IMG/VR virus record: IMGVR_UViG_3300031758_000014
From: an uncultured virus (IMG/VR IMGVR_UViG_3300031758_000014)
Lineage: Duplodnaviria > Heunggongvirae > Uroviricota > Caudoviricetes
Direction: 5' to 3' (one strand)
Length of the DNA stretch: 62,753 bases
The position numbers and the translations under genes were made by a program. Shown one piece after another: positions 1 to 62,753 of this stretch (position 1 is the stretch's first letter; each line of letters begins with the position of its first letter). The notes under the pieces are model-generated. The model saw only the letters and a program-made list of their open reading frames with translations. It was not told where the DNA came from and did no database searches.

Positions 1-85
1 AGTAATCAACTTTAAAAAATAGTTTGGATTTTTTATATTAAGAAATTATTATTTCTGATATATACCTTTAAAAAAATCCAAACAA

Positions 86-386
86 ATGAAGTACAATCGA
101 CCTTAATAAGGTTTCACTTAACGACTTAAATCTTGTCGGTGGTAAAAACGCATCTCTTGGTGAGATGATTCAAAATCTAAAGACGTTGGGAATAAAAGTT
201 CCTAATGGTTTCGCAATTACAACAGACGCATACCACGATTTTATCAAGTATAATAAACTTGATGAAAAAATAACTAATCTTGTTTCTGATATAGATGATA
301 GTGATATCAACTTACTTAGAAAAACTGGATTAGAAGTAAGACAATTAAGTTCCTCTTTTTTTATTCTTCTACTTTTTCAATTATAG
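86..386 (+). pseudogene. ppsA: Truncated, frameshifted N-terminal fragment of phosphoenolpyruvate synthase
   Basis: Frame from 93 reads TIDLNKVSLNDLNLVGGKNASLGEMIQNL..GIKVPNGFAIT, the PEP synthase N-terminal signature. ATG at 86 is out of frame; homology ends near 345. Confidence 0.8.
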
Positions 387-561
387 TCATTAAATTATAT
401 TCTCTTGAATCTCTTCTCGAATCTTCATATGAATCATATGTTTTGTCTTTGGTAGATGTATATATGAATGTTCTTTTTATAGATATTGCTTGTCTTTTCG
501 TATCATACATACCTAACTCTAAAATTGGGTCTAAACCATTATCATAATAAACTCTCCACAT
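361..561 (-). CDS. hypothetical protein with C-terminal tag variant (REYNLMTII)
   Basis: ORF track; shared C-terminal motif. Confidence 0.55.
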   Translation of the reverse strand: MWRVYYDNGLDPILELGMYDTKRQAISIKRTFIYTSTKDKTYDSYEDSRRDSREYNLMTIIEKVEE

Positions 562-636
562 AAAAACTTTTTTACTTTATACTATATATTTAAAGAAAAT
601 ATTACTATATTTACATGTTAAATTAATATATAGATT

Positions 637-927
637 ATGATTAATTGGGATAATTATAAGATTGGTCAAGAACTAAATCTTAAAATAGTAGCCACTAATT
701 CAGTAGCAAACTTAAAAGTTAAAATATCTGATTTTGAATGGGCACCTAATAGAACATTACATCTTTCTGATGTAGAAGTTATTGAATCTGATGTGGAAGA
801 TTATCACACAGGTGACTTGTTAAGACTACCGATGATAGTAAAAGATGAATGTTTTAAATTCTTAGTAGTAACGCACTATAAATCTTACAAAGAAGTAGTA
901 AAAGAAGGATCAATTTGTTTAAACTAA
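637..927 (+). CDS. hypothetical protein
   Basis: ORF track, plausible composition. Confidence 0.6.
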   Translation: MINWDNYKIGQELNLKIVATNSVANLKVKISDFEWAPNRTLHLSDVEVIESDVEDYHTGDLLRLPMIVKDECFKFLVVTHYKSYKEVVKEGSICLN

Positions 928-1145
928 TCCTTTTTTAAAATTTTATTAAGTTTCCATTCTCTAAGTGCGGCTGGAACTTTTGAATAATAATTTTCATGTA
1001 TAGAAAATGTTAGGTTTTCTTTACCATTCTTTATGGTTATAAAATAAACATCACCTATTCTATTTTCTCGTATAAGTTCATAATCAAAGAAGTTAATATA
1101 AACCTCTTCGATTTCTCCATAAACACTTATTCTAAACTTATCCAT
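924..1145 (-). CDS. hypothetical protein with C-terminal tag (REWKLNKIL)
   Basis: Overlapping minus-strand operon; shared motif. Confidence 0.7.
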   Translation of the reverse strand: MDKFRISVYGEIEEVYINFFDYELIRENRIGDVYFITIKNGKENLTFSIHENYYSKVPAALREWKLNKILKKD

Positions 1146-1557
1146 TTAAAATTTGTTCTAATTTAATATCTCTTTTGGTTGCTTCATCAGCAATCAGTTT
1201 AAGTTCTTTAATATCAACCCATTGACCATTCAAAAAATCAATTATACCATTTCTATTTGATTTATCTCTTACATAATTATCCGTACCTGATATATCTTCA
1301 ACTTTGACTTTAGCTTTTGTATCAGAAACATTCAAAAGTGATACTTCATAATAAACAGTGAACGTATTACCTGATGAATTTTCTTTCAAATCTAAAATAT
1401 GAAGACATTTATCACCAATTCCTAATTTATAAACATCTTTCTTAACTTTAGATTTCAACCTTTCTATTTCAACATTCTTACTCTTTACTTTAATTAAAAG
1501 TAAAATTGTTGATGATATTGTAAATATAAATCCTGTTATAGCAAATGCGAAACTCAT
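1138..1557 (-). CDS. membrane-anchored hypothetical protein with C-terminal tag (RDIKLEQIL)
   Basis: N-terminal hydrophobic helix; shared motif. Confidence 0.7.
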   Translation of the reverse strand: MSFAFAITGFIFTISSTILLLIKVKSKNVEIERLKSKVKKDVYKLGIGDKCLHILDLKENSSGNTFTVYYEVSLLNVSDTKAKVKVEDISGTDNYVRDKSNRNGIIDFLNGQWVDIKELKLIADEATKRDIKLEQILNG

Positions 1558-1559
1558 AA

Positions 1560-1799
1560 TTATTTTTTAGACATTAACTTAATATTATCGGTTGTTGCTT
1601 CCATCATTTCATGAATTGCTTGATGATAAGCAATAAACGCTTTATGAAACTTTAGATTGTTCTCCATAATTTTAGAGTTATTCTCCATCATTTCTGTCGC
1701 ATTTTTAGTTAAATTGTTGAATAGATCAACTGGATTTGTGAACTTTTGATCATTAAAAGCTTTTTGCCACATATCCATCATTTCTTTAAATTGTTCCAT
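1560..1799 (-). CDS. hypothetical helical protein
   Basis: ORF track, in operon. Confidence 0.65.
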   Translation of the reverse strand: MEQFKEMMDMWQKAFNDQKFTNPVDLFNNLTKNATEMMENNSKIMENNLKFHKAFIAYHQAIHEMMEATTDNIKLMSKK

Positions 1800-1998
1800 C
1801 TTGTAGTATATTTTCTATTTTTTTATTTCTTATTTCATATAAAGGTTTAAAACGCCACATAGGGTAAATGTCATAAAAACTCATATCGTTTTTTATGACA
1901 CTACCATGTTTAAAAGTATCAATTTGATCTAATGTGTATATCTTACCTATTGTTAGGTGACGTTCTACTCCTTTATTATCAATACACAATAGTTTCAT
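1786..1998 (-). CDS. hypothetical protein with C-terminal tag (RNKKIENIL)
   Basis: ORF track; shared motif. Confidence 0.7.
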   Translation of the reverse strand: MKLLCIDNKGVERHLTIGKIYTLDQIDTFKHGSVIKNDMSFYDIYPMWRFKPLYEIRNKKIENILQDGTI

Positions 1999-2420
1999 TA
2001 CTCTAAAACATCATTAATTCTTTCATTTCTGAAAGATTGTAAATCTATTTCAGTTTCAACATATTCATAGAAACTAATAGTAACCATACTTGCGTATTCA
2101 TTAGACTCTTCTTCATTAGCACTTGGATGTAACATATAATCTACATCTTCACGCCATCTTGTTTGGATTTCACCATACTTCTCACGTAGTTTTCTATTGA
2201 ATGCTAAAAATGTATCTTCATCAACACTTAAAACATCTTCCATGTCGTAGGCATAGTCTCGTAGAGAAACTTTTTTATATTCAGAAATATTAAGTTCCTT
2301 AACTTTATTTTTAGCACCTTCAAGGTCAAATGTAACTAATGATGGACTACCACCTTCTGAGTCAGAGTAAATCTCATCGTTGTACTCAAAACCCTTTTGT
2401 AAAATAACGTAACTTTTCAT
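1998..2420 (-). CDS. hypothetical protein with C-terminal tag (RNERINDVL)
   Basis: ORF track; shared motif. Confidence 0.7.
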   Translation of the reverse strand: MKSYVILQKGFEYNDEIYSDSEGGSPSLVTFDLEGAKNKVKELNISEYKKVSLRDYAYDMEDVLSVDEDTFLAFNRKLREKYGEIQTRWREDVDYMLHPSANEEESNEYASMVTISFYEYVETEIDLQSFRNERINDVLE

Positions 2421-2421
2421 A

Positions 2422-2622
2422 TTATTTGTTTAATTCAGTAATTAATAAGTCTGCGAAATGAACTGCGCTTTTAGATAACTCGGAAACATCAATTTCATTA
2501 CTTGATATTAATAAACCATTTAATATCTCTAATGCCATCTTTTCTCGTTTAGTCATTTCTGATGCTGGTCTACTTCCCATTTGCTCAATTCGCAATTTGT
2601 TGTTTTCTTCAATTGTACTCAT
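2422..2622 (-). CDS. hypothetical phage protein (MTKRE.MA...ADLLI.ELNK type)
   Basis: ORF track; likely start at MSTIEE; TAtaTTTG promoter just upstream. Confidence 0.65.
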   Translation of the reverse strand: MSTIEENNKLRIEQMGSRPASEMTKREKMALEILNGLLISSNEIDVSELSKSAVHFADLLITELNK

Positions 2623-2665
2623 GTTATTTAAAATATTTAATAAGTTTAATGTCACAAATATAATA

Positions 2666-2695
2666 AAAAAGATCCATTTTTACAATGGATCTTTA
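2666..2695 (-). terminator. intrinsic terminator
   Basis: AAAGATCCATT/AATGGATCTTT hairpin followed by a U-run on the minus strand. Confidence 0.7.
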
Positions 2696-2884
2696 CCAAA
2701 AACAATTACATCAACTTTATTTTGAATTTTTGAAAGTGGTGGTAAAATAACTTTATCAACAACCCATCTCTCAATCATCATATTTGGATCTTTTCTAGCA
2801 TTGTGCTTAAGTGGTAATTTATCAATCTTTTACCACCTTTTGACAAAGAAAAATAATAGTTTATATTTATACAAATATAATAAA

Positions 2885-3337
2885 TTATTTTCTGTTCTGT
2901 TGTAAAAACTTTAAGTAATTTTCATTTCTTATGTTTTTCATTTTAACTATTAGTTTGTCCCACTCTAACATTAAAGATTCTGGTATCTCTATACCTTTCA
3001 TCTCAAACTCTTTAAGTATTTCTTCTTTAGTGAAACTACATTCAACAATACCTTCAGTCCATTGTTTAACCCATAAACCCCAACCTTTTTTACCACTGAT
3101 TACAGCTTTAAGTATATTAGGGTGTTTTGTTCTTGGATTTACAAACTTAAATCTACCGTTGTCATATTCTCTAAACGCAAACTTAGCTTCAGAACCGTTT
3201 TTGACGTAATCTACTTCGAAATTAGAACCACAAAAAGTTATTAAACCAGTTCTATAAATTTTGAAATAAAACTCAAACATTTTATTAAAATTATCTGAGT
3301 ATTTTTTTAATTTTCTATCGTTTCTAGAACCTACCAC
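2885..3337 (-). CDS. hypothetical protein
   Basis: ORF track. Confidence 0.6.
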   Translation of the reverse strand: MVGSRNDRKLKKYSDNFNKMFEFYFKIYRTGLITFCGSNFEVDYVKNGSEAKFAFREYDNGRFKFVNPRTKHPNILKAVISGKKGWGLWVKQWTEGIVECSFTKEEILKEFEMKGIEIPESLMLEWDKLIVKMKNIRNENYLKFLQQNRK

Positions 3338-3407
3338 TTCCAGTGATTTTTTTATTCTAGTTAGCTTATCGCCTCCAACTCTTTCATATAATTTATTTTA
3401 TTTTTAG

Positions 3408-3481
3408 TGGAGAATACCGGAATCGAACCGGTCACCTCTTGTCTGCCAGACAAGCGCTCTAGCCAAATGAGCTAATTCCCC
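3408..3481 (-). tRNA. tRNA-Ala(GGC)
   Basis: Cloverleaf GGGGAAT...CT GGC AG...ATTCTCCA with G3:U70. Confidence 0.92.
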
Positions 3482-3487
3482 AATTAA

Positions 3488-3627
3488 GTAGAGAAATTTA
3501 GATGAGTGTGTTTTTACTATGCTATCCATTACACCACCACCGCATTATTTTTATTTGAGCGGTGACCAGGACTCGAACCTGGATCAGTCGTTTGAAATAC
3601 GAAGTAACACTCGTTCTTTACTACTAC
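3488..3627 (-). ncRNA. Circularly permuted tRNA-Glu(TTC)-like RNA closed by a conserved stem module (YrlA-like architecture)
   Basis: Order on the RNA: module 5' strand, anticodon loop, T arm CCAGG TTCGAGT CCTGG, acceptor 3' strand TCACCGC, AT-rich loop, acceptor 5' strand GCGGTGG, D arm, module 3' strand. Confidence 0.8.
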
Positions 3628-3631
3628 TTTG

Positions 3632-3703
3632 AGCGAGAAATGAGATTCGAACTCACGACACTCTGGTTGGTAACCAGATACTCTACCACTGAGCTATTCT
3701 CGC
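3632..3703 (-). tRNA. tRNA-Gly(ACC), unusual A34 anticodon
   Basis: GCGAGAA..TCTGG TT ACC AA CCAGA..TTCTCGC T; Gly-type acceptor and U73. Confidence 0.85.
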
Positions 3704-3714
3704 AATTACAAAAG

Positions 3715-3861
3715 TTAAACTTTCAACTTTTGTTTTCTTTTTCTTTTGATCATCTTCATTATGAATTTGAATACATGATCATTTGCATCCTTTCTTAATT
3801 TTACCTTTGATGATTCGAAACTTCCCGTTAATACTTCTTTACTTTTTTTCATTTGTTTCAT
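3715..3861 (-). CDS. small basic hypothetical protein (48 aa, MKQMKKSKEV...)
   Basis: Manually translated ORF between tRNAs. Confidence 0.4.
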   Translation of the reverse strand: MKQMKKSKEVLTGSFESSKVKLRKDANDHVFKFIMKMIKRKRKQKLKV

Positions 3862-3877
3862 ATTTTTATTTTTTGTG

Positions 3878-3951
3878 TGGAGCTAGGGGTGTACGATACC
3901 CCATCTCCGCATTGCAAGTGCGGTATGTTAGCCAGTTGTCACCATAGCCCC
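3878..3951 (-). tRNA. tRNA-Ala(TGC), atypical T loop
   Basis: GGGGCTA acceptor with G3:U70; CT TGC AA loop; T loop ATCGTAC. Confidence 0.85.
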
Positions 3952-3996
3952 AAATTGAAGGAAGACTAACCTTCGTTGTAACTTAAAGTCTTTTTG

Positions 3997-4084
3997 AGCA
4001 GGTAGTGGGATTCGAACCCACGATGTGAACCTTATCTGACCGGATTGGAAATCCGGAGCCATCGACCAACTAGGCGACACCTGC
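3997..4084 (-). tRNA. tRNA-Gly(TCC) with long variable region
   Basis: CCGGA TT TCC AA TCCGG; about 18-nt variable region; canonical T arm; U73. Confidence 0.8.
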
Positions 4085-4621
4085 ATGTATTTCTCTATGA
4101 CAATTAGAACAAACTAAAATACATTTATCTAATTCATTTTTTATTCTATCCCAAGAAAGATTATATTTCCCGGAGATTGTAAAATCTTTTTCACTCGGAT
4201 TGGTATGATGAAAATCAAGTGCTTGAATACATTTATTATACCCACATAAAATACATTCACCACCTTTATACTCAACCGATTTTATTTTTAACATTGTTCT
4301 TCTTTTCAATCTATAAATTTTAGAATTTTTTTTAGCTGCATCACTATCAACCCTCTTAATATCAGCATGTTTAATTACTGTTGTTTCTGAAATTCCAAAA
4401 TATATAGATGTTTCTTTTTTTGTGTGTGTTTTATAATATTCTTTTAATTGTAAAATTTCATCTTCATTTAACTCTTTATATTTTTTTAATCCAATATCAC
4501 TTAGTCCATTTTCCTTACACCATTTTGATACTATTGATTTTGAACATTTTAATATTTCACTTATTTTATTTAAACTGAATCCATTTTTTCTCAATTCAAT
4601 TATTTTACTTTCCAAACTCAT
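4070..4621 (-). CDS. HTH-HNH homing-endonuclease-like protein
   Basis: CxxC, LDFHH, CILVCSNCHREIH; stop codon overlaps the tRNA 5' end. Confidence 0.85.
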   Translation of the reverse strand: MSLESKIIELRKNGFSLNKISEILKCSKSIVSKWCKENGLSDIGLKKYKELNEDEILQLKEYYKTHTKKETSIYFGISETTVIKHADIKRVDSDAAKKNSKIYRLKRRTMLKIKSVEYKGGECILCGYNKCIQALDFHHTNPSEKDFTISGKYNLSWDRIKNELDKCILVCSNCHREIHAGVA

Positions 4622-4677
4622 ATACTTTCCAATTCTTTCTTATATATATTAAAGTATATGGGTTCTCACCCAAAATG

Positions 4678-4758
4678 TCGATAGGGTGGGATTCGAACCC
4701 ACGTTTTCAACTTCCCGCTACGGATATTCAATGTATAAGATTGAACCGGTACCTATCG
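4678..4758 (-). tRNA. tRNA-Ile(TAT)-like RNA lacking a D arm, long variable region
   Basis: CGATAGG/CCTATCG acceptor; TTCAAT CT TAT AC ATTGAA; GTGGG TTCGAAT CCCAC. Confidence 0.65.
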
Positions 4759-4828
4759 TTTTAATTCTTTTCGTGAATCACTCGGTGGATTTTGATAGAC
4801 CAGTAGACCACTTACTACCTGTTTCTTA

Positions 4829-5143
4829 TTATAACTTTATAAATGTTTCACTCTTAATTGATTTACTAATCCATCTAGCTAATTCAGAACCTCTAATTTC
4901 AGCTTCAAATCTAGTTGTGCCTAAATCTTCTGATAAAATAACAGTTTCTACTTCATACATAGATAAACCACTTTCATCATTAAATGTTGGTCCTTCTTGT
5001 GTTGTTGATATTGGGAATTGGTATAACTCACCAAATACTTCAACATTGTAATATAAATTACCAGCGATATAGTGACTGAATCTTGCCATTGTTTTAGACT
5101 TCATTAAGTCTTTTTTTACTTCTACTTCATTAAACATAATCAT
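4829..5143 (-). CDS. hypothetical protein
   Basis: ORF track. Confidence 0.65.
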   Translation of the reverse strand: MIMFNEVEVKKDLMKSKTMARFSHYIAGNLYYNVEVFGELYQFPISTTQEGPTFNDESGLSMYEVETVILSEDLGTTRFEAEIRGSELARWISKSIKSETFIKL

Positions 5144-5157
5144 TTATTTTTTATTTG

Positions 5158-5240
5158 TTGGAAGGGAGGGATTCGAACCCCCGTACCCGTTAGGGAGCGG
5201 ATTTACAGTCCGCCGCATTTAACCACTCTGCCACCTTCCA
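5158..5240 (-). tRNA. tRNA-Tyr(GTA)
   Basis: GCGGA CT GTA AA TCCGC with Tyr-type variable arm. Confidence 0.92.
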
Positions 5241-5254
5241 GTTTTTATTTCATT

Positions 5255-5881
5255 TTATTTTTTTAATCTTCCCAATTCCCATCCTTCAGGGATTATCTCA
5301 TTTTTTTTTATTTTTTTATTCTCATACCCATTTGTTATCCAACAAGTTCCAAATTGAGAATTATTCTCACCTTTTTGAATTTCACTCAACTTTTCACTTA
5401 TCTTAATTTTAGATTCTTGTGAATGTTTTTTACCACTGAAACCTTTACTATTTAAATTATTTTTATTACCTTTTAGTTTATTTGATATTTTTTTTATCCA
5501 ATTATCTTTAAAATCAATATCTTTCCTTTTTTCATTTAGTCTATCATTACCAGCTTTAGAACATTTCATTTGATGTTCCTCATCTTTAAATCCACCACTA
5601 CCACCAACTCTCAAATTCATACAAAGAGTTTCATTTATTAGATTTGATGTAATAAGATCAATTTCCGCTTTTATCAGTTCATCTCTATTATCATAAAATT
5701 CCAATATTTCAATTTTAAAATTCTCTTTACCATACTTTCTTATTGAGTATCTTAATTTTTTACCAGATCCCAAATATCCATCGTTTAAATTATTTGTACT
5801 GTGCATACCATAATAATAATTATGATTTATCAAATTTGTCGTTTTATACAAATAGTGATAACATTTAATTTTTCTTGGCAT
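5255..5881 (-). CDS. Seg-like GIY-YIG homing endonuclease with NUMOD3-type motif
   Basis: YLYKTTNLIN..YYGMHST..DGYLGSG; KKHSQESKIKISE. Confidence 0.8.
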   Translation of the reverse strand: MPRKIKCYHYLYKTTNLINHNYYYGMHSTNNLNDGYLGSGKKLRYSIRKYGKENFKIEILEFYDNRDELIKAEIDLITSNLINETLCMNLRVGGSGGFKDEEHQMKCSKAGNDRLNEKRKDIDFKDNWIKKISNKLKGNKNNLNSKGFSGKKHSQESKIKISEKLSEIQKGENNSQFGTCWITNGYENKKIKKNEIIPEGWELGRLKK

Positions 5882-5937
5882 TTTTAAATTTTATTTTTAT
5901 TTATATATTAAATATAATAGTACAAAAATGTCTAAAG

Positions 5938-6005
5938 TGGGAGACGTGAGACTCGAACTCACCTGCTAGGATTTTACAGATCCGGCCGTCACCATAACCC
6001 CTCCC
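5938..6005 (-). tRNA. degenerate tRNA-Tyr(GTA)-like gene with shortened D arm
   Basis: GGAT CT GTA AA ATCC; GTGAG TTCGAGT CTCAC; GGGAG/CTCCC acceptor. Confidence 0.6.
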
Positions 6006-6016
6006 AAGTATAAACT

Positions 6017-6048
6017 AAAAAACCCAACTGATTTTGTCAGTTGGGTTT
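6017..6048 (-). terminator. attenuator terminator of tRNA cluster A
   Basis: AAACCCAACTGA/TCAGTTGGGTTT hairpin plus U-run. Confidence 0.88.
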
Positions 6049-6073
6049 CATAATATTTTTTTATTAAAATATA

Positions 6074-6169
6074 TTATAATACACTTTTACTGACAATAGG
6101 TAATCTATACCCCGCCTCATAAGCCTCGTAGCCTCTCGCTTCTATTGATATGTTAACTATTGTTCTCAT
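6074..6169 (-). CDS. leader peptide A: MRTIVNISIEARGYEAYEAGYRLPIVSKSVL
   Basis: Manual translation; E/A/G/Y/I-rich core matches downstream tRNAs; TTGTCAGT antiterminator. Confidence 0.85.
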   Translation of the reverse strand: MRTIVNISIEARGYEAYEAGYRLPIVSKSVL

Positions 6170-6203
6170 TGTATATTTTTTTAATTGTTTTTATTTTACT
6201 CTA

Positions 6204-6234
6204 CAAAGATACGGAAGTTTTTTAAAACACCAAA
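6204..6234 (-). promoter_or_regulatory. Bacteroidota-type sigma-A promoter of cluster A
   Basis: TTTG-N19-TAtcTTTG on the minus strand. Confidence 0.8.
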
Positions 6235-6254
6235 TCTTTTTATATTTTTTTTAG

Positions 6255-6328
6255 TAGCGGGAGCTGGATTCGAACCAACGACCTCAAGGTTATGAGCCTT
6301 GCGAGCTACCAGACTGCTCTATCCCGCG
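6255..6328 (-). tRNA. initiator-type tRNA-Met(CAT)
   Basis: CGCGGGA start with C1 mismatch, A11:U24, CT CAT AA loop. Confidence 0.88.
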
Positions 6329-6432
6329 ATGTAAGTATATATATTAAAAAGTTTTTCTTCCTTTTTAATTTTTATGATATTTTTTTGAAAAAGTTTAAAA
6401 AAACTTTATATTTTTTTATAAATATATACAAT

Positions 6433-6633
6433 ATGGATGATTTAGTAAGAAAAATTGGAGTTGAAAAGATAAAAGTTTTTGAAAAAGACCTTGATTACTT
6501 TATTGATTATTATAAAGATAAAGCTTTATCACAAGGATATAAAGGTGATTTAAAATTTAAAAAAGAGGGTCCAAATATTATTATATTTGTTAAACTTATT
6601 TATGAGGATAATAATTCTTCTGAATATAAATAG
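6433..6633 (+). CDS. hypothetical protein (MDDLVRK...)
   Basis: Start reassigned downstream of AATATATA motif; upstream part of the track ORF is antisense to the tRNA. Confidence 0.55.
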   Translation: MDDLVRKIGVEKIKVFEKDLDYFIDYYKDKALSQGYKGDLKFKKEGPNIIIFVKLIYEDNNSSEYK

Positions 6634-6838
6634 TTTCACCTAATCTATATTTATTCACACTAAAAACAAATGTATCACCACAATCTGTTACTATTGTATA
6701 TTTAGGTTTTACATCTAAAGTAGATCCGACTTCTTCTTCAATTTGAGTTACTACACATTCTTTAAACTCAACTTTTGGTTTATTTGAATGATAACAACCA
6801 CTTATAATTAAAGTTAATATAAATAATAAATGTTTCAT
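6596..6838 (-). CDS. putative lipoprotein
   Basis: Signal peptide ending IISGC. Confidence 0.6.
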   Translation of the reverse strand: MKHLLFILTLIISGCYHSNKPKVEFKECVVTQIEEEVGSTLDVKPKYTIVTDCGDTFVFSVNKYRLGETIYIQKNYYPHK

Positions 6839-6841
6839 AAT

Positions 6842-7597
6842 TTATATATTTAAATTTAAAAATCTATTAAATCTTTCTTTCGCTGTTAATCCTATTAATT
6901 TATTATCACTTTTCATATTTCTACTTTCCCAAATATGAACTGCCATCTCAGGTGAATTCTCATCAATTTTTGGATTTGTTGATATATTATCTGAATCATA
7001 GTATGGATATAAATATCCAAATTTCATACCTATGTCTAAAAGATGCCAGAATAAAAAGTAGTATGGTTCTTTATCTTCTATAAAAGAATAAGGTCCAATA
7101 ATTTTATGTGGATATTTAAAATTATCCTTGTACTCCTTTTTACATTTTATATCAGCAGTAACATTCCATCCAACTAATCCTTGTTTTAGTTTTAACTTAT
7201 ATCTAAGATTAGACATATTGTATTTAATCTTATTTAAATTATCGACTTTTCCAAATAATAAGAATGGATTTATTATTATTGGATTTGTGTTTCTAAGAGG
7301 ATGATATCCATCTGGACAACCTATATAATCATAATTATCAAGAAGTGATAAAGTTTTTATTATTTCTTCTTTATTTGTTAAAAAACAATCTTCGTCTAAT
7401 AGAATGAAATATTTTTCGTTTCTATCTTTTATCTCATTTATCCAATAAAACATAGAGTTTGGCCATTTTTGTATATCTCTCCCATCAATTAATATATGTT
7501 CAGATTCAGGAAACATATTTTTTATTATATTTCTTTGAACCTCTAAACACTCACTAAATAGTGTAGTAGTAACAAAAACTATATCTCTATCTTCCAT
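6842..7597 (-). CDS. glycosyltransferase-like protein (GT-A, DxD)
   Basis: FVTTTL, ILIDGR, LLDEDCF motifs. Confidence 0.55.
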   Translation of the reverse strand: MEDRDIVFVTTTLFSECLEVQRNIIKNMFPESEHILIDGRDIQKWPNSMFYWINEIKDRNEKYFILLDEDCFLTNKEEIIKTLSLLDNYDYIGCPDGYHPLRNTNPIIINPFLLFGKVDNLNKIKYNMSNLRYKLKLKQGLVGWNVTADIKCKKEYKDNFKYPHKIIGPYSFIEDKEPYYFLFWHLLDIGMKFGYLYPYYDSDNISTNPKIDENSPEMAVHIWESRNMKSDNKLIGLTAKERFNRFLNLNI

Positions 7598-7710
7598 ATC
7601 TTTTTTATTTTTTTTCTTCTCTTCATTTGTAAAAAGTTAAGCTTCATAGTAAAACTATTTGGATATAATGAAGCGAAGTCAAAATTTATCATTTTCCATT
7701 TATCTTCCAT
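7579..7710 (-). CDS. 43-aa mini-protein carrying family-B DNA polymerase motif A (FDFASLYP)
   Basis: Manual translation MEDKWKMINFDFASLYPNSFTMKLNFLQMKRRKKIKKIWKIEI; overlaps both neighbours. Confidence 0.6.
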   Translation of the reverse strand: MEDKWKMINFDFASLYPNSFTMKLNFLQMKRRKKIKKIWKIEI

Positions 7711-7891
7711 ATATCTTTTTAATTTTAATTTTACGATCGTGTGCTTTCATTAAAGATTTACTTGCCTTTAACCATCTTTCTATATAATCTTGATCACCAG
7801 ACTCAAGATCAATATTAAAGTATTTTCCTGAATTACCATATGATGGTAACACTCTTATGCTATTATATAAGTTTGGATCAAATGTTTTCAT
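7700..7891 (-). CDS. hypothetical protein with C-terminal tag variant (RKIKIKKIY)
   Basis: ORF track. Confidence 0.6.
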   Translation of the reverse strand: MKTFDPNLYNSIRVLPSYGNSGKYFNIDLESGDQDYIERWLKASKSLMKAHDRKIKIKKIYGR

Positions 7892-8505
7892 ATTTTTGGT
7901 GTTAATTTTCTAAAGTCTGTTAGTACGTTATTATGTAATTGCTTAAATTCATTTTCTAATTCTTCCCAAGTCCAAATTTTACTCTTTATCTTATCCCAAA
8001 TAAAGTTAGCACAAGTAAAATCATTTATTTTACCAGTTTCAACTATTTGTGAAGAAAACATTGGTATTCTTAAAGAGTGATATAAAGATTTAACACCAAT
8101 GTTGTATTCATCAGCAACTGTTAACTTCTTTTTACACTTTACCCAACTATTTGAACTAACATGAGAAGTAGCGTGTCTTAATTTTTTTAAATCTAATTTT
8201 AGATCAAACTTCATATCTTCTTTCAACTTGGCCCAATCTGGAGCAAAATAACATTCTAAGTTTTTTGGCATATGCCAGTCTAAGTCGGCTTTAAACTTAT
8301 CAGGAGTGTAAATATGAATGTTATATAAATCAGTTTTAATTTCAATTGATTCAACTGAGTTCTTACCAACAATAACAACATCCCAATCAGAATTATCTGA
8401 ATGAGTGCCGTAAATTCTACTACCAAATATTATCACATTTAATATTCGAGATTGATGTAAACCAGAAGCTTCTATAATATCATTCAAAATTTTATTCTCA
8501 TCCAT
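7888..8505 (-). CDS. Pol-beta superfamily nucleotidyltransferase
   Basis: FGSRIYGTHSDNSDWDVV (GS...DxD). Confidence 0.8.
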   Translation of the reverse strand: MDENKILNDIIEASGLHQSRILNVIIFGSRIYGTHSDNSDWDVVIVGKNSVESIEIKTDLYNIHIYTPDKFKADLDWHMPKNLECYFAPDWAKLKEDMKFDLKLDLKKLRHATSHVSSNSWVKCKKKLTVADEYNIGVKSLYHSLRIPMFSSQIVETGKINDFTCANFIWDKIKSKIWTWEELENEFKQLHNNVLTDFRKLTPKI

Positions 8506-8571
8506 ATAACAAATATATTAAAAATATTTAATATATATTATTTTGGCTTTAGATTTTTTATATATAATAAC

Positions 8572-9366
8572 ATGAAATATACAATTAATGATACTAAATT
8601 TTTCCCAAAAACAAATGGGGTATATAAAATATCTTTCACCAACTCAATTAATGGAAAAGTTTATATAGGGAGTGCTTCTGGTGGATATGGATTTTATACT
8701 AGATGGAAATCACATATTTCAAGTTTAAAAAATAAAAAATCAGGAAATACAATATTGCAACTAGCAACAAATAAATATGATTTAAGTAATATTATATTTG
8801 AAGTTTTGGAATTTTGTGAAAAGGATGATTGTCTAAATAGAGAACAGTTCTATATAGATAAATATAACTCTTATAATTATGGGTATAATGGAAGACCAAA
8901 ATCATCAAATAATGGTTGCTTACCAATGAAAAAAGTAACAAAAGATAAAATATCAGATAAATGGAAAATAAAACGAGATTTTTATGTGGGTGAAGTTAGA
9001 AGATTGTATATTAATGAGAATAAAAATACTAGGGAAATATCAGATATTTTGAATATAAGTAGAACTTTTATTCAAAAAATATTCAAAGAGAATGAAATAG
9101 AACCTAGAAAAAATTTTGGTCTCCAAAAGGTAAGATTTTACCAATATAAAGACGGAATTTTAATAAAAGAATGGGATTCGATAAATGATTGTGTGATTAG
9201 AAATTCATTCAATTCTAATGGTATTAGAATTGTTTTAAATGGTCAATGTTTTTTTTACAAAAACTTTCATTTTAATTATTTAAAACTAGATGTAGATGAG
9301 ATAAATAAATTAGAAAATGAATTTAAAATTAAATCAAAATGTAGAAAATATTATTATATTAACTAG
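8572..9366 (+). CDS. GIY-YIG homing endonuclease
   Basis: GVYKI...VYIGSA, R..H, REQFYID, YGYN. Confidence 0.85.
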   Translation: MKYTINDTKFFPKTNGVYKISFTNSINGKVYIGSASGGYGFYTRWKSHISSLKNKKSGNTILQLATNKYDLSNIIFEVLEFCEKDDCLNREQFYIDKYNSYNYGYNGRPKSSNNGCLPMKKVTKDKISDKWKIKRDFYVGEVRRLYINENKNTREISDILNISRTFIQKIFKENEIEPRKNFGLQKVRFYQYKDGILIKEWDSINDCVIRNSFNSNGIRIVLNGQCFFYKNFHFNYLKLDVDEINKLENEFKIKSKCRKYYYIN

Positions 9367-9611
9367 TCATTCCCATCTAATAATTTATTTAATTTAATAT
9401 CTCTCATAATACTTGGATCTAAACTTTCTAAAATACCTTCTACACAATCTTGACAGATTATCATAACATGATTCTCCAATGTTCTTATACTAGCACATCT
9501 TACATTGTAAGAATCACAACCATCGCATATTTTGTTTTCTTCAACAAACATTAGTGATGCCTTTTCAACTCTGGGTCTATCAATAAACTTATCTAAGTGT
9601 ATTTTTCTCAT
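9363..9611 (-). CDS. Zn-finger hypothetical protein with C-terminal tag (RDIKLNKLL)
   Basis: Two CxxC pairs; shared motif. Confidence 0.7.
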   Translation of the reverse strand: MRKIHLDKFIDRPRVEKASLMFVEENKICDGCDSYNVRCASIRTLENHVMIICQDCVEGILESLDPSIMRDIKLNKLLDGND

Positions 9612-9937
9612 TAGTCTAATAAATTATTTAACTTCAACTCTCTTATAATTCTTAAATCAAAAATTAAGGTCTCATAAGTTGAATATTTATAAGTTTTACC
9701 ACCATCATAAGAATAAGTATCATACTCTTTGTTATATTTAACAAGTGTATAGTCTAATGGTTTCAATAACTTAAGCTTATAAAAACTACCATCACCTGGT
9801 ATGTATATTACTTGAAAAGCATAGACACCATTATTTACTCTTCCTTCAATGTCATCTAATATTTCATCGCTATATACTATACTACCCTTGATGAAAAAAT
9901 TAGTAATTGTATCTCTTATGTAACTTTTTAGTGTCAT
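9611..9937 (-). CDS. hypothetical protein with C-terminal tag (RELKLNNLL)
   Basis: ORF track; shared motif. Confidence 0.7.
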   Translation of the reverse strand: MTLKSYIRDTITNFFIKGSIVYSDEILDDIEGRVNNGVYAFQVIYIPGDGSFYKLKLLKPLDYTLVKYNKEYDTYSYDGGKTYKYSTYETLIFDLRIIRELKLNNLLD

Positions 9938-9961
9938 TTTATTTTATTTTATTTTACAAAG

Positions 9962-9996
9962 ATAAAAAAACCTCAGATAAATCCGAGGTTTTTTTA
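9962..9996. terminator. intrinsic terminator
   Basis: AAAAAAACCTC..GAGGTTTTTTT hairpin. Confidence 0.75.
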
Positions 9997-10461
9997 TTAA
10001 TTTAATTTTTCAAAAAAATCATCATCAGTATCATTTTTAACTGTTGATTTTTTTATTGGTCTTTTACGAATCTTCTTTTTTGTGGAGAGTTGCTTTTCAA
10101 TAGCTGATGTTTCATTTTTTTCAACTTCTTTCTCTTCAACTTTTTCAGAAGCCCAAAACTTTTTTAGTTGTGCTGATAAGCTATGAATTTCTTCAATAGT
10201 TAGATTAGCTTTCTTAGAGTTAATTTCAACTGTACAAGCAACAACGTTACCTTCGATATATCCTTTTTTTGGATCTACTCTATCAATTGAAAAGATATTT
10301 GTTGTGTCATTAAATTCAACATTAGTGTAGTAACATCGGGTATAACTCATTAATCTTTTTGTTGTCTCAAAAGTTAGGTTATACTCTAAATTTCTAGATG
10401 TTGCACTTTGTTGAAGGTTTATCATCTTTCTAGCAACTTCAATATCTTCTATTTTTCTCAT
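9997..10461 (-). CDS. His-Me/HNH-like nuclease domain protein
   Basis: CYYT...SIDRVDPKKGYIEGNVVACT..NSKK. Confidence 0.65.
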   Translation of the reverse strand: MRKIEDIEVARKMINLQQSATSRNLEYNLTFETTKRLMSYTRCYYTNVEFNDTTNIFSIDRVDPKKGYIEGNVVACTVEINSKKANLTIEEIHSLSAQLKKFWASEKVEEKEVEKNETSAIEKQLSTKKKIRKRPIKKSTVKNDTDDDFFEKLN

Positions 10462-10483
10462 TAATTATTTTTATTTTTTGGAA

Positions 10484-10876
10484 CTATTTTATACCAAGTT
10501 CATCCAACCTATTATCTCTAACAAAAGATTTATCAGTTTCTTTAATATGGTTCCAAACCATTTTTAAAGAAAGATCGGCTGCTTGTTTTTCCATCTTTTT
10601 TTCGGACTTTTTAGTAAGTCTTTGTAATCTAGAATAAACACCAAAGTAAGGAAAATATAATTCTAATTTTGTAAAACCAATTTCAAATAATGAAATTTTA
10701 TAATTTCTAACTCGTATCATATCATCTTCAATAAAATCAATTTTACTTGAGTGATATGTAATTGATTGTCTACCAAGCGATCGTGTTTTTTTACTACTCC
10801 AATCCAAATTAGAATCAGAAAGTACGCTATAAACGTACTTTCTGATATTTTTCCCAACATTTTCCATTTTAGTCAT
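10484..10876 (-). CDS. hypothetical protein with C-terminal tag (RDNRLDELG)
   Basis: ORF track; shared motif. Confidence 0.65.
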   Translation of the reverse strand: MTKMENVGKNIRKYVYSVLSDSNLDWSSKKTRSLGRQSITYHSSKIDFIEDDMIRVRNYKISLFEIGFTKLELYFPYFGVYSRLQRLTKKSEKKMEKQAADLSLKMVWNHIKETDKSFVRDNRLDELGIK

Positions 10877-13160
10877 TTCTTAAAATATCATCTAATCTTG
10901 CGTCTCTCAACTCAGATATAAGATTATTCAAATCGTGTTTTTCGATCAACTTTATATTTATATCTTCATTAGTAACTAAGTTTATAATTACTCCTTGTGA
11001 ATCTTCTACTTGATGTAAGATATAATCTCCAAAGTCAAAGTTAGTTGATAATGTATCATCTTCTAATTGAGCTGCTACTTTAATTTCACCTTTGAAACCA
11101 GTTACTAAAACAGCTTCAACACCCATATCACCTTCAGCCTCAAATTCTTTAATCCACTTTTGATATGTTTTAAGTGACATAAATGATACGTGACCTTCAG
11201 TTTCAAAAGAAGAACCCCAATTTGATAATTTTACTGGTTCCCCATTTAGTTGAAGATCTGCTGAATAGTAATCATCAGTGATTTCAATATCTCTACCATT
11301 ATAATCGGCTCCTAAGATTACAAAGTTAGTAGGAGTATCATATGTTTCATATGTTTTATAATCACCCTCTACACTCTTATTCACATTAGATTTGACTCTA
11401 CATGTTAATGGAGTAATGTCATGATCCTCAATTAAATTAACTTTTTGACCCTCTGGGATATTCAACAAGATTTGACGAATTCCTGGTTTATTCTGAATAT
11501 ACTCTTCTTTTAAGATAGAACTATCAGTAATCCAACCATCTTTCCCTTTAATACCAATCTCTAATTTACCAGTGAAGTTTGGTAAGAATAGTGCTTCATA
11601 TACACCAGATAAGAAATCAACTTCATCTTTATCTAAACTTGAGATAAATGATACATATTCTTCTAACGTGATAACTGAGATAGAACCAGCAGTTTCGATT
11701 TCAGTAAACGCTTTCATCTTTTTACCACCACGTCTAATATCAAGAGTAGCAAGTCCATCGTTTATTGATAAGGCTTCTTTAAACTCTTTATCTTCGTGTG
11801 AAGAAGTACCTAAAACAACTAAGTTTGTTGGTGTTAAATACTCATTTAAAGTGATAAATGATTTTTCAGATTTAGTCTTACTTTCAACTTCATTAGTAGA
11901 AACTTCAACAACGTCATTGAAATCTTCATCTGTAACATCAGTGGTATCAGTGACAATTGTAAACTCTTCTTCTTTTTGCTCATAAGAGTTAGAACCAGTT
12001 AGTTTATCAAACTCAACGTTTTGTTCAAAACCTTTTCTAATCATCTTATCAGTAAGTTGATGCCAATTTAATTTACCTCTATATTGAATAACTTGGCGAC
12101 CATCTACCTCTGATGGTTCAAATTTACCGACCGGATCAATTAATTTGATTTTATTTAAAATCTCAATAGTAAGTTCAACTTTATTAAAGTCATTCTTATC
12201 ACCAAAGTAGATATTATAGTAACCACCAGTCAAGTAATCAAAAAGTACATCTTTTTTCAACTTCATGATATCTGCTATTCTATCAACAATCTCACGATTG
12301 GATTCATCTAATCCAGTTTCTAACTTTAATTCCTCAGAAACTCGGAATACATAACCATTTGGTTCTTCAGTTGGTTTTAAAGTTTCTAAACGTGTTTCTA
12401 AAACTTCCAACTGTTCCGTAGATTCTTTTAACTTAGCCTCAGCTTGTTTAACTTCAGATTTGTACTTAGCGATATCTTTGTGTTTCTCAACAACTCTATC
12501 TTCTAACTCAACGATTTTTCTTTCGTTCATTTTACGAAATTGCTCTTCCATATAACTTTCATTCGCTGATTTAAGAGCTTCGTTTGGAGCTGGTGGATTT
12601 TGTACCGTTTCTAAAATGATTTCAACATCTTTTTCAGATAGTTCTAAATTTTCTTCAACCAAATCATTATCATCATCAGAAAATAACATATCTAAAATAG
12701 ATAAACCTTTCTCAGATACTTCTACTTTTTCTTCTTCTTGATCAAATAATGATGCTAAAACATTGATAGGTTTCTCATGTTCAACTTCTAAGAAACATGG
12801 ATTACCATCAATATCAGTAAATCTCAAACCACTAACTACGAATTTTTGAGCATAACCAGTAACATCTGTTGCATCAATATCAGCGATCAATCGCTTAATC
12901 ATATCATCATCAGTAAGATTTGTTCCTTTTTGCTCTTCAAAATTGATTGTACCTTCATCACAAATAGTTACTTTAAAGATAACATTGTCTAAAAGACCTG
13001 ATAGTTTACCACCATCAATGAAAGCAACGTCTCTAATAAAACGCACTCTCGCTCCATTTACAGATGATACAAAGTTTAAAAATTTTCTTTTTGGTTTAAA
13101 CTTACCGATAATTGGTTCAGTTTTTACTTCTTCTAATGAATTGTTTTCTAATTCGCTCAT
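10869..13160 (-). CDS. large acidic coiled-coil protein with a duplicated C-terminal domain and C-terminal tag (RDARLDDIL)
   Basis: 763 aa ORF; TPTN.V.LG...ETxG...LIE.HD repeated twice. Confidence 0.75.
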   Translation of the reverse strand: MSELENNSLEEVKTEPIIGKFKPKRKFLNFVSSVNGARVRFIRDVAFIDGGKLSGLLDNVIFKVTICDEGTINFEEQKGTNLTDDDMIKRLIADIDATDVTGYAQKFVVSGLRFTDIDGNPCFLEVEHEKPINVLASLFDQEEEKVEVSEKGLSILDMLFSDDDNDLVEENLELSEKDVEIILETVQNPPAPNEALKSANESYMEEQFRKMNERKIVELEDRVVEKHKDIAKYKSEVKQAEAKLKESTEQLEVLETRLETLKPTEEPNGYVFRVSEELKLETGLDESNREIVDRIADIMKLKKDVLFDYLTGGYYNIYFGDKNDFNKVELTIEILNKIKLIDPVGKFEPSEVDGRQVIQYRGKLNWHQLTDKMIRKGFEQNVEFDKLTGSNSYEQKEEEFTIVTDTTDVTDEDFNDVVEVSTNEVESKTKSEKSFITLNEYLTPTNLVVLGTSSHEDKEFKEALSINDGLATLDIRRGGKKMKAFTEIETAGSISVITLEEYVSFISSLDKDEVDFLSGVYEALFLPNFTGKLEIGIKGKDGWITDSSILKEEYIQNKPGIRQILLNIPEGQKVNLIEDHDITPLTCRVKSNVNKSVEGDYKTYETYDTPTNFVILGADYNGRDIEITDDYYSADLQLNGEPVKLSNWGSSFETEGHVSFMSLKTYQKWIKEFEAEGDMGVEAVLVTGFKGEIKVAAQLEDDTLSTNFDFGDYILHQVEDSQGVIINLVTNEDINIKLIEKHDLNNLISELRDARLDDILRND

Positions 13161-13226
13161 ATTAATTTACAGTTTTAATTATACAAATATACTAAATTTA
13201 TTTTAATCATGTAACATCATGATATA

Positions 13227-13592
13227 TTATATACCTAAATTATTTAATTTTTTTTCTCTTAATAACATTTTAAGATATTCATCTGTTGGTTTAAAATGAA
13301 TTGGGTGTGCTGTTATTTTTTCCTTTACAAATCCTCCTCCATATGAAATAAACTTATGTAGTATTAAGTTGTAGAATTCACCAACAAGTTTTTCATAACC
13401 AATTACTTCAAATTTAATATCTTCATATCTTTTGAAATAGATATTGTATTTCACACATTTCATTCCAATTGGATACCACTTTTGTAGTATTTCTAATTGT
13501 AGGTCTATCGAGGTATGATTAAATCTCAAAGCGTTTTCCTTTGAATAAGTATAGTTCCAATTATTCAACGCCTTTTTTCCGTATGTGCTCAT
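13227..13592 (-). CDS. hypothetical protein with C-terminal tag (REKKLNNLG)
   Basis: ORF track; shared motif. Confidence 0.7.
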   Translation of the reverse strand: MSTYGKKALNNWNYTYSKENALRFNHTSIDLQLEILQKWYPIGMKCVKYNIYFKRYEDIKFEVIGYEKLVGEFYNLILHKFISYGGGFVKEKITAHPIHFKPTDEYLKMLLREKKLNNLGI

Positions 13593-13956
13593 ATTCTTCT
13601 GTTATAAATGAATAGGGGTACCATTTTATTATAGACATCATAAAGTCTTCAGCTTCGTCTCTATCTATGAAACTACCAACTTTTAATTTCCAATAAGGTC
13701 TGTCAAAATAAATAATAGATTCCATATCTGGGTGGTACGTATCAAATTGTTCCTTTTTTTTAAGTATTATATCTTTTTTATTTACTTCAAAATAAAGTTG
13801 AATTTTATAAATTTTTTGAGGTTGATTAGATTTTCTATTGATTAAAGAATCTATTTTTTTAGACATAGTTATACTTATACCACCATGATACTTAGTTGTA
13901 TCTTGTGAGTAAATAATATTTGTTAATAATAAAAGTATAACTAATAAAAATCGCAT
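13561..13956 (-). CDS. secreted SPOR-domain (peptidoglycan-binding) protein
   Basis: Signal peptide; YKIQL...PYWKLKVGSF.DR.EA. Confidence 0.7.
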   Translation of the reverse strand: MRFLLVILLLLTNIIYSQDTTKYHGGISITMSKKIDSLINRKSNQPQKIYKIQLYFEVNKKDIILKKKEQFDTYHPDMESIIYFDRPYWKLKVGSFIDRDEAEDFMMSIIKWYPYSFITEEYEHIRKKGVE

Positions 13957-13981
13957 ATGATATTTTTTACAAATATAAAAA

Positions 13982-14389
13982 TTATTCTAAAATAGAACTA
14001 ATTTTTTCATCTCTATTTTCTTCAAGTGGTTTTATTTCATTAAATAAAACAAGACGTAATTTACTATCCGGTAATGGACTCAATGATATATTAACTGTAC
14101 TACCAGAAGATGATGTATAAAATGATGGTGGTGTATTACTATTAATTTCAATCATTTTAAAATATTCATAATTAAAGGGAATAGTATTTGATGATAGAGT
14201 ATCTATCGTATAAAAAGAAAATGTTTTATTCTTATTTGAATACTCTTGTTCCAAGGGAAGTTCATATACAATATGAAATGAAAAGTTAATTATATAAACA
14301 TCTAATAATTTAGAATATGGTTCTACTTGAAATGAATAATAATCTGTATATTCATTAAATGTAACTGATTGGATTTTTATTTTTTTCAT
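13982..14389 (-). CDS. hypothetical protein with C-terminal tag (RDEKISSIL)
   Basis: ORF track; shared motif. Confidence 0.65.
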   Translation of the reverse strand: MKKIKIQSVTFNEYTDYYSFQVEPYSKLLDVYIINFSFHIVYELPLEQEYSNKNKTFSFYTIDTLSSNTIPFNYEYFKMIEINSNTPPSFYTSSSGSTVNISLSPLPDSKLRLVLFNEIKPLEENRDEKISSILE

Positions 14390-14904
14390 AATTTATTTTT
14401 TATCTCATTGATAATAAAACTAATACTTTCTTTAGTAGATGGAACTTCAACAAAATCAATATTATGTTTTAACATAAAATCTTTTATTTCTTTATCCTTT
14501 TCAATAGCCTCTTCTAAAGTTTGCATTCTACCATTTGGATTATAATCTCCTACTCTTGTTAAAAAAAAGTTAAGATTATCAAACTTATTATACTCCGAAA
14601 TAACCAATTCTTTTAAGTATCTAGTTCTATCAGCATCATAAACACAACCCATTGGTATAGGTGAGTCTGTTATAACAACTTGAACTTTACCATCTAAGTT
14701 AAAATGTTTTGAGTATTGTTTACCAAATAAATAGATTTGATTGTTTAGTTTAGTATAAGACTCTTCCCATACAATCTGTTTGGCGTATTCTGAAACCAAT
14801 TCACAATCAATTTTATTCCATTTTAATTCAGCGAATATAGATGCAGCCATTGTACTTTTACCAGTTCCGGGACCAGCCCATAAATTTATATGTATAGTTT
14901 TCAT
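14386..14904 (-). CDS. NadR-like P-loop kinase/ATPase
   Basis: GPGTGKST; EYAK; ITDSP; GRMQT. Confidence 0.8.
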   Translation of the reverse strand: MKTIHINLWAGPGTGKSTMAASIFAELKWNKIDCELVSEYAKQIVWEESYTKLNNQIYLFGKQYSKHFNLDGKVQVVITDSPIPMGCVYDADRTRYLKELVISEYNKFDNLNFFLTRVGDYNPNGRMQTLEEAIEKDKEIKDFMLKHNIDFVEVPSTKESISFIINEIKNKL

Positions 14905-14938
14905 ATAAATTATAAAGCTATTTATTTAAAAAGTTTAG

Positions 14939-15027
14939 TCTAAGTGATGGGACTCGAACCCACATAGAACTTTTACATTCATTCCTGATCCCAAATCAGG
15001 TCGGCGACCAATTGCCTACACACCTAG
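14939..15027 (-). tRNA. tRNA-Pro(TGG) with long variable region
   Basis: CCTGA TT TGG GA TCAGG; about 20-nt variable region. Confidence 0.8.
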
Positions 15028-15090
15028 TTGTTGGAATTATTTTACTCTATTCCCAAAGAGTACCTTTTACCGCCAAACAGTTACTTTGTG

Positions 15091-15162
15091 CGGTCTATGA
15101 GGGAATCGAACCCTCACCATCTGATAGACAGTCAGATATCCTAACCATTGGACCAATAGACC
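15091..15162 (-). tRNA. tRNA-Asp(GTC)
   Basis: TCTGA CT GTC TA TCAGA; G73. Confidence 0.9.
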
Positions 15163-15169
15163 TTATTTG

Positions 15170-15244
15170 TAGGGTAGACCGGACTCGAACCGACACTATG
15201 TCCTCATCCCAAATGAGGCGGCCTACCAATTGGCCAACTACCCT
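15170..15244 (-). tRNA. tRNA-Pro(TGG)
   Basis: CCTCA TT TGG GA TGAGG. Confidence 0.88.
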
Positions 15245-15290
15245 ATAATGTGAATTATTTTTACTCTATTCACAAAGAGATTATATTTTG

Positions 15291-15362
15291 TTGTGAAGAT
15301 AGGACTCGAACCTATATTTTTCATCTTCAAAGGATGATGTCCTGCCATTAGACGACTTCACA
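15291..15362 (-). tRNA. tRNA-Gln(TTG)
   Basis: U1:A72; TCATC CT TTG AA GATGA. Confidence 0.9.
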
Positions 15363-15365
15363 ATT

Positions 15366-16010
15366 TTAATTTAATTCATTTTCATATATTTTTATCCATT
15401 TTCTTATAGCATTATCACTAACACCATATTTTCTACCAGTTGAAGAGTATCCATTTTTTATAATTTCTGCCTTTAAAACTTCATAACTCGGTCTTTCCAC
15501 TTTTCTACGACTTAATCTAACTTTACTTTTCTTTTTTATATCTTTTTTTCTACTAATATTTTTACCACAATGAGTTTCTAGTCCAGCATTACAGTTAGGA
15601 CAAACTATTCTCAAATTTTCTAATCTATTATCATTATATACACCATTTATATGGTCTAAAATTAGAGAGATTTTCATACCATTCCAATTTTCATCCTGAC
15701 CACAAATCTCACATACTCTATTTTTAAGACCATCTTCATATAATCTATTTTTTAAGTGTGTTCTTGAATAGGTTGAATTTTCCACCAAAACTAAGGATAG
15801 ATCAATTTTACTATTTCTCATCTTATTTACCATAACCTCCCATTTCTGAGTGAAGTGAGAAGTGTCAATGTTGTATATTTCTAAATACTTTTTTATTGTC
15901 TTAAAATTACCACCAGCACTTCTTAGTCCAATGTTTTCAAGAGCTTCTTTTAAGCTATTAGATTTTTTTACTATTTCTTCTAATAAATCTTTTTCCCATT
16001 TTATTTTCAT
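15366..16010 (-). CDS. HNH endonuclease with C-terminal HTH
   Basis: CEICG..LDHING..DNRLENLRIVCPNC; GVSDNAIRKW. Confidence 0.85.
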   Translation of the reverse strand: MKIKWEKDLLEEIVKKSNSLKEALENIGLRSAGGNFKTIKKYLEIYNIDTSHFTQKWEVMVNKMRNSKIDLSLVLVENSTYSRTHLKNRLYEDGLKNRVCEICGQDENWNGMKISLILDHINGVYNDNRLENLRIVCPNCNAGLETHCGKNISRKKDIKKKSKVRLSRRKVERPSYEVLKAEIIKNGYSSTGRKYGVSDNAIRKWIKIYENELN

Positions 16011-16086
16011 ATGTATTTTTATTTTTATATATTAAAATCCGAACTTAAAAAAATACTAAAAATTAGGTTCGAGTTGAGTATAAAAT

Positions 16087-16120
16087 AAAAAAACCCAGTT
16101 AATCTTTGACTAACCGGGTT
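16087..16120 (-). terminator. attenuator terminator of tRNA cluster B
   Basis: AACCCGGUUAGUC/GAUUAACUGGGUU hairpin (G:U pairs form only on the minus strand) plus U-run. Confidence 0.88.
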
Positions 16121-16142
16121 CATATCATTTAAAGTTTTTTAT

Positions 16143-16244
16143 TTAACTTTTAGACAATAGAGCGTTAGTCCCAAATACTTTAGGTTGATCCTGATCTTGG
16201 ATTTGCGGGTTAACTACTGCGATATTTACGTTAAAAGTTTTCAT
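16143..16244 (-). CDS. leader peptide B: MKTFNVNIAVVNPQIQDQDQPKVFGTNALLSKS
   Basis: Manual translation; PQIQDQDQP core matches Gln/Pro/Asp/Pro tRNAs; GACTAAC antiterminator. Confidence 0.88.
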   Translation of the reverse strand: MKTFNVNIAVVNPQIQDQDQPKVFGTNALLSKS

Positions 16245-16295
16245 AATAATAATGTATATATAAAGTTTTTATTCTCTCTTTTTAATTTTATGATA

Positions 16296-16327
16296 CAAAG
16301 ATATAAAAGTTTTTAATATCTACCAAA
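16296..16327 (-). promoter_or_regulatory. Bacteroidota-type sigma-A promoter of cluster B
   Basis: TTTG-N20-TAtcTTTG. Confidence 0.8.
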
Positions 16328-17060
16328 TTTTTTTAAAATTATTTTTATTTTTTATTGAATTTTCAAAATCTATAAGATTTGAATCATCATTATATAAGTG
16401 ATCATCATCGTTTATGTTATGCTTATATGTATCTTCATATTTATCAATAAATCTAAGATCGTTTTTAGTTAATTTAATTCCGTGTTCAAAAGCATTGAAA
16501 AAATTAACTAAGTTTTCTATTGATTCATCTGTAAATCCCCAATGTGTATCACCATCATATTTTGATCCTATACCATTATAATGAATAATATTTATTTTAT
16601 TTGGAGTTTCGATTGAAAATTCTGAAATAACTTGATCTCCATATGTTATATCAACTAGTAGTTTTATTCCTCTTGTATTCTTAACAAAATGTATATCAAA
16701 TTCTAATAAGTCTGGCTCACCATTTATAATCTCACCATTTTTTGGCTTCATATTATCTCTATAATAATTAAATTGTACTAAATTATTATCAATTGTACAG
16801 TCATTTTTATCAAAAGTATATTCATTATTTGAATTTAGATCGGAGATTGATAGATTTTTGTTTATTCTTTTTAAATTTTGATGTGATAGAATTGTTAATC
16901 TATCTGGTAATAATTTTTCAAACCAATCTTGTTGAAAAATTGAAATTTTTCCATTTTTATTTATATTATCTCCTTTGTGTGGAAGATTTTTAAATCTAAA
17001 ATCTTTACTATCACCATCAATTTTAACTATATTTTCGTTAAACTTTCTCAAATATTTCAT
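16320..17060 (-). CDS. hypothetical protein with N-terminal MKYLRKFNE motif
   Basis: ORF track; TAATATATA upstream. Confidence 0.7.
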   Translation of the reverse strand: MKYLRKFNENIVKIDGDSKDFRFKNLPHKGDNINKNGKISIFQQDWFEKLLPDRLTILSHQNLKRINKNLSISDLNSNNEYTFDKNDCTIDNNLVQFNYYRDNMKPKNGEIINGEPDLLEFDIHFVKNTRGIKLLVDITYGDQVISEFSIETPNKINIIHYNGIGSKYDGDTHWGFTDESIENLVNFFNAFEHGIKLTKNDLRFIDKYEDTYKHNINDDDHLYNDDSNLIDFENSIKNKNNFKKIW

Positions 17061-17091
17061 ATATTTATATATTAAATATAAAATTCTTTTT

Positions 17092-17700
17092 ATGAATAAA
17101 TTATTATACTACTTTTTATACACTTTTAACTTCTTAAAATATAACTTTATTAAATTGTTATGTTTAATTAGTATCATACTATGTACTTTTTACTTAAAAG
17201 ACTATCAAAGAGCGGATACTATCGAGAAGACTGATATTGTTGCTCAAATGGAAATTGAAGGATATTACATATATACCTATAAAGAGATTAAAGAAAATAA
17301 TGTTGAATTTAATAACTTAACTTATGAAACTCCACAAAAAGTAGTCAATAATCAATTAATTACTAAATCATATAGTGGATATAATATTGCTGTTTGGGTC
17401 TTATTTATATCATCAGTTATAACATTCCTTTTGGTAGGTTTTTTAAATTATTGGTTTGATTTACATGGTGTTTTTGAGAAGACTGCTTTTCGTTTTATAA
17501 AAATGGATTTTGAAGATGGTTTTTATCATTATACACTATTTACTAGATTATTAAAAAAGAGTGATACTAAATTACAAATTAGAGAAGTTAGACATCTACT
17601 ATATAACTATTCTAATTTAAGAGAAACTAAATGGGAGCCAATCTTTATTTCCAAGGAAGAAATGAGAGAAAAAAAGTTAAATACTTTGTTTGATAAATAA
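17092..17700 (+). CDS. membrane protein with C-terminal tag (REKKLNTLF)
   Basis: Two hydrophobic segments; start reassigned to MNKLLY. Confidence 0.65.
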   Translation: MNKLLYYFLYTFNFLKYNFIKLLCLISIILCTFYLKDYQRADTIEKTDIVAQMEIEGYYIYTYKEIKENNVEFNNLTYETPQKVVNNQLITKSYSGYNIAVWVLFISSVITFLLVGFLNYWFDLHGVFEKTAFRFIKMDFEDGFYHYTLFTRLLKKSDTKLQIREVRHLLYNYSNLRETKWEPIFISKEEMREKKLNTLFDK

Positions 17701-17729
17701 TATTTTTTATCTTTATCAAAAATACTCTT

Positions 17730-18242
17730 ATGACACCAAATGTTACTTTAATACCAGATTATATCAACTCGGTTGATTTATTTGATTTTATTATAAACAA
17801 CTGTGACTTTGATAGATCTATGAAGGCACGTTGGACCGCATCATTTGGTAAGTCATATGATTATAACGGAATGAGTTATCGTGCTATTCCTTTCCCAGAC
17901 AATTTTACAAATATATTAAACTTGATTAGTGATACGATTGGATTTTTACCAAATAACTGTTTGATAAATCTTTATCATGATGGTAAGAGTTCAATGGGCT
18001 ATCATTCTGATAATACCGATATACTAACACCTGGAACTGGTGTGGTTATAATCTCATTGGGTAGTGACCGAATATTAAGATTTAAGAACAAGATAGATCC
18101 AACTATAATAGTTGATTATACTTTAACAAATGGTTCTTTATTTTACATGGATGACTTAGTTCAGTCAGATTGGTTACACTCAATTCCGAAGTCTGATACA
18201 ACATCACCTCGTATAAGTTTAACATTCAGAAATATAATATGA
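17730..18242 (+). CDS. AlkB-family 2OG-Fe(II) dioxygenase
   Basis: NCLINLY.DG..SMGYHSD, H.IPK, RISLTFR. Confidence 0.9.
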   Translation: MTPNVTLIPDYINSVDLFDFIINNCDFDRSMKARWTASFGKSYDYNGMSYRAIPFPDNFTNILNLISDTIGFLPNNCLINLYHDGKSSMGYHSDNTDILTPGTGVVIISLGSDRILRFKNKIDPTIIVDYTLTNGSLFYMDDLVQSDWLHSIPKSDTTSPRISLTFRNII

Positions 18243-18466
18243 TACATTGTCATATATGTTATTCTACTGATATTGATGAAGATTTCATATGTGATATGTG
18301 TGATCAATATTATTGTGAAGATTGTTCATACACATTTACATTACATTATCAACACCAAGGAGCAAGATGTTATTGGTGTTCTGATCAAAAGAGAAGAAAA
18401 CCTTTATCACCAGCTGATATAAGAGATAATAAGTTAAAAATAATTTTATGGAAAAATCACAATTAG
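18239..18466 (+). CDS. Cys-rich Zn-finger protein with C-terminal tag (RDNKLKIIL)
   Basis: Four CxxC pairs; shared motif. Confidence 0.7.
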   Translation: MIHCHICYSTDIDEDFICDMCDQYYCEDCSYTFTLHYQHQGARCYWCSDQKRRKPLSPADIRDNKLKIILWKNHN

Positions 18467-18861
18467 ATAATTTACTTAAAATTTACGTTATATTTCATAA
18501 AAACTTTTTCCATCATCCAGATTACATAATGGAAAAGTGGGATGCTATTATTGGAACCAAAGTAGAAAGAAAAATTTTAACAGAGACCTCTACAACTGGT
18601 CAAATTACTTGGTGTAATACTTGGTGTGTAAAATGGGAAGACTATTCTAATATAATTCATTTCTTTACGGTTTTAAGCTCTTATGACCTTGGTGAGATAA
18701 CACCAGGTAAAATTATTGATATATATGATAGTTATATTGGTGATCCACATTTAATAAATAAAACTAATTGGAATGGTATACACCGAGTTTCATTACATTA
18801 TATGGAAGACTATATTAAAAAATATTTAAGAGAATATAATTTAGAATTATGTTTAAGATAG
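18448..18861 (+). CDS. hypothetical protein with C-terminal tag variant (REYNLELCL)
   Basis: ORF track. Confidence 0.65.
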   Translation: MEKSQLDNLLKIYVIFHKNFFHHPDYIMEKWDAIIGTKVERKILTETSTTGQITWCNTWCVKWEDYSNIIHFFTVLSSYDLGEITPGKIIDIYDSYIGDPHLINKTNWNGIHRVSLHYMEDYIKKYLREYNLELCLR

Positions 18862-19079
18862 GAGATAGATTGGAATCAAGTGAATATGATAAAATTCAAA
18901 ATGGTATTGAATATGTCACTATAACAAGTATCAATAAGAAAAATAAAATTTATCATTGGGAAGCAGATGATAAATGGTTTGGTGGTAGAATTGTATCTGG
19001 ATATAGATTTGAAGATTCTAAACTTTATATTTCAAAAGAGGATAGAAGAGATAATAAACTAAATGATTTATTAAACTAA
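18849..19079 (+). CDS. hypothetical SH3-like protein with C-terminal tag (RDNKLNDLL)
   Basis: MFKIGD start; shared motif. Confidence 0.7.
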   Translation: MFKIGDRLESSEYDKIQNGIEYVTITSINKKNKIYHWEADDKWFGGRIVSGYRFEDSKLYISKEDRRDNKLNDLLN

Positions 19080-19081
19080 TT

Positions 19082-19309
19082 ATGTTTGTTATTATGTGTA
19101 AATTTAGAATTGGTGATATAGTTGAAATAGTTGCTATACCAAATAGTGAGTTATATAAAGTTATTAAATTTGATGGTGTTTTCATTGTTTGTAGAAACAT
19201 AAAACACTGTGATAATATAAAATATTCAGAGACATATTTCTTTGAGAGTGAGATTCATCTAAATAAATCCGAAACTAGAGATAATATTATAGATAACTTA
19301 TTAAGTTGA
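19082..19309 (+). CDS. hypothetical SH3-like protein with C-terminal tag (RDNIIDNLL)
   Basis: FRIGDIV; shared motif. Confidence 0.65.
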   Translation: MFVIMCKFRIGDIVEIVAIPNSELYKVIKFDGVFIVCRNIKHCDNIKYSETYFFESEIHLNKSETRDNIIDNLLS

Positions 19310-20006
19310 TTTTATCCATTTTCTGATAGCATTATCAGATACTCCATATCTTCGACCAGTCTCTTTATATCCAAACTCTTTTATTTCTTTTAATAAATCT
19401 TCAACCGATGGTCTATCTACTTTTCTAATTGATGTAGAATGACATTTATTACACATTTTGGATGTTTTTTTTATTTGTTTTCCACAAATACAATATTTAT
19501 TTTTAGATTTTTTATCATATTTTGATTTTCTTAGTTCCGATGAACTGCTCTTTTTTGTGGATTTACAGTATGTACTTGTCTGACTATGACAATTTGGACA
19601 CAATATTCTTAGATTTTCTAATCTATTATCTAAATTATCACCATTTTTATGATCTAAATGTAATGATATTGGTTTATCATTCCAGTTTTCTATACCACAT
19701 TCTTCACATTCATATATCTTTAAACCCTCATCAATTAGTCTTTTTTTAAGTTTATGTGTATTTGTATATGTTGAATTTTCAACTAAAATGTCTTCTATTG
19801 GGTATTTTTTATTAAAAGATCTGAATTTATCACCAGTGTTCCATGCCCTTCCGGTAATGACTTATATCAATATTATAAATATTGAAATATTTTTTTAAAC
19901 TCTTGTAGTTACCACCGATTGGTCTTATTCCAAGTTTTCTACAAACATCCGCTATTGATAGCGATTCAATAACAAATCTTTCTAATAAATCTTTATCATA
20001 CTTCAT
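19301..20006 (-). pseudogene. frameshifted HNH endonuclease (paralogue of 15366..16010)
   Basis: ATG at 20006 reads MKYDKDLLE..GGNYKSLKKY..IDISH; frame shifts near 19855 into TGRAWN..LDHKNG..ENLRILCPNCH..GVSDNAIRKW. Confidence 0.8.
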
Positions 20007-20076
20007 TATTATACATTTTAATTTTTTTTATATATTAAAATGTGTAGTCTTCCTTTACCAATGACTTTTAAGTTCG

Positions 20077-20159
20077 TACTCCTGGAGGGAGTTGAACCCT
20101 CACCCAAATCTATGGACAGCATTTTAAGTGCTGCGTGTCTGCCATTCCACCACAGGAGC
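20077..20159 (-). tRNA. tRNA-Leu(TAA)
   Basis: CAGCA CT TAA AA TGCTG; class II variable arm; A73. Confidence 0.9.
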
Positions 20160-20165
20160 AAATAA

Positions 20166-20269
20166 ATAGAGGAAAGTTTCAAAGAGTGAATGTGGATTTG
20201 AACCACTAAGTTTGATTTTAAGTCAAATTGTAAACCATTTACGAAGTAACTCTTTTGATCACCATCTAT
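20166..20269 (-). ncRNA. tRNA-like RNA (TAA anticodon loop) whose acceptor stem is replaced by the conserved stem module
   Basis: ATAGA TGGTGA TCAAAAGAGT TACTT, then D/anticodon/T hairpins, then ACTCTTTGA AACTTTCC TCTAT. Confidence 0.7.
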
Positions 20270-20273
20270 TTAG

Positions 20274-20346
20274 TTGGGAATGTGGGTTACGATCCCACTA
20301 CCTTTAGTATGTAACACTAACGCTCTCCCGATTGAGCTAATTCCCA
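20274..20346 (-). tRNA. tRNA-Val(TAC), T loop ATCGTAA
   Basis: TTAGT GT TAC AT ACTAA. Confidence 0.85.
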
Positions 20347-20355
20347 GTATTTTAG

Positions 20356-20428
20356 TAGGAGATATGGGTTACGATCCCATTGCCTTCACCATGTCGAAGT
20401 GACGCTCTACCAATTGAGCTAATCTCCT
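20356..20428 (-). tRNA. tRNA-Val(GAC), C33 and T loop ATCGTAA
   Basis: TCACT TC GAC AT GGTGA. Confidence 0.82.
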
Positions 20429-20437
20429 ATTATTTAG

Positions 20438-20507
20438 TACCGCACGTGAGGTTCGAACTCACTTAGTCAACCATATGAGGGTCGACCCTTTTCCACTAAG
20501 CCGCGGC
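20438..20507 (-). tRNA. atypical tRNA with CAT anticodon (Met or Ile2), shortened D arm
   Basis: GTCGACC CT CAT AT GGTTGAC; GTGAG TTCGAAC CTCAC. Confidence 0.6.
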
Positions 20508-20517
20508 ATTTACTTTG

Positions 20518-20591
20518 AGCACCAGGAGGGATTTGAACCCCCGTTAATACGCTTTGCAGGCGTATGCCTAAAACCACTCGACCACTGGTGC
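20518..20591 (-). tRNA. tRNA-Cys(GCA)
   Basis: TACGC CT GCA AA GCGTA; U73. Confidence 0.9.
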
Positions 20592-20596
20592 GTGTC

Positions 20597-21307
20597 TTAT
20601 TTTAACCATTTTCTTATAGTGTTATCAGAAACACCATATTTTCTACCAACCGATGAATATCCTAATTCAGATACCTCATGCTTAAGTTCTTCTATATCTG
20701 GTCTAATATTTTTTCGTTGTAGTAGTTTATAACATATATTACAATTAGTGGATTTTGAATTCATGAAATTACCACAACTACATTTTTTTTTATTTTCTTT
20801 TATTTTTTTCTCTTTCTCTTTTACTTTCTTTTTATTATTTTCACTCTTTGTCTTTTTACCAGAATAATTATCTGTTTTAGAATGACAATTTGGACATAAT
20901 ATCATTAGATTACTTAGATTATTATTAAATCTATCACCATCTATATGATGTAACTCAATTGGTATCTTCTCACCTAACCACTCACTTAAATTACAACTCT
21001 CACATATGTGATTTTTTATCCCGTCTTCTATTAACTTATTCTTTAATTTATGACTTGATAAATAAATATTATTATTTATATAATAAAGAGCTTCTTTTCT
21101 ACTATTTGATATTTTATACCCTTTAGCCCCTTGATTACCAAAATATTCAATACCCATTATATCTAAGTATGAATTAAGTGTGGAGTATCTACAATTTAAT
21201 ATTTTACATATTTCTATTTTTGGTTTATTTTCACTAACCATACTAATTATCAAATCTCTTTTCTCTAATATATCATGTCTCATTTTTTTTAATTCTTTTT
21301 TATACAC
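20597..21307 (-). CDS. HNH endonuclease with C-terminal HTH
   Basis: CESC..ELHHIDGD..NN...LCPNCHS; GVSDNTIRKW. Confidence 0.85.
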   Translation of the reverse strand: MYKKELKKMRHDILEKRDLIISMVSENKPKIEICKILNCRYSTLNSYLDIMGIEYFGNQGAKGYKISNSRKEALYYINNNIYLSSHKLKNKLIEDGIKNHICESCNLSEWLGEKIPIELHHIDGDRFNNNLSNLMILCPNCHSKTDNYSGKKTKSENNKKKVKEKEKKIKENKKKCSCGNFMNSKSTNCNICYKLLQRKNIRPDIEELKHEVSELGYSSVGRKYGVSDNTIRKWLK

Positions 21308-21335
21308 TATATATAAAAAAGTAATGTGTCTGTTG

Positions 21336-21426
21336 TATCAGTGGTCGGACTCGAACCGACAATGTTTTCCACGTGGGTATTAGTTCCTAAGACTAACGCG
21401 TTTCAACCAAATTTCGCCACACTGAC
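21336..21426 (-). tRNA. tRNA-Leu(TAG)
   Basis: TTAGT CT TAG GA ACTAA; long variable arm. Confidence 0.9.
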
Positions 21427-21432
21427 ATATCG

Positions 21433-21504
21433 AGCTGATGGAGGGACTTGAACCCCCATTTCATCTTTACAAGAGACGAGTAATGACCGTTATACGACAT
21501 CAGC
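21433..21504 (-). tRNA. tRNA-Thr(TGT)
   Basis: CGTCT CT TGT AA AGATG; GCTGATG acceptor. Confidence 0.88.
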
Positions 21505-21510
21505 ATTTAG

Positions 21511-21583
21511 TAGTTGATGCGGGTTACGATCCCACTACCTCCGACGTATCAGATCGGCGCTCTACCAATTGAGCTAATCAACT
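21511..21583 (-). tRNA. tRNA-Ile(GAT), T loop ATCGTAA
   Basis: CCGAT CT GAT AC GTCGG. Confidence 0.88.
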
Positions 21584-21589
21584 ATTTAG

Positions 21590-21662
21590 TAGTCCTACCG
21601 GGATTCGAACCCAGACGAAACGCTTAGAAGGCGCTTATGCTATCCAGTTACATCATAGAACC
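21590..21662 (-). tRNA. tRNA-Arg(TCT)
   Basis: AGCGC CT TCT AA GCGTT. Confidence 0.88.
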
Positions 21663-21670
21663 ATTTTTTG

Positions 21671-21755
21671 TCGGTAGGGTGGGATTTGAACCCACGTTAT
21701 ACTTTCGTATCCAGTGTATCAGACTGGTCCCTGAAAACCGCTCGGGTACCTACCG
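21671..21755 (-). tRNA. tRNA-Ile(GAT) with long variable arm
   Basis: CCAGT CT GAT AC ACTGG; ATAC GAAA GTAT variable hairpin. Confidence 0.8.
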
Positions 21756-22315
21756 TTTAATCTATCTAATCTTTTTTGTTCTTCTAAATTGAAATGTATT
21801 TCACCATGACAATTTCTACAAACTAAAATACATTTATCAACTTCACTTTTTAATTTCTCAAAAGAGTTTGTTTTTCCACTAATTGTAAAGTCTTTCTCTT
21901 CGGGGTTTAAATGGTGGAATTCTAATGATGTTATACATTTGTTATAACCACATATTTCACAATTATTACCTTTATACTCTACTAATTTTATTTTAACTCT
22001 TCTTCTCCATTCTATTACATTTCTCGAATTTCTATTATCTTCTCTTAATTTATCTGATTTATTTTTATATCTTTTAATTGTACTTATAGATAAGTTAAAT
22101 TTATCAGAAGCCTCTTTTATACTATGATTTTCACAATATTTTTTTATTTCATTTATATCCAAATCATTTACTTTTTTAAGTTTACCAATATCATTCATTC
22201 CATATCTCTTACAATGATATCCAATTGTCGATTTAGATATTTTTAGTTCTTTACTTATTTCATCATAACTTTTACCTTCATTTCTTAATTCAATTATTTT
22301 ATCTTTTGTTTTCAT
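21719..22315 (-). CDS. HTH-HNH endonuclease (paralogue of 4070..4621)
   Basis: CEICGYNKC..LEFHH..CILVCRNCHGEIH; 3' end overlaps tRNA-Ile. Confidence 0.85.
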   Translation of the reverse strand: MKTKDKIIELRNEGKSYDEISKELKISKSTIGYHCKRYGMNDIGKLKKVNDLDINEIKKYCENHSIKEASDKFNLSISTIKRYKNKSDKLREDNRNSRNVIEWRRRVKIKLVEYKGNNCEICGYNKCITSLEFHHLNPEEKDFTISGKTNSFEKLKSEVDKCILVCRNCHGEIHFNLEEQKRLDRLNGRYPSGFQGPV

Positions 22316-22383
22316 AATCTCTAATATATTTTACTTATATATTAAAACTTATGAGCTTTCTTTAACCATTTTGGTTAAGTTAG

Positions 22384-22457
22384 CGGATTTGATAGGACTC
22401 GAACCTACTATCTTCTGCTTAACAGGCAGTAGCTTATACCACTTAAGCTTCAAATCC
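22384..22457 (-). tRNA. tRNA-Asn(GTT)
   Basis: CTGC CT GTT AA GCAG; G73. Confidence 0.85.
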
Positions 22458-22469
22458 TTTATATTTTTG

Positions 22470-22557
22470 AGGGCCCGGTAGGATTCGAACCTACTTTATT
22501 TCAATTTTTCATACAGTGATTAACAGTCACCAGCTAAAACCATTAAGCTACTGACCC
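22470..22557 (-). tRNA. tRNA-Asn(GTT) with long variable region
   Basis: GGTGA CT GTT AA TCACT; about 20-nt A-rich variable region. Confidence 0.72.
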
Positions 22558-22568
22558 GTATGTAAAAT

Positions 22569-22602
22569 AAAAAACCCTCAGATTTTTTGTCTGAGGGTTT
22601 TT
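22569..22602 (-). terminator. attenuator terminator of tRNA cluster C
   Basis: AAAAACCCTCAGA/TCTGAGGGTTTTT hairpin. Confidence 0.88.
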
Positions 22603-22625
22603 CAAGTTTTTTATTCTATAAAAAT

Positions 22626-22742
22626 TTATAGAGTAGTTAAGTCATGAAAACCCTCACTATGTCTAATACATAACGTATTTAACACCATCACTGTATTCAG
22701 TGTGTTATTTACATTAATCATATTTAAGTTAATAGTTCTCAT
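22626..22742 (-). CDS. leader peptide C: MRTINLNMINVNNTLNTVMVLNTLCIRHSEGFHDLTTL
   Basis: Manual translation; first 27 residues use only N/L/M/I/V/T/C/R, matching the cluster; TGAGGGTTTT antiterminator. Confidence 0.85.
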   Translation of the reverse strand: MRTINLNMINVNNTLNTVMVLNTLCIRHSEGFHDLTTL

Positions 22743-22788
22743 TGTTTTTATATTTTAATTGTTTTTATTCTGTTTTAATTTTACTTTA

Positions 22789-22922
22789 CAAAGATACAAA
22801 AGTTTTTTAAATATCCAAAAAGTTTTTTTAATTTTTTATTATATATTAAAAAACTTTTCTCCCTTTTGTGTTTTTGTTATATTTATACTACAAATTTAGT
22901 AAAAAGTTTTAAATATACCAAA
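22789..22922 (-). promoter_or_regulatory. tandem Bacteroidota-type promoters of cluster C
   Basis: TTTG-N19-TAtcTTTG (22789-22819) and TTTG-N20-TAaaTTTG (22891-22922), with a TAATATATA motif between. Confidence 0.78.
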
Positions 22923-22925
22923 TTT

Positions 22926-23327
22926 TTATAATATTTTTTTCCAAAATCTTTCTGGAAGATGTATGTTCTCAATATTTACACACTCATTAAATAGTGGTGC
23001 AACATCTTTTGGTTTTAATCCAGCTAAACCACATCCTACTTCAGTTACTAAAAATATCAAATTCTGATTGTTTTTAGCAAATTCAATAAAATCATCAACA
23101 AATGGTTTTATCTCAACTATTGAAAGTGTTCTTCTAATAGAAGCGTCTTTGGTTGGTATTCCATAAGTTCTACCTTGTAAACCAGCGGCTTGACCCCATT
23201 TAGCTCCCCAGGTAAGAGCTTGTTTAGCTGCTCCTTTTCCGTGTCTACCAGATAAATTAGAACCAAAAACAAATATTTCATTTGTGTTTAGTTTTGTGAT
23301 GTTATCTGATGTTACTCTATTTTCCAT
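22926..23327 (-). CDS. macrodomain-like phage protein (A1S_2505-type)
   Basis: IFVFGSNL.G.HG.GAA; YGIPTK; VTEVGCGLAG. Confidence 0.75.
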   Translation of the reverse strand: MENRVTSDNITKLNTNEIFVFGSNLSGRHGKGAAKQALTWGAKWGQAAGLQGRTYGIPTKDASIRRTLSIVEIKPFVDDFIEFAKNNQNLIFLVTEVGCGLAGLKPKDVAPLFNECVNIENIHLPERFWKKIL

Positions 23328-23356
23328 ACGTGTTATATTAAAAATGAATAATAAGT

Positions 23357-23653
23357 TTATCTACCTCTTTTTCTATTGTGTGTTGTTGTACTATCATAGA
23401 AGTCAGGTTCTTTTTTAGAAACCCATTTTATGAATTTTTCCATCTCTGGATGTTCTTTAACCAACTCAGCATTATTATAATTCTTTTCTAATTCTTTTTC
23501 TGTAAATAATGAATGTATTTTTCGGTGACATATTTTATGTAACCATTCAGTTTCTTTACCACCTCTACATTTGGGAAGGAAATGGTGACGATCAACAAAT
23601 TGATTTTCCCACATTTCTCTATCACAAATAGGACAAATGCCAATTACTTTCAT
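23357..23653 (-). CDS. small HNH endonuclease
   Basis: MKVIGICPICD..HHFLPK..H.ICH.KIH; upstream part of the track ORF is tRNA-Ser. Confidence 0.8.
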   Translation of the reverse strand: MKVIGICPICDREMWENQFVDRHHFLPKCRGGKETEWLHKICHRKIHSLFTEKELEKNYNNAELVKEHPEMEKFIKWVSKKEPDFYDSTTTHNRKRGR

Positions 23654-23656
23654 AAG

Positions 23657-23743
23657 AGGAAGAAGTGGGAGTCGAACCCAGCCCGAGTTAACGAGCCCTT
23701 GTTTTCCAAACAAGTGAGAGGACCACCTCTTCTCGCATCTTCC
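23657..23743 (-). tRNA. tRNA-Ser(GGA)
   Basis: CTTGT TT GGA AA ACAAG; long variable arm. Confidence 0.8.
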
Positions 23744-23745
23744 GT

Positions 23746-23832
23746 TGGCGGAGAGCAGAGTATTCGAAACCCACACGTTGTCGTGCCACTCGCTTAGCAG
23801 GCGGTGCTGAGGACCTCCTCAGTTTACTCTCC
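23746..23832 (-). tRNA. tRNA-Ser(GCT)
   Basis: CT GCT AA loop; long variable arm; GCCA end. Confidence 0.82.
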
Positions 23833-23840
23833 ATTTATTT

Positions 23841-23927
23841 TGGCGGAAGAGTGAGGTATCGATCCCCATACCTTTCGGTACCACTAGTTTTCAAGACTAG
23901 GTCAAGCGCCAGCTTAATTACTCTTCC
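23841..23927 (-). tRNA. tRNA-Ser(TGA)
   Basis: CTAGT CT TGA AA ACTAG; long variable arm; GCCA end. Confidence 0.85.
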
Positions 23928-23935
23928 ATATGTTG

Positions 23936-24021
23936 CGGAAAGAGAGGGATTCGAACCCTCGGATCTTGTTTCAGATCTACGGTTTTCAAGACCGCTCCAC
24001 TCAACCAACGTTACCCTTTCC
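23936..24021 (-). tRNA. tRNA-Ser(TGA)
   Basis: GCGGT CT TGA AA ACCGT; long variable arm. Confidence 0.85.
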
Positions 24022-24029
24022 AATTTTTG

Positions 24030-24101
24030 TAGTCATAGAGGGAATTGAACCCCCACCTGATCGTTCGTAGCGACCTGTCCTATCCGTTAGACGATATGAC
24101 T
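24030..24101 (-). tRNA. tRNA-Arg(ACG)
   Basis: GGTCG CT ACG AA CGATC. Confidence 0.88.
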
Positions 24102-24105
24102 AAAT

Positions 24106-24138
24106 AAAAAAACCCTCAGATTATTAATCCGAGGGTTT
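24106..24138 (-). terminator. attenuator terminator of tRNA cluster D
   Basis: AAACCCUCGGAUUA/UAAUCUGAGGGUUU hairpin plus U-run. Confidence 0.88.
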
Positions 24139-24163
24139 ATTATATAATATTATTATTACCTAA

Positions 24164-24238
24164 TTATAAACACAATCGGATTACATGTCCACTACTCGAG
24201 CGACTTGACGAAACTAATATGTTTAAAATTGTTCTCAT
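24164..24238 (-). CDS. leader peptide D: MRTILNILVSSSRSSSGHVIRLCL
   Basis: Manual translation; SSSRSSS matches Arg(ACG) plus four Ser tRNAs; TAATCCGA antiterminator. Confidence 0.9.
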   Translation of the reverse strand: MRTILNILVSSSRSSSGHVIRLCL

Positions 24239-24296
24239 AATATTTTTTATTTCTTTGTTTATATATTACAAATGTAATACTTCCTTTTTAATTTTC

Positions 24297-24509
24297 CTAA
24301 TTTATTATTTCTTTTATTTCTTCTATTGTAAAAAGTTTACCTTTATTATCATTTTCACATTTAGTATAACCTTCAATAAATGCTTCAATTATATTTTTAT
24401 CGGTTATTCCTTTTTCTTCTGCCCATTTTTGAGCTTTCTTTTCAATCTTAGAAGGTTTTCTTCTATGATATGGTGTTAAGTCAGTATAGTTATCACTTCT
24501 TTCTGGCAT
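24297..24509 (-). CDS. hypothetical protein
   Basis: ORF track. Confidence 0.55.
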   Translation of the reverse strand: MPERSDNYTDLTPYHRRKPSKIEKKAQKWAEEKGITDKNIIEAFIEGYTKCENDNKGKLFTIEEIKEIIN

Positions 24510-24526
24510 ATTTGTTTTTTATTTTT

Positions 24527-24657
24527 TGGTAGGGAGATGGGACTCGAACCCATGACCACGCGGTTAACAGCCGAAGTAACTCTTCTAATCAACACTCTTT
24601 CGAGGTAAAGTTATAGAAAAGTAAAGTACGTGCTCTACCAACTGAGCTACTCCCTAC
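24527..24657 (-). tRNA. tRNA-Asn(GTT) interrupted by a 55-nt structured insertion between positions 28 and 29
   Basis: Removing 24574-24628 restores CGCGG CT GTT AA CCGCG; the insert is the conserved module closed by CTC-GAAA-GAG. Confidence 0.8.
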
Positions 24658-24674
24658 ATATATATTTTAATTTG

Positions 24675-24746
24675 TTGCCCCGGTGGGGATTGAACCCACG
24701 ATCCCCTGATTAAGAGTCAGGTGCTTTACCACTCAGCTACAAGGCA
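24675..24746 (-). tRNA. tRNA-Lys(CTT)
   Basis: CCTGA CT CTT AA TCAGG. Confidence 0.88.
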
Positions 24747-24752
24747 ATTTAG

Positions 24753-24825
24753 TGGAGCCGACGGGTTACGATCCCGTTCCTCTGGTTTTTCAGACCAGCG
24801 CAATGACCACATCTGCCACAGCTCC
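24753..24825 (-). tRNA. tRNA-Phe(GAA)
   Basis: CTGGT CT GAA AA ACCAG; identical to 25243-25315. Confidence 0.88.
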
Positions 24826-24835
24826 TTATATTTTG

Positions 24836-24909
24836 GGTGAATAACGGGCTACGATCCCGCGACCTCTGGATTCACAATCCAGCGCTCTTACCAACTGAGC
24901 TATATTCAC
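24836..24909 (-). tRNA. tRNA-His(GTG)
   Basis: CTGGA TT GTG AA TCCAG; C73. Confidence 0.88.
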
Positions 24910-24911
24910 AG

Positions 24912-24984
24912 TGACCCCGGTGGGTTACGATCCCACTCTCCCCATATTAAAAGTATGGTGCTTTCCCGATTAAGCTACGAAGTC
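24912..24984 (-). tRNA. tRNA-Lys(TTT)
   Basis: CCATA CT TTT AA TATGG; T loop ATCGTAA. Confidence 0.86.
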
Positions 24985-24994
24985 ATATTTTTAG

Positions 24995-25065
24995 CACGGG
25001 TACCAAGATTCGAACTCGGAACAACGGTTTTGGAGACCGGCATGATACCATTTCACTATACCCGT
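24995..25065 (-). tRNA. tRNA-Trp(CCA)
   Basis: CGGT CT CCA AA ACCG; G73. Confidence 0.88.
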
Positions 25066-25074
25066 GTATGTTAG

Positions 25075-25147
25075 CGCGTCACCAAGGACTCGAACCCTGA
25101 CCCTTCGGGTTGGAACCGAAGATGCTAAGCCATTACACCAATGACGC
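25075..25147 (-). tRNA. tRNA-Trp(CCA)
   Basis: TTCGG TT CCA AC CCGAA; G73. Confidence 0.85.
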
Positions 25148-25158
25148 TTGTATTTTAG

Positions 25159-25232
25159 TGACCCCGGTGGGATTCGAACCCACGGTCTTCCGATTAAAAG
25201 TCGGAGGCTTGAACCAACTCAGCTACGAAGTC
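25159..25232 (-). tRNA. tRNA-Lys(TTT)
   Basis: TCCGA CT TTT AA TCGGA; identical to 25410-25483. Confidence 0.9.
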
Positions 25233-25242
25233 ATATTTTTAG

Positions 25243-25315
25243 TGGAGCCGACGGGTTACGATCCCGTTCCTCTGGTTTTTCAGACCAGCGCAATGACCAC
25301 ATCTGCCACAGCTCC
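25243..25315 (-). tRNA. tRNA-Phe(GAA)
   Basis: Identical copy of 24753-24825. Confidence 0.88.
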
Positions 25316-25323
25316 TTATTTTG

Positions 25324-25398
25324 GGTGTACGACCGGTAACGATCCGGCTATCTTCACTTTCACAGAGTGACGGGTCTACCATTTCCCCTTCATACACC
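25324..25398 (-). tRNA. tRNA-His(GTG)
   Basis: G-1:C73; TCACT CT GTG AA AGTGA. Confidence 0.86.
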
Positions 25399-25409
25399 AT
25401 TTATTTTAG

Positions 25410-25483
25410 TGACCCCGGTGGGATTCGAACCCACGGTCTTCCGATTAAAAGTCGGAGGCTTGAACCAACTCAGCTACGAAGTC
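25410..25483 (-). tRNA. tRNA-Lys(TTT)
   Basis: TCCGA CT TTT AA TCGGA. Confidence 0.9.
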
Positions 25484-25492
25484 ATAAGAAAC

Positions 25493-25521
25493 AAAAAAAC
25501 CCAAGTCTTTTGAACTTGGGT
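25493..25521 (-). terminator. attenuator terminator of tRNA cluster E
   Basis: ACCCAAGU/ACUUGGGU hairpin plus U-run. Confidence 0.86.
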
Positions 25522-25543
25522 CTGTTTGTAGTTATATTTTATT

Positions 25544-25663
25544 TTATAAAGTCGTTAAGTCTTCAAAAAATAAACACAATACTTTTCCAGTACCAAGTTC
25601 TGATTTATTGCTAAACCATTTGCTTGATTTACTAAAATGTTTATGTTTATTAATTGTTCTCAT
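25544..25663 (-). CDS. leader peptide E: MRTINKHKHFSKSSKWFSNKSELGTGKVLCLFFEDLTTL
   Basis: Manual translation; K/H/F/W/N core matches the cluster; GAACTTGG antiterminator. Confidence 0.88.
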   Translation of the reverse strand: MRTINKHKHFSKSSKWFSNKSELGTGKVLCLFFEDLTTL

Positions 25664-25711
25664 TATTTCTATATATTAAAAGTTTTTTCTCTCTTTGTTA
25701 ATTTTATACTA

Positions 25712-25833
25712 CAAATTTAATAAAAGTTTTTATATCTACCAAATTATTTGTAAAAATTATTGAAAATTGTATCTAAATCGTTTCCTTTTTCAATAACAAT
25801 ACAAATATAAGGAGATTATTTTAATCTACCAAA
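25712..25833 (-). promoter_or_regulatory. tandem Bacteroidota-type promoters of cluster E
   Basis: TTTG-N20-TAaaTTTG (25712-25743) and TTTG-N20-TAtaTTTG (25802-25833). Confidence 0.78.
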
Positions 25834-25913
25834 TTATTTAGGTCCGTAACCTAATAAATTAATTTCATTTAATATTCTATTAAAATCCTTTATGAAATCT
25901 ATAAACTTCTTCA

Positions 25914-27758
25914 TTATTCTATCCAATTTTCTAATACTTCTTTTTCTAAGTTAAGACTTCTTAATAAGTTTTTAACTTTGTTTAAATATTCATCTTCATC
26001 TTCAAACTTAATTCTTGGTAATCTACCATCTAACACACCATTATAATAATCAAGTTTTTTATCAATAGCATCTATCAATTTTTCAAGATTAGGATTTCTG
26101 AATAAATAGTGTAACTCATCTGTGTAGTAACCTTTACCAGGTTTGATATCTAATAATTCACAATGTGATCTTGATAACATACCTAAATCGGTATCATAAA
26201 CCTCTATTCTTAGATCTGTTATATAATATTTACCCATTTCTTCGGAGTAAGATAACATACCATCATAAAAATTATAATGTACACCATCATGGTCTAAGTA
26301 ATTTTCACAAGCTAATCTACTTGTACTGATAGCATCACTATAAACATCAGACTCATCAGAAACATCACCATAATCAAATCTGGATATACTTATGGACCAA
26401 CTATATATGTCATCATCGACTGAAGTTATTATTGATGTGTTATCACCTTCATAATAACTTCTATCTAAAAATTCAGAGTAGTAAGCATCATGTTCATTAA
26501 TATATTCTTCTCTAAATTCATCATAAACTATATCATTTGAGTCTTCTGGATACCATCCTAAATATCTCCTATTACCTACTGATACTTCTACAGCATCATT
26601 TCTTCGTATGTATGATTCTAACCAATCAGAGTAAACAGCTTCATCTTCTGGAATCCTTTCATCATAATAATCAGACCAAACTCCACTATAATCTTCATAA
26701 GTACCATCTGTACAAGTTAATCCCCAATCTTGATCTTCGTTATCATCATTGTATAATAATCTATTATCAACATCTAATCTTTTGAATGTATCCATATATG
26801 GGTAGTAATTAAACTTAGCTTTATCTAATCTAATTCTGATGTCAATCCAATTATGATTTTCGCCTTTATATGTTATATCTCTTACTTGACTATAACCAGA
26901 GTATGTTCTTCTAGCCCATCCCATTTCATCTGAATAATCTTTGAATAATTTAGTTATTGAGTCATCCTTTCCGTAAATTCTATCCATGAAGAATTCGGCT
27001 TCTTCTATATCACTTGATTTATGATCATTTAATTTCCAAACAAGTGCTCTACCTAATACTTTATCTTCTTCATTTAAATAAACAAGAAGTTGTACTATTT
27101 CTGTATTTTCAACATAAATATCTAAATATTTTTGACATTTATCATATCTCATACAAGAATTTCCTAAATCTCCAGCTTCTTCTTCATAATTAGATACTAA
27201 ATAATACTTTCTAATATCTTCTCCCTTAACTAAAATGAATTTATTTTCACCAGGTTTGTTTAAGTTTTTGAAGTTATTGACAAACTCTTCAACTTCTTTT
27301 GAAGAGTATTTACCTGGAAATATTTGATTGACTAATCTACCAATACCTGTTGAGTTTCTTGATTTTGTACTTAATTCATAATCTTGATATGTGAATAGGT
27401 TTCGTATCTCACCATCTGTTATAGTACCCCCTTTCATCTTTTCCTCTATATCATTAAATAAGTTTTTTGCTATATCTGGGGTGTATTTAGCCTCAAGTCC
27501 TTTTTTTATTAGGGAAACTGCTTTTTTGAATTGTGTGAATTTAATATCACCTTCATTATCACCTAATGAAATAAAAGTCATATCTGGTTTTACATCGGTG
27601 TATTCAACTTCTAATAGATTTTGAGCAATTACACTCTTTTTTAGATTTCTTAATTTTATTAAAGAATCTTTGAAATCTCTTGTATAGAAAATCATAGATT
27701 CATTTATAGCACTTTCTAATATTAAGTCTTCTTTAAATGAATTATATCTGTGTAACAT
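25914..27758 (-). CDS. conserved phage protein (SCMR..GRALVW..DRIY..YPYMDTF), putative virion-packaged
   Basis: 614 aa ORF; motif set recurrent in large phages; N-terminal YNSF...LILE. Confidence 0.7.
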   Translation of the reverse strand: MLHRYNSFKEDLILESAINESMIFYTRDFKDSLIKLRNLKKSVIAQNLLEVEYTDVKPDMTFISLGDNEGDIKFTQFKKAVSLIKKGLEAKYTPDIAKNLFNDIEEKMKGGTITDGEIRNLFTYQDYELSTKSRNSTGIGRLVNQIFPGKYSSKEVEEFVNNFKNLNKPGENKFILVKGEDIRKYYLVSNYEEEAGDLGNSCMRYDKCQKYLDIYVENTEIVQLLVYLNEEDKVLGRALVWKLNDHKSSDIEEAEFFMDRIYGKDDSITKLFKDYSDEMGWARRTYSGYSQVRDITYKGENHNWIDIRIRLDKAKFNYYPYMDTFKRLDVDNRLLYNDDNEDQDWGLTCTDGTYEDYSGVWSDYYDERIPEDEAVYSDWLESYIRRNDAVEVSVGNRRYLGWYPEDSNDIVYDEFREEYINEHDAYYSEFLDRSYYEGDNTSIITSVDDDIYSWSISISRFDYGDVSDESDVYSDAISTSRLACENYLDHDGVHYNFYDGMLSYSEEMGKYYITDLRIEVYDTDLGMLSRSHCELLDIKPGKGYYTDELHYLFRNPNLEKLIDAIDKKLDYYNGVLDGRLPRIKFEDEDEYLNKVKNLLRSLNLEKEVLENWIE

Positions 27759-27791
27759 TATAAAAAATGAATTTTAATTATATATTAAAAT

Positions 27792-28418
27792 TCATTCCTC
27801 ATTTTCATACTCTTTTCTTATACATCTAACTGAAAGGAAATCTCCCAAGTCGGCTTTTCCTCTTCCAACATTGTATATTTCATCAAACTCTATACCCCAT
27901 GCTTTTTCACCATCTTTAGTTGATGTCCAGTAGAATGATCCTTTTATAACAATTAATGACTTTTTAATTGTATCGTTAATAGTATCGGTCTTGTAACCTT
28001 TGTATCCATTGTTATTATTTACAAATGCTTTTAGTTGATCTTCGCTTAATGTATTTATTAGTGTGTCCCAATCTTGTTTAGATGGTAGAAACCAACCAGT
28101 TGGACAAGAACTCATTGCTCCTTCATAGTTTAGTTTTAAAGAATCGTAAGTAGGATTTATAAAACTACCAATTCCTTTTTGATCTCTTTGAGTTTCAAGA
28201 TTTAGTAGGTATTTTTGATCTTTATATGGTATTAAATCATCTCGCATCCAAGAAACAAAGTGTTTTATACCACCATTATCATCGAATATGGGAATTTCTA
28301 TAACTCTATATAAATGAAAGTTATGATGTATATGACCTTCTTTTAATCTAACTTGTTTATCTTGTGATAAAGATATAAGTGATAAAAGTGTAAAGATTAA
28401 TAATATAAAATATCTCAT
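27792..28418 (-). CDS. secreted FISUMP (Fib_succ_major)-domain protein
   Basis: Signal peptide; CPTGWFLPS..DW, YWTST, SVRCIR. Confidence 0.75.
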   Translation of the reverse strand: MRYFILLIFTLLSLISLSQDKQVRLKEGHIHHNFHLYRVIEIPIFDDNGGIKHFVSWMRDDLIPYKDQKYLLNLETQRDQKGIGSFINPTYDSLKLNYEGAMSSCPTGWFLPSKQDWDTLINTLSEDQLKAFVNNNNGYKGYKTDTINDTIKKSLIVIKGSFYWTSTKDGEKAWGIEFDEIYNVGRGKADLGDFLSVRCIRKEYENEE

Positions 28419-28678
28419 AATATACTATTTAGTTTTTTATTTCTAATCTCACTTAAATAATCTTGAGTTCTAACAAATGCTTTTATATTAAATCCGTTTT
28501 TAGTTTCAGCATTAAAAACTATTGCGTCTATTAAGATACCAGAATCAAAAAATTTACCATCTTCAAAATAACTACCATTCGAATTAGGAGTTATACTAAT
28601 AATGTTGTGATTTTCATTTTCATTTTGACTATTAGCCAATTTTATTATTAAATCGATATCTATATCTTTTAAATTCAT
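28415..28678 (-). CDS. hypothetical protein with C-terminal tag (RNKKLNSIL)
   Basis: ORF track; shared motif. Confidence 0.7.
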   Translation of the reverse strand: MNLKDIDIDLIIKLANSQNENENHNIISITPNSNGSYFEDGKFFDSGILIDAIVFNAETKNGFNIKAFVRTQDYLSEIRNKKLNSIL

Positions 28679-28710
28679 AAAAATGTTTTTATTTTTTAAT
28701 ATATAAAGAT

Positions 28711-29235
28711 ATGAAATTTAATTCACACAACAAAATTAATTTTATTGGAATGAAATCAAAAAAACATATCAGAGATTTCAGGATATTTGAATATGTTAAT
28801 AACAATGTTGATGTTGTTGTTGGTTTATTAGTTTTATGTAAATCCACCAATAGAGTTTTCTTAATTCAAAGAAATGATACAAATCAATATTGGTCAATAT
28901 TAACTGGTGGTTATGATCCAAAAGTTGATGTTGATTATTTAGATTGTATAAAAAGAGAAATGTCTGAAGAACTTAGATTTAATGATATTAATTCGATAAA
29001 AATATCAAATGGTGGTGATGAGTTTATCGCATCTAAAAATAGAAACTTTAAATATTTCTATGGTGTTGTGGATAAAGAATTTTCTGTTATATTGGATGAT
29101 GAAAATTTAAATTGGGGTTGGTTTTCAATGAATGGTGAATCAACAATCAATGGTCAATTTAATTCATTCGGTTTACCTGATAATCTTTATCCAGGAGTAA
29201 TTCAAAAAATACAAACTATATTTAGTATTTATTAA
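28711..29235 (+). CDS. NUDIX hydrolase
   Basis: Degenerate Nudix box GG......CIKREMSEEL. Confidence 0.75.
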   Translation: MKFNSHNKINFIGMKSKKHIRDFRIFEYVNNNVDVVVGLLVLCKSTNRVFLIQRNDTNQYWSILTGGYDPKVDVDYLDCIKREMSEELRFNDINSIKISNGGDEFIASKNRNFKYFYGVVDKEFSVILDDENLNWGWFSMNGESTINGQFNSFGLPDNLYPGVIQKIQTIFSIY

Positions 29236-30184
29236 AAAAATCTTTTTCAACATCAAAAGTTGATTTCTTACCAACATTTTTCAATTCATCTTTAATCCAT
29301 CTATCAGCAACTTGTCTTCCAGCATTCTTTAATTTTAAAAGAAAATTTAAATCAGTATTCATTTTAGTTGAGTAATCTAATTTACCTAATGTTTCATAAC
29401 CAGATATTAAGTGTACAAATATTTCTTCACTTCCATATTTACCTAAATCTAAACCATCTCTAATTAATTCATTTCTAATTTGTATCATTCTCATTTCATT
29501 CATTAATGAGGAATTGAAACATATTTCAGTTACTCTATCATTTATATCTTTTGCATTCATAGGAACTTGATTTATATTTATAGAGTTTAACTTAATTAAG
29601 ATTAAATCTGTTACTTTTGAGTTTAGAATTAGTGGTGAAAGTGGTGGATTTCCCATATATCCACCATCCCAATAGTAATCATCACCAATTTTAACAGCTT
29701 GAAAGACACTTGGTAGAGCAGTTGATGCCATTACCGAGTCAATTGTAATGTTTCTACCATTAAATATTTTTACATTATTAGTTTTAACATTTGTTGCACA
29801 GATGAATAATTTCACATTAGTCTTTTTTAGCTCATTAAAATCAACTATATTTAGTAATATATTTCTTAAAGGATTTATATTAAGTGGATTGAATTGGTAG
29901 GGAGATATAAATTGAGTGAAATATTCAACAAACGGATAACTTAATTTAAATCCATGTTTGGATATATCTACCCAAAGTTTTTCAAGTAGTTCTTTGGCTT
30001 TTTGGCGACCGCCTATATGTAAACCCCATGTCATTACAACAGCATTTACAGCACCAGCTGAAGTACCACAAATTGAATCAAATGATAACTCTTTTTCATC
30101 AAGTTCTAACAATCTATCCAACACACCCCAAGCGAAGGCTCCGTGAGAGCCTCCTCCTTGTAGTGCTAATCCTATTTTACTCAT
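29222..30184 (-). CDS. patatin-like phospholipase
   Basis: QGGGSHGA, GTSAG, YWDGGY. Confidence 0.9.
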   Translation of the reverse strand: MSKIGLALQGGGSHGAFAWGVLDRLLELDEKELSFDSICGTSAGAVNAVVMTWGLHIGGRQKAKELLEKLWVDISKHGFKLSYPFVEYFTQFISPYQFNPLNINPLRNILLNIVDFNELKKTNVKLFICATNVKTNNVKIFNGRNITIDSVMASTALPSVFQAVKIGDDYYWDGGYMGNPPLSPLILNSKVTDLILIKLNSININQVPMNAKDINDRVTEICFNSSLMNEMRMIQIRNELIRDGLDLGKYGSEEIFVHLISGYETLGKLDYSTKMNTDLNFLLKLKNAGRQVADRWIKDELKNVGKKSTFDVEKDFFNKY

Positions 30185-30185
30185 A

Positions 30186-30842
30186 TTAAATAAACTTTTT
30201 AGTATCTTCGATAAACTTTTCTAAACCAATATCAGTTAGTGGGTGATTTAAAAGAGATTTTATTACATCTAATGGAGCAGTTATAACATCACAACCTAAT
30301 TTAGAACATTCTATAATGTGCATTGGATTTCTAAGAGATGCTGCTAAAACTTTTGTTTTTATATCAGAGTAATTATCAAATATAGATAAAATATCTTTAA
30401 TTAGTTTTACCCCATCAGATGATACATCATCTAATCTTCCAACAAACGGTGAAACGTATGTAGCACCAGCTTTAGCTGCTAAAAGAGCTTGACCTGGAGA
30501 AAATATTAAAGTACAGTTTGTTTTAATTCCATTTTTGGATAACTTTTTAATCACTTTAATACCATCAGCAGTCATAGGTACTTTAACAACTATATTTTCA
30601 TGTAGTTTTGATAGTTTCAAACCTTCTTCTAACATTGATTCGTAATTAGTTGAAAGAACTTCAGCTGATACGTGACCGGATGTGATGTCACAAATATCAA
30701 TATAATGTTGTAAAACATTTTGATGACCTTGAATTCCTTCTTTAGCCATAAGAGATGGATTTGTTGTAACACCATCTAATATACCAAGTTCGTGAGCTTC
30801 TTTGATTTGATTTAGGTTTGCTGTGTCGATAAAAAATTTCAT
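30186..30842 (-). CDS. fsa: fructose-6-phosphate aldolase / TalC-type transaldolase
   Basis: MKFFIDTAN, GVTTNPSL, VVKVP, YVSPFVGRLDD. Confidence 0.92.
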   Translation of the reverse strand: MKFFIDTANLNQIKEAHELGILDGVTTNPSLMAKEGIQGHQNVLQHYIDICDITSGHVSAEVLSTNYESMLEEGLKLSKLHENIVVKVPMTADGIKVIKKLSKNGIKTNCTLIFSPGQALLAAKAGATYVSPFVGRLDDVSSDGVKLIKDILSIFDNYSDIKTKVLAASLRNPMHIIECSKLGCDVITAPLDVIKSLLNHPLTDIGLEKFIEDTKKFI

Positions 30843-30979
30843 ATTTTATTTTATTTTTTAAAAGTTAGGATCGTTAGGATCTAATTCTTTTACAATGTGT
30901 TCTTCTATCCAAGACTTTGGTATATAAGATAAGAGTGAATAGATAACACCAACTAAGATTAATGTAAATGGTAGCATAA

Positions 30980-31510
30980 TTATTTCTTCTTTTTTAATAA
31001 CTCTTTTGCTGACTTAAAGTTAGCTATAGTTTCATCTGAAAGATTTTTTGTGGGTAGTGATTGAAAATTGTGACATCTTAAAACTGTTTCATACCATTCA
31101 ACTGAATTGCTTACATTTAAGAGTATAAAGTTTTTAAGTCTATAATTGTTAACTATTTCTTTGAATGTGTCTTTATTACAACCATGTACTCTTAATTTTT
31201 CTAATATTGTATTTTTTTGTCTTCCCTTTTCAGCAATTTCTTCTAACATATTCCTAAAGTTTAAGATAGCTTCCTCATACTTATCTGTTTCACCTAAGAT
31301 AACTTTTAGTTGAGTATCTCTATCTCTTTCTTTAATTGTATTTTTGAAAAATTCCGAAGCTTGATAAGAGCTTTTGAATTCAAATTCAAAAATTTCGCCA
31401 ATTGTATTTTCACTAATAGCTTTCATAAGAGCTTTTTCATTTCTGAAAAACTTACCGCTACCCCATTTTCTTTTTAAGAAAAAGACTTTATTATTTTTCT
31501 GATTCCACAT
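30980..31510 (-). CDS. hypothetical protein
   Basis: ORF track; internal RDTQLKVIL. Confidence 0.65.
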   Translation of the reverse strand: MWNQKNNKVFFLKRKWGSGKFFRNEKALMKAISENTIGEIFEFEFKSSYQASEFFKNTIKERDRDTQLKVILGETDKYEEAILNFRNMLEEIAEKGRQKNTILEKLRVHGCNKDTFKEIVNNYRLKNFILLNVSNSVEWYETVLRCHNFQSLPTKNLSDETIANFKSAKELLKKKK

Positions 31511-31823
31511 CTTTACACATTTTTTCTACTATATCTTCTTCGATTAAATCTTCAACATCTTTGTTTTCATTTACAAATAAATCTGTAGCATCTTGTATAT
31601 CAACATCTACGTTATTATTTTTAAAGAATTCTTTCATCTTTTCCAAATTGATTTGGTTGCAAATAACAACTGATGTTATGAAATTATTTTCGTTAACTAA
31701 ATCAACTGATAATTTCAAATCTAAATCCAACATAGCTTGTTGATCTTTTTCTGAAAGATTATTATTTAGATTCTTATTTGTTTCTTCAGTAAGATTTGTA
31801 TTTATTAAATAAACTCTATTCAT
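31491..31823 (-). CDS. hypothetical protein
   Basis: ORF track. Confidence 0.6.
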   Translation of the reverse strand: MNRVYLINTNLTEETNKNLNNNLSEKDQQAMLDLDLKLSVDLVNENNFITSVVICNQINLEKMKEFFKNNNVDVDIQDATDLFVNENKDVEDLIEEDIVEKMCKDVESEK

Positions 31824-31892
31824 ATTAGGTAATATTTTTTATTTATATGAAAAATTCCTTAAAAAGTTATTTAAGTATTTAATATATATGTA

Positions 31893-32180
31893 ATGAAATA
31901 CATTAAAGAATGGGCTTTATTTGAGAGTTATAACTCGGTTGATGAATTTGTTTATTTTGTTGTTAATAGTTTGAAGAAGTATAATATTTTTCAATCTGAA
32001 ATGACAGATTTAATTGATAGATATTATAATGAGATTGAAGAGGCTTATAATAATGGTAAACAACCATTTCAAGTTGCTGAAAAAATTGCTAAGGATTTAA
32101 ATTTAGATAGTGGTGGTCTAATGCAATATAGAGTAGGTGGTAGTCATGGTGCTGGTTATCAAGAAATAAAATATTTATAA
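31893..32180 (+). CDS. hypothetical protein with N-terminal MKYIKEWALFE motif
   Basis: TAATATATA upstream. Confidence 0.7.
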   Translation: MKYIKEWALFESYNSVDEFVYFVVNSLKKYNIFQSEMTDLIDRYYNEIEEAYNNGKQPFQVAEKIAKDLNLDSGGLMQYRVGGSHGAGYQEIKYL

Positions 32181-32182
32181 TT

Positions 32183-32479
32183 ATGAAAAGAATTAAAACA
32201 TATGATCAATTTTTTGAAGATGGTACAGCTGCTGTAAATGCTTCAACAACAGCCGGTATGGGTGCCGTTACAAATGCTGTAGTTGGTTCTATACCTGGTG
32301 TTCCTAATGGTGCTCCTGGTAGTGATGCTACATTTACTTTAGGTGGAGTTGCTACTAAACAACCAGTTGGTGGACCAGCTGATGTTTCTGATGCTAGATT
32401 TCTTAAAAAGGAAAAAACTAACAAAGTAGAAGATATTAAGAAAAAGAAAAAAGAAAAAGATGATGAAACATCTAAGTAG
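32183..32479 (+). CDS. hypothetical protein with N-terminal MKRIKTYDQFFE motif
   Basis: Resembles the T4 capsid targeting sequence. Confidence 0.7.
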   Translation: MKRIKTYDQFFEDGTAAVNASTTAGMGAVTNAVVGSIPGVPNGAPGSDATFTLGGVATKQPVGGPADVSDARFLKKEKTNKVEDIKKKKKEKDDETSK

Positions 32480-33149
32480 TTTTAAAATTTTTGAGAAAAA
32501 AGAAGAAAAGACTAAAGCTCAAGAAATGATTGAAGATTTCAAAAAAGAGTTTGGTACTGAATTAGATGATAAATTTGAAGTTGAACAGATTGAACTTTTG
32601 ATTAAGGCATTTAAATTCTTTAACGAAAAGTTTATCAAAAATAAAATACATAAAATAAAATTAGAAGATTTGGGTGGTGTTCATGGTAAATGGAAAGATA
32701 CACCTAAAAAGAAAAATATGACTTTAAATCCAAGTATTTTTAAATTTAAAAAAGAATTTGAAAATGGAGTTGATGATGTTCCTTATAAATTATTTGTTAT
32801 TGTTCATGAAATAGGACATTGTATAGACCATATTGAAAAGGTATCATTTTCTAAAAAATGGCAATCAATTTCTGGTTGGAAAAAATGTGATAGAGATGAA
32901 GTTATACCTAAAGGATATGATCGATATATAGAAAAAAGAAAGGGAAGAGAAAAAGCTGGTCCAAAAAAATCAAACTGGGTTCATAAAGAAGATGCTGATT
33001 TTTGTAGAAAATATTCTTCAAGAAATCCGAGAGAAGATTTTGCTGATAGTTTTGCTTTTGCTGTCTTTAAAGTTTGGAATAAGTTTAAAGGAGAAGGTGG
33101 TAAAGAAAAACTTGAAATAGTTAAAAAAGTTTTATGTGAAATAGATTAA
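32460..33149 (+). CDS. zincin-like metallopeptidase
   Basis: HEIGH and YS.RNPREDFADSF. Confidence 0.75.
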   Translation: MMKHLSSFKIFEKKEEKTKAQEMIEDFKKEFGTELDDKFEVEQIELLIKAFKFFNEKFIKNKIHKIKLEDLGGVHGKWKDTPKKKNMTLNPSIFKFKKEFENGVDDVPYKLFVIVHEIGHCIDHIEKVSFSKKWQSISGWKKCDRDEVIPKGYDRYIEKRKGREKAGPKKSNWVHKEDADFCRKYSSRNPREDFADSFAFAVFKVWNKFKGEGGKEKLEIVKKVLCEID

Positions 33150-33180
33150 AAAAAGACACTCATTTGAGTGTCTTTTTTTT
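33149..33180. terminator. bidirectional terminator
   Basis: AAAAAAGACACTC/GAGTGTCTTTTTT between convergent genes. Confidence 0.85.
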
Positions 33181-33766
33181 ATAAATCTCTACTTTTACTA
33201 TCTAAGAATTGTTTTTCTTCTTCTGATAAAGAATCTAAACCTTCTTTACCAATCTTATCTAAGATAGAATCAACGTCAAATTCTGTTTGATTTTGATAAT
33301 CTTGATTTACAACATCTTTTATTATTTCAATATCTACAAAGTTTTTATCAATTTCTGGAATTGATCTTTTAATTTCTTCATTTCCATAATATTCACACTC
33401 AACCATCATTTTAACTTTAGTTATTTCTGCAACAACTTTGAAAACACTTTCGGGAATAATACCTTTTGGTATTCTATCAGAAACAATGAAATTTCCAACT
33501 TTCATGGTTATATTAACTCTTACTTTGGACATTTCAAAATTGAGTCTTTCTTCATACATCATTTTTGATGTCATTTCTGAAATTTCTTCAAATTTCTCTG
33601 ATGAATTATGACTTTTTGGAACAAAGAACCCAAATGAGCAATAAAACTCAATCTTTGATTCATCAACTTCTTTTTTTGAGAAACTAACAGATTTGACATT
33701 TTCAATCCATTGTTGAATCTCTTCAAATTTAACTAATTCGTCTCTCTTAATATCGACTGTAAACAT
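33179..33766 (-). CDS. hypothetical protein with C-terminal D.ILDKI..EG..SL.EEE..FL helical domain
   Basis: ORF track; C-terminal motif. Confidence 0.65.
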   Translation of the reverse strand: MFTVDIKRDELVKFEEIQQWIENVKSVSFSKKEVDESKIEFYCSFGFFVPKSHNSSEKFEEISEMTSKMMYEERLNFEMSKVRVNITMKVGNFIVSDRIPKGIIPESVFKVVAEITKVKMMVECEYYGNEEIKRSIPEIDKNFVDIEIIKDVVNQDYQNQTEFDVDSILDKIGKEGLDSLSEEEKQFLDSKSRDL

Positions 33767-33811
33767 ATAAAATAAATTATTAATTAATGATACTACAAAT
33801 ATAAGGAAAGT

Positions 33812-35458
33812 TTAGATAACTCTAGCATATCTTGGTGTAGAAAATCCACCTGTGTGAATGGAAAGAGCGTATAATAATATCTTAGTTAGTATTTTATCAA
33901 CTTCATTTTTAGTATTTCTTTCTCCGTTTGATAGAGTTCTTGGTGATTCATCTTTATTATCAATAATACTAAGTGCTCTTATTATTTGAAGAGATTGAAT
34001 TTTTGATATTAGTTTTTTTTCTAAACTATTATTATTTCTACCCTTTAAGTCATATGTTATTTTTATACCTACTGGTTTATATTTAGATATTTGATAATTT
34101 ATATCATCTATAATATTTTTTAATTCATCAACCGTTTTTTCTTTTAATTCATCAACCGTCTGTAATGGATTTTCTTTAATAACAGAATAAACATACTTAT
34201 AAAAAGGTGATTCTTCAATAAATTTTTTCATCATTGTGAAATTTATCTTTCCATGTCTAGCATAAACACCATCAATTTCAGCATCAACATTTTGAAATTT
34301 ACTAGAATCTGTTGTATCAATTTTTATATTTCTTTGTCTAATAATTGGTTTAATTTGTCCTTTTGGTATCCAAGTAGATAAAGTGTCAATTTTAGATCCA
34401 ATTCCCTTATCAACTTCTGGTTCTAAATGAAATTCAGTAACATCAAAATCTGGTAACTCAGCACCAGCTTCATTGTTTGTAATCACACGTCCACTTAATA
34501 GTTTAACACCAATTTTCTTTAGTGAAATAGGTATAAGTGTTCTTTTTTCAAATTCAGCATTTAATATTCTATTTAAATCTAAGATATCAACTGCTTTTTT
34601 TATTGAGTTACATATTTCATCATAATCATCTTGATTAGAAGTTATAGCCCAAACATCAGCTGGGCAATATTTAGAAAAGTCCGTAGTTATAAACTGTTTG
34701 TAATATTTTGGAAATTCACTAAACTCATCAGCTTTGGATAGTATTTTAAATTTATTTAAAATTACTTTATTTATTGAGTTTGGATTTTTATCTGAATTAT
34801 GATAGAATTGATAATTAATTCTATCATCAAATAAAATTCTACCACCAGAACTCGCATTAGCTATATTATTAATAGAGTTTTTAAAAGTAGCCATCCAAAA
34901 TTTATCATATAAAAAATAATCCATATTTCTGATTTTAAAATCATTTGTTATGTGGCAATTATTTGGATATACTTCACCTATAAATTGATCTAAATATTCA
35001 TTAACATCATTTTGCGTAAAGTTTCTACCTAATTCTATTCTTCTTGATATTAAAAACATTTGAATTATTTCATTCTCATTTGTGTTCATACCAGCCCCAG
35101 AAGATCCAAAATCAATAGATTTGAATAGGTCTGTTAGTTTATATGTATTACCATCAGAGGTTTTGAAAACTTTATTTCTAGCAAAAAATGGTTTTGATTT
35201 TTCTGGAGAGAAATTTCCGTGTTCATCGGTTATTTGAGATAGGGGATCTAAATCACTATCTATATCAATATATTGATTTGATCTTTTATCTAATATTTGT
35301 GTTACGATAATCTTAGTACCATTTGGTAATTCGAGAGGTTTATTATTTCTTATTTTATCAATTAAAATATCACCCCTTAGTTTATCATCTTTTGACTTTT
35401 CTAAGTCTTTAAATTTTAAATTTGCTTCAAAGAATTTACTAAATTTAATGATCTCCAT
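33812..35458 (-). CDS. hypothetical protein, possible PD-(D/E)xK nuclease-like
   Basis: PADVW and ISLKK motifs; N-terminal KFSKFFE. Confidence 0.55.
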   Translation of the reverse strand: MEIIKFSKFFEANLKFKDLEKSKDDKLRGDILIDKIRNNKPLELPNGTKIIVTQILDKRSNQYIDIDSDLDPLSQITDEHGNFSPEKSKPFFARNKVFKTSDGNTYKLTDLFKSIDFGSSGAGMNTNENEIIQMFLISRRIELGRNFTQNDVNEYLDQFIGEVYPNNCHITNDFKIRNMDYFLYDKFWMATFKNSINNIANASSGGRILFDDRINYQFYHNSDKNPNSINKVILNKFKILSKADEFSEFPKYYKQFITTDFSKYCPADVWAITSNQDDYDEICNSIKKAVDILDLNRILNAEFEKRTLIPISLKKIGVKLLSGRVITNNEAGAELPDFDVTEFHLEPEVDKGIGSKIDTLSTWIPKGQIKPIIRQRNIKIDTTDSSKFQNVDAEIDGVYARHGKINFTMMKKFIEESPFYKYVYSVIKENPLQTVDELKEKTVDELKNIIDDINYQISKYKPVGIKITYDLKGRNNNSLEKKLISKIQSLQIIRALSIIDNKDESPRTLSNGERNTKNEVDKILTKILLYALSIHTGGFSTPRYARVI

Positions 35459-35482
35459 AAACTATATATAAAATATATAATT

Positions 35483-36031
35483 TTATAAAGTATCTTTTTT
35501 GGGTTTAAATATCTCCAAAACTTTTATCTTAACAATAATTCTACCAGTTTTGTGATTTCCTATTTTATTGAATGCGTTTTTGCTTAAATCAATTCTCATG
35601 CCTTTGGTACCACCCATTCTATCAGTTATTTCAACTGTATCTGATTTATTATTACTTATATTAGTAACTAAAATTCTACTCTTTTTTGGTAAGTGATTAT
35701 AAGCAGCAGTTGAGTATTCTCTGTGAACTTTTCGGTGTCCATCGGTTTTATACCAGGTTGCTATATGATCGGTTTTCTCAATTTTATCAATATTGTGTTT
35801 AACTTCTGTTTTGATAAACTTTATGTTTTTATCTAATTCTTTTTTAAAACCTTTTTCGGTATTATTAAAATCAATTGGTTTTGATAGTTTTAGAACTTTT
35901 ATATCTTTAAAATTATTTCTTAATCTTAAATCAATTTTTGTATTTGCTTTTTTATTTATTGCGTAAATAAAATTATAAGTTAAAGATGAACTTATAAAAA
36001 TAAGTAAAAGCGTAGCTATTATTCTCTTCAT
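35483..36031 (-). CDS. RlpA-like double-psi beta-barrel protein
   Basis: ATWY, TAAY..LP, VTN..N, V.ITDR, IDLS..AF. Confidence 0.8.
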   Translation of the reverse strand: MKRIIATLLLIFISSSLTYNFIYAINKKANTKIDLRLRNNFKDIKVLKLSKPIDFNNTEKGFKKELDKNIKFIKTEVKHNIDKIEKTDHIATWYKTDGHRKVHREYSTAAYNHLPKKSRILVTNISNNKSDTVEITDRMGGTKGMRIDLSKNAFNKIGNHKTGRIIVKIKVLEIFKPKKDTL

Positions 36032-36079
36032 AAGGAATTTATTTTTAAAAATTATTATATGATTTAAAGGATGAAAAGT

Positions 36080-36268
36080 TTAAATATCTTTAAACTTTTT
36101 AATTATTCTATATTTTAGAAGTGGTTTATCGTTGATGGTGATATCACCTTTTTTATTTTTACCAATCTTTTTTACCTTGACTTTTTTATTTTTGAATCTA
36201 CCGCCTAATACAGTATCACCAACTTCAATTGGAATTTTTATATCTTCAAATGTTTTTAAGTATTTCAT
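36080..36268 (-). CDS. small basic protein with MKYLKTFE N-terminus
   Basis: VGDTVLGGRFKNK. Confidence 0.65.
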   Translation of the reverse strand: MKYLKTFEDIKIPIEVGDTVLGGRFKNKKVKVKKIGKNKKGDITINDKPLLKYRIIKKFKDI

Positions 36269-37653
36269 GAAAATGTATTAATTGGTTTTTCTAATCTATT
36301 TTCCCAACCTTTTCCAAACTCTTCTTTCTCATCAGCATCGGCATTTGTCAAGTATTGTTCTAATCTATTATTTTTTATAAATTTATGTAATTTTTTAAGA
36401 TCTTCATTATCCATTTTATTTATAACTGGTGTTAATTTGTCATGAACATCGTTCCAACTATCAATATTATCAACATCATGTCCTAAATCATCCATAGCAT
36501 AAACTAAGACTTTCTTAGCAGCTCCTGGTCCTTGATTAACACAAGCATCATATAAAATGTTCGCAATTGGTTGGCTTTTAATATTGTGAAATCCTTGTGG
36601 ATTCCAATATTCAGCTTCGTATATTTTAGTTGCAGTCTCTTTTGATAAAGTCTTCATTATGTTTTTCCATTTGACACCTATATCTTTTTTATTAACAAAC
36701 TTTTGATCAAGTTTCCATTGTTCGCCAAAAGAAAGTAATCCTCTACCACAGAGTTCTTCATATCTATGACCATAACATTGTTTTAAAGCTTTAATTTCTT
36801 CATTTGTTGATGGTTTTATATTTGTTTTTATTAATGTGAAGGCTGCTATACCATGATTTGTACCAATTAAATATCCAGATTTATCACCGGTTGTATAATT
36901 TCCACCATCTGTTGGATTTTCTGTATATCCACCCTCAGCAAATGAGACTAATTTATTAGCTTCATCAAAAGAAGATTTTTTTGAGTTATCAACTTTAGTG
37001 TCTTTAACTTCAGCGCTGACCGTAGTTTCTTTCTCTGGTGAAATTGAAGTCATTTTAACTTCTTTTAAAACTGGTTCTTTAGCTATATCACTATCAGTTA
37101 TCAACTTACCGATTGGTAAACTTGTTACAGTGAATATTAGAATTGCTAATCTTGTAAACAAGTCTTTTTTAATAGTATATGGTAATTCTTTTAATTCTTG
37201 AACAAACTTATCAAAATACTTTTTAACTTGTTCTTTATCTAATTTTTGAATAAAGGCTTTGATTTTTTCAGTTGGAAAAAGTTTAATATCAAAACTAACA
37301 GGTTCTTCGCCTTGATTTATATAATCTTTAAATTTACCTAATTTTGTTCTTATTTTAGATGCTTTTGATTTAGCTAAATCAACATACTTTTTAATATCTT
37401 TTTTAAGATCTTTAGTTTGTTTTTCGATCTCCCACTCAATCTGTAATGGATCTTCATCTTTTGTCGGTTCAAACTTTTTGGACGGTTCGATATCCCAAGT
37501 GATAGTATCTCCTACATTTACTTTATCTTCAGGTTTAGTAAAATCCCACTCCATTGTAGGTGAATTACTTTCAACCATTTTGAAAATTTCATAGATTATT
37601 TGTTGAAATTGATTTTCTAAAAGAAAATCATCATATTTAGATATTTTGTTCAT
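36265..37653 (-). CDS. protein with C-terminal glycoside hydrolase family 108 (lysozyme) domain
   Basis: EGGY..P.DGG..T, TNHGI, IY...YW, D..VNQG, GW.NRL. Confidence 0.8.
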   Translation of the reverse strand: MNKISKYDDFLLENQFQQIIYEIFKMVESNSPTMEWDFTKPEDKVNVGDTITWDIEPSKKFEPTKDEDPLQIEWEIEKQTKDLKKDIKKYVDLAKSKASKIRTKLGKFKDYINQGEEPVSFDIKLFPTEKIKAFIQKLDKEQVKKYFDKFVQELKELPYTIKKDLFTRLAILIFTVTSLPIGKLITDSDIAKEPVLKEVKMTSISPEKETTVSAEVKDTKVDNSKKSSFDEANKLVSFAEGGYTENPTDGGNYTTGDKSGYLIGTNHGIAAFTLIKTNIKPSTNEEIKALKQCYGHRYEELCGRGLLSFGEQWKLDQKFVNKKDIGVKWKNIMKTLSKETATKIYEAEYWNPQGFHNIKSQPIANILYDACVNQGPGAAKKVLVYAMDDLGHDVDNIDSWNDVHDKLTPVINKMDNEDLKKLHKFIKNNRLEQYLTNADADEKEEFGKGWENRLEKPINTFS

Positions 37654-37668
37654 AAAGTATATATTAAT

Positions 37669-38052
37669 TTATGAATCTTTTTTTCTATCCAACTTCTTCT
37701 GTTTTTGTTCTTCTGATAAAAAACTTGAAGGTAATATCTTATCTTCTTGTTTAAATACTTTTAATAATATGAAAACTAATGTACCACCTGGTAAAATACT
37801 TAATGAAGTAAGACCTAAAACTTTGAAAAGATCACCAGCTTGTTCTTTAACTCTATTTTTCTCTTCTTTCGTCAAATCTCTTCTTTTACCATCTTCATCC
37901 AATAGTTCACCTCTCGATTCTTTTAAAACTAAATCGAATGCTTCTTTTGTTTCTTTGCCTTCTTTTTGTAACTTGTCAATAAAATCGTCAAAACGATTTT
38001 TTAATTTATCGACAAGTCTATTTAGACCTTTCATTGACTTTAAGTATTTCAT
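37669..38052 (-). CDS. LETM1-like small membrane protein
   Basis: EQAGDLFK..ILPGG..LPSSF. Confidence 0.55.
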   Translation of the reverse strand: MKYLKSMKGLNRLVDKLKNRFDDFIDKLQKEGKETKEAFDLVLKESRGELLDEDGKRRDLTKEEKNRVKEQAGDLFKVLGLTSLSILPGGTLVFILLKVFKQEDKILPSSFLSEEQKQKKLDRKKDS

Positions 38053-38118
38053 ATTATAAAACAAAAATATTAATAAGTTATATACTATATATAAAAAAAT
38101 ATATTTAACTTTGTAATT

Positions 38119-38877
38119 ATGAAAATTTATTATTTAGGAGATATTCACGGCAACTTTAATGTTATACATCAATATATCAATCGATTTGATATAAAAGATG
38201 CTCATATCATTCAAGTTGGTGATTTTGGTGTTGGGTTTAAATCTCTTGAAAAAGAGAAACGATTGCTTGAAATGTATCATGATCGATTGGTTAAGAATAA
38301 TGTTACTGTTTGGGCAATTCGTGGAAATCATGATTACAAACCACATTTTGATTTAGATCCATTTGGATTTACTAATATTAAACTAATTCCAGATTACACT
38401 GTTTTAGAATTATTTGGTAAGAGAATTCTTTGTGTTGGTGGTGCTGTCAGTGTTGACCGTACTTGGAGATATACATTTAAACAAAAGAATGGTGTTTTTG
38501 AGAACCAAGGTCTTGGTATTGAAAGTTGGTGGCCAGATGAAATATTTCAATTAGATATAGATAAAATCTGTGCAATGAGAGATATTGATATTGTTGTAAC
38601 ACATACTTGTCCTCATTACTGTCCACCTGATAATACATTTAGTTTTGGTCCATTTGTTGAAGGCATTATTCGTGATACTGGTGATGTTGGATTAAAAACA
38701 GATTTGAATGTTGAAAGACAAGCTGTGACTGAAATGTTTCATCTTTTAAAACTAAATGGCAATAATGTTAAATATCATTACTATGGTCACTTCCATAATA
38801 GTGAAGTTCAAAATTATGAAGATTGTCAACATCGTATGTTAGGTGTTGGTGAGTTATGGTTACAGGCTGATTTTTAA
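38119..38877 (+). CDS. calcineurin-like metallophosphoesterase
   Basis: GDIHG, VGDFG, RGNHD, THTCP, YGHFH. Confidence 0.9.
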   Translation: MKIYYLGDIHGNFNVIHQYINRFDIKDAHIIQVGDFGVGFKSLEKEKRLLEMYHDRLVKNNVTVWAIRGNHDYKPHFDLDPFGFTNIKLIPDYTVLELFGKRILCVGGAVSVDRTWRYTFKQKNGVFENQGLGIESWWPDEIFQLDIDKICAMRDIDIVVTHTCPHYCPPDNTFSFGPFVEGIIRDTGDVGLKTDLNVERQAVTEMFHLLKLNGNNVKYHYYGHFHNSEVQNYEDCQHRMLGVGELWLQADF

Positions 38878-38878
38878 T

Positions 38879-39073
38879 ATGAGAAGTGAAACAATAATTT
38901 ATTTAAGGTGGAAACTTACTGGTAGAATTGAGCACTTTGTAAACTTAGGTAAGTTATACTTCTATTACTCTGAAGCTGAATTAGGAGTATCGAGGCATAC
39001 TTTGAATAAAAAAGATTTATTTGATGGTTATCAAAATGATACTATTGAAGTAAGAAAAACTATTGTTAGATAA
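38879..39073 (+). CDS. hypothetical protein
   Basis: Start reassigned to MRSE. Confidence 0.55.
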   Translation: MRSETIIYLRWKLTGRIEHFVNLGKLYFYYSEAELGVSRHTLNKKDLFDGYQNDTIEVRKTIVR

Positions 39074-39096
39074 GAGACCAAATTGGTCTCTTTTTT

Positions 39097-39306
39097 TTAT
39101 CCAGTTACTATAATTTCACCTAAATTATGTGATAGTATCATCCACTTGAAATTATGTCTTTTTAATAAATTTAATGTTTTATTCTGCATGGTAGTTGAAT
39201 TACCAGTTACAATAGAAAATGGTGGTTTGTTCAACAGAATAAAGTCTTCAACAATCATATCAACATCAATGTGTTTTATTCCATGTAGATCTAATTTATT
39301 TTTCAT
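39097..39306 (-). CDS. stand-alone Smr-domain protein
   Basis: LDLHG and IVTG.S motifs. Confidence 0.75.
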   Translation of the reverse strand: MKNKLDLHGIKHIDVDMIVEDFILLNKPPFSIVTGNSTTMQNKTLNLLKRHNFKWMILSHNLGEIIVTG

Positions 39307-39374
39307 ATTTAATATATATAAAAATATTTAAAAAGATGGTTATTTAATCATTTTTAAAAAATAAATTAATCACT

Positions 39375-39524
39375 ATGGCTGCAAAAGCATCAAAAACATC
39401 AAACGTGAGAACTCACATTGCGAAGCCTCACAAAAAAAGACCTGGAGTTCACTCTAAAAAGAAATCTTCTAAATCTAAAAGAGCTAAAAACTATAAAAAG
39501 TCATATAAAGGTCAAGGTAGATAA
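39375..39524 (+). CDS. 49-aa highly basic peptide ending YKGQGR
   Basis: Manual translation MAAKASKTSNVRTHIAKPHKKRPGVHSKKKSSKSKRAKNYKKSYKGQGR; followed by terminator. Confidence 0.7.
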   Translation: MAAKASKTSNVRTHIAKPHKKRPGVHSKKKSSKSKRAKNYKKSYKGQGR

Positions 39525-39630
39525 TAAAAAAAGTGGTATAAATTATACCACTTTTTTTATTAAAAACATTAATATGAGTAGATAATAAAAAAAGTGGTAT
39601 AAATTATACCACTTTTTTTATTAAAAACAT
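39517..39630. repeat. 53-bp direct repeat containing a terminator hairpin (39517-39569, 39578-39630)
   Basis: gtagataataaaaaaagtggtataaattataccactttttttattaaaaacat occurs twice. Confidence 0.9.
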
Positions 39631-39656
39631 ATAATGAATAAAAATGTATAATTAAT

Positions 39657-39980
39657 ATGATTTTACAAATATTTTATATTGTTTTTTTGATGTTTATTTG
39701 GTTTAAAACTGATTTCTTTGTGGAATATTCAAAAATATTTAAACTTTCTAAGTTATTTAAAATCCAAAATTGGAATGATTATAGAAATATAAATCCTAAA
39801 ATAAGTTATTTAGAGTATATTAGAATAAAGCATTCAACATTTTTAGTCAAGATTATTACTTGTGAATATTGTCTTCTTTTCTGGATAGTTTTAATTAGTT
39901 GTTTATTTATGAAAAATATAATATATACACCATTTATATATGTGGTGAGTCTTTTAATATATAAATTGTTATGGAAATAA
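39657..39980 (+). CDS. membrane protein with CxxCxxFW motif
   Basis: Hydrophobic segments; ITCEYCLLFW. Confidence 0.6.
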   Translation: MILQIFYIVFLMFIWFKTDFFVEYSKIFKLSKLFKIQNWNDYRNINPKISYLEYIRIKHSTFLVKIITCEYCLLFWIVLISCLFMKNIIYTPFIYVVSLLIYKLLWK

Positions 39981-40231
39981 GTAAAATTTTAGTAGTTCAG
40001 TCTCCGGTTCACTTTTGGAACCTATTAAAAAATCGAGAAGAGATTTTTGAAAATGTTTTGGATTTAGTAATGTTTATTGATACTGTTGACCTTTATATTA
40101 ATGGTTGTGAGTGTGATAAAAAAACTAACTATAATTTAATGATTGGTCAATATAATAGCATTAAAGATAATCCGGTTATGATAAATTATCTCTTAAAATC
40201 TTTTGAATGTGATAAAATTAGATTTCAATAA
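39971..40231 (+). CDS. hypothetical protein
   Basis: ORF track. Confidence 0.6.
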   Translation: MEISKILVVQSPVHFWNLLKNREEIFENVLDLVMFIDTVDLYINGCECDKKTNYNLMIGQYNSIKDNPVMINYLLKSFECDKIRFQ

Positions 40232-40260
40232 AAAACCCACTCAAATAGAGTGGGTTTTTT

Positions 40261-40677
40261 TTATTGAACACTTACTATTTCAATATCAAAGACTAATTCT
40301 TTTCCTGCTAATGGATGATTTCCATTAATAACAACGTGGTCTTCATTAACAGCTTCAACTATTACTCTAACTGGTTGTCCATCACCAGAATCAGCTTGTA
40401 ATTCTTGACCTACTTCAACTTGTCCTGGTAATTTATCTAATGGAACTTGTACAAATAATTCTTGTCTAACTTCACCGTAAGCTTCGTTAGCTGGAATATT
40501 TATAGTAACTTTATCTCCTACGTTTTTTCCCAAAATAGCATTTTCAAATCCTGGTATAATTTGACCAGTACCAACTTGAAATTGTAATGGATCTCTTCCT
40601 TCAGAAGTATCAAAAACTTCATTATCTGGAAATCTCCCTGTGTAATGTACTTCAACAGTACTTCCTTGTGTAACCAT
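40261..40677 (-). CDS. slyD: FKBP-type peptidyl-prolyl isomerase (SlyD-like, no His-rich tail)
   Basis: VHYTG..VFDTS, IPGFE, AYG, NHPLAGK.L.F. Confidence 0.9.
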   Translation of the reverse strand: MVTQGSTVEVHYTGRFPDNEVFDTSEGRDPLQFQVGTGQIIPGFENAILGKNVGDKVTINIPANEAYGEVRQELFVQVPLDKLPGQVEVGQELQADSGDGQPVRVIVEAVNEDHVVINGNHPLAGKELVFDIEIVSVQ

Positions 40678-40761
40678 ATATTATTTTATTTTTTATTTAT
40701 ACTATAAATTTTTAAAAAAGTTTATTTTACAAACTTTTGATAGTTTTTTGATAGAAAATAT

Positions 40762-41088
40762 ATGATTCCTTTTTCTGATATTGAAAAACTAAATTCAGTA
40801 ATTAATGAAGCTGATACGAGGTATAATTATATGATTATATCAGCTCATATATTTAATATGTTAGAAAACCTACCTGATTTTTATATAAATCCAATGGATA
40901 AAAAATTTAATGAAGGTATTATAAAAGTTGGTGTTTATAAATACTATGATGTTTATTTGGACTTATTAATGCCTCCAAATGAAATTCTTTTTTATTGTGA
41001 CAAGTCTTCGATGAGAGATCAGAAGTTGGATATGTTATTAAATGGAAGTGATCATGTATTAAAAGAAAAAAGAGTTAGTATTAACTAA
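40762..41088 (+). CDS. hypothetical protein with near-terminal tag (RDQKLDMLL)
   Basis: ORF track. Confidence 0.65.
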   Translation: MIPFSDIEKLNSVINEADTRYNYMIISAHIFNMLENLPDFYINPMDKKFNEGIIKVGVYKYYDVYLDLLMPPNEILFYCDKSSMRDQKLDMLLNGSDHVLKEKRVSIN

Positions 41089-41113
41089 CTCTTTTTGGAA
41101 TTCATATTTAAAA

Positions 41114-42841
41114 TTATTTATCAAAATTTTTAAAATTTAATATTTTATTTTCATTAGTTTCATCTTTGATAATATTACCTTGTTTATCCATTTTAGTAAC
41201 ATCTTCAGTTGGTACAACTTTATAATTTACTTCAGGTTCTTTTGGTGTATATTTAGATTCTTCATCATCTTTCCATTTTAAACCAAAGTCCCATTTAACT
41301 CCTGATAAATCACCAATTATTTTATTTTTAAATAGATCTACATATTTTTTACCTTCATTATTTAGAATTAATTTACTAACTTCAACAGTCTCACCATTTT
41401 CATTTTCAGTTTCCTTAGATACCTTACCAAAAACATTTGAAATTGAACCAATACCACCGTGTCCACCAGAAACAGTAATTTCATCTTGACCAATTGTAGT
41501 ATCAGGATCATAATAATTTAAATGTTCTTTAAAGTTATTTAATAAATAAGTCATATATTCACCTAAATCATTAATAGGTTGTCCAGCACGTGGTCCACTT
41601 TTGTAGTTAGGAACTTCCATATCTTTGATATTTCCATAAGCACAAACTTGTAAAGTTCCACCATATTGAAGTAAGATGAATTTTGGTAATTTAGGTACTG
41701 TCCAAACGTTTCCAAACTTATCAATTCTTCTACTCATTAAATAAATTTCATCTTCTGATAAAAATTCTTTTAATTTAGTTGGGTTTAGAGAATCAAGTTT
41801 ATCTAATTTCCCATCTGATATAGCAGTAGATATTTTATTCATTATTATACCCATTTCATAATCTTCTTGTATAATAGTTCTTGCTCTAAGTGCGTTAGCC
41901 CAAGTTCCAGTCGGTACAAAAGCTAAATCACCAATCATTGCATATCCATCAGCGAAAATAGATCCTGAATTACCATCTGTTACATATCCACCTGTTCTTT
42001 GAAAATCCGCTAAGAACTCACTTTGTGACATATAAACTTTTTTATTCTTTTTAGAACCTCTTGTTTTCTTTTGCATTTCACCAAGTCTCCATTCAGCATC
42101 CTTTAAGAAATCTTTTGGTTGACCAGTTCTTGGAAATTTATTATGCTCACCATAAACCTTTTTCATTGCGTTAAAAATAGAGAATATAGAAGCGTCATAG
42201 CAATTGTGAATTACCGAGATAAGAGTTTTGTGATCACCTCTTTTTAACATTTGGTTAAAAGCAGCTGCAAACTCTAATCTACTTTTTTCACTTTTTTTAA
42301 TATCAGATAAATTGTAATCTAAAAGTCTCTTCCAAGAAACACCATACTCATCATATTTAGCAGCGTCAATCATTCTAATAACTGATACTGTTAAATCATC
42401 TTGTGGAATTCCTAAGTTTAAGCAAATTGCCTCATAAGCTGAAGCTGTTTCTGATTTACCAACTGGTGCTGATTTATACTTTTCTTTTTGTTCTGGTGTA
42501 AATACTCCGTGATGATCTAAGTAGTAATCAATATATTCGTCTCTTTCATCACCTGGCATATTAGCAAAGTCAACAACAACGTTAATAAGTTTTGGATCAA
42601 CTGTTGTGTATTTCCAACCATCTGAATAATTTAAAATACCATATTTAACAATTGTAAATCCGTTATCAATTAAGTATTTTTTAACTTCTATCGCACTAAA
42701 TATACCATCCATATCATCGTGTGTATAAAGAGCAACTTTTTTACCATCTTTGCCTTTCTTTAACCAATAATCTTCTTTCTTTGGAAGTCTTGGTGAAGCT
42801 TCTTCATTTATGAAGTTAAAATATTTTTTTAAAATTCTCAT
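41114..42841 (-). CDS. DHH-family phosphoesterase-like protein
   Basis: YTHDDMDG, VVDF, LDHH, GGH.G. Confidence 0.75.
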   Translation of the reverse strand: MRILKKYFNFINEEASPRLPKKEDYWLKKGKDGKKVALYTHDDMDGIFSAIEVKKYLIDNGFTIVKYGILNYSDGWKYTTVDPKLINVVVDFANMPGDERDEYIDYYLDHHGVFTPEQKEKYKSAPVGKSETASAYEAICLNLGIPQDDLTVSVIRMIDAAKYDEYGVSWKRLLDYNLSDIKKSEKSRLEFAAAFNQMLKRGDHKTLISVIHNCYDASIFSIFNAMKKVYGEHNKFPRTGQPKDFLKDAEWRLGEMQKKTRGSKKNKKVYMSQSEFLADFQRTGGYVTDGNSGSIFADGYAMIGDLAFVPTGTWANALRARTIIQEDYEMGIIMNKISTAISDGKLDKLDSLNPTKLKEFLSEDEIYLMSRRIDKFGNVWTVPKLPKFILLQYGGTLQVCAYGNIKDMEVPNYKSGPRAGQPINDLGEYMTYLLNNFKEHLNYYDPDTTIGQDEITVSGGHGGIGSISNVFGKVSKETENENGETVEVSKLILNNEGKKYVDLFKNKIIGDLSGVKWDFGLKWKDDEESKYTPKEPEVNYKVVPTEDVTKMDKQGNIIKDETNENKILNFKNFDK

Positions 42842-42868
42842 TATATTTTATGTCTTTTTTTTATATAT

Positions 42869-44254
42869 TTATTTTGATTTTCCGAAACCTGTTATTTTGC
42901 CCTCTTTATCACCTTTGTCTCTATCTTCTTCGTATCTAACATTAAAGAAGTTTTCATGGTCATTAACAATTTTAACTTCGGAATCTAAACTAGCATAAGG
43001 TCCAAGTTCTCCAGATCTAAATACACCACCTAACATTTCACTATTTAAGAATCCTTCCATGAAGTAACAGTTCTTTAATGATGAACCATCAACTCTACAA
43101 GAAAGTATTTTTGAATTATCGGCTTCGGTGTGTTCTAACTTTGATTTTGAAAGTTGTGAATTTTTAACTTCACATCCTAAGAGTGAACAATTTTCAAATA
43201 TTCCTTCAAGATTGCAGTTTATAAATTCATAATTTCTTAGTGTTGATGATGTTTTTATATCAGCATCAACTATTTCCATAGTTTGGCTTTCGGTTACATA
43301 ATTAATTATACAATCTTTTAAATCATTTGTACCGTCTATTAAATGGTAAATTTTAGAATAAATCTTATCATAATAAGTTGATATTATGTCATAATTATTA
43401 TTTTGATCAATTTGAATTTGTATAGTAGGATAATCAACTATGAAATTGTCATATTTTGAAAAGTTTTTAAATCTTTTAATATTGTCTTCTAAATACTCTT
43501 CAAGTTTATTAATATCTTCTGAGTTAAATCCAACATCAATTGAATCATATACATTGATGATAAATCTATCCATAAAGTAGATTAATTGACCAACATTTTT
43601 TTCAAAATCTTTACCACCAATATATCTGAATTCTAATCTTTGACTTTCTTTGTTATTATTTATATGTATGAAATTTATTCCATAATACTTATCATTTGGA
43701 ACTCTTAAATTGTTTTTGATGACACCAATTGATATATTAAAGAAATCATATTCTTTATAAGGTATTATTTTTTTGATTGTTTTTGCATAAACATTATCTT
43801 TTCTTGATGGATAATATCTATAAATTTCATCCTCATCAGTATTTAAAATAAGCTTAAGTATGTTTAAATCATTTAAATCTTTATCATCTTTATTGAAGGA
43901 TAAGTTAAAGTGTATTGAACACTTATCATTTGTATATCCATAATTTTGAATAAAATTAACTATTTTAACTAAATAGTATTTAGCATCATAATAGTCAAGT
44001 GGTCCTGTAACTAATTCAACCATGTTAGAACCACCTGAAAGGTCTGGTTCAATCTTAAAGTTATCTTTATCTGGAGTAAAGTCTGAGTGATACTTTCTAA
44101 AACCCCAAACTTTTACCGGTTTAAGTTCATTATTAAGTATTTCAAGTGTTTTATAGAAAGAAAGGTCTTTCATATAAAATTCAAATTCAAAACCAATTTT
44201 AGCTGATTTTAGTTTACTGCTTTGGTTTAAAAATTTATCTGAATATTTCTTCAT
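42869..44254 (-). CDS. putative amidoligase (COOH-NH2 ligase type)
   Basis: GFEFEF, ELVTGP, CSIHFN, KYYGIN, LEFRYIGG. Confidence 0.7.
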   Translation of the reverse strand: MKKYSDKFLNQSSKLKSAKIGFEFEFYMKDLSFYKTLEILNNELKPVKVWGFRKYHSDFTPDKDNFKIEPDLSGGSNMVELVTGPLDYYDAKYYLVKIVNFIQNYGYTNDKCSIHFNLSFNKDDKDLNDLNILKLILNTDEDEIYRYYPSRKDNVYAKTIKKIIPYKEYDFFNISIGVIKNNLRVPNDKYYGINFIHINNNKESQRLEFRYIGGKDFEKNVGQLIYFMDRFIINVYDSIDVGFNSEDINKLEEYLEDNIKRFKNFSKYDNFIVDYPTIQIQIDQNNNYDIISTYYDKIYSKIYHLIDGTNDLKDCIINYVTESQTMEIVDADIKTSSTLRNYEFINCNLEGIFENCSLLGCEVKNSQLSKSKLEHTEADNSKILSCRVDGSSLKNCYFMEGFLNSEMLGGVFRSGELGPYASLDSEVKIVNDHENFFNVRYEEDRDKGDKEGKITGFGKSK

Positions 44255-44366
44255 AAGAGTATATATTAAAATATATTTCTAATTTTTTGAGGAAAGATAT
44301 TTTGTTTTATATATAAAAAATAGTTTAGACATTACTATGTGTCAATACTAAAAATTTTGAAAGATA

Positions 44367-44756
44367 ATGAACTTTTTTTGTGTATATGTTAAGACCCGTA
44401 AAAAGATGGATAAATATATCAAGGTCAATAGGGTTAGGAATAAATATATTATAGATATAAAGAAAATAATTGAAGAGGAAGAATTAAGTCCAAGTGATGA
44501 TAAAACATATTTAAAAATTCTAATATTCAATAAAATTCAACAAGCTATAAGTAAAAAGAAGGATATTTATTATATTCCTGACTTTGATAATGACTTTTCT
44601 ATTGAGAAGTTATTAAATTTAAAAAAAATACTCGGTGAAAATGACTTTAATGTCTTAATATTTTATAACGAGTTCCGTAAAAATCCTGAAATAATAGATG
44701 ATGTTTTTAGTAATTTGTCTAAATTCTCAAATTCACAAATTATTAGAGATTATTAA
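44367..44756 (+). CDS. hypothetical protein
   Basis: ORF track. Confidence 0.6.
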   Translation: MNFFCVYVKTRKKMDKYIKVNRVRNKYIIDIKKIIEEEELSPSDDKTYLKILIFNKIQQAISKKKDIYYIPDFDNDFSIEKLLNLKKILGENDFNVLIFYNEFRKNPEIIDDVFSNLSKFSNSQIIRDY

Positions 44757-44805
44757 TATACAAGAGATTAATAATCTTAATATATAAAGAAAAAATCTTA
44801 TTACT

Positions 44806-46770
44806 ATGGCTATTTTAGGTGGTTCACCATTAGGTCTAATTGGGGTAACATCAAATTCATCTGGTGGATATTCTACATTTAATGGTGGTAAAACAAGAAA
44901 TGTTCGTGTATCTAGTTATAATCAATCTAAAGAATTATCATTATTTAGTGGTAAAAGAAAGTTGAGAGCATGGCCTGGTATTAAATCATATAGTGGTACT
45001 TATAAACAAAGTGGTAAAGATGTAGCTTTTACTGATTTAGATACAACTGGTCAATTAGATGTTGATTACTCTGAGCTTAGAAACAGTGGTGGTACAAAAG
45101 GTGATAATTATACTATGAGTACTCTACATAATAATGATGTATATGATACATCGGTTTTAAATATAATAGAAAAGTTATCTTCTACTAAAGCTGCTTTAAG
45201 ACCTTCTGATTTTGCTTATTTAAAAAATCTTGGTGTTTATCCAAATAATAGATTGATGATAGTTAGAAGATTTGCTAGTCCGAGTGATGATAATATAATG
45301 GTGTCTAGAAAACCAACTGAGATACCATCGTTGGCTAATGTTATTAGTTGGGTAGCTGATGGTGCTAATTTTGTTGACATAACATTTGGTGAAGTTTGGG
45401 GTGAGGCAAAGGCTGACTTTACTAACATGTTGAATAGATTGGGTGAAGACTTTGGTAGAAAAACAGACTCAATGGGATTAGATGAATTACTTGGTGCTGG
45501 AGCTGGTGCTATTCCGCTTCCAGGTTTTACTGAGATTTTTCAGAGAAAGTTTTTAGATGGTATTGGTTTATTGGATGAAGGTGAAAAATCTGGTATACCA
45601 GCTGGTAATCCAAACCTAATTAAAGAAGCTAAGGTTAGAACAACTGTGGGTTATGGTGACGCTGGTTCTGGACTTTCAGCTAAAGTTTCTTTTAGTTTTG
45701 AAACTGAGTACGAGTTAAAGTTTATATCTGGTATTGATCCAACTATTGTTTGGATGGATATAATTGGTAATATTCTTAGATTAGGTACATCCGAAAGTGA
45801 TACTTATGGATTAAGTAGGTCTGCTGGGGCTAAAATAAAAAATTGGGTTGCTAGACCAGATAATTTAGTTTCGGAAGTTATATCAACTATAAAGAGCGTC
45901 TTATCTTCAACTGCTGCTGAGGTTCATAAAAAAATAACAGAAATTTATACTAATGCAACTAAGGCAATAGATGATGCTCTTAAAGAGCGAAAGACTCAAC
46001 AGACAAAGCCTGAAGAAAGCAATGATAGTAATAACCAAAATAAGATTGCTGATGATCCTGAATACCAATTAGCTAAAAAAGTTGCTAGAGGATCGAGAAA
46101 GCTACTTGATGGTATAGTTAATATTGCTGATGATATTTTAAAAGGTACTATATTAAAATATAGAACTGAGATAATTGGTATTGTTAATGCGCTTACTGGA
46201 GCGCCTTCGACTCCTTGGCATATAACTATTGGTAATCCTCTTAGACCTGTTTTTTGTTCGGGTGATATGTTGGTTCAGGATGTTAATCTTAAATTAGGTC
46301 CTCAATTAGCATTTAATGATCTACCATCAAGTATAAGCGTTAGTTTCACAATAACAAATGCTCGTAATTTAGGATTACAAGAGATAATGTCTAAGTTTAA
46401 CTCTGGTTATTTAAGAACCGTTGACGTTCAAAAAACATACTACGAGATAACAGATCCAGCAAAAGAGGCAATTGGTGGTCTTCCTTGGGAATCAGCACCT
46501 CAAACTGATCCTCCAACTAATGGAAATGGGGGAACAAAATCAGCTGATGGTAATGCTAAGAATGATGCAGCAGCTACAAATTCTAAAAATACGGGTGGTG
46601 GATCAACTCCAGCTAATACGGCTGGGACAAACGCAGGTGGTGGTAATCCACCAGCAACTGTTAGTGCATCAGGAGCTCAAAATGATGGTAATAAAACAAC
46701 AAAGGTAGTTAATGGTAAACAATCAAAAACAACTATTAACAAGAATGTTAAAACTCCACAAAAAAAATAA
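44806..46770 (+). CDS. putative baseplate/tail structural protein
   Basis: Context next to gp53-like gene; PWHITIGNP..FNDLPS motif; low-complexity tail. Confidence 0.55.
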   Translation: MAILGGSPLGLIGVTSNSSGGYSTFNGGKTRNVRVSSYNQSKELSLFSGKRKLRAWPGIKSYSGTYKQSGKDVAFTDLDTTGQLDVDYSELRNSGGTKGDNYTMSTLHNNDVYDTSVLNIIEKLSSTKAALRPSDFAYLKNLGVYPNNRLMIVRRFASPSDDNIMVSRKPTEIPSLANVISWVADGANFVDITFGEVWGEAKADFTNMLNRLGEDFGRKTDSMGLDELLGAGAGAIPLPGFTEIFQRKFLDGIGLLDEGEKSGIPAGNPNLIKEAKVRTTVGYGDAGSGLSAKVSFSFETEYELKFISGIDPTIVWMDIIGNILRLGTSESDTYGLSRSAGAKIKNWVARPDNLVSEVISTIKSVLSSTAAEVHKKITEIYTNATKAIDDALKERKTQQTKPEESNDSNNQNKIADDPEYQLAKKVARGSRKLLDGIVNIADDILKGTILKYRTEIIGIVNALTGAPSTPWHITIGNPLRPVFCSGDMLVQDVNLKLGPQLAFNDLPSSISVSFTITNARNLGLQEIMSKFNSGYLRTVDVQKTYYEITDPAKEAIGGLPWESAPQTDPPTNGNGGTKSADGNAKNDAAATNSKNTGGGSTPANTAGTNAGGGNPPATVSASGAQNDGNKTTKVVNGKQSKTTINKNVKTPQKK

Positions 46771-46777
46771 TTAGGTA

Positions 46778-47260
46778 ATGAATATAGATTGTTTTACAAA
46801 ATTTTTATTTTCATATAAACAGAATAGGTTTATATTAGAAACACCTGTACATACTTATAATAGAACAATTAGTTTAAAAGAATATACTGTTCAAAAAGAT
46901 GAAGATATGAGAATAGATTTGGTTATGGAGTCAATATACGGTGATATTAGTTATTATAAAGATGTTGATATTATTTTATATATAAATGGTATTGATAATC
47001 CTTTAAATATTATGGAGGGTCAAATTATTAAATATCCAAACGTAGGTGATTTACCATACTTTAGATATACTGAAAATGGTGAAACACCGGACGATACGAT
47101 TAAGAATGCGTTGGCGGTTGTTAATAAATCAACGAGAGTTGATAAAAATAGATCAAAGTTTGTTGAAAATGATTACTCTTTACCACCAATACTTCTGACT
47201 AAAGCTGATCCACCAGTAACTATTGATGTTGATAAAATAATAGTAGGTGGTTTAAAATAA
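46778..47260 (+). CDS. baseplate wedge protein (gp53/LysM-like)
   Basis: Y.V..DE.MRIDL....IYG......IL..NGI.NP. Confidence 0.7.
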   Translation: MNIDCFTKFLFSYKQNRFILETPVHTYNRTISLKEYTVQKDEDMRIDLVMESIYGDISYYKDVDIILYINGIDNPLNIMEGQIIKYPNVGDLPYFRYTENGETPDDTIKNALAVVNKSTRVDKNRSKFVENDYSLPPILLTKADPPVTIDVDKIIVGGLK

Positions 47261-47270
47261 TTTATAAATT

Positions 47271-48842
47271 ATGGCTGTTATAGAAACTAAAAATTCTACG
47301 ATATATTTACCAAGTTTTGGTTCAAATTACACTACTGATATTAGTGTAATTTTATTTTTCCCAACCGATGATGTTACAAAAACTGCATATACATCAATGA
47401 TAACTTCTAGTGTTACAGATTGGTTTAATAAATATGTTATAGTTATTTTCAATGGTTTTAAGAAGTTATCATTTACTGGTAATTTTTGGACATCAATACA
47501 ATCAGAATTTGTTGATGTTATAACTAAAAATAATTTAGTTGTTAATGATATAAGTCTATGTTTTTTTGTTAATTCATCATCTGATTCATCATTGGTTCAG
47601 GAGAATATGAGTAAAGATGTACTTTCTAGTAAAGTTTCCAATTTCACAAATTTAATGTTAATCGATCCTTACCCGGAAGGTAAAATAGTTCAAAATATAA
47701 AAGATTTATCAACAAAAGGAACTAAAACTTATCTAATTTATAATACTCTAAATTGGAATGCGAAATTTAGTTTAAAATTTACAAATTTATCATCTCTTGT
47801 TAGTTCATATAGTTTTAATCCAACTCCTATTAATACTAAGGATGTTAATAAAGATAGAAATAAAATAGTTGGTAAATTTTTCACCAAGTGGAAAAGTGTA
47901 ATTGAATCAACGTTAATTACCCCAACATTAAAACCAGATCCAATAACAGAGAATAAGGGAAACAAAGAGTTTACTGAAAATAAAACTCCTGAGAAAACAC
48001 CTGAAACAAACTCAGATATAGAAAATCCGGTGAGTAAAGATACTGGTGGTAAGTTAAAAATGACATTTAATGGTATTGATAATTCAACAGTTAATACATT
48101 TAGTATAAGTAATTCATTGGAGTTTCAAATTTTAATAGATCAAACTGTTGATAGTCAAAATACTGATGATTTTAGTGATGGTTTAGATGATGAGTATACC
48201 GAAACCGGATTTGAAGGGTTGGAAGAAGCTGGTATTATACTTACTCCTTTGGAAAAAGATCTTCAATTATCGGTTGCTGCTAGTCAAGAAGATGCTAGTA
48301 CTGGGTTAACACCACCTGGAACACCTGCTAATATAAAACCGGTTAGTAATTTTGACGCTTTATTAAAATTAGCTGGTGATTGTGCTAGAGAGTTAGGTAA
48401 AAATCCAAGAGTTAAATATGAGAATTTGAAAAAGGGTTATATTAAAGGTGTGCATGGACTTTGTCCTCAGGGAACTCAAGCTGTTATTTATGCGATGACT
48501 GGTGTTAAAAAGTTGGGACAACAATCAGGTAACGCTGATTATTTCTCATTTAAATATAACAAATCGTCTTTCCCATCATCTCATTACAATCCTAAAATTA
48601 AAGTTGGTAAAGATTATTGGAAAGATAAGTCTAAGTGGCAAGTTGGTGATGTTATTGCGGTTGGTTATACTGGAGGTAAACCGTATGGTCACATTCAAGT
48701 TTGGACAGGATATAATTGGATGAGTGATTTTAAACAAAATGCTTTACAATCAAGTCACGTTGATTGGGACACACCAGCTCTTTGGAGATTAAATGAAAAT
48801 GGTATTAAAGCTGTTAGTAAACAAATGGGGCAAATATCATAG
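47271..48842 (+). CDS. virion protein with C-terminal NlpC/P60/CHAP-like amidase
   Basis: LCPQG...GNA...GDV...YGHIQV.TG..W.SDF. Confidence 0.7.
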   Translation: MAVIETKNSTIYLPSFGSNYTTDISVILFFPTDDVTKTAYTSMITSSVTDWFNKYVIVIFNGFKKLSFTGNFWTSIQSEFVDVITKNNLVVNDISLCFFVNSSSDSSLVQENMSKDVLSSKVSNFTNLMLIDPYPEGKIVQNIKDLSTKGTKTYLIYNTLNWNAKFSLKFTNLSSLVSSYSFNPTPINTKDVNKDRNKIVGKFFTKWKSVIESTLITPTLKPDPITENKGNKEFTENKTPEKTPETNSDIENPVSKDTGGKLKMTFNGIDNSTVNTFSISNSLEFQILIDQTVDSQNTDDFSDGLDDEYTETGFEGLEEAGIILTPLEKDLQLSVAASQEDASTGLTPPGTPANIKPVSNFDALLKLAGDCARELGKNPRVKYENLKKGYIKGVHGLCPQGTQAVIYAMTGVKKLGQQSGNADYFSFKYNKSSFPSSHYNPKIKVGKDYWKDKSKWQVGDVIAVGYTGGKPYGHIQVWTGYNWMSDFKQNALQSSHVDWDTPALWRLNENGIKAVSKQMGQIS

Positions 48843-50543
48843 TTAATAAAAACATGTTAATATATTATCCCAAGCAACTTCATTTTCAAGAGTTTTTCCT
48901 TTCTTAGCTCCACTATCCATTACTAATTTTCTACCACCATTTGAATAGATACCATTACAAATAGTAATCTTTGTAAAGTTATCAACAACTTTAAATTCGC
49001 CATTACTTCTAAATATAACCGAATATGGATATCCATCATCTATTGTTAAAGATATTTTCTTAGGTGAGAAAGATGCTTTATAGAAAATTTCACCATCGAT
49101 ATTTATACTAGCTCCATAAGGATTTAATCTAGCATGAACTAATTTTAATTCAGTATTTGTTATTCCTTTTAACGATCTTATATAATCAGAACCTGGTAGA
49201 GTTTTAGTTGATATAGAATCCCAAGCCTTTTGTGTTGAATCATCCCAAGCTCCTAATAATGTTGTTTTTAGTTTATTTTTATTTGCCCAAATTTGGAAAG
49301 CTATAATATCTAATGTAGTTTCGAAGAATGTTGGTTTATTTGTATTAGAGGCTGTCACACCATTTGTTGTTGTTTGATTTTGAATTTGGCTTGGTGCTTG
49401 TTGTGTATTATCCTCAGCTATAGTAGATTTACCTTCTATATTATTATTTTGATTAGTTGGTATACTTTGTGAAGCTGATTGTGGGTTAGCATTTATAACT
49501 GTTTTTTCTACTGGTGGTGCTATTTTATTAGCTTCTACATTTTTAAATGCTTGGTCCCAATCATTTTTAGTTACTAAGGTATAGCTAAATTTATTACCAT
49601 TCATATTAACATGTTTCTCACAAAGACCAAAAAATTCATTTAAATCTTCTTCACTTGCAAAACATTGAGAGCCATCTTCCGACCAATCTCCTATTTTCTT
49701 ACCACCTGGATATCCTAAATGTATACCAATACCAAAGTCTTTTGTACCATTATCATTTGTATCAGCTGGAAATGTTAAATTACTTGGTATAAATTCAGGT
49801 TTATCAAACTCTTTATCATACCAAACTAATTGTTTGGAATCTGTATGAGTTAGTAAGGCCGGTGCTCCACTCCACTTTGATAAAACGTAAACATCTATAT
49901 ATTGAGATGGTACTAAAATTTGAATTGCTTTAGTTTTAGGTTTTTGTACAACTTCTGTATTTTGTGGTCTTGATGTTTCTGATAAATTTTGACTTTTAGT
50001 AGTTAGATTATTATCTAAACTAGTCTTAACATCTTTTCCTATACTACCTAGTAAAGTAATAGCTTGACCTTGAAGATTTCCTAATACATTACCAGATTGA
50101 CCTTGAAGATTTCCTAATACATTACCAGATTGACCTAATAAATTACTATTTAGTAGTTTTGGTATGTCATTTATCTTCTCCATATTCAATCCACTTGCCT
50201 TAACTTTTGAATATGCTTGATCAAATGATGTTATATTAATTCCTGTGTTTTGTAGTTTATTTAATCCAGTTTGAACCAATTTTAGGTCTATTGAGTTGGA
50301 GACTATTTTATTTGCATCAATATCTTTAACCTTTTCTAAATCCATAACGGAAGTAATATCAGCTCCTAAAGATTTTAGCTTACTTAAATTATCTAAAAGT
50401 TTTAATGGGTTTATTCCATTATCACTTAAAGACTTATAATCTTTAAAAAAGTTGCCTACATCAATACCTGATGTGTTAAGTGCATTTAGTTCAGTTGAAC
50501 TAAATAGTGATGGAAGAAGGCTAGTAATATCTATAATACCCAT
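48843..50543 (-). CDS. virion-associated protein carrying the C-terminal half of a transpeptidase-like domain
   Basis: ILVPSQY..GIGIH..DWS.DGSQCF..GNKFSYTL; low-complexity N-terminus. Confidence 0.6.
   Translation of the reverse strand: MGIIDITSLLPSLFSSTELNALNTSGIDVGNFFKDYKSLSDNGINPLKLLDNLSKLKSLGADITSVMDLEKVKDIDANKIVSNSIDLKLVQTGLNKLQNTGINITSFDQAYSKVKASGLNMEKINDIPKLLNSNLLGQSGNVLGNLQGQSGNVLGNLQGQAITLLGSIGKDVKTSLDNNLTTKSQNLSETSRPQNTEVVQKPKTKAIQILVPSQYIDVYVLSKWSGAPALLTHTDSKQLVWYDKEFDKPEFIPSNLTFPADTNDNGTKDFGIGIHLGYPGGKKIGDWSEDGSQCFASEEDLNEFFGLCEKHVNMNGNKFSYTLVTKNDWDQAFKNVEANKIAPPVEKTVINANPQSASQSIPTNQNNNIEGKSTIAEDNTQQAPSQIQNQTTTNGVTASNTNKPTFFETTLDIIAFQIWANKNKLKTTLLGAWDDSTQKAWDSISTKTLPGSDYIRSLKGITNTELKLVHARLNPYGASINIDGEIFYKASFSPKKISLTIDDGYPYSVIFRSNGEFKVVDNFTKITICNGIYSNGGRKLVMDSGAKKGKTLENEVAWDNILTCFY
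50064..50136. repeat. 33-bp tandem repeat (GQSGNVLGNLQ)
   Basis: ttgaccttgaagatttcctaatacattaccaga twice plus a partial third copy. Confidence 0.9.
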
Positions 50544-50547
50544 TTAA

Positions 50548-52461
50548 TTATAATAATTTTTTAATGTCTATACCATTTTTTGATAAGTTATTAATGTCAG
50601 ATTTTAATTTAGTTATACTTAACTTGTTAGAAGCTATTTTTGTATAGTCTTCTGATGTTAACTTACTTAAATCGCTAAGTTTGTCTGATTCAATTCCTAA
50701 TGATTTTAATTTGCTTATATCTTTTTCTACTTTATCAACATCCACTCCTTTTGAAGTTAAATCAGTTAATTTTGTCTTTGATATATTTGATGATAAAATA
50801 TTTTTAAATTCACCAGTTTTTCCTTGAGTACTTCCAATTAAATTACCAGCTTGATTTTGAAGATTATTGATTAAACTACCAGACTGACCTTGATTTAGTA
50901 AACTATTTACTTTTTGATTAATGTTGGAACTCAAACTGCTCAAGTTACCAATGAGTGCGTTACTAGTGAAATTCTCAACAACACCATCTCTTAATTTAAC
51001 ATTATTTAGAATATTTTTTGATAAACTGTTAATAGATTCCATATCGACTGGAACTCCTTTACTTATAGCATTCTGTATTAATATGTCTTTTATAGAACCT
51101 TCAATTTCAGCCTGTTTCTCAACTGGTAAGTTATTAACATATTTTTTACCACTATCTTTTAAGCTACTTAATACTGCATTTGTGGCAATGTCTTTATTTA
51201 AAGATGTTATTGGTACACCATCAATTACCGGTCCTCGTAATACGTCCTTAAATGTAACTCTCTCACCTATTTTATTAGACCAATAAATTTTATCTAATGT
51301 GGATAAATCAGTTTGTTTATTTATCCAAGCTTCTGACATAGTAAATTCTACACCAGGCATTGTTGAGAAAATATAGTTTTTAACTCGCCAGATATCTTTG
51401 TCATCTTTATAAAGAACATATATTTTATCAACAAACTCATCTGTATATTTATCACCTGTTGCCAAACATTGATTTCTTACACCAATTATATTAAGTTCGT
51501 ACGGTTTATCATATAACTTATAATTCTTCATTTTAATCAACTCTAACAATACATTAACGTCTGGGTGAACATCTGGAACATCTGGTGCTAAATCGGCTGG
51601 TATAGGTGGTTTCTCAGCGTCTATCGGTGGCTTTTTAAATGTTGAAGATGAAGAACCATCTAATGGTACATATTTAACAGTTTCTTCGGTTGTTAAATTA
51701 TTTTCTTCAACGGTGGATTTCCATTTATCGCCCTTTTGTCCATCACTTACACCTTCTGTTCTCTCTTGCATTTTAACACTATCATTGTCAACAATATAAA
51801 CATTTTTAGACAAAAGTTTTGGATCTTTTTGTGTAAAATATAATTGTATATGTGAAAGTAGTGCTGGAGTTGCTATTACAGGAGCAGCTAAATTTCCTAA
51901 AAAAGGACCACCTTGGGAACCCATTAATATTTGTAAAAAAGTATCAAACCAGTTTGTGAAATTATCACCTAAAATTGCTCTTTGTCCTGAGTTTGGAGAA
52001 CCTAAATTAATTTTACCAAAATTATCTTTTAGATTAACATCAATCGTTTTTTCTTTAATGTTTAGATTATTGAATTTGTGATCTATTTTAACTCCCTCTG
52101 ATTCATTTACATATATTTGAGTTTTATGATCAAAGATCAAAGCTTTCATTGAAAGATAATCTTCGTTATTTAATTGTTGTAGTTTATTTTCTAAGTTTTG
52201 ATTGTAGTGATCTGATGAAATATATTCTGGGTTGTTTAAGTTACCATTTTCAAAAACAATAGTTACTACTTTACCTTTATCTGGTATATTAAATTGATTT
52301 CCATTTAAATCTTTCCAAGGAGATGCCCATGGTAAATCTTCTACTTTGAAGTTATCATAAACATCAAGAACTCTTATTTGACATCTACCAATTTTCTTAG
52401 GATCATCATTATTTTCAACTACACCAACGTATGTTTTCTTAGGATCGACAGTTTTAGACAT
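50548..52461 (-). CDS. gp5-like baseplate hub/spike protein
   Basis: N-terminal OB fold YVGVVENN.DP..IGR..IRV...LPWA.P..IP..G..V. Confidence 0.8.
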   Translation of the reverse strand: MSKTVDPKKTYVGVVENNDDPKKIGRCQIRVLDVYDNFKVEDLPWASPWKDLNGNQFNIPDKGKVVTIVFENGNLNNPEYISSDHYNQNLENKLQQLNNEDYLSMKALIFDHKTQIYVNESEGVKIDHKFNNLNIKEKTIDVNLKDNFGKINLGSPNSGQRAILGDNFTNWFDTFLQILMGSQGGPFLGNLAAPVIATPALLSHIQLYFTQKDPKLLSKNVYIVDNDSVKMQERTEGVSDGQKGDKWKSTVEENNLTTEETVKYVPLDGSSSSTFKKPPIDAEKPPIPADLAPDVPDVHPDVNVLLELIKMKNYKLYDKPYELNIIGVRNQCLATGDKYTDEFVDKIYVLYKDDKDIWRVKNYIFSTMPGVEFTMSEAWINKQTDLSTLDKIYWSNKIGERVTFKDVLRGPVIDGVPITSLNKDIATNAVLSSLKDSGKKYVNNLPVEKQAEIEGSIKDILIQNAISKGVPVDMESINSLSKNILNNVKLRDGVVENFTSNALIGNLSSLSSNINQKVNSLLNQGQSGSLINNLQNQAGNLIGSTQGKTGEFKNILSSNISKTKLTDLTSKGVDVDKVEKDISKLKSLGIESDKLSDLSKLTSEDYTKIASNKLSITKLKSDINNLSKNGIDIKKLL

Positions 52462-52492
52462 GATTTATATATTATATAATCATGTTTCTATC

Positions 52493-54925
52493 CTATTTTT
52501 TACCAAATTTTTCGTTGTTACTTGGGTATGACCATTTAGTATTTGACTTAACAATGTCTTCTATTTTTTGAACATTTTGAATAATTGGTGCTGGATATTT
52601 TTGGTGATCTCCTTTATTGCTTATACCAAATCCGATTTTTGAGAAGTCTTTTTCACCAATAGGTTTCCAAATTAACCCATTATGTTCACTTGGATTTGAT
52701 TTTGTTTTTATAATATTTTCTAATGTTCCATAGACTTTGTTTTTCTCATTTGAGTTACCAAATTTAATTAAATTAATATCAGAGAACTTAGATTTCTCAT
52801 CATAAATTGTATTGGTTGACTTTCCAAAATTTTGTGGCTTTAACTTATTAAGCTCACTGTAATTTGTTTGAAATGGATCGGTTGTTCCCATTAAACCAGC
52901 TATATCTTCTGTTAAGAAATTATTTAACTCTTTTCTAACATCAAACCAAGGACCAAAAGAGTTTGGTGTGTATGGTTTTGGATAAACATTTTTTGGACCA
53001 CTTTCTAAACCACCTAATCCAGTTGATAGTTTTATTTTATTTATTGTATTTTCTAATAATTTAGTTCTGATTTTAATTTGATTATTGATTTCACCAACTA
53101 CAAAGTTTTTTGCTGAATTTAAAATTCCAACTGCAACCTTTTTTGAATTTGCCTTAAAGATGTCCAACTCTGTCATATTTTCTTTCTTAGTTGATTTTGC
53201 ACCAGCAAATCCTTCATCATCACCCAATTGATCTGTTGATGTTGGTTTATTAATTTTTGATATATCTTTTAAACCCTTTGTGTCACCAATACCTGCTGAG
53301 TTTCCACTTACACTATTACCTCCCGTAGCTGGACCAAAATTAGATTCATCTTCTTTATCACCAGGTACTATATCAATTTTATCTAATACGATTGCTGTAG
53401 TAACACCGTTGTGTCTTATTGTATTTGTACCAACAGTATAAAATCTTGGATTAGAAGTATCCGCTATTTTACCAGTTGTTCCACCTTCTTCGCTTTTTTG
53501 AGTACTTCTTTCTTCTCTAGCACCTTTATTACCAATTTTCCAAATAGCACCGTTATTATAACCAACATACTGACCAAAAAATTCCGCATCTGGTACCCAT
53601 CTTTCGTATTTGGTTGTTGAATATTTGAAATTCATAACAACATCAAGTGCTGGACCACCGTCACCATATGCTTTTATATTCGATAGGTCTATATCTTTCT
53701 CGTGTGACATTGAATTAAAAAACAATTGACATTCTCTTAAAGAATAAATATATCTGGATACGTTATCTTTTATTATTTCTAAAGATTCTTTTGATGGATT
53801 AGATTGAATTACTTTTCTAACTCTATTAAAATTTCTAACCTCACAAACAACTATTTCACAGTTAAATCTTAATAGATTTTCTGGTACTATATTTTTACCA
53901 TTTGGTCTTGACCAATATAATAATTTGTATAAGTGTGCTAAAGTAGCTAAAGTACCAGAAACATCTTCTGTAAATGATAGTGTTAATTTATCAGTTCCAT
54001 AATTCACAAATGATGATTTTGAATCAGGTGAACCATCATTTCTTTCTATTAGAAAGTCTAATCCAGCTACTTTTTGTAAGTAGTGTGATAGATAAGCTTT
54101 TTTACCTGGTCTAAATTCACCTTTTTGTGTTTGTGATTGTGCATATCCATTATTAGCTTTTGATTGTAATTCAGATGCTGGAGCGTCAGGTGAAAAGTAG
54201 ATACTACCTTTGGTTTTAAAAATTTTCTCAAATTGTTTTTTAAAGTCATATAAAACAATTCTTCTTGATTGTACTTCACTTATAACACTGTAAGACCTTA
54301 TAAAATCTTCAATAGAACCATTTAATAATGGAGAACTGATTGCATCAATTATTATTTCAAATCCATACATCACCGGGTCTTCATTTTCGTATGGTGTATT
54401 TTTAAAAGTTTTTAATCTATAATCAGTATCATTACTACCATCCCAAGCTTCTCTATCATTTTTCGCGGTTTTAATTGGTGTTCTACCATTAATTGCAAAT
54501 CCGTGTCTAAAGTAGTCTTGTGATGAATCATTAAAAATTAAATATCTATCTCTAGTTGATTTATCACTTAAAAAAGATTTACTTTCTCTAAATTTATCTT
54601 CTGTTTCAATAAATTTTCTATTTTTAAAATTAACACTATCTATATGAGAATCTAATAAAATTCCATACCAACCATTTGGTACAGCTGGTGGAAAAGCTGG
54701 TTGTACACTTGAAAGAACGGATCGATTAAAACTGGAGTTTGGTGTAAAACCTGGTTTTTGTCTTACATTATTATCGTCAACTATACCAATTAAACTAACA
54801 GGTGCTGTTGTACTTGTCCCATCTGTTCTTTTGATACCATCGGATAAAGAGCTGAACTCTTGTTGAAGAGATGTATCTTCAATCTTATCTTTTGTTAGAA
54901 TATTTTTAAAAAATTTACCAGGCAT
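52493..54925 (-). CDS. putative structural (tail/baseplate) protein
   Basis: 810 aa; context; TAATATATA upstream. Confidence 0.55.
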   Translation of the reverse strand: MPGKFFKNILTKDKIEDTSLQQEFSSLSDGIKRTDGTSTTAPVSLIGIVDDNNVRQKPGFTPNSSFNRSVLSSVQPAFPPAVPNGWYGILLDSHIDSVNFKNRKFIETEDKFRESKSFLSDKSTRDRYLIFNDSSQDYFRHGFAINGRTPIKTAKNDREAWDGSNDTDYRLKTFKNTPYENEDPVMYGFEIIIDAISSPLLNGSIEDFIRSYSVISEVQSRRIVLYDFKKQFEKIFKTKGSIYFSPDAPASELQSKANNGYAQSQTQKGEFRPGKKAYLSHYLQKVAGLDFLIERNDGSPDSKSSFVNYGTDKLTLSFTEDVSGTLATLAHLYKLLYWSRPNGKNIVPENLLRFNCEIVVCEVRNFNRVRKVIQSNPSKESLEIIKDNVSRYIYSLRECQLFFNSMSHEKDIDLSNIKAYGDGGPALDVVMNFKYSTTKYERWVPDAEFFGQYVGYNNGAIWKIGNKGAREERSTQKSEEGGTTGKIADTSNPRFYTVGTNTIRHNGVTTAIVLDKIDIVPGDKEDESNFGPATGGNSVSGNSAGIGDTKGLKDISKINKPTSTDQLGDDEGFAGAKSTKKENMTELDIFKANSKKVAVGILNSAKNFVVGEINNQIKIRTKLLENTINKIKLSTGLGGLESGPKNVYPKPYTPNSFGPWFDVRKELNNFLTEDIAGLMGTTDPFQTNYSELNKLKPQNFGKSTNTIYDEKSKFSDINLIKFGNSNEKNKVYGTLENIIKTKSNPSEHNGLIWKPIGEKDFSKIGFGISNKGDHQKYPAPIIQNVQKIEDIVKSNTKWSYPSNNEKFGKK

Positions 54926-54956
54926 AATTTATATATTAAATATTTAACTTCTTTTA

Positions 54957-57725
54957 TTATGCTGATTTTGATATTTTATCAAAAGCTTCTAACCATGCTT
55001 TATATGATCCATTCACTTCATTAATTCCTTTTGTACCACCATTTACGGACTTTCTAGCTGCGGTTAAATCACCACTAATAACCTTACTAAATGTTCTAGC
55101 TTTCATAAACTCTATAGCTATTTTATATGAGTTTTGTGGATCAAGAGCTAAGTCACCATTACCAGCCAAATTAACTCCTATTCTTTTACCATATTTTTCA
55201 TAATTGGCTTTACCAGTTAATTGTATCAGTCCTCTACCAAAATAAGGAAATCCTTTAGAGTCGGTACCTAAATTATAATAGTTCTTTTTACCACCTTTGG
55301 TTGATCTATAATAGTTTAATGCTGATGAACAAGGACCATTTGATCCATATGGAACGCCGGCTCCGGTACATGCATAATCAGCTTCCCATCTTTGTAATGA
55401 ATATCCAGATTCAGCAAATGCTGTTCCTAATAAATAGGCCGCTTTTCTAACGTCATCAATAGAAGCGTCATTTTTAATAAAGTAAAGAACTTTTTTCAAA
55501 GAATCTTTAAATTTGGAATTTGGCTTATAATTTTTTGATACTAAACTAATCAATTTATCTATATTAAATGATTTCCATTTTCCACCAACATAGTTAGGAC
55601 TATTAAAATCTATATTTAGATCATCAACTCTAGCAGTTGATTCTAGTGTTGGTGTTGAATCTGGTAATGATAATATTTGTATATCCTGAAGAGCTTCTAA
55701 TTGAATGGCTAATTCTTCTGATCCTTCAAATCCTTCTTCTACATATTCCGAAAGATCATCTTCATAATTATTTACATTTTCATATATTTCTCCACTACCA
55801 ATTATTACAACTTCGCCTAAAATGTTATTATTCATAAAACCAGTTTTCTCAATATTAAATAAATAATCAGCATCAACTGTTTTTGAGATATATGTTCCAT
55901 CTGATTGTTTCTCTATTATACTTAGTTTGGCGGTAACTTCAATACCATTTTCTAAAACATTTGTTATAGTAGCAAAATATCTAACACCATTACTATCCTC
56001 TATTGTATAAACATCACCAACATTAAACGTGCTATTTAATTTTGGTGGTGGAGTTAATAAAGTAAATAAGTTATTTATAGTATCCGTTGGATTTGTATTT
56101 TCTGGATTTTTAACATCGGCTGGAGTTTTTTCTGCTGGTGGTGGACCTTCATTTATTTCTTTTGGATTTTTACCTAATTCTTTTCTAACCAATCTAAGTT
56201 CTTGTTTTAAAGATCTACCATCCCAATTGAAATTCATTTCAGATATAATATAATCTCCGGTTTTTCTCCATTGAATCATTTCTGGATCACTTGGTGATGG
56301 AACCGGATTAACTATTGTTACATTAACTTTTTGATATAAATATATTGAGTAGTTTGGATTTGGTAAATCAACTGTTAATACAACTTTATTTAACTCATCT
56401 AAATTTATTTTATTTTGAGTTATCGCATAATTATAATTTTTATGTACATTATCAGTATCTATCTTACCACTATATGTAGTTGATATATTATTTTGAAAAG
56501 ATTCTTTGTCACCTTTAGCACCTTTTAATACCATACTTGTAGACTCATCTGATGTTGTTGAATCTACATCAAAAACTAAAAATTCTTTTTTAGTTTTGTC
56601 ATAATATTTAGTTTTAGTTTTATATCCTCTTTCCAAAGAAATTGATGTTGAATTATTTTCAAAATTCTTTTCTTCAATAAAAGAAGCACTTGTGTTTAAA
56701 CTCTTATCTGAATTTAATTTTAAAGCTTGTATTTTATCGACATCTTTTATATCACCATTATCAAAAGATGATGTATCAATATATTTATCTTCTTTATTAT
56801 TTCTTTTTAGTTCTTTCTCTACGTCAACATAGTTAAAACAATAGTAATAGTCTATAAATCCAACCATAAATGATTTATCTGAAATGTAAGAGTGTTTTAT
56901 TATTTTATCTATAAATTGATATTGTTTATCTCCAACATTTCGCCAAATCATTTTATCATCGGTGTTAGTTATATTAGAGTTGAATCCTAATTTTAACTCT
57001 TTAGCAATTTCTCTAAGAACTTCATATGAAGTTCCTGTGTAAGGTTGATACTTTATTCTATATAACTCTGATATATCTAGTGTTCCATATATCGAGTATT
57101 GTCCTTTTGAAATGGCAATAAAGTCTTCGATTTTAAATTTTAAATGTATTGATTTTATATTTGGTGATCTTGAATTTAAAAAAAACTCAAATTTAGTATC
57201 ATCTTGTGGCATACCAATATTTTTAATAATCCCGTTTGTATCATTAAATATGAATTCTATTACTGGTATTATTCCATTATGACCTAGTCTTAAAAATGAT
57301 ATATCTCTATCATTTATTGGAGATCCCATATAATTAATAAATGGAGTTAAACCTATTTGAGAAGCAACTTTTTTATCATCATTTAAATTTTGTGTATTTG
57401 GAAGTTCCATTGGTGGTAAGTCAACTTTTGGTTGATCTACTTGTGTTATTATAGGTTTTGGCTTTTCTTCAGGTTTTTTGTCTTCCTCTTCAGGTTTTGT
57501 CTTTGGTTGTTCTAACTCAATTGTTTCTGGTAGAACTTTTACAGCAAATTCACTAAACTCTACAAATGTAGAAGTAGTAGTTACTGATATAACATAATCA
57601 CCTGGTTGATCAAATTTTAAATTCTTAAATGATACAGAATCATCTACTATGTCAAGTTCAGTTTCACCTATTAAAGCACCAGGACCACTTTTAACCTTTA
57701 AAATTACTTTACCAGTTATAGCCAT
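54957..57725 (-). CDS. baseplate hub-like protein with C-terminal GH19 lysozyme/chitinase domain
   Basis: AYLLGTA.AES, YFGRGLIQLTGKANY, R..VNGG..G. Confidence 0.8.
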   Translation of the reverse strand: MAITGKVILKVKSGPGALIGETELDIVDDSVSFKNLKFDQPGDYVISVTTTSTFVEFSEFAVKVLPETIELEQPKTKPEEEDKKPEEKPKPIITQVDQPKVDLPPMELPNTQNLNDDKKVASQIGLTPFINYMGSPINDRDISFLRLGHNGIIPVIEFIFNDTNGIIKNIGMPQDDTKFEFFLNSRSPNIKSIHLKFKIEDFIAISKGQYSIYGTLDISELYRIKYQPYTGTSYEVLREIAKELKLGFNSNITNTDDKMIWRNVGDKQYQFIDKIIKHSYISDKSFMVGFIDYYYCFNYVDVEKELKRNNKEDKYIDTSSFDNGDIKDVDKIQALKLNSDKSLNTSASFIEEKNFENNSTSISLERGYKTKTKYYDKTKKEFLVFDVDSTTSDESTSMVLKGAKGDKESFQNNISTTYSGKIDTDNVHKNYNYAITQNKINLDELNKVVLTVDLPNPNYSIYLYQKVNVTIVNPVPSPSDPEMIQWRKTGDYIISEMNFNWDGRSLKQELRLVRKELGKNPKEINEGPPPAEKTPADVKNPENTNPTDTINNLFTLLTPPPKLNSTFNVGDVYTIEDSNGVRYFATITNVLENGIEVTAKLSIIEKQSDGTYISKTVDADYLFNIEKTGFMNNNILGEVVIIGSGEIYENVNNYEDDLSEYVEEGFEGSEELAIQLEALQDIQILSLPDSTPTLESTARVDDLNIDFNSPNYVGGKWKSFNIDKLISLVSKNYKPNSKFKDSLKKVLYFIKNDASIDDVRKAAYLLGTAFAESGYSLQRWEADYACTGAGVPYGSNGPCSSALNYYRSTKGGKKNYYNLGTDSKGFPYFGRGLIQLTGKANYEKYGKRIGVNLAGNGDLALDPQNSYKIAIEFMKARTFSKVISGDLTAARKSVNGGTKGINEVNGSYKAWLEAFDKISKSA

Positions 57726-57774
57726 AATTTTATTTTTAATTTAATATTTTATATATTAAATCCTTTCTATCTGG

Positions 57775-59385
57775 CTATAAATTAACTCTTAATATTTTAT
57801 ATGGGTATTTTCTTTTCTTATAGAAACCTTCTCTTTCTAAATAATGTCTATAAAGAGCATTTCTAAGATCATCTTTATCAAAAATATCAACTAAGTCAAA
57901 AATATTTACTTTATCTTTGTCTGAGTGTAAACGTAAACCACGTCCAATTGATTGTATAATAATTTGTTCTGATTTAAATGAGTCTGCGAATATAACATTA
58001 AAGATTGCATTTATACTTACACCAGTAGATAAAGTACCAAATGAGGCTACTAAAACTTTAACCTTATCACCGGTTATCTCCATTTGTTTTTTAATTTCTT
58101 CTCGTTTTCTACCACTTACTTCACCATCAATATAGAAGAATTCTTTATCATCAATCTCAGCACTCAACTTATTGAATATTTTCTGTCCATTTTCAATTGT
58201 GTGAAAAAGTAGTAATGTATTATTTGAACATTTTTCAACTATCTTTTTGATGAATTCTAATCTTTTATCAGATTGATGTATATAAGATTTTTCAAAATCA
58301 AATGCTGACTTACCATCACCTGATTTTCTAATTATCTTTAGTCTTTCATTAAAATCGATATCATTATGGTTCATAACAACAACTCTAATATCCATTGGTG
58401 TTATAATACCTTTCTTTTTTAACTCGTCTGCACTTACTTCAGTTATCTTTGGTCCTAATACTGATTGTATTGTTAAAATTTCACAAGTATCATCATTAGG
58501 AAAGGTACCAGAAACTCCAAAACGACAATAAGCATGTCCAAATGTGTATTCAAGTATAGTTGTTATTGTTTTTGCTTTAGCTCCATGAGCCTCATCAGTT
58601 GCGATGGTATGAAATTGTTGAAAGAAATCTTTGGGCCATTTTTCTAAAGATTGATAAGTACCAATATAAACATTTGGATTTTCAGTACCGGTATATTTTC
58701 TTGGTCTATCGGACATTACTTCCTCAACTCTAACTTCACAAGGTCCCATATCATCATCTAAAATTTGACCTAATTTCTTATCTCTATTCTCTACAAGATT
58801 ATTAACTCCGTAGTTATATTCAACTATATTATCGTAGAATTGAGTAACAAGTGTAATTGAAGGTACTATTATTAAGAATTTGGCGTCTTCTTTAATTTTC
58901 TTTAATGTGTAAAACATTACTATTGATATGATTAGTGATTTACCACCGGAAGTAGCAACCTCTGCCATGCAATATCTATTTTTTAATATTTTATAGGCGG
59001 CTTCTATTTGGTGGTCGTATGGCATGAAAGGTATCCAAACTCCTTCTTTATTTCTAACTTTATGATTTTTGAAAAATTCTTTACAGAATTCGGTAACTCC
59101 TTCTAATGTAACATCTCTATTTATGGGAAAGTCTTCTTTGTTTTCAATTTGAAAAGGAACTTCAATTTCTTTACATCCTTTTAAAGCTTCTCTCCAAAGT
59201 CCAAGGTTAATTCTACCATTTTTAAAGTAAGATTTTTTCCCATCCCATACCCCCATTTTTACAGCGGGTTGAAATCTCCAACCTTTAACATGACGAGTAA
59301 GCCATAGTTGCATTTGATGATATTCAATTCGTGTAGCATCTGATACAACTATTTCTTCAGTATTTTTATCATATCTAAACCTCAT
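57775..59385 (-). CDS. uvsW: SF2 DNA helicase (T4 UvsW-like)
   Basis: ATSGGKS, DEAH, GVSGT, STGVSI, QSIGRGLR. Confidence 0.88.
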   Translation of the reverse strand: MRFRYDKNTEEIVVSDATRIEYHQMQLWLTRHVKGWRFQPAVKMGVWDGKKSYFKNGRINLGLWREALKGCKEIEVPFQIENKEDFPINRDVTLEGVTEFCKEFFKNHKVRNKEGVWIPFMPYDHQIEAAYKILKNRYCMAEVATSGGKSLIISIVMFYTLKKIKEDAKFLIIVPSITLVTQFYDNIVEYNYGVNNLVENRDKKLGQILDDDMGPCEVRVEEVMSDRPRKYTGTENPNVYIGTYQSLEKWPKDFFQQFHTIATDEAHGAKAKTITTILEYTFGHAYCRFGVSGTFPNDDTCEILTIQSVLGPKITEVSADELKKKGIITPMDIRVVVMNHNDIDFNERLKIIRKSGDGKSAFDFEKSYIHQSDKRLEFIKKIVEKCSNNTLLLFHTIENGQKIFNKLSAEIDDKEFFYIDGEVSGRKREEIKKQMEITGDKVKVLVASFGTLSTGVSINAIFNVIFADSFKSEQIIIQSIGRGLRLHSDKDKVNIFDLVDIFDKDDLRNALYRHYLEREGFYKKRKYPYKILRVNL

Positions 59386-59503
59386 TTCATGTTATATATA
59401 AAAATGTCTAATTTGTTTATTTATAGATTTTTTGTTGAAATTTTCTGGTTTTTTATAGAGGAGAAAATTAAAATGTGATATATAATAAAAAATAAATTTA
59501 ATT

Positions 59504-59827
59504 ATGGGATTAATATCATATTTAAGAGGTCTTTTTGGATCGAAAAAAACCGAAGTTAAGGTTGAAGTTGCTGAAGTTAAAACTGAAGTTGTTGAGGTTA
59601 AAGAAGAAGTTAAAACTGTTGAAGAACCTAAAGTTGAAACTGCTGAACCGATTGTTGAGAGATTAGTTGAAGTGGCTGATAAAAAAGTTACTGCTAAAGA
59701 GATTAAATCTAAGGCTAAGAAATCTCCAAAAGTTGAGAAAGAAGTTAAGGCTGAGACTGAAGTTAAAACTGAGACTAAACCTAAACCAAAAAGAAAGAGA
59801 CCTGCTAAAAAGAAGTCAGAACAATAA
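59504..59827 (+). CDS. Lys/Glu-rich low-complexity protein
   Basis: ORF track. Confidence 0.65.
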   Translation: MGLISYLRGLFGSKKTEVKVEVAEVKTEVVEVKEEVKTVEEPKVETAEPIVERLVEVADKKVTAKEIKSKAKKSPKVEKEVKAETEVKTETKPKPKRKRPAKKKSEQ

Positions 59828-59840
59828 AAATTGTTTAAAG

Positions 59841-59873
59841 TAAAAAACCACTCAATTTGAGTGGTTTTTTTTT
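59841..59873. terminator. bidirectional terminator
   Basis: AAAAAACCACTC/GAGTGGTTTTTT between convergent genes. Confidence 0.85.
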
Positions 59874-59874
59874 A

Positions 59875-60858
59875 TTATTTTAAGTTTCCATATTTTTCAA
59901 CTATGATATCAACTATTTCCTGACCAATTCTATCTTGAGCTTCATTTGTAGCCGCTCCGATATGTGGTGTACACAAGATACCTGGGTGTGATAATAATTC
60001 TTTCATTGGTGTTGGTTCATTTTCAAAAACATCTAAAGCCGCTGCTGCGATATGACCATTATTCAATGCTTGTAATAAATCTAATTCATTAACAACTCCA
60101 CCTCTTGATGTGTTAATAATTCTTGAACCAGGTTTCATTATTTGTAATTCTCTTTTTGTGATAACAGAATCTCCATTTGGTTGTTTAGGTACGTGTAATG
60201 AAATATAATCACAGATTGGTAAAATATCATCTATATTGGTTTTTGTATTTACAAAAAAACCAGATGTGTTAGTTACATCTTCTCCATCTGATGTAGTCCA
60301 GTTTATATTTAAATAAACAGGAACTCTTTTTTCTTCGATATCAACAGCAACCACTTTCATACCCATACCAAGCGCGTAAGAAGCTAAAGTTTGTCCAATT
60401 CTTCCAAATCCAACAATACCTAAAGTTTTACCTCTTAATTCAACACCTGAACCGTATTCTTTTTTAAGTTTATTGAAATCACCGTTCTCAATATTTTTAG
60501 CAGATTTACCAATAAATCTTGAGATAGCAAACATATTACCGATTACTAATTCAGCAACTGATTGTGAAGAAGAAGCTGGTGTGTTAAATACAAATATACC
60601 TTTTTCTTTAGCATATTCAACATCAATATTATCTGTACCAACTCCGCCTCTACCAATAAATTTGATGTTAGGACAATTATCGATAATATCTTTTCTTACT
60701 TTTGTTGCACTTCTTACTAAAATACCTTCGTAATTTTCTTCGTTTATTTTAGTAATTAAATCTTCCTGATTTACTTTTTCGGTTATAACTACATAACCAT
60801 TTTCTTCTAATTGTTTTTTAGCACTATCTGAAATGCCATCATTCGCTAATATTTTCAT
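59875..60858 (-). CDS. serA: D-2-hydroxyacid/3-phosphoglycerate dehydrogenase (Bacteroidota-type)
   Basis: MKILANDGIS, RGGVG.DNID, GFGRIG, NTSRGG, LDVFENEP, TPHIGAAT. Confidence 0.85.
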   Translation of the reverse strand: MKILANDGISDSAKKQLEENGYVVITEKVNQEDLITKINEENYEGILVRSATKVRKDIIDNCPNIKFIGRGGVGTDNIDVEYAKEKGIFVFNTPASSSQSVAELVIGNMFAISRFIGKSAKNIENGDFNKLKKEYGSGVELRGKTLGIVGFGRIGQTLASYALGMGMKVVAVDIEEKRVPVYLNINWTTSDGEDVTNTSGFFVNTKTNIDDILPICDYISLHVPKQPNGDSVITKRELQIMKPGSRIINTSRGGVVNELDLLQALNNGHIAAAALDVFENEPTPMKELLSHPGILCTPHIGAATNEAQDRIGQEIVDIIVEKYGNLK

Positions 60859-61612
60859 ATTTTAAATCTTTGTTTTTTAATCGTTTTAGTGATGTATTGT
60901 AATATTCCTCATTTAATTCAGAACCAATATATCTCCTATTAAACTTTTGACATGCTTTAGCAGTTGTTCCAATTCCTAAGAATGGATCATAAATAAGACT
61001 ATTTTCAGGAAAATAGATATTCATTATTTTAACTACAAGATCTTCTGAATAAGAAGCTTTTAATTTTGATTTGATACCATCATTATTTTTAGCTTCGATT
61101 AGATTAGTATAATTCTTATAGAATTTCTGACCAGTTTTTTCATTAATCTTACTTATCTTTTTATTTGTTTTGAAATTGTGTAAATGTTCTTTTTTAACAA
61201 TTACATAAATTTGCTCACAAATTCTTGATAATTTAGTTGGTGATGTTTGAAAAGGAAGAGCTGTTGACTTTTTCCAAGTTATCATATCAGCTAAAGTTAA
61301 ATCTGTTTCTTGGTGTATTTTAGTCATTAATAGGGTTGGTAGAATAGGATTTTCATTGTGATAAGATAGGTTATAACAAATAACTCCAGTATCTTCTAAA
61401 ATTCTTGAGAATTCCTTAAACTCTTTTATTCTAACATTTAGATATTCTTCTTCTGATAGACCATCTATGTCGGAATAACCATTGTCATAATAAACATCCT
61501 TTCTTTTTGATGTGATATTGTATGGTGGACTTGTTATAATACCACCAATAGATTTATCACTAATTCTAGACATTGTTAAAATGTTATCTTCATTAAAGAT
61601 TTTGTTTTCCAT
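60839..61612 (-). CDS. beta-class N4/N6 DNA methyltransferase
   Basis: TSPPYN and DPFLGIGTT. Confidence 0.9.
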   Translation of the reverse strand: MENKIFNEDNILTMSRISDKSIGGIITSPPYNITSKRKDVYYDNGYSDIDGLSEEEYLNVRIKEFKEFSRILEDTGVICYNLSYHNENPILPTLLMTKIHQETDLTLADMITWKKSTALPFQTSPTKLSRICEQIYVIVKKEHLHNFKTNKKISKINEKTGQKFYKNYTNLIEAKNNDGIKSKLKASYSEDLVVKIMNIYFPENSLIYDPFLGIGTTAKACQKFNRRYIGSELNEEYYNTSLKRLKNKDLKYENISE

Positions 61613-62057
61613 CTAATATTTGATTTATTTTTTTATCTCTATTTTCTATTTTCTTCAGCCCTTCATCTTCTATTGTAGAAAATCTAAGGTGATATACACC
61701 GTCAATCTTATTAATAAGATAAAAAACTACAAACTTATCATTTAGAGACTGATTATTTATTAAATCTACAAAACCATCTAAAGTATCATTTTTCATGGTT
61801 ACTGTTGAATAATTCAATGCTATCCACTTAGTATTTCCTATATCATCAGACTTTTCCTTAACATGATATACAAATGATGGTGAGTCTGTTATATACCATA
61901 TTCTATGAAAAACTTTTTCAAAAAAGTCTCTTAAATCGTCATTATTTATAACACCTGAAAAAGGAAAGGAAGTATTATAATAACTTAATTTATCAACATT
62001 ACTTTTAATCAATTCCTCTACTCTTTCATCTTTAGATAAATTTCTAATATCTTTCAC
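61593..62057 (-). CDS. hypothetical protein with C-terminal tag (RDKKINQIL)
   Basis: ORF track; shared motif. Confidence 0.7.
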   Translation of the reverse strand: MKDIRNLSKDERVEELIKSNVDKLSYYNTSFPFSGVINNDDLRDFFEKVFHRIWYITDSPSFVYHVKEKSDDIGNTKWIALNYSTVTMKNDTLDGFVDLINNQSLNDKFVVFYLINKIDGVYHLRFSTIEDEGLKKIENRDKKINQILDGKQNL

Positions 62058-62059
62058 GA

Positions 62060-62743
62060 TTATTTTCTATTTTTTACGATTTCATCAATCATACCATACT
62101 TCTTAGCATCTTCCGCTGTCATCCAATAGTCTCTTTCACTGTCTTTATAAACTCTATCATAAACTTGTCCAGTTCTTTCTGAGATTATTTCATAAAGTTC
62201 TTTTTTAAGTGAGTTGATTTCTTTAGCTTCGATTTCCATATCAGTTGCTTGGGCATATCCGGTATAACCAAGTGGTTGATGAATCATTGTTCTACTTCTT
62301 CTAAGAGCTTTTCTTTTACCATTTGTACCAGAACATAAAATAACAGCTGCCATCGAAGCTGCTAAACCAGTGTTTACAGTCACAATATCAGGCTTTATGA
62401 AGTCCATAACATCTAATAGACCTAATCCAGAGTAAACCGAACCACCACCAGAGTCAATATAAATCTTAATATCTTCATCTGATTCGGATTCTAAATAAAG
62501 AAGTTGAGCTTTGATTAGATTACATGTATAATCGTCTATATCAGTTGAGAGAAAAATTATTCTATCGTCTAATAACTTAGAAAAAACATCAACTGAAATT
62601 CCATTATTTTCTAATAAGTAAGAAGTATTGTTATTTTGTATTTTAGTTACTTTTTTAAAGTAATCATCGAATACTGATGTAGATACTGGAATTCTACTGT
62701 TGTCTCTCATATGAGATTTCAACATTTTTTCAATTCTATTCAT
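62060..62743 (-). CDS. clpP: ATP-dependent Clp protease proteolytic subunit
   Basis: DVFSKLL.DRIIFL, GLAASMAA, MIHQP, ERDYWM. Confidence 0.93.
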   Translation of the reverse strand: MNRIEKMLKSHMRDNSRIPVSTSVFDDYFKKVTKIQNNNTSYLLENNGISVDVFSKLLDDRIIFLSTDIDDYTCNLIKAQLLYLESESDEDIKIYIDSGGGSVYSGLGLLDVMDFIKPDIVTVNTGLAASMAAVILCSGTNGKRKALRRSRTMIHQPLGYTGYAQATDMEIEAKEINSLKKELYEIISERTGQVYDRVYKDSERDYWMTAEDAKKYGMIDEIVKNRK

Positions 62744-62753
62744 TAGTATATTT

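Follow-up and report, generated by a model that had tools for sequence, protein, structure and literature searches.

The stretch of DNA analysed here (62,753 nucleotides, hereafter the window) derives from a giant phage with Bacteroidota-type hosts and raises the question of why phage tRNA genes should be preceded by a short open reading frame and a transcription terminator. On the minus strand five cassettes show the same order, that is a promoter, an ORF of 24-39 codons, an intrinsic terminator and then tRNA genes (Table 1). This order was claimed for five clusters in the initial annotation, and we located each element; also as claimed, the ORF translations start with MRTI in four cases and with MKTF in one, and two end with DLTTL. 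Every elongator tRNA cluster of the window is headed by one of the five cassettes, and the five operons combined serve all 20 amino acids. On the basis of the sequence comparisons below we consider it likely (probability roughly 0.8) that the cassettes are ribosome-mediated, i.e. leader-peptide, transcription attenuators controlling the tRNA operons. A literature search did not find any published description of leader-peptide attenuators gating tRNA genes.

Table 1 Coordinates of the cassette elements and of the tRNA gene located outside the cassettes
Cassette	Feature	Position	Strand	Remarks
1	Promoter	6202..6233	-	TTGG-N-TANNTTTGTA pattern match
1	Leader ORF 1 (L1), 31 codons, MRTIVNISIEARGYEAYEAGYRLPIVSKSVL	6074..6169	-	Control codons Ile(ATA), Glu, Ala, Gly, Tyr
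1	Segment 2, TTGTCAGT	6089..6096	-	Complement of terminator 5' arm/loop ACTGACAA
1	Intrinsic terminator 1	6013..6049	-	13-bp stem, T-run
1	tRNA operon 1	3407..6006	-	In order: degenerate Tyr-like (~5939-6006), Tyr(gta), Ile(tat), Gly(tcc), Ala(tgc), Gly(acc), Glu(ttc), Ala(ggc)
2	Promoter	16294..16326	-	Pattern match
2	Leader ORF 2 (L2), 33 codons, MKTFNVNIAVVNPQIQDQDQPKVFGTNALLSKS	16143..16244	-	Control codons Pro, Gln, Asp
2	Segment 2, GACTAAC	16164..16170	-	Complement of GTTAGTC in terminator 5' arm
2	Intrinsic terminator 2	16086..16121	-	
2	tRNA operon 2	14938..15362	-	Gln(ttg), Pro(tgg), Asp(gtc), Pro(tgg); ARAGORN
3	Tandem promoters x2	22787..22921 (22787-22818 + 22889-22921)	-	Pattern match
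3	Leader ORF 3 (L3), 38 codons, MRTINLNMINVNNTLNTVMVLNTLCIRHSEGFHDLTTL	22626..22742	-	Control codons Asn, Leu, Met, Ile, Val, Thr, Cys, Arg(AGA)
3	Segment 2, TGAGGGTTTT	22647..22656	-	Complement of AAAACCCTCA in terminator 5' arm
3	Intrinsic terminator 3	22568..22604	-	T-run ends 5 nt before tRNA-Asn
3	tRNA operon 3	20076..22557	-	Asn x2, Ile(gat) x2, Arg(tct), Thr(tgt), Leu(tag), Cys, Met(cat), Val(gac), Val(tac), Leu(taa) x2
4	Variant promoter, TTAGG...TACATTTGTA	24267..24300	-	Read from the sequence; strict pattern not matched
4	Leader ORF 4 (L4), 24 codons, MRTILNILVSSSRSSSGHVIRLCL	24164..24238	-	Control codons Ser, Arg(CGC)
4	Segment 2, TAATCCGA	24176..24183	-	Complement of TCGGATTA in terminator 5' arm; ends 9 nt before stop codon
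4	Intrinsic terminator 4	24105..24138	-	Adjoins tRNA-Arg
4	tRNA operon 4	23656..24101	-	Arg(acg), Ser(tga) x2, Ser(gga)
5	Tandem promoters x2	25710..25832 (25710-25742 + 25800-25832)	-	Pattern match
5	Leader ORF 5 (L5), 39 codons, MRTINKHKHFSKSSKWFSNKSELGTGKVLCLFFEDLTTL	25544..25663	-	Control codons Lys, His, Phe, Trp, Asn
5	Segment 2, GAACTTGG	25593..25600	-	Complement of CCAAGTTC in terminator 5' arm
5	Intrinsic terminator 5	25493..25523	-	T-run ends 2 nt before tRNA-Lys
5	tRNA operon 5	24529..25483	-	Lys(ttt) x4, Lys(ctt), His x2, Phe x2, Trp x2, Asn(gtt)-like
	tRNA-Met(cat), presumed initiator-like	6254..6328	-	Upstream of promoter 1, outside the cassettes, without own leader

Between 3407 and 25483 ARAGORN with default settings predicted 33 tRNA genes, every one of them on the minus strand, and all 34 Rfam hits in the window at the gathering score were of the tRNA type. 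The Glu, Ile and Met tRNAs named previously are missing from the default list and were recovered with relaxed settings or Rfam (Glu(ttc) 3557-3627, Ile(tat) 4678-4758 and Met(cat) 20435-20510). Endonuclease ORFs of the GIY-YIG and HNH types interrupt operon 1, two HNH ORFs are present in operon 3, and another (15366-16010) separates terminator 2 from the first tRNA of its operon, while the last tRNA of operon 5 carries an insertion in its anticodon arm. The tRNA-Met gene outside the cassettes we take to be initiator-like, given features of bacterial tRNA-fMet (C1 opposite A72); the initiator is the one tRNA type that is not sensed by elongating ribosomes. With respect to promoters, the pattern TTGG-N15-22-TANNTTTGTA, presumably of the Bacteroidota -33/-7 type, occurs six times in the window, while 0.36 matches were expected and none of 100 shuffles reached six. 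All six matches are on the minus strand upstream of leaders (one each for L1 and L2, two each for L3 and L5).

If the leaders report on the tRNAs that follow, their codons should match their own operon. For the window the true pairing of the five leaders with the five operons ranked first among 120 permutations, by amino acids as well as by codons. Own-operon anticodons read 14 of 30 codons in L1 and 27 of 37 in L3 (codon table), and the codon-level match over the whole ORF reaches only 0.22 to 0.73. A fixed rule picked 27 candidates in four huge-phage genomes, the window together with LR745206.1, LR756502.1 and LR756504.1; two of these look wrong (L006 at 3544, and L012) and were retained in the statistics. 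Their match to the own operon was 0.394 compared to 0.175 when permuted (sd 0.021, z = 10.3, reached by none of 100,000 permutations), and 0.349 compared to 0.147 at the codon/anticodon level. A second set, 34 more rule-picked candidates from 76 IMG/VR loci on unrelated viral contigs, gave 0.38 versus 0.291 (z = 6.1, 0 of 100,000). Leader composition hence follows the anticodon set in related genomes when tested against shuffled pairings, the comparison that the initial annotation had proposed. Moreover, the match is 0.38 in the ORF frame and falls to 0.17 and 0.11 when the other frames are read, and matched residues are concentrated upstream of segment 2, the stretch complementary to the terminator (68/110 vs 9/50 in the window, Fisher p = 2e-7; 203/450 vs 40/189 overall). 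The claim that each leader core consists of the amino acids of the following tRNAs is thus borne out by the permutations, and in frame only, but not for every residue: Arg AGA in L1, Ile in L2 and Ser in L5 have no tRNA in their own operon, and L4 has three AGT Ser codons, conserved in relatives, that are not read by its Ser(tga) and Ser(gga) tRNAs.

A hairpin with a T-run is present 3' of each of the five leader ORFs. The distance from stop codon to hairpin is 19-33 nt in nearly all candidates and in most of them the T-run ends -3 to 17 nt ahead of the first tRNA, leaving no room for a separate promoter. A perfect complement of 7-10 nt between leader and terminator 5' arm had been reported, and we measured 8, 7, 10, 8 and 8 nt for L1 to L5 (p = 0.003, 0.060, 0.007, 0.010 and 0.040, respectively, for the longest complement; 300 dinucleotide shuffles). 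The leader/arm duplex was stronger than in 300 shuffles (p <= 0.05) in 21 of the 27 candidates, and for L2 it was no better than shuffles (p = 0.326). Covariation, likewise part of the initial annotation, is evident among orthologues: in the Ser/Arg group segment 2 reads TAATCCGA, AGATTCGA or AGGTTCGA against arms reading TCGGATTA, TCGAATCT or TCGAACTT, and the Lys/His/Phe/Trp and Glu/Tyr groups behave in the same way.

Folding was modelled crudely, at equilibrium and with a ribosome footprint of 30 nt. The antiterminator forms for L1-L4 in folds ending before the terminator 3' arm; a modelled ribosome on the control codons leaves it intact and one covering segment 2 removes it. In L5 it is formed with the ribosome on codons 6-17 and lost at codon 20; in L2 it is predicted at every ribosome position. 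Without any ribosome the antiterminator forms in 20 of the 27 leaders, which does not support the earlier statement that stalling "frees" it; rather, in these models translation seems to mask the antiterminator. A trp-like 1:2 protector is predicted in some leaders only, e.g. L5, where segment 2 pairs with the control-codon region in the absence of a ribosome. With the ribosome at the stop codon 17 of the 27 candidates, including L2 and L3 of the window, still form the antiterminator, which together with the behaviour of L2 means that termination must depend on a kinetic coupling between ribosome and polymerase, putative in these hosts.

That a terminating ribosome alone does not enforce termination in this crude model is also what would be expected if the sign were opposite, with leader translation needed for read-through (e.g. 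the ribosome hindering the terminator) and lack of tRNA shutting the operon, i.e. feed-forward and not feedback. We regard this as improbable, although it fares best among the alternatives, because the stop codon lies too far upstream for a ribosome there to reach the hairpin, the matched codons are upstream of segment 2 and not over it, the antiterminator stays intact with the modelled ribosome on the control codons, and stopping tRNA synthesis during tRNA shortage has no evident use.

Codon/anticodon complementarity would also arise if the leaders were untranslated RNAs whose displayed codons bind tRNAs directly, in a T-box-like manner, and termination would release the leaders as small RNAs that might have their own function. 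However, at the Rfam gathering score neither a T-box nor any other cis-regulatory family was detected in the window, the match depends on a frame that runs from a conserved ATG to a stop codon, gaps inside the aligned orthologous ORFs are multiples of three, and one leader carries up to 12 different specificities. Moreover, orthologues keep Ser across the TCN and AGY codon families, which argues for decoding rather than base-pairing, and an untranslated role is therefore very unlikely. No more credible is that the products are trans-acting small proteins which resemble the tRNA sets merely because of local composition or because the cassettes share an ancestor. The N-termini are conserved (M-R/K-T-I/N) and two window leaders have the DLTTL C-terminus in common, but the peptides match no Pfam or PHROG family, their sequences are poorly conserved between orthologues except for the control residues, and permutations that keep composition still give z = 10 and z = 6. 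The leaders also change with operon content: in relatives the Glu/Tyr and Ile/Gly/Ala leaders and operons are separate, whereas in the window a single leader with all five amino acids precedes one fused operon, and Gln tRNAs in relatives are preceded by a separate poly-Gln leader. Leaders follow operon splits and fusions. Finally, a short ORF taken by itself is nothing unusual (when the 200 nt preceding each hairpin are shuffled, a complete ATG-ORF of at least the same length arises with p = 0.008-0.074 for the individual window leaders, and with up to 0.52 for the shortest relatives), but chance frames in AT-rich spacers beside ordinary terminators were rejected by the permutation, frame and position tests, have next to no probability given candidates at 5/5 window clusters, at more than 20 in relatives and in independent lineages, and leave unexplained a promoter upstream of a terminator that adjoins tRNAs.

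Attenuation by the leader peptide, as in trp, his and ilv but here placed before tRNA genes to sense demand, would operate as follows. A strong host-type promoter would start a transcript whose first ~100 nt encode the 24-39-codon peptide, its middle spelled in codons of the downstream tRNAs, as the statistical match shows; directly 3' of these, segment 2 can pair with the terminator 5' arm, as seen from complementarity and covariation. During fast decoding the ribosome would trail RNA polymerase and cover segment 2, the hairpin would form and the transcript would stop before the tRNAs. When charged cognate tRNA is scarce the ribosome would stall upstream, segment 2 would pair with the arm and polymerase would read through into the tRNA genes. 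The shortage could stem from host codon-usage mismatch, host shut-off, starvation or anticodon nucleases such as PrrC and PARIS. Content match, frame, position, covariation, folding and the terminator adjoining the first tRNA all agree with the attenuation proposed at the outset; its wording that tRNAs are made "only when" host tRNAs are depleted is too strong, and we would say that a tRNA set is probably made when ribosomes read its codons slowly.

The cultured Cellulophaga phage phi10:1 has an unannotated ORF, MLKKWSYSCFSYSFKNGEVIL, and a terminator followed by Tyr, a Trp-like tRNA and Phe, and the proposal is therefore experimentally testable. If true, the phage would possess a negative-feedback "tRNA-stat", in which each of the five tRNA sets would be made on demand and turned off when supply suffices.

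The five short open reading frames that the initial annotation had placed ahead of the minus-strand tRNA clusters are present exactly as described (24-39 codons; referred to as leaders L1-L5), and 20-25 nt past each ORF there is a GC-rich hairpin with an attached T-run (-13.6 to -17.6 kcal/mol). One or two copies of the box TTGG-N15-22-TANNTTTGTA, which we take to fit the Bacteroidota -33/-7 promoter consensus, precede four of the five leaders and a variant precedes L4; the window has six copies of this box vs 0.36 expected, and nowhere except before leaders. For L3-L5 the distance from the end of the T-run to the first tRNA gene is -1 to 5 nt, for L1 a degenerate tRNA-like element comes next after the terminator, and for L2 an HNH ORF is inserted past the terminator. 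Given this arrangement, transcripts can reach the tRNA genes only by passing through the terminator. The leader ORFs are retained in orthologues though the DNA identity is 76-79%, and no PHROG or Pfam match was obtained for the five leader peptides. This set and order of parts is most likely that of a leader-peptide attenuator with tRNAs as the sole genes behind it.

Some further features of the cassettes were noted. L3 and L5 have a common C-terminus, DLTTL, and similar DNA at this position, which probably goes back to a duplication of cassettes; this C-terminus is not kept in the relatives. The leaders share a conserved peptide start, M-(R/K)-T (AAA/AGA, ACN), whose role may be to make initiation efficient. 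Moreover, the motif AARGRGA-N8-TTTWATATATA is present in 10 copies in the window at ≤2 mismatches (0.46 expected), often just 5' of start codons and also before an initiator-like tRNA gene, and may represent a phage promoter or initiation region.

The window is AT-rich (GC 0.23-0.36). ARAGORN predicted 33 tRNA genes (3407-25483), every one on the minus strand, and the Rfam matches at gathering score in the window were 34, all to tRNA or tRNA-Sec models. Additional tRNAs beyond the default ARAGORN list were obtained using relaxed ARAGORN settings and Rfam alignments (see table). Taken together, the five operons serve all 20 amino acids. The tRNA-Ile(tat) gene was missed by ARAGORN, relaxed settings included, and in the Rfam alignment it is without D-arm and has a variable region of 22 nt. 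The Asn-like tRNA gene carries an insertion of 57-68 nt in its anticodon arm; with introns allowed ARAGORN assigned the anticodon tta ('Stop'), without introns the 3' part is Asn(gtt), and the loop CTGTTAA fits Asn as judged by eye. An ARAGORN-predicted tRNA with anticodon tta ('Stop') was also observed in an Asn/His/Thr operon of the IMG/VR locus L026 (372 kb), behind leader MRTSNIHINTNTHKHNTTCLSGCDMSIMS; it may be a suppressor tRNA or else a false prediction. The Tyr-like element is located directly 3' of terminator 1 and is possibly the decayed first gene of operon 1. In the initiator-like tRNA-Met the 5'-terminal C faces an A located ahead of the 3' end, presumably an initiator feature, and in LR756502.1 a Met-like tRNA separates the Glu/Tyr leader from the promoter (locus L002, 7350-7800). 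Finally, ORFs of HNH (with HTH/NUMOD1) and GIY-YIG (with NUMOD3) endonucleases break up the tRNA arrays, and two ORFs, on visual inspection, resemble fragments of a disrupted HNH gene, one N-terminal and one C-terminal.

Positions of tRNA genes, leader features and other elements in the window
Feature	Coordinates	Strand	Basis or remark
tRNA-Glu(ttc)	3557-3627	minus	relaxed ARAGORN / Rfam
tRNA-Ile(tat), reader of AUA	4678-4758	minus	Rfam alignment, 39.5 bits
tRNA-Met(cat), initiator-like	6254-6328	minus	upstream of promoter 1, outside cassettes, without leader
tRNA-Leu(taa)	20182-20253	minus	relaxed ARAGORN / Rfam
tRNA-Met(cat)	20435-20510	minus	relaxed ARAGORN / Rfam
tRNA-Ser(gga)	23656-23743	minus	relaxed ARAGORN / Rfam
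tRNA-Ser(tga)	23841-23927	minus	relaxed ARAGORN / Rfam
Asn(gtt)-like tRNA gene with insertion	24529-24656	minus	Rfam, 43.6 bits
Degenerate tRNA-Tyr(gta)-like element, 68 nt	~5939-6006	minus	very relaxed ARAGORN threshold only
Homing-endonuclease-type ORFs inside tRNA operons	4070-4621, 5255-5881, 15366-16010, 20597-21307, 21719-22315, 23357-23776	minus	
Putative pieces of broken HNH gene	19830-20006 (N-terminal), 19301-19603 (C-terminal)		by eye
DLTTL C-terminus of L3 and L5	22626-22643, 25544-25561	minus	
AGT Ser codons of L4	24176-24211		
Motif AARGRGA-N8-TTTWATATATA, sites including	6338-6363, 17066-17091, 20029-20054, 21308-21333, 22840-22865		

Candidate leaders were defined as the longest ATG-initiated ORF of 12-70 codons ending ≤130 nt from a terminator hairpin of ≤-11 kcal/mol with a tRNA gene ≤1 kb downstream. 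This rule was applied to the window and to the tRNA-bearing regions of its closest relatives LR745206.1, LR756502.1 and LR756504.1 (huge uncultured phages, ~72% DNA identity to the window) and resulted in 27 candidates, two of which were judged to be wrong picks yet were left in the statistics. Among these 27, the fraction of leader residues with a tRNA in their own operon was 0.394 vs 0.175 for permuted pairings (z = 10.3; 0/100,000 permutations as high), and at the codon level, applying conservative wobble rules, 0.349 vs 0.147. For the window alone, the true leader/operon pairing ranks best among 120. The match was 0.38 in frame compared to 0.17 and 0.11 in the other two frames. A second, independent sample was drawn from IMG/VR using the HNH endonuclease; of the 80 loci obtained, 71 carried tRNAs (701 tRNAs in total), and four window-identical loci and all duplicate peptides were excluded; the match for the remaining 34 candidates was 0.38 vs 0.291 permuted (z = 6.1; 0/100,000), while the share of operon amino acids covered by the leader was weakly raised (z = 1.8). 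Hence, the suggestion that leader composition tracks the downstream tRNA set held against shuffled pairings in both samples, and the leader/tRNA association is real and far beyond chance.

Individual cases illustrate this: leader MKAMILSLCLSLSLSLQKLG... is followed by Leu, Leu, Ser, Cys, Ser, Ser, Leu and Leu tRNAs, MTTSFQQQQQQQINRTD by four Gln tRNAs, MRTILIIKKKKRDAIPIKIE by three Lys tRNAs, MKTIAMIIRMRIIRPKMLG by Arg(tct), Ile and Met tRNAs, and MKTQMKHKNFSNPCQNWLVSYQTIRMVHG... by twelve different tRNAs, each represented in the leader. In the relatives the Glu/Tyr and Ile/Gly/Ala cassettes are separate, and in the window they form one fused operon with a leader having all five amino acids; as judged by this comparison, the leaders follow operon rearrangements. 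Some leader codons do not fit this picture, being without a matching tRNA gene in their own operon. Specifically, the AGT Ser codons of L4 are kept in 3/3 Ser/Arg orthologues (L4 and its counterparts from L001 and L002), and no Ser(gct) tRNA was predicted in the operons behind these three leaders; likewise, for the Ser codons of L5 and the Arg AGA of L1 the own-operon tRNA is absent. Among orthologous leaders Ser is conserved even where its codon switches between the TCN and AGY families, which hints that amino-acid identity, i.e. charging, may be sensed and not the isoacceptor alone.

The initial annotation had also reported perfect complementarity between a part of each leader (here segment 2) and the 5' arm of the terminator, and we found such complements of 8, 7, 10, 8 and 8 nt for L1-L5, respectively. 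The predicted duplex, i.e. the candidate antiterminator, was better than 300 dinucleotide shuffles (p ≤ 0.05) in 21 of the 27 candidates, with L2 of the window among the six failing. Segment 2 begins at codon 19-29, and in the window own-operon residues account for 68/110 upstream of it vs 9/50 in the rest (Fisher p = 2e-7). Moreover, segment 2 and the terminator arm co-change between orthologues, e.g. in the Ser/Arg leaders segment 2 is TAATCCGA, AGATTCGA and AGGTTCGA opposite the arms TCGGATTA, TCGAATCT and TCGAACTT, with the 3' arm changing along. This covariation was read from the duplex predictions because MAFFT misregistered the terminators in the three-sequence alignments.

For L1-L4 the antiterminator appears in folds cut before the 3' arm of the terminator. 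For L5 the modelled fold in the absence of a ribosome has segment 2 paired with the control-codon region (the codons read by the tRNAs of the same operon), while a ribosome on codons 6-17 leads to pairing of segment 2 with the terminator arm and a ribosome at codon 20 to neither pairing; in the model, this is the trp pattern. Using a crude ribosome-footprint folding model for all 27 candidates, the antiterminator was predicted with the ribosome on early or control codons and was gone when segment 2 was covered, as expected for a switch set by ribosome position. Two other states departed from this expectation in the same model: with the ribosome at the stop codon the antiterminator came back in 17/27, and with no ribosome present it formed in 20/27. 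A protector hairpin between segment 2 and the control codons (1:2 pairing) was not predicted in most of the leaders. Given these two fractions the terminated state would have to come from kinetics.

The cassettes resemble the enterobacterial leaders, trpL, hisL, leuL and pheL as well as the multivalent ilvGMEDA (Ile/Leu/Val) and thr (Thr/Ile) leaders, in having a promoter-proximal short ORF rich in codons for whatever supply is being regulated, an intrinsic terminator ahead of the structural genes, a leader segment able to pair with the 5' arm and, in some window leaders (L5, L1, L3), a predicted 1:2 protector pairing. In contrast to these, they regulate tRNAs and not biosynthetic enzymes, and therefore what is sensed and what is made would belong to the same class of molecule. 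They also differ in the number of amino acids per leader (≤8 in the window, 12 or more in other phages) and in being phage-encoded with TTGG/TANNTTTGTA promoters; no Rfam match at gathering score to Trp_leader, His_leader, Leu_leader or Thr_leader was detected in the window. The E. coli pheM leader, the attenuator of the phenylalanyl-tRNA synthetase operon pheST, is likewise a leader-peptide device that adapts part of the translation apparatus to how much charged tRNA is available, but it is chromosomal, controls a synthetase and senses one amino acid. The E. coli tRNA genes pheV and pheU were considered as candidates for having a Phe-rich leader or attenuator and rejected, since a promoter immediately precedes the tRNA and neither an ORF nor a terminator intervenes (NC_000913.3).

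T-boxes are similar in that transcription attenuation reads tRNA supply by codon-anticodon contact and selects terminator or antiterminator. They bind uncharged tRNA directly and ribosome-free, and have a conserved Stem I, a T-box motif and one specifier; the genes under their control are, to our knowledge, those for synthetases, transport and biosynthesis. The leader signal of the window, on the other hand, depends on reading frame, and no T-box or riboswitch family matched the window in Rfam at gathering score.

The layout is also present in a cultured phage. In Cellulophaga phage phi10:1 (NC_021802.1) an unannotated ORF, MLKKWSYSCFSYSFKNGEVIL, is flanked by a TANNTTTG-like box on one side and a terminator on the other. 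Next come tRNA-Tyr, a tRNA-like element scoring below threshold (anticodon CCA) and tRNA-Phe, with a fold z-score of -4.5; the idea is therefore testable at the bench. Among enterobacterial and other phages having the same HNH endonuclease our pipeline gave no convincing leader (e.g. locus L045), and hence the layout is not universal among tRNA-rich phages. The clade of the relatives is predicted to infect Bacteroidetes (PMC7162821), and LR756502 and LR745206 derive from freshwater-lake and subsurface samples (PMC9723777). DNA runs containing the window are mostly labelled freshwater or lake, and a 67-kb fragment (G001) is near-identical to the window and added no information; with the 614-aa neighbour protein as anchor only identical IMG/VR copies were retrieved. 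Two metatranscriptome runs contain small shares of the stretch, but the tRNA genes matched by their contigs belong mostly to other organisms. A 737-nt contig from X19 spans 25576-25742 with 13 differences; such contigs reveal neither transcript ends nor strand, and the libraries may include DNA.

Comparative data and modelled structures together strongly support an attenuation reading. The quantity sensed would be the decoding rate of codons read by the operon's own tRNAs: slow decoding would give read-through and more tRNA, fast decoding termination, forming a short negative-feedback loop that is separate for each of the five tRNA sets, and a ribosome stalled at any one control codon would open the entire set. 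For termination we assume that the ribosome moves along with the polymerase such that the local 3:4 hairpin forms first. The shortage might be caused by codon mismatch, by host shut-off, by starvation or by tRNA-cleaving defences (PARIS, anticodon nucleases); the link to defence is speculation. T5 tRNA-Lys is reported to counter PARIS (PMC11464382) and phage tRNAs to act against anticodon nucleases (PMC10264068), and as in those systems the tRNAs here might replace or supplement host tRNAs, which provides a plausible reason to sense a decoding shortage. Both papers address the purpose of phage tRNAs and not the control of their transcription, and a text search of PMC10264068 for leader, attenuat, promoter or terminator gave no occurrence.

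In the freely accessible full-text literature searched, tRNA genes were nowhere described as being under leader-peptide attenuation, and the words leader and attenuat are absent from the main text of the huge-phage paper (PMC7162821). We regard this as a known mechanism put to a new use. We estimate, with a probability of roughly three in four, that Bacteroidota phages, with genomes from 50 kb (Cellulophaga) to >600 kb, and perhaps other phages, have a modular self-tuning tRNA supply in which the 20 amino acids are split over a few operons, each gated by a 'test peptide' that measures the decoding speed of its codons in real time, and that this would represent the first leader-peptide attenuation of tRNA genes and an inherent detector of a host tRNA deficit or of tRNA-cleaving defences.

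The function of phage tRNA genes and their control have been debated for decades, codon compensation vs counter-defence (PMC10264068). The leaders could help in the annotation of tRNA operons in phages and serve as a basis for tRNA-availability sensors. If the proposed mechanism is true, textbook attenuation (trp, his, ilv) reaches a new class of targets, with a very short feedback loop since the sensed molecule is the product, and transcription-translation coupling in Bacteroidota-type hosts would be implied. Moreover, the phage itself would gauge decoding shortage and respond set by set, and its leader sequences would directly state the codons that it expects to be limiting.

What the first reader, a model, noticed from the sequence alone, without database searches (positions are those of the whole stretch)
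6017..6234. Attenuator A: EARGYEAYEAGY leader for Tyr/Ile/Gly/Ala/Glu tRNAs
Leader 6169-6074 samples both Tyr codons (TAC, TAT), both Glu (GAA, GAG), Ala GCG/GCT and Gly GGC/GGG. These GC-ending codons are striking in such an AT-rich genome, as expected if several isoacceptors are being monitored. Leader TTGTCAGT (6096-6089) pairs with terminator ACTGACAA (6041-6034). The initiator tRNA (6255) lies upstream, outside this control.
Basis: partly seen in the sequence, partly recalled or inferred. Interest (0 to 1): 0.85.

Follow-up and report, generated by a model that had tools for sequence, protein, structure and literature searches.

The report
Codon-sensing attenuator for phage tRNA genes
A giant phage places each of its tRNA gene clusters behind a tiny test gene rich in the very codons those tRNAs read, followed by a stop signal for transcription, apparently so that slow ribosomes switch on more tRNA production.

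Summary
On the minus strand lie a Bacteroidetes-type promoter motif (6234-6202), a 31-codon ORF (6169-6074), a strong intrinsic terminator (6049-6019, T run to 6017) and, 11 nt later, the first of a tRNA series. The leader holds 3 Tyr, 3 Glu, 3 Ala, 2 Gly and 4 Ile codons. Its codons sample 6 of 6 anticodons called downstream, using codons that are rare in this genome (GCG, GGC, GGG).

The unit is not unique. The window has five such units, one before every tRNA cluster. I found 44 in nine related megaphage records, each leader rich in the amino acids of its own cluster. Two small leaders with 7 Gln codons each sit before Gln tRNAs. In 39 units, 174 of 196 operon anticodons are sampled by the cognate leader, against 345 of 732 for non-cognate pairs. 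The match is frame-specific in 39 of 39.

A leader segment complementary to the terminator's 5' arm covaries with that arm. It lies where a ribosome stalled on the cognate codons leaves it free. For this unit the 8-bp pairing is the weakest part of the case. No expression data exist. I found no published tRNA-gene attenuator.

The parts
6254..6328 (-). tRNA-Met (CAT), upstream of and outside the attenuator. A second promoter-like motif lies just before it at 6353-6338.
   Evidence: ARAGORN; Rfam 61.3 bits; motif
6202..6234 (-). Promoter-like motif P1 (TTTG, about 19 nt, TAnnTTTG) that would start the leader transcript near 6198
   Evidence: 6 matches in the window, all on the minus strand, 0.13 expected. 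Five stand before leader ORFs of units A, F, B and D; the sixth is a second tandem copy. That the motif equals the Bacteroidetes consensus is recalled, not tested.
6074..6169 (-). Leader ORF of 31 codons preceded by an A-rich untranslated stretch
6107..6160 (-). Regulatory codon block: Ile ATA x3, Glu x3, Ala x3, Gly x2, Tyr x3; the last Tyr codon is 6109-6107
   Evidence: 6 of 6 operon anticodons sampled
6089..6096 (-). 5' strand of the proposed antiterminator, inside the ORF. It starts 10 nt after the last Tyr codon and ends 12 nt before the stop codon.
6050..6077 (-). A/T-rich hairpin between the stop codon and the terminator. The antiterminator helix encloses it in the nascent fold.
6017..6049 (-). 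Intrinsic terminator: 13-pair stem (6049-6037 with 6031-6019), then a T run to 6017. 6041-6034 is the 3' strand of the antiterminator.
5937..6005 (-). First gene after the terminator: a tRNA-like element with anticodon GTA, a shortened D arm and a short variable region
   Evidence: ARAGORN permissive only; Rfam below threshold; 18 consensus pairs, 2 with compensatory change, in 3 genomes
5255..5881 (-). GIY-YIG/NUMOD3 homing-endonuclease-like ORF inside the operon
   Evidence: Pfam (NUMOD3 above cut-off; GIY-YIG domains below cut-off); blastn to Seg-like endonucleases
5157..5240 (-). Canonical tRNA-Tyr (GTA)
4678..4758 (-). tRNA with anticodon TAT (Ile AUA type) and a long variable region
   Evidence: Rfam 39.5 bits; homologous to the first tRNA after the Ile/Gly/Ala terminator of G002
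4070..4621 (-). ORF with a helix-turn-helix domain; inserted-gene candidate inside the operon
   Evidence: Pfam (HTH_23 only)
3407..4084 (-). tRNA-Gly(TCC) 4084-3996, tRNA-Ala(TGC) 3951-3877, tRNA-Gly(ACC) 3703-3631, Glu(TTC)-like element 3627-3557, tRNA-Ala(GGC) 3481-3407
16087..16327 (-). Sister unit F: P1 16327-16294, leader ORF 16244-16143 (2 Pro, 4 Gln, 2 Asp), terminator 16118-16094 plus T run. An HNH ORF (16010-15366) follows, then tRNA Gln, Pro, Asp, Pro (15362-14938).
22569..22922 (-). Sister unit B: two P1 motifs, leader ORF 22742-22626, terminator 22597-22575. Then tRNA Asn, Asn, Ile, Arg, Ile, Thr, Leu, Cys, Met, Val, Val, Leu, Leu.
   Evidence: 30 of 37 residues cognate
24106..24238 (-). 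Sister unit C: leader ORF 24238-24164 (6 Ser, 3 Arg), terminator 24135-24113. Then tRNA Arg(ACG) and a series of Ser tRNAs.
25493..25833 (-). Sister unit D: two P1 motifs, leader ORF 25663-25544 (6 Lys, 2 His, 4 Phe, 1 Trp, 2 Asn), terminator 25520-25500. Then tRNA Lys, His, Phe, Lys, Trp, Trp, Lys, His, Phe, Lys and an Asn-like tRNA.

Best explanation
The locus is a ribosome-mediated (leader-peptide) transcription attenuator, and what it controls is a tRNA operon of a huge A+T-rich phage.

Transcription starts at the promoter motif at 6234-6202. A ribosome translates the 31-codon leader close behind the polymerase. If Tyr, Glu, Ala, Gly and Ile (AUA) codons are decoded quickly, the ribosome runs on over 6096-6089. 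The 13-bp terminator then forms and transcription ends at the T run, 11 nt before the first tRNA-like gene.

If any of these codons is decoded slowly because its charged tRNA is scarce, the ribosome stalls within 6160-6107. The segment 6096-6089 stays free and pairs with 6041-6034 as soon as that stretch is made. The terminator cannot close, and the polymerase reads on into the operon: the Tyr-like element, tRNA-Tyr, the Ile(TAT) tRNA, Gly, Ala, Gly, the Glu-like element and Ala. This would give negative feedback of each tRNA group on its own synthesis.

Shown here: the anatomy, its recurrence, the codon-anticodon correspondence, frame specificity, covariation of the alternative pairing, and the geometry in silico. 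Inferred: translation of the ORF, transcription-translation coupling, stalling, and regulated read-through.
For: 1. Anatomy. ORF, terminator and promoter motif are in place. The 185-nt leader folds better than all 200 shuffles (-38.3 kcal/mol, z -4.8).

2. Obligatory read-through. The first tRNA(-like) gene starts 11 nt after the T run here, and 3-16 nt after it in 33 of 39 units. That leaves no room for a promoter. Neither promoter motif occurs between 6202 and 3407.

3. Recurrence. Five units in the window cover every tRNA cluster. The relaxed finder listed 40 candidates, 1 of them a false positive, in window, LR745206, LR756502 and G002-G007. Five more units came later.

4. Amino-acid match. 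With 14 units, the summed share of leader residues that have a tRNA in their own operon was 5.96. Permuted operons gave 3.23 +/- 0.50, and 0 of 20,000 permutations reached the observed value. The window alone (4 units) ranked 1 of 24. Unit A alone has 11 of 30 residues cognate against 21% expected (P 0.03).

5. Anticodon match. 174 of 196 operon anticodons are sampled by the cognate leader, against 345 of 732 for non-cognate leader/operon pairs of the same genome. Unit A samples 6 of 6.

6. Frame. 335 of 601 triplets are decodable by own-operon tRNAs in the ORF frame, against 82 of 562 and 63 of 562 in the other frames. The ORF frame is best in 39 of 39 units.

7. Antiterminator. Mean duplex energy between a leader and its own terminator 5' arm is -14.2 kcal/mol (n 39). 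It is -11.1 for arms of the same type (n 236) and -9.1 +/- 2.6 for other types (n 1246). In 26 of 39 units at most 5% of other-type arms pair as well. Arms and leader segments change together among orthologues.

8. Geometry. In masked nascent folds of unit A, 12 pairs to the 5' arm persist with the A site at codons 1-20 and 11 at the last Tyr codon. There are none at the stop codon. Pooled over 40 candidates, 330 of 523 residues are cognate in the zone where a stalled ribosome leaves the antiterminator free, against 120 of 531 beyond it.

9. Co-evolution. Three records with one merged Tyr/Glu/Ile/Gly/Ala operon (window, G006, G007) have 5, 6 and 6 Ala+Gly codons in this leader. Five records with a separate Ile/Gly/Ala unit have 2, 1, 2, 4 and 4.

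10. Extreme case. Two small leaders with 7 Gln codons each, 7 in a row in one of them, stand directly before runs of tRNA-Gln genes.
Against: - No transcript, ribosome or read-through data exist. No RNA run holding the sequence was listed.
- For unit A itself the antiterminator is the weakest of the family by specificity: 8 A/T-rich pairs at -10.7 kcal/mol. That is matched by 18% of codon shuffles and by 42% of other-type arms.
- With the A site at codons 27-29, another upstream segment gives 8-9 pairs to the arm in the model, so masking is not clean.
- Without any ribosome the nascent fold still forms the antiterminator in 10 of 14 units. Default termination, as in trp, is therefore not predicted. 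The 1:2-type helix in the full-length fold is not robust.
- The masking model failed to show an early antiterminator in 3 of the 39 real units.
- The window's Glu gene is a non-canonical element, and the first Tyr gene is tRNA-like only.
- About 2.7 kb and three ORFs lie between the terminator and the last tRNA, so unrecognised internal promoters cannot be excluded.
- Synonymous changes are only slightly enriched at cognate positions: 244 of 829 differing codons against 201 of 902.
- Orthologous units are not independent, so pooled P values overstate the support.
- No unit was found in Lak-B1.
Confidence: 0.8

Rival explanations
1. The short ORF is an ordinary small-protein gene with its own constitutive, somewhat leaky terminator. 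The tRNAs are made by unregulated read-through or from unrecognised promoters, and the composition match has no regulatory meaning.
For: The N-terminal four or five residues, and in some units the C-terminal residues, are conserved among paralogous leaders, as in a protein family. Synonymous enrichment is weak. The antiterminator of unit A is not significant by energy.
Against: This does not explain why leader composition follows the downstream anticodons: 0 of 20,000 permutations and 174/196 against 345/732. It does not explain why composition changes when operons merge or split, or the leader with 7 consecutive Gln codons before Gln tRNAs. Nor does it explain why a segment complementary to the terminator arm covaries with it.
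Confidence: 0.06
2. The leader senses tRNAs directly as RNA, without a ribosome (T-box-like). Codon-like triplets would bind the anticodons of uncharged or surplus tRNAs and shift the terminator/antiterminator balance.
For: The regulated products are themselves tRNAs, and the leader displays their codons. An alternative pairing with the terminator exists.
Against: No T-box or other riboswitch match appears at E <= 10 in 5880-6420 or at gathering threshold in the window. All 39 units keep an ATG, an open frame and a stop 22-36 nt before the hairpin. Cognate triplets are strongly frame-specific, 56% against 15% and 11%, which a ribosome-free reader would not need.
Confidence: 0.05
3. Translation of the leader matters, but through another output. 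Ribosome position might control processing or stability of the precursor (RNase P/Z or RNase E access), or fast translation rather than stalling might promote read-through.
For: The first gene after the terminator in this unit is a tRNA-like element that could serve as a processing signal. In long leaders the antiterminator segment is free again behind a ribosome that has moved on (units D and B).
Against: The stop codon lies 22-36 nt before the hairpin, too far for a terminating ribosome to melt the hairpin. The cognate block ends at the last position from which a stalled ribosome leaves the antiterminator free, as the classical polarity predicts.
Confidence: 0.07

Closest known systems
Leader-peptide attenuators of amino-acid biosynthetic operons in enterobacteria (trpL, hisL, pheL, leuL); named from my own knowledge, with general descriptions seen in the abstracts of PMC1183508 and PMC3082878 (search listings)
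   Same: A short ORF with a run of cognate codons, an intrinsic terminator, an alternative pairing that overlaps the terminator's 5' arm, and use of rare codons as sensors. The leaders with 7 Gln codons in LR745206 and LR756502 resemble the His run of hisL.
   Different: The regulated genes are tRNAs, not enzymes, so the sensed molecule is the product itself. There is no sequence or Rfam relationship. No robust 1:2 anti-antiterminator is predicted. The carrier is a phage with Bacteroidetes-type promoter motifs.
Multivalent attenuators (thrL sensing Thr and Ile; ilvL sensing Ile, Leu and Val); recalled
   Same: One leader mixes codons of several amino acids, so shortage of any one of them relieves termination.
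   Different: Here up to about ten amino acids and individual isoacceptors are sampled. The mix mirrors the tRNA content of the operon and changes when operons merge or split.
pheM-pheST attenuator of phenylalanyl-tRNA synthetase; recalled
   Same: Leader-peptide attenuation applied to a component of the translation machinery rather than to biosynthesis.
   Different: It controls a protein-coding operon for a single amino acid, not tRNA genes.
T-box riboswitches; recalled
   Same: Terminator/antiterminator control keyed to the state of a specific tRNA.
   Different: A T-box binds the tRNA directly without translation and has conserved elements. None is detected here, and the signal here is frame-specific.
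tRNA arrays of phages as replacements for host tRNAs depleted or cleaved during infection (PMC10264068, abstract only; huge-phage tRNA inventories in PMC7162821, passages read)
   Same: A large phage-borne tRNA complement: 19 amino acids by standard calls plus a Glu-like element in this window.
   Different: PMC7162821, the one of these two papers that I searched, describes content, not demand-driven control: 'attenuat' and 'leader' occur 0 times in its main text. PMC10264068 I saw only as an abstract.

Membership tests
Ribosome-mediated (leader-peptide) transcription attenuator | Short translatable ORF in the 5' leader of the regulated transcript | tested here: met
   ATG-to-TAA ORF of 31 codons at 6169-6074, downstream of a promoter motif. 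An ORF is kept in 39 of 39 related units. Translation itself was not shown.
Ribosome-mediated (leader-peptide) transcription attenuator | Regulatory codons cognate to what the operon supplies | tested here: met
   6 of 6 operon anticodons are sampled. 11 of 30 residues are cognate against 21% expected. Family-wide: 174/196 against 345/732, 0 of 20,000 permutations, and frame-specific in 39 of 39.
Ribosome-mediated (leader-peptide) transcription attenuator | Intrinsic terminator between the leader ORF and the first regulated gene | tested here: met
   13-pair stem plus T run at 6049-6017. The first tRNA-like gene starts 11 nt later.
Ribosome-mediated (leader-peptide) transcription attenuator | Alternative antiterminator pairing that excludes the terminator | tested here: inconclusive
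   For this unit there are 8 perfect pairs, reached by 2.1% of codon shuffles for length. By energy they are matched by 18% of shuffles and by 42% of other-type arms. The family as a whole gives a clear cognate advantage and covariation.
Ribosome-mediated (leader-peptide) transcription attenuator | Geometry: a ribosome stalled on regulatory codons leaves the antiterminator free, and one that has passed them covers it | tested here: met
   Masked nascent folds give 12 pairs up to codon 20, 11 at the last Tyr codon and 0 at the stop codon. Ten nt separate the last Tyr codon from the first paired base. This is a model only.
Ribosome-mediated (leader-peptide) transcription attenuator | Anti-antiterminator (1:2) structure that gives termination when the leader is not translated | tested here: inconclusive
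   A helix between 6164-6158 and 6100-6094 appears in the full-length fold. The ribosome-free nascent fold prefers the antiterminator.
Ribosome-mediated (leader-peptide) transcription attenuator | Read-through rises when the cognate charged tRNA is limiting | not testable with these tools
   No RNA run holding the sequence was listed.
Rfam leader families (Thr, Leu, Trp, His, Phe leaders) by homology | Match to a covariance model | tested here: not met
   No such family appears among matches up to E 10 in 5880-6420, nor at gathering threshold over the window. The units work like these families but are not members.
T-box riboswitch | Match to the T-box model (specifier loop and T-box sequence) | tested here: not met
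   No T-box match.

The most novel reading that the evidence does not exclude
A clade of freshwater megaphages runs a near-complete private tRNA supply as a set of demand-driven circuits. Five or more codon-sensing leader peptides each measure ribosome speed on the codons of one tRNA group, down to single isoacceptors. Each opens its own terminator only when that group runs short. Shortage could arise when host tRNAs are degraded, cleaved by anticodon nucleases or mismatched to phage codon usage. This would be the first case of leader-peptide attenuation governing non-coding RNA genes and of direct feedback control of tRNA pools. The leaders would be re-written by evolution whenever tRNA genes move between operons.
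Probability: 0.55. Interest if true: 0.93.

Novelty: new variant of a known kind. Interest (0 to 1): 0.88.

Why it matters
Phage tRNA genes have been debated for decades as codon-usage patches or as replacements for host tRNAs lost in infection. How their expression is set is little studied.

These units suggest that a phage can read the translational state of the infected cell codon by codon and answer with the matching tRNAs. That makes the debate testable: which depletion opens which attenuator. It also extends the textbook attenuation mechanism to RNA genes.

The units form a natural series of sensors for nearly all amino acids and many isoacceptors. The way leader composition follows operon content shows how quickly such sensors can be retuned.

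Tried and rejected
- **Rfam.** Gathering scan of the whole window and permissive scans of 5880-6420 and 3300-5300: only tRNAs, no leader, T-box or riboswitch family.
- **Sigma-70-type promoter** predicted inside the ORF (6096-6068, 10 of 12): not conserved in LR745206 by my reading of the alignment. It would also still face the terminator.
- **RNA evidence.** No RNA holder was listed, and read laying was not used.
- **Whole genome and earlier findings.** Neither is available.
- **Synonymous against non-synonymous changes** as proof of translation: only a weak difference.
- **A 1:2 anti-antiterminator:** not robust.
- **Search for the same architecture in Prevotella phage Lak-B1.** 0 units in 28 kb holding 28 strict tRNA calls. 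My finder requires a canonical hairpin with a T run and table-11 ORFs, so this is a weak negative.
- **Strict finder.** It missed unit F of the window because of G-U pairs in the hairpin and an inserted HNH gene. The promoter motif led to it. The relaxed finder gave 1 false positive among 40 (a 53-aa ORF in G003), which I dropped but not.
- **Literature.** Nine full-text searches found no report of attenuators before tRNA genes. Subscription papers and supplements were not seen.

Full report
**What the window is.** The window is 25-36% G+C. ARAGORN finds 33 tRNA genes, all on the minus strand, and Rfam finds 34 tRNA-type matches and nothing else. The closest named records are two uncultured phage genomes of 634,780 and 642,428 bp, LR745206.1 and LR756502.1. 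Passages of PMC7162821 say that the genomes above 634 kb in that study belong to the 'Mahaphage' clade and are predicted to replicate in Bacteroidetes. That these two records are among them is my inference from their lengths.

**The observation.** On the minus strand lie, in order:
- tRNA-Met at 6328-6254;
- a promoter-like motif at 6234-6202;
- an A-rich stretch;
- an ORF of 31 codons at 6169-6074;
- an A/T hairpin;
- a terminator hairpin of 13 pairs at 6049-6019 with a T run to 6017;
- a tRNA-like element at 6005-5937, starting 11 nt after the T run.

The complementarity is reached by 104 of 5000 codon shuffles. As an energy (-10.7 kcal/mol) it is not exceptional. The G/C-ending Ala and Gly codons are rare in this genome: GCG 5.8%, GGC 2.6% and GGG 3.6% of their families.

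**The unit recurs in the window.** Printing the DNA upstream of the other tRNA clusters showed the same unit again. A search for the shared ORF start found four such ORFs and no others, each followed by a terminator and a tRNA. A promoter motif (TTTG, about 19 nt, TAnnTTTG, which I recall as the Bacteroidetes consensus) occurs 6 times against 0.13 expected, always on the minus strand. One copy at 16327-16294 led to a fifth unit that the first finder had missed. An HNH endonuclease gene (Pfam) sits between its terminator and the tRNAs. Every tRNA cluster of the window thus lies behind a leader, except tRNA-Met, which has a different promoter-like motif directly before it.

The leaders and what follows them:

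| Unit | Leader ORF | Notable leader content | tRNAs that follow |
|---|---|---|---|
| D | 25663-25544 | 6 Lys, 2 His, 4 Phe, 1 Trp | Lys, His, Phe, Trp |
| C | 24238-24164 | 6 Ser, 3 Arg | Arg(ACG) and Ser |
| B | 22742-22626 | 30 of 37 residues from its set | Asn, Ile, Arg, Thr, Leu, Cys, Met, Val |
| F | 16244-16143 | 4 Gln, 2 Pro, 2 Asp | Gln, Pro, Asp |
| A | 6169-6074 | 3 Tyr, 3 Glu, 3 Ala, 2 Gly, 4 Ile | listed in the next paragraph |

Unit A is the finding. It precedes the Tyr-like element, tRNA-Tyr, a tRNA with anticodon TAT, Gly(TCC), Ala(TGC), Gly(ACC), a Glu-like element and Ala(GGC).

**Relatives.** LR745206 aligns with 5936-6392 at 71% identity and has the same layout. Pattern scans of IMG/VR and fetches around tRNA clusters gave further records. 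A relaxed finder listed 40 candidates, one of them a false positive, in nine records. By operon content they comprise 8 Tyr/Glu, 5 Ile/Gly/Ala, 8 Arg/Ser, 9 Lys/His/Phe/Trp, 5 Asn/Ile/Leu/Val/Thr and 4 Gln/Pro/Asp units. Five more came from further regions of the two large records. These include two very short leaders with 7 Gln codons each, seven in a row in one (two CAG, five CAA). They stand directly before three or four tRNA-Gln genes with anticodons TTG and CTG. No unit was found in two tRNA regions of Prevotella phage Lak-B1.

**Leader content tracks the tRNAs.**
- With 14 units, the summed fraction of leader residues that have a tRNA in their own operon is 5.96. Permuting operons within genomes gives 3.23 +/- 0.50, and 0 of 20,000 permutations reach the observed value. 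For the window alone (four units at that stage) the true assignment ranks first of 24.
- At codon level, in 39 units, 174 of 196 distinct operon anticodons are sampled by at least one leader codon. The figure is 345 of 732 for non-cognate leader/operon pairs of the same genome. Unit A samples 6 of 6.
- The signal is confined to the reading frame: 335 of 601 triplets against 82 of 562 and 63 of 562, with the ORF frame best in 39 of 39 units.
- Orthologues are not independent, so these figures describe a consistent pattern rather than 39 separate trials.

**Co-evolution of this particular leader.** In five records the Tyr/Glu tRNAs and the Ile/Gly/Ala tRNAs lie behind two separate attenuators. 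There the first leader has mainly Tyr and Glu, with Ala+Gly counts of 2, 1, 2, 4 and 4. In the window, G006 and G007 the two groups form one operon without a second attenuator, and the single leader carries 5, 6 and 6 Ala+Gly codons. G006 and G007 are close to each other, and the sample is small.

**Mechanism.**
- *Read-through is required.* The tRNAs begin 3-16 nt after the T run in 33 of 39 units, so they can only be made by read-through.
- *The alternative pairing.* In every unit a segment in the 3' part of the ORF is complementary to the 5' arm of the terminator. Mean duplex energy is -14.2 kcal/mol for a unit's own arm, -11.1 for arms of the same type and -9.1 +/- 2.6 for other types. In 26 of 39 units at most 5% of other-type arms do as well. 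Where the arm differs between orthologues, the leader segment differs in the complementary way.
- *Ribosome position.* I folded the nascent RNA up to the terminator loop while masking a ribosome footprint. In unit A the antiterminator (12 pairs to the arm region) is present with the A site at any codon up to the 20th. It has 11 pairs at the last Tyr codon, then decays, and has none at the stop codon.
- *Pooled pattern.* Over 40 candidates, 330 of 523 residues are cognate in the zone where a stalled ribosome leaves the antiterminator free, against 120 of 531 beyond it. The stop codon lies 22-36 nt before the hairpin.
- *Reading.* This is the classical polarity: stalling on cognate codons gives read-through.

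**Weak points.**
- Nothing has been measured. No RNA run was listed.
- The pairing of unit A is the least specific of the family.
- Positions 27-29 give 8-9 pairs through another upstream segment.
- The ribosome-free nascent fold forms the antiterminator in 10 of 14 units, so termination would need active translation.
- The masking model fails in 3 of the 39 real units.
- The Glu and first Tyr genes of this operon are non-canonical.
- Three ORFs lie inside the operon.

**Comparison with known systems.** The unit works like the leader-peptide attenuators of trp, his, phe, leu, thr and ilv, and of pheST (recalled). It matches no Rfam leader or T-box model, so it is an analogue, not a member by descent. 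What is new is the target, tRNA genes, and with it the logic of direct feedback on tRNA supply with isoacceptor-level sampling. Nine full-text searches found no such report. The huge-phage paper does not use the words 'attenuat' or 'leader' in its main text. Subscription literature and supplements were not covered.

**Verdict.** It is a new variant of a known kind of control, of high interest, and awaits a direct test of read-through.

Noticed in passing
window 5937-6005 (-); L006:30188-30257; L007:10847-10916: A tRNA-like element with anticodon GTA, a 3-pair D arm and a short variable region, unlike the class II tRNA-Tyr at 5240-5157. It is conserved in three genomes with 2 compensatory pairs among 18. 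G006 and G007 have a canonical tRNA-Tyr at this place. By my reading of the printed DNA, G003 has a more degenerate tRNA-like element there and LR756502 only an acceptor-stem-like remnant.
   Followed up: partly
window 3557-3627 (-): The only Glu(TTC) candidate in the window lacks a D arm and has a 5-pair acceptor-like stem. ARAGORN calls it only at a permissive threshold and Rfam does not find it, while relatives have canonical tRNA-Glu genes.
   Followed up: partly
window 24528-24656 (-): A tRNA (Rfam 43.6 bits) carries an insertion of about 55 nt. ARAGORN reads it as a TTA suppressor with an intron or, permissively, as Asn(GTT). By eye the insertion splits the 5' strand of the anticodon stem.
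   Followed up: no
window 3996-4084, 14938-15027, 21670-21755, 22469-22557 (-): tRNAs for Gly, Pro, Ile and Asn are 86-90 nt long, with extra sequence in the variable region, which is unusual for these amino acids.
   Followed up: no
window 3631-3703 (-): tRNA-Gly with anticodon ACC. The relatives carry GCC at the corresponding place.
   Followed up: no
window 5255-5881, 15366-16010 (-); also ORFs near 22314-21760 and 21281-20597: Homing-endonuclease-like genes (GIY-YIG/NUMOD3, HNH) are inserted inside the tRNA operons. One sits between an attenuator's terminator and its first tRNA. The last two ORFs were identified by eye only.
   Followed up: partly
window 6338-6353, 25670-25685, 22840-22855, 21308-21323, 20029-20044 (-) and 9 further sites: A second promoter-like motif, an A/T-rich 16-mer, occurs 14 times with up to 2 mismatches against 1.5 expected. 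One copy lies directly before tRNA-Met and others before leader ORFs and endonuclease genes. It may be a phage-specific promoter.
   Followed up: partly
L046:3138-3188 (LR745206) and L048:3437-3490 (LR756502): Internal Gln-only attenuators have no promoter motif of their own and lie directly after a tRNA inside the Pro/Asp/Gln operon. The leader would therefore be translated from a tRNA-mRNA hybrid transcript. The window has no counterpart.
   Followed up: partly
window 39533-39551 and 39594-39612 (both strands): The same terminator-like hairpin occurs twice, 61 nt apart, after a 49-codon ORF for a very basic peptide. This looks like a short tandem duplication.
   Followed up: no
L043, L044 (Prevotella phage Lak-B1, MK250020.1): The two main tRNA regions, with 28 strict tRNA calls, show no ORF-terminator-tRNA unit with my finder. 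The tRNAs there are spaced by hundreds of bases.
   Followed up: partly

What the first reader, a model, noticed from the sequence alone, without database searches (positions are those of the whole stretch)
16087..16327. Attenuator B: PQIQDQDQP leader for Gln/Pro/Asp/Pro tRNAs
Leader 16244-16143 has CCG CAA ATC CAA GAT CAG GAT CAA CCT. The downstream tRNAs are exactly Gln(TTG), Pro(TGG), Asp(GTC) and Pro(TGG). GACTAAC (16170-16164) complements terminator GTTAGTC (16114-16108). An HNH gene has inserted between the terminator and the first tRNA.
Basis: partly seen in the sequence, partly recalled or inferred. Interest (0 to 1): 0.88.

Follow-up and report, generated by a model that had tools for sequence, protein, structure and literature searches.

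The report
Leader-peptide attenuator gating phage tRNAs
A tiny sensor mini-gene spelled in glutamine, aspartate and proline codons, followed by a switchable transcription stop, sits ahead of a giant phage's glutamine, proline and aspartate tRNA genes, so the phage probably makes these tRNAs mainly when ribosomes read those codons slowly.

Summary
Confirmed. At 16327-16084 (minus strand) a Bacteroidetes-type promoter, a 33-codon ORF whose codons 13-21 hold 4 Gln, 2 Asp and 2 Pro codons, and a strong intrinsic terminator precede, after an inserted HNH gene, tRNA-Gln, Pro, Asp, Pro. It is one of five such modules in the window; each leader is enriched in the amino acids of its own tRNA array (the true pairing is the single best of 120), and 32 of 33 tRNAs lie behind one. 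The design recurs in three related huge-phage records: 22 modules, 237 of 626 leader residues cognate against 105 +/- 17 in 100,000 within-genome permutations, none as high. Orthologues of this module keep the ORF, the Gln/Asp/Pro codons and the antiterminator pairing, and lack the HNH gene. In one relative the same chassis, with Asn and Arg codons, precedes an asparaginyl-tRNA synthetase gene. Best reading: ribosome-mediated (leader-peptide) attenuation that raises tRNA transcription when those codons are decoded slowly. Weak points: this copy's 7-bp antiterminator alone is not above chance, and there are no expression data. Ten literature searches found no description of this control for tRNA genes. 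This scan has noted the same design before on other DNA (AI notes, mostly unchecked).

The parts
16324..16327 (-). -33 promoter element (TTTG) of a Bacteroidetes sigma-A type promoter
   Evidence: regex TTTG-N17-21-TANNTTTG hit starting at 16327; consensus from passages of PMC6847099; invariant in 3 orthologues
16296..16303 (-). -7 promoter element (TANNTTTG); predicted start of transcription about 16291 (inferred from G at -5)
   Evidence: position rule from PMC6847099 passages
16245..16291 (-). predicted 5' UTR, A at -3 before the start codon; holds a purine-rich/AT element shared with the sister modules
   Evidence: function of the shared element unknown
16143..16244 (-). leader ORF, 33 codons plus stop
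   Evidence: kept as an ORF of 31-33 codons in 9 orthologues
16182..16208 (-). regulatory codon run, codons 13-21: 4 Gln, 2 Asp, 2 Pro, 1 Ile
   Evidence: 7 of the 8 cognate codons decodable by the array's anticodons under strict wobble
16164..16170 (-). region 2: antiterminator 5' strand, inside the ORF (codons 25-27), 11 nt after the last cognate codon, 18 nt before the stop codon
   Evidence: pairs in 70 of 70 cells of the 10-sequence alignment
16108..16114 (-). region 3: antiterminator 3' strand = 3' part of terminator 5' arm and loop
16091..16121 (-). intrinsic terminator hairpin, 14 pairs, loop 3
16084..16090 (-). T tract of the terminator
15366..16010 (-). HNH homing-endonuclease-like gene (214 aa) inserted between terminator and first tRNA
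   Evidence: Pfam HNH 21.7 bits, cut-off 21.4; absent from orthologous loci
15290..15362 (-). tRNA-Gln(ttg)
15169..15244 (-). tRNA-Pro(tgg)
15090..15162 (-). tRNA-Asp(gtc)
14938..15027 (-). tRNA-Pro(tgg), 90 nt with an insert; ARAGORN only
   Evidence: no Rfam hit at gathering score
25497..25743 (-). sister module: promoter, 39-codon leader (6 Lys, 2 His, 4 Phe, 1 Trp), terminator; then 10 tRNAs Lys/His/Phe/Trp
24110..24238 (-). sister module: 24-codon leader (6 Ser, 3 Arg), terminator; then tRNA-Arg(acg), Ser(tga), Ser(tga)
22571..22922 (-). sister module: two promoters, 38-codon leader (28 of 37 residues from Asn, Ile, Arg, Thr, Leu, Cys, Val), terminator; then 11 tRNAs of exactly those seven amino acids
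6020..6234 (-). sister module: promoter, 31-codon leader (3 Tyr, 2 Gly, 3 Ala, 3 Glu), terminator; then tRNAs Tyr, Gly, Ala, Gly, Ala

Best explanation
This is a multivalent leader-peptide (ribosome-mediated) transcription attenuator that gates a phage tRNA unit. Host RNA polymerase starts at the Bacteroidetes-type promoter (about 16291) and ribosomes translate the 33-codon leader. If Gln-, Asp- or Pro-tRNA is short, the ribosome stalls in codons 13-21, leaving the segment 16170..16164 free to pair with the 5' arm of the terminator as it emerges; the terminator cannot form and transcription runs on through the inserted HNH gene into tRNA-Gln, Pro, Asp, Pro. If those codons are read quickly, the ribosome moves over that segment, the terminator hairpin forms and transcription stops at 16090-16084. 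The product (tRNAs that read the leader's own codons) relieves the stall, giving negative feedback on tRNA supply. Shown: the parts, their order, the codon-to-tRNA match here and in 21 other modules, conservation of ORF, codons and pairing. Inferred: translation of the leader, the direction of the switch, and the feedback.
For: Parts and order. Codon run is unique in the window. Five modules in the window, each leader richest in its own array's amino acids relative to set size; true pairing is the single best of 120 (66 cognate residues; mean 32.2; next best 56). 32 of 33 window tRNAs lie behind a module; 119 of 134 over all loci examined. Automated scan of the window and 16 loci of three relatives: 22 modules, 237 of 626 residues cognate, permutations 104.8 +/- 16.8, maximum 196, 0 of 100,000 as high; exact per record: 2 of 40,320 (LR745206) and 1 of 5,040 (LR756504). 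Every one of the 20 amino acids is more frequent in leaders followed by its tRNA than in the others. Codon level: 204 of 237 cognate residues use codons readable by the array's anticodons under strict wobble; Arg codons fall in the box of the array's Arg anticodon in 11 of 14 cases (CGC/CGA before Arg-acg, AGA before Arg-tct). Antiterminator: leader-to-5'-arm duplex beats all but 5.6% or fewer of 500 shuffles in 20 of 22 modules, mean z -2.9; in 5 of 5 window modules it forms in folds truncated before the 3' arm. Geometry: cognate residues are 199 of 402 before region 2 and 38 of 224 from region 2 to the stop; stop codon lies 17-33 nt before the terminator arm in 22 of 22. Orthologues: 8 of 12 metagenome hits and 2 phage records keep a 31-33-codon ORF with Gln/Asp/Pro codons; region 2 pairs in 70 of 70 cells, its two variable positions changing A-U to G-U only, while flanking codons differ between subgroups. 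Terminator lies 8-22 nt from the first tRNA in modules without an inserted gene, leaving no room for a promoter. Gln codons in the Asp/Pro leader track the Gln tRNAs: 3-4 where tRNA-Gln is in the unit (window, L029, L030), 1 where the Gln tRNAs lie 1.85 kb away behind their own Gln-rich leader. In LR745206 the same promoter-leader-terminator chassis with 3 Asn and 2 Arg codons precedes asparagine-tRNA ligase (NF003037 414.1 bits, cut-off 414; TIGR00457 394.5, cut-off 342.6) and an ArgRS-like gene.
Against: No expression, ribosome or 3'-end data. This copy's 7-bp antiterminator is the weakest of the 22 real-looking modules (28% of shuffles as good). No pair shows changes on both sides; the 3' strand was fixed by how orthologues were found. 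At equilibrium the terminator always wins, so the switch must be kinetic. Region 2 ends 18 nt before the stop codon, so a ribosome resting on the stop would not cover it. One Pro codon (CCT) is not read by anticodon tgg under strict wobble. In sister modules 7 of 20 Ser codons (AGT) have no matching anticodon in the array, and leader L014:5107 has 3 of 4 Arg codons outside its own sub-array's box. Leader L002:21722 matches its cut array in only 3 of 34 residues; one automated module (L010:6027, 1 of 33) looks spurious. 15 of 134 tRNAs are not behind a detected module. The 729-nt HNH insertion could carry a promoter of a type my regex does not see.
Confidence: 0.8

Rival explanations
1. The module family is real, but this copy is a decaying relic: after the HNH gene inserted, the weak antiterminator no longer switches, and the four tRNAs are expressed by leaky read-through or from an unrecognised promoter inside the insertion.
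For: Weakest antiterminator of the family; 729 nt between terminator and first tRNA against 8-22 nt elsewhere; nearest orthologues L029 and L030 can extend the pairing to 8-9 pairs by my reading, the window copy cannot.
Against: ORF, codon run, promoter and terminator are all intact and as conserved as in orthologues; no Bacteroidetes-type promoter match between 16090 and 15362 on the minus strand; -10.0 kcal/mol is in the range I recall for the E. coli trp 2:3 helix (recalled, not tested).
Confidence: 0.1
2. Leader translation is sensed, but the output is not intrinsic termination: stalling changes processing or stability of the precursor, or Rho access, and the hairpin mainly protects the short mRNA's 3' end.
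For: No data on 3' ends; hairpin sits right at the tRNA 5' processing site in most modules.
Against: Hairpins have the full intrinsic-terminator form with T tracts, and the leader segment complementary to the 5' arm has no role in this reading.
Confidence: 0.06
3. The RNA senses tRNA directly, T-box style, by codon-anticodon pairing without translation.
For: Terminator/antiterminator logic and tRNA-matched triplets are shared with T-boxes.
Against: No T-box or other leader family reaches Rfam's gathering score in the window (34 hits, all tRNA models); the triplets are many, in one frame, inside an ATG-to-stop ORF kept in every orthologue with in-frame length changes; substitutions inside the Pro codons of the run are third-position.
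Confidence: 0.02
4. An ordinary small gene with its own terminator that happens to lie before tRNAs; the codon match is chance.
For: The 7-nt complement alone is not significant.
Against:: the match is unique in the window and recurs in 21 other modules; peptide C-terminal parts are not conserved between subgroups while the RNA pairing segment is.
Confidence: 0.02

Closest known systems
Leader-peptide transcription attenuators of amino-acid biosynthetic operons (E. coli/Salmonella trp, his, leu, pheA; recalled from textbook knowledge)
   Same: Promoter-proximal short ORF with a run of codons for the sensed amino acid, a segment that can pair either upstream or with the terminator's 5' arm, an intrinsic terminator before the regulated genes.
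   Different: The regulated genes are tRNAs that read the leader's own codons, not enzymes; the element is in a phage, behind a Bacteroidetes-type promoter; no convincing 1:2 (anti-antiterminator) helix in this copy; no Rfam leader family matches.
Multivalent attenuators (thr operon: Thr and Ile codons; ilvGMEDA: Ile, Leu, Val codons; recalled)
   Same: One leader samples several amino acids at once.
   Different: Here the mix (Gln, Asp, Pro; elsewhere up to seven amino acids) equals the set of tRNA genes downstream and changes with it between relatives.
Attenuation of an aminoacyl-tRNA synthetase operon by a leader peptide (E. coli pheST with its Phe-rich leader; recalled)
   Same: A component of the decoding machinery is controlled by how fast its own codons are read; in LR745206 the same chassis with Asn and Arg codons precedes AsnRS.
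   Different: In the window the product is the tRNA itself.
T-box riboswitches (Rfam RF00230)
   Same: Sense tRNA status and choose between antiterminator and terminator.
   Different: T-boxes bind uncharged tRNA directly through one specifier triplet and a conserved T-box sequence and need no translation; none detected here.

Membership tests
Leader-peptide (ribosome-mediated) transcription attenuator | Short ORF with start and stop close behind a promoter | tested here: met
   ORF 16244..16143, 47 nt behind the predicted start of a TTTG/TANNTTTG promoter; ORF kept in 9 orthologues
Leader-peptide (ribosome-mediated) transcription attenuator | Cluster of codons cognate to what the regulated genes supply | tested here: met
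   8 of 9 codons 13-21 are Gln/Asp/Pro; unique among 340 ORFs; family-wide match 0 of 100,000 permutations
Leader-peptide (ribosome-mediated) transcription attenuator | Intrinsic terminator between leader ORF and regulated genes | tested here: met
   14-pair hairpin plus T tract, 16121..16084
Leader-peptide (ribosome-mediated) transcription attenuator | Alternative antiterminator helix that uses the terminator's 5' arm and is placed just downstream of the regulatory codons | tested here: inconclusive
   Present (7 pairs), conserved (70 of 70 cells), correctly placed, significant in 20 of 22 family members but not in this copy alone (0.282)
Leader-peptide (ribosome-mediated) transcription attenuator | Termination changes with translation of the leader | not testable with these tools
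   No RNA run holder listed; uncultured phage
Leader-peptide (ribosome-mediated) transcription attenuator | Regulated genes are amino-acid biosynthesis or aaRS genes (all described cases I know; recalled) | tested here: not met
   Regulated genes are four tRNAs and an HNH gene; this is the point of novelty
T-box riboswitch | Stem I with specifier loop and conserved T-box sequence (Rfam RF00230) | tested here: not met
   No hit at gathering score in the window; lower thresholds not tried
Rfam amino-acid leader families (His, Thr, Leu, Trp, Phe leaders and the like) | Match to the curated covariance model | tested here: not met
   34 hits in the window, all tRNA models

The most novel reading that the evidence does not exclude
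Huge Bacteroidetes phages run their tRNA genes on demand: every array (and at least one synthetase operon) sits behind its own multi-codon sensor ORF and switchable terminator, so the phage measures, codon set by codon set, how fast infected-cell ribosomes decode and tops up exactly the tRNAs that are limiting, whether through codon-usage mismatch with the host, host shut-off, or host tRNA-cleaving defences. The leaders then act as labels of array content: the Glu codons of the leader at 6169 point to an otherwise unrecognised, apparently circularly permuted tRNA-Glu gene in its array.
Probability: 0.6. Interest if true: 0.9.

Novelty: new variant of a known kind. Interest (0 to 1): 0.85.

Why it matters
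Why phages carry tRNA genes has been argued for decades (codon compensation versus escape from host tRNA-targeting defences; the eLife 2023 paper PMC10264068 was seen only as a search listing and abstract start). A sensor that reads the very codons the downstream tRNAs decode says that the phage treats tRNA supply as a regulated quantity and gives a direct experimental handle: the leader tells which codons the phage expects to become limiting. It extends classical attenuation from metabolic genes to the decoding machinery itself, closes a one-step feedback loop (tRNA product relieves its own inducer), offers compact, orthogonal, codon-specific switches for Bacteroidetes engineering, and gives annotators a way to predict the content of tRNA arrays, including tRNAs that gene finders miss.

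Tried and rejected
Whole genome: none held. Earlier notes by place and by sequence: nothing. Expression: no RNA holder listed for 15950-25900; read laying was therefore not used. Relatives by protein: the 614-aa neighbour gene found only three contigs of the same phage. Viral-contig scan with the terminator pattern: 3 loci, 2 of them the same phage. Covariation count on the orthologue alignment is uninformative because the 3' strand was fixed by the search pattern. A rigid pattern for the shared 5'-UTR element gave 2 matches against 0.44 expected, 5 of 100 shuffles as many: not pursued. Of 23 terminator-like hairpins my script lists in the window, 15 have a small ORF by my rule; 5 are the modules; of the other 10 I examined one (9993..9966), whose small ORF is an out-of-frame piece inside a 154-aa gene; the other 9 were not examined, and none lies within 1500 nt upstream of a same-strand tRNA. 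Equilibrium folding cannot show the switch. Metagenome hits L024 and L031 (no leader of this type, no T tract or no tRNA) and L028 and L034 (same hairpin behind a different small ORF, no tRNA within 1.5 kb) were left out of the orthologue alignment; L025 was left out as its leader equals that of L021. The Lys module of LR756504 at L002 (-)20004 (5 Lys of 20 codons, then three tRNA-Lys) was seen by eye but its weak hairpin failed my terminator rule, so it is in no statistic. Structure and complex prediction were not relevant and not used.

Full report
THE OBSERVATION. The window is AT-rich (28.3% G+C) and carries 33 ARAGORN tRNA genes, all on the minus strand. At the reported place there is an ATG-to-stop ORF of 33 codons, 16244..16143. 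Its codons 13-21 (16208..16182) are four Gln, two Asp and two Pro codons with one Ile codon between them. Twenty-one nucleotides after the stop codon begins a hairpin of 14 pairs (5 G-C, loop 3) followed by a T run, 16121..16084; the region 14000-26500 holds 16 such terminator-like sites against 4.1 +/- 2.4 in shuffles. The seven bases 16170..16164 are the exact complement of 16114..16108. The next genes on this strand are an ORF of 214 aa, 16010..15366, which reaches Pfam's HNH cut-off narrowly (21.7 against 21.4 bits), and then tRNA-Gln(ttg), Pro(tgg), Asp(gtc), Pro(tgg). The codon run is far beyond chance: Gln, Pro and Asp together make 12.8% of the residues of the window's 39 long ORFs, which gives 5.9e-7 for 8 or more of 9; among 340 ATG-ORFs of 20 aa or more in all six frames this ORF alone reaches 8 of 9, the next best being 6. 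The 7-base complement is not beyond chance by itself: 28% of 500 dinucleotide shuffles of the leader pair as well with the terminator's 5' arm.

IT IS ONE OF FIVE. The same module stands four more times on the same strand. ORF 25663..25544 (39 codons: 6 Lys, 2 His, 4 Phe, 1 Trp) and its terminator are followed after 14 nt by ten tRNAs for Lys, His, Phe and Trp. ORF 24238..24164 (24 codons: 6 Ser, 3 Arg) is followed after 9 nt by tRNA-Arg(acg) and Ser(tga), and by a second Ser(tga) that only Rfam's selenocysteine model and ARAGORN at a lowered threshold pick up. ORF 22742..22626 (38 codons) draws 28 of its 37 residues after the initiator from Asn, Ile, Arg, Thr, Leu, Cys and Val, and is followed by eleven tRNAs of exactly those seven amino acids, in three blocks split by two HNH-type genes. 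ORF 6169..6074 (31 codons: 3 Tyr, 2 Gly, 3 Ala, 3 Glu) is followed by tRNAs Tyr, Gly, Ala, Gly, Ala, again with endonuclease-like genes in between. Four of the five modules have a full match to the Bacteroidetes promoter TTTG-N17-21-TANNTTTG just upstream, and such matches are otherwise rare: 7 on the minus strand of the whole window, 6 of them at these modules; the consensus and the rule that its G lies at -5 are from passages of PMC6847099. All five leaders have A at -3 before the start codon, a positive determinant of initiation in Flavobacterium according to the abstract of the same paper. Thirty-two of the 33 tRNAs lie behind one of the five modules.

STATISTICS. I wrote one rule (a perfect hairpin of 6-14 pairs with 3 or more G-C and a T tract, at most 1500 nt upstream of a same-strand tRNA; the longest ATG-ORF of 10-70 codons ending from 90 nt before to 10 nt after the hairpin's start) and applied it to the window and to 16 loci of three related records. 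It returned 22 modules. Counting leader residues whose amino acid has a tRNA in the module's own array (arrays cut at the next module) gives 237 of 626; permuting arrays among leaders within each record gives 104.8 +/- 16.8, maximum 196, and none of 100,000 permutations reaches 237. Exact tests per record: window 1 of 120 (the true pairing is the single best), LR745206 2 of 40,320, LR756504 1 of 5,040; dropping the first five residues, which are alike in all leaders, changes nothing. Each of the 20 amino acids is more frequent in leaders followed by its tRNA than in the others, for example Gln 24.2% against 2.2%, Pro 9.6% against 1.1%, Asp 7.8% against 1.4%. At codon level 204 of the 237 cognate residues use a codon that an anticodon of the array reads under strict wobble; for this module 7 of 8. 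The rare codons CGC and CGA appear in the two leaders that precede tRNA-Arg(acg) and AGA in those that precede Arg(tct): 11 of 14 Arg codons fall in the right box. Ser is worse, 13 of 20, because AGT codons occur before arrays that hold only Ser(tga).

RELATIVES. The nearest annotated-collection matches are two uncultured phage records of 634,780 and 636,363 bases, LR745206 and LR756504. Passages of PMC7162821 say that the genomes of more than 634 kb in that study belong to the Mahaphage clade and are predicted to replicate in Bacteroidetes; that text holds the stem 'attenuat' nowhere. That these two records are among those genomes I infer from their lengths only. A third relative is a 108.5-kb IMG/VR contig (G002). 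In LR745206 the orthologue of this module (L001, ORF from 20374, 31 codons: 4 Pro, 3 Gln, 2 Asp) has a nearly identical terminator, 20 nt before tRNA-Pro, then four Asp, one unassigned, one Pro; a second module follows (16 codons, 7 of them Gln) and three tRNA-Gln. In G002 the orthologue (3 Pro, 3 Asp, 1 Gln) precedes tRNA-Asp and Pro by 8 nt, and the two tRNA-Gln lie 1.85 kb further on behind their own leader (19 codons, 6 Gln). A scan of metagenome contigs with the terminator as pattern gave 12 loci, 8 with a leader of this type; 7 of these 8 have Asp, Pro or Gln tRNAs in the flank held and the eighth contig ends about 90 nt after the hairpin. The two closest leaders (L029, L030; 3 and 4 Gln codons) have tRNA-Gln 10 and 19 nt after the matched pattern, then Pro and Asp. 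So the HNH gene is an insertion peculiar to the window's phage, and the number of Gln codons in the leader follows the place of the Gln tRNAs. Other leaders in the relatives match their arrays as closely: for instance one with 11 of 18 residues Ile, Met or Arg before tRNAs Arg, Ile, Met; one with 19 of 33 residues from Ala, Glu, Gly, Ile, Val before Glu, Ala, Ile, Val, Gly, Glu; one with 14 of 28 from Leu, Ser, Cys before Leu, Leu, Ser, Cys, Ser, Ser, Leu, Leu.

THE SWITCH. In folds of each of the five window modules truncated just before the 3' arm of the terminator, the 5' arm pairs with a segment in the 3' part of the leader ORF. Across the 22 modules this leader-to-arm duplex is at or below the 5.6th percentile of 500 dinucleotide shuffles in 20; the exceptions are this module (0.282) and the module that looks spurious (0.206); mean z is -2.9. 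Because each module has its own terminator sequence and its own matching segment, this is covariation between paralogues. Within the orthologues of this module the helix pairs in 70 of 70 cells; two of its seven pairs vary, only between A-U and G-U; there is no double change, and there could hardly be one since the 3' strand was part of the search pattern. The codons flanking the segment differ between the three orthologue subgroups while its core stays, which fits an RNA constraint better than a peptide one. The geometry is uniform: cognate residues make up 199 of 402 positions upstream of the pairing segment and 38 of 224 from it to the stop; the last cognate codon ends 0-15 nt before the segment (11 nt here); the stop codon lies 17-33 nt before the terminator arm in all 22, though my rule allowed -10 to 90. 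In modules without an inserted gene the hairpin ends 6-22 nt before the first ARAGORN-called tRNA, or 86-283 nt where gaps may hold tRNAs the finder missed, so there is no room for a promoter after it: the tRNAs can be made only by reading through the hairpin.

AN INTERNAL CONTROL. In LR745206 a further copy of the chassis (Bacteroidetes-type promoter, 16-codon ORF with 3 Asn and 2 Arg codons, terminator whose 5' arm is complementary to the end of the ORF) stands not before tRNAs but before two 392-aa genes. The first is asparagine-tRNA ligase (NCBIfam NF003037 414.1 bits, cut-off 414; TIGR00457 394.5, cut-off 342.6; Pfam tRNA-synt_2 1.1e-61); the second is ArgRS-like, weakly (Pfam tRNA-synt_1d 26.4 bits, cut-off 23.3; TIGR00456 39.1, far below its cut-off). 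Leader-peptide control of a synthetase gene is the classical logic (E. coli pheST, recalled), so the family includes a member of the known kind, which strengthens the reading of the others.

MECHANISM. Most likely (0.8): ribosome-mediated attenuation. Shown: parts, order, codon match, conservation. Inferred: that the ORF is translated, that a ribosome stalled in codons 13-21 leaves 16170..16164 free to capture the terminator's 5' arm, that a ribosome moving on prevents this so that the hairpin forms, and that the tRNAs made relieve the stall. The direction follows from the placement of the pairing segment inside the ORF and downstream of the cognate codons. The weak half of the model is termination under fast translation: a ribosome resting on the stop codon would not cover the segment, which ends 18 nt upstream, so this rests on kinetics (the ribosome between the two strands, the local hairpin folding first). 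What is sensed is charged tRNA at the A site, so amino-acid shortage, synthetase shortage and tRNA shortage cannot be told apart from sequence.

KNOWN OR NEW. The mechanism is that of the trp, his, leu, thr and ilv leaders; multivalent leaders are known (thr, ilv; recalled). What I could not find is this control applied to tRNA genes. Ten full-text searches with terms combining leader peptide, attenuation or attenuator, antiterminator, tRNA genes, operon, array or cluster, phage, jumbo or huge phage returned nothing that describes it, judging by titles and abstract starts; I opened only PMC7162821 and PMC6847099, by passages. Papers outside that library were not searched, and supplements were not looked at. 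Rfam has no matching family in the window. This scan's own notes list the same design in other genomes, phage and Patescibacteria; these are AI notes on other DNA, I did not examine those genomes, and they are not independent support. I rate it a new variant of a known kind.

CAVEATS. See evidence against: no expression data; this copy's antiterminator is weak; some codons are unmatched; one automated module is probably false and one leader (L002:21722) matches the arrays of the next units better than its own single tRNA; modules in different records are orthologous, so the pooled count is not 22 independent events, which is why I give the per-record exact tests; no unrelated tRNA-rich phage was run through the scan as a negative control.

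Noticed in passing
window 3505-3613 (-): Apparent circularly permuted tRNA-Glu(ttc): anticodon arm, T arm and 3' acceptor strand lie upstream of the 5' acceptor strand and D arm, with 7 of 7 acceptor pairs between the halves and a flanking helix. Joining the halves by coordinates in a script gave 251 junction combinations with an ARAGORN call, many of them full-length tRNA-Glu(ttc). It sits in the array whose leader (6169) has three Glu codons, and no other tRNA-Glu was found in the window. Could also be a dead remnant of a tandem pair.
   Followed up: partly
L001 34179-36740 (-) (LR745206): Same promoter-leader-terminator chassis, leader with 3 Asn and 2 Arg codons, precedes asparagine-tRNA ligase and an ArgRS-like gene rather than tRNAs.
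   Followed up: yes
window 24529-24656 (-): 128-nt tRNA (Rfam 43.6 bits) missed by default ARAGORN; with intron search ARAGORN calls anticodon tta (would read the stop codon TAA) with a 57-nt intron. The call is uncertain; I could not draw a convincing anticodon stem by eye.
   Followed up: partly
window 6254-6328 (-): The only tRNA not behind a leader module is tRNA-Met(cat); by my reading of the sequence its positions 1 and 72 do not pair (C opposite T), an initiator-like trait; an initiator could not be sensed by elongation stalling. It is preceded directly by the AT-rich element that the leader modules carry between promoter and start codon (one search hit 6338-6360), which may be a second promoter.
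   Followed up: partly
window 15366-16010, 20597-21307, 21719-22315, 4070-4621, 5255-5881 (-): Homing-endonuclease-like genes are scattered through the tRNA units: HNH or HNH_3 hits at or near cut-off with C-terminal or N-terminal HTH, a NUMOD3 protein with sub-threshold GIY-YIG hits; fragments 19301-20006 look like a broken copy by similarity of their ends to the others (not tested).
   Followed up: partly
window 14938-15027, 22469-22557, 21335-21426, 3996-4084 (-): Several tRNAs are 88-92 nt long with inserts although not of the long-variable-arm classes (Pro, Asn, Gly); the Pro at 14938 is not found by Rfam at gathering score.
   Followed up: no
window 5940-6010 (-) and 4678-4758 (-): Two more tRNA-like genes: one right after the terminator of the 6169 module with a GTA anticodon-like loop (Tyr), called by neither program; one found by Rfam only (39.5 bits).
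   Followed up: partly
L002 19890-20004 (-) (LR756504): Lys module with four consecutive Lys codons; here a 15-bp helix between the ORF's 3' part and the terminator's 5' arm competes with a weak 7-bp terminator, the reverse balance of strengths from the window's modules (by eye).
   Followed up: no
L002 21190-21270 (-) and gaps of 86-283 nt after terminators in L010, L017, L019: Gaps between terminator and first called tRNA may hold unrecognised tRNAs; the one in L002 looks like tRNA-Pro(tgg) by eye and its leader has one Pro codon.
   Followed up: no
L028 and L034 (metagenome contigs): The same terminator sequence follows a different small ORF, with no tRNA within 1.5 kb downstream.
   Followed up: no
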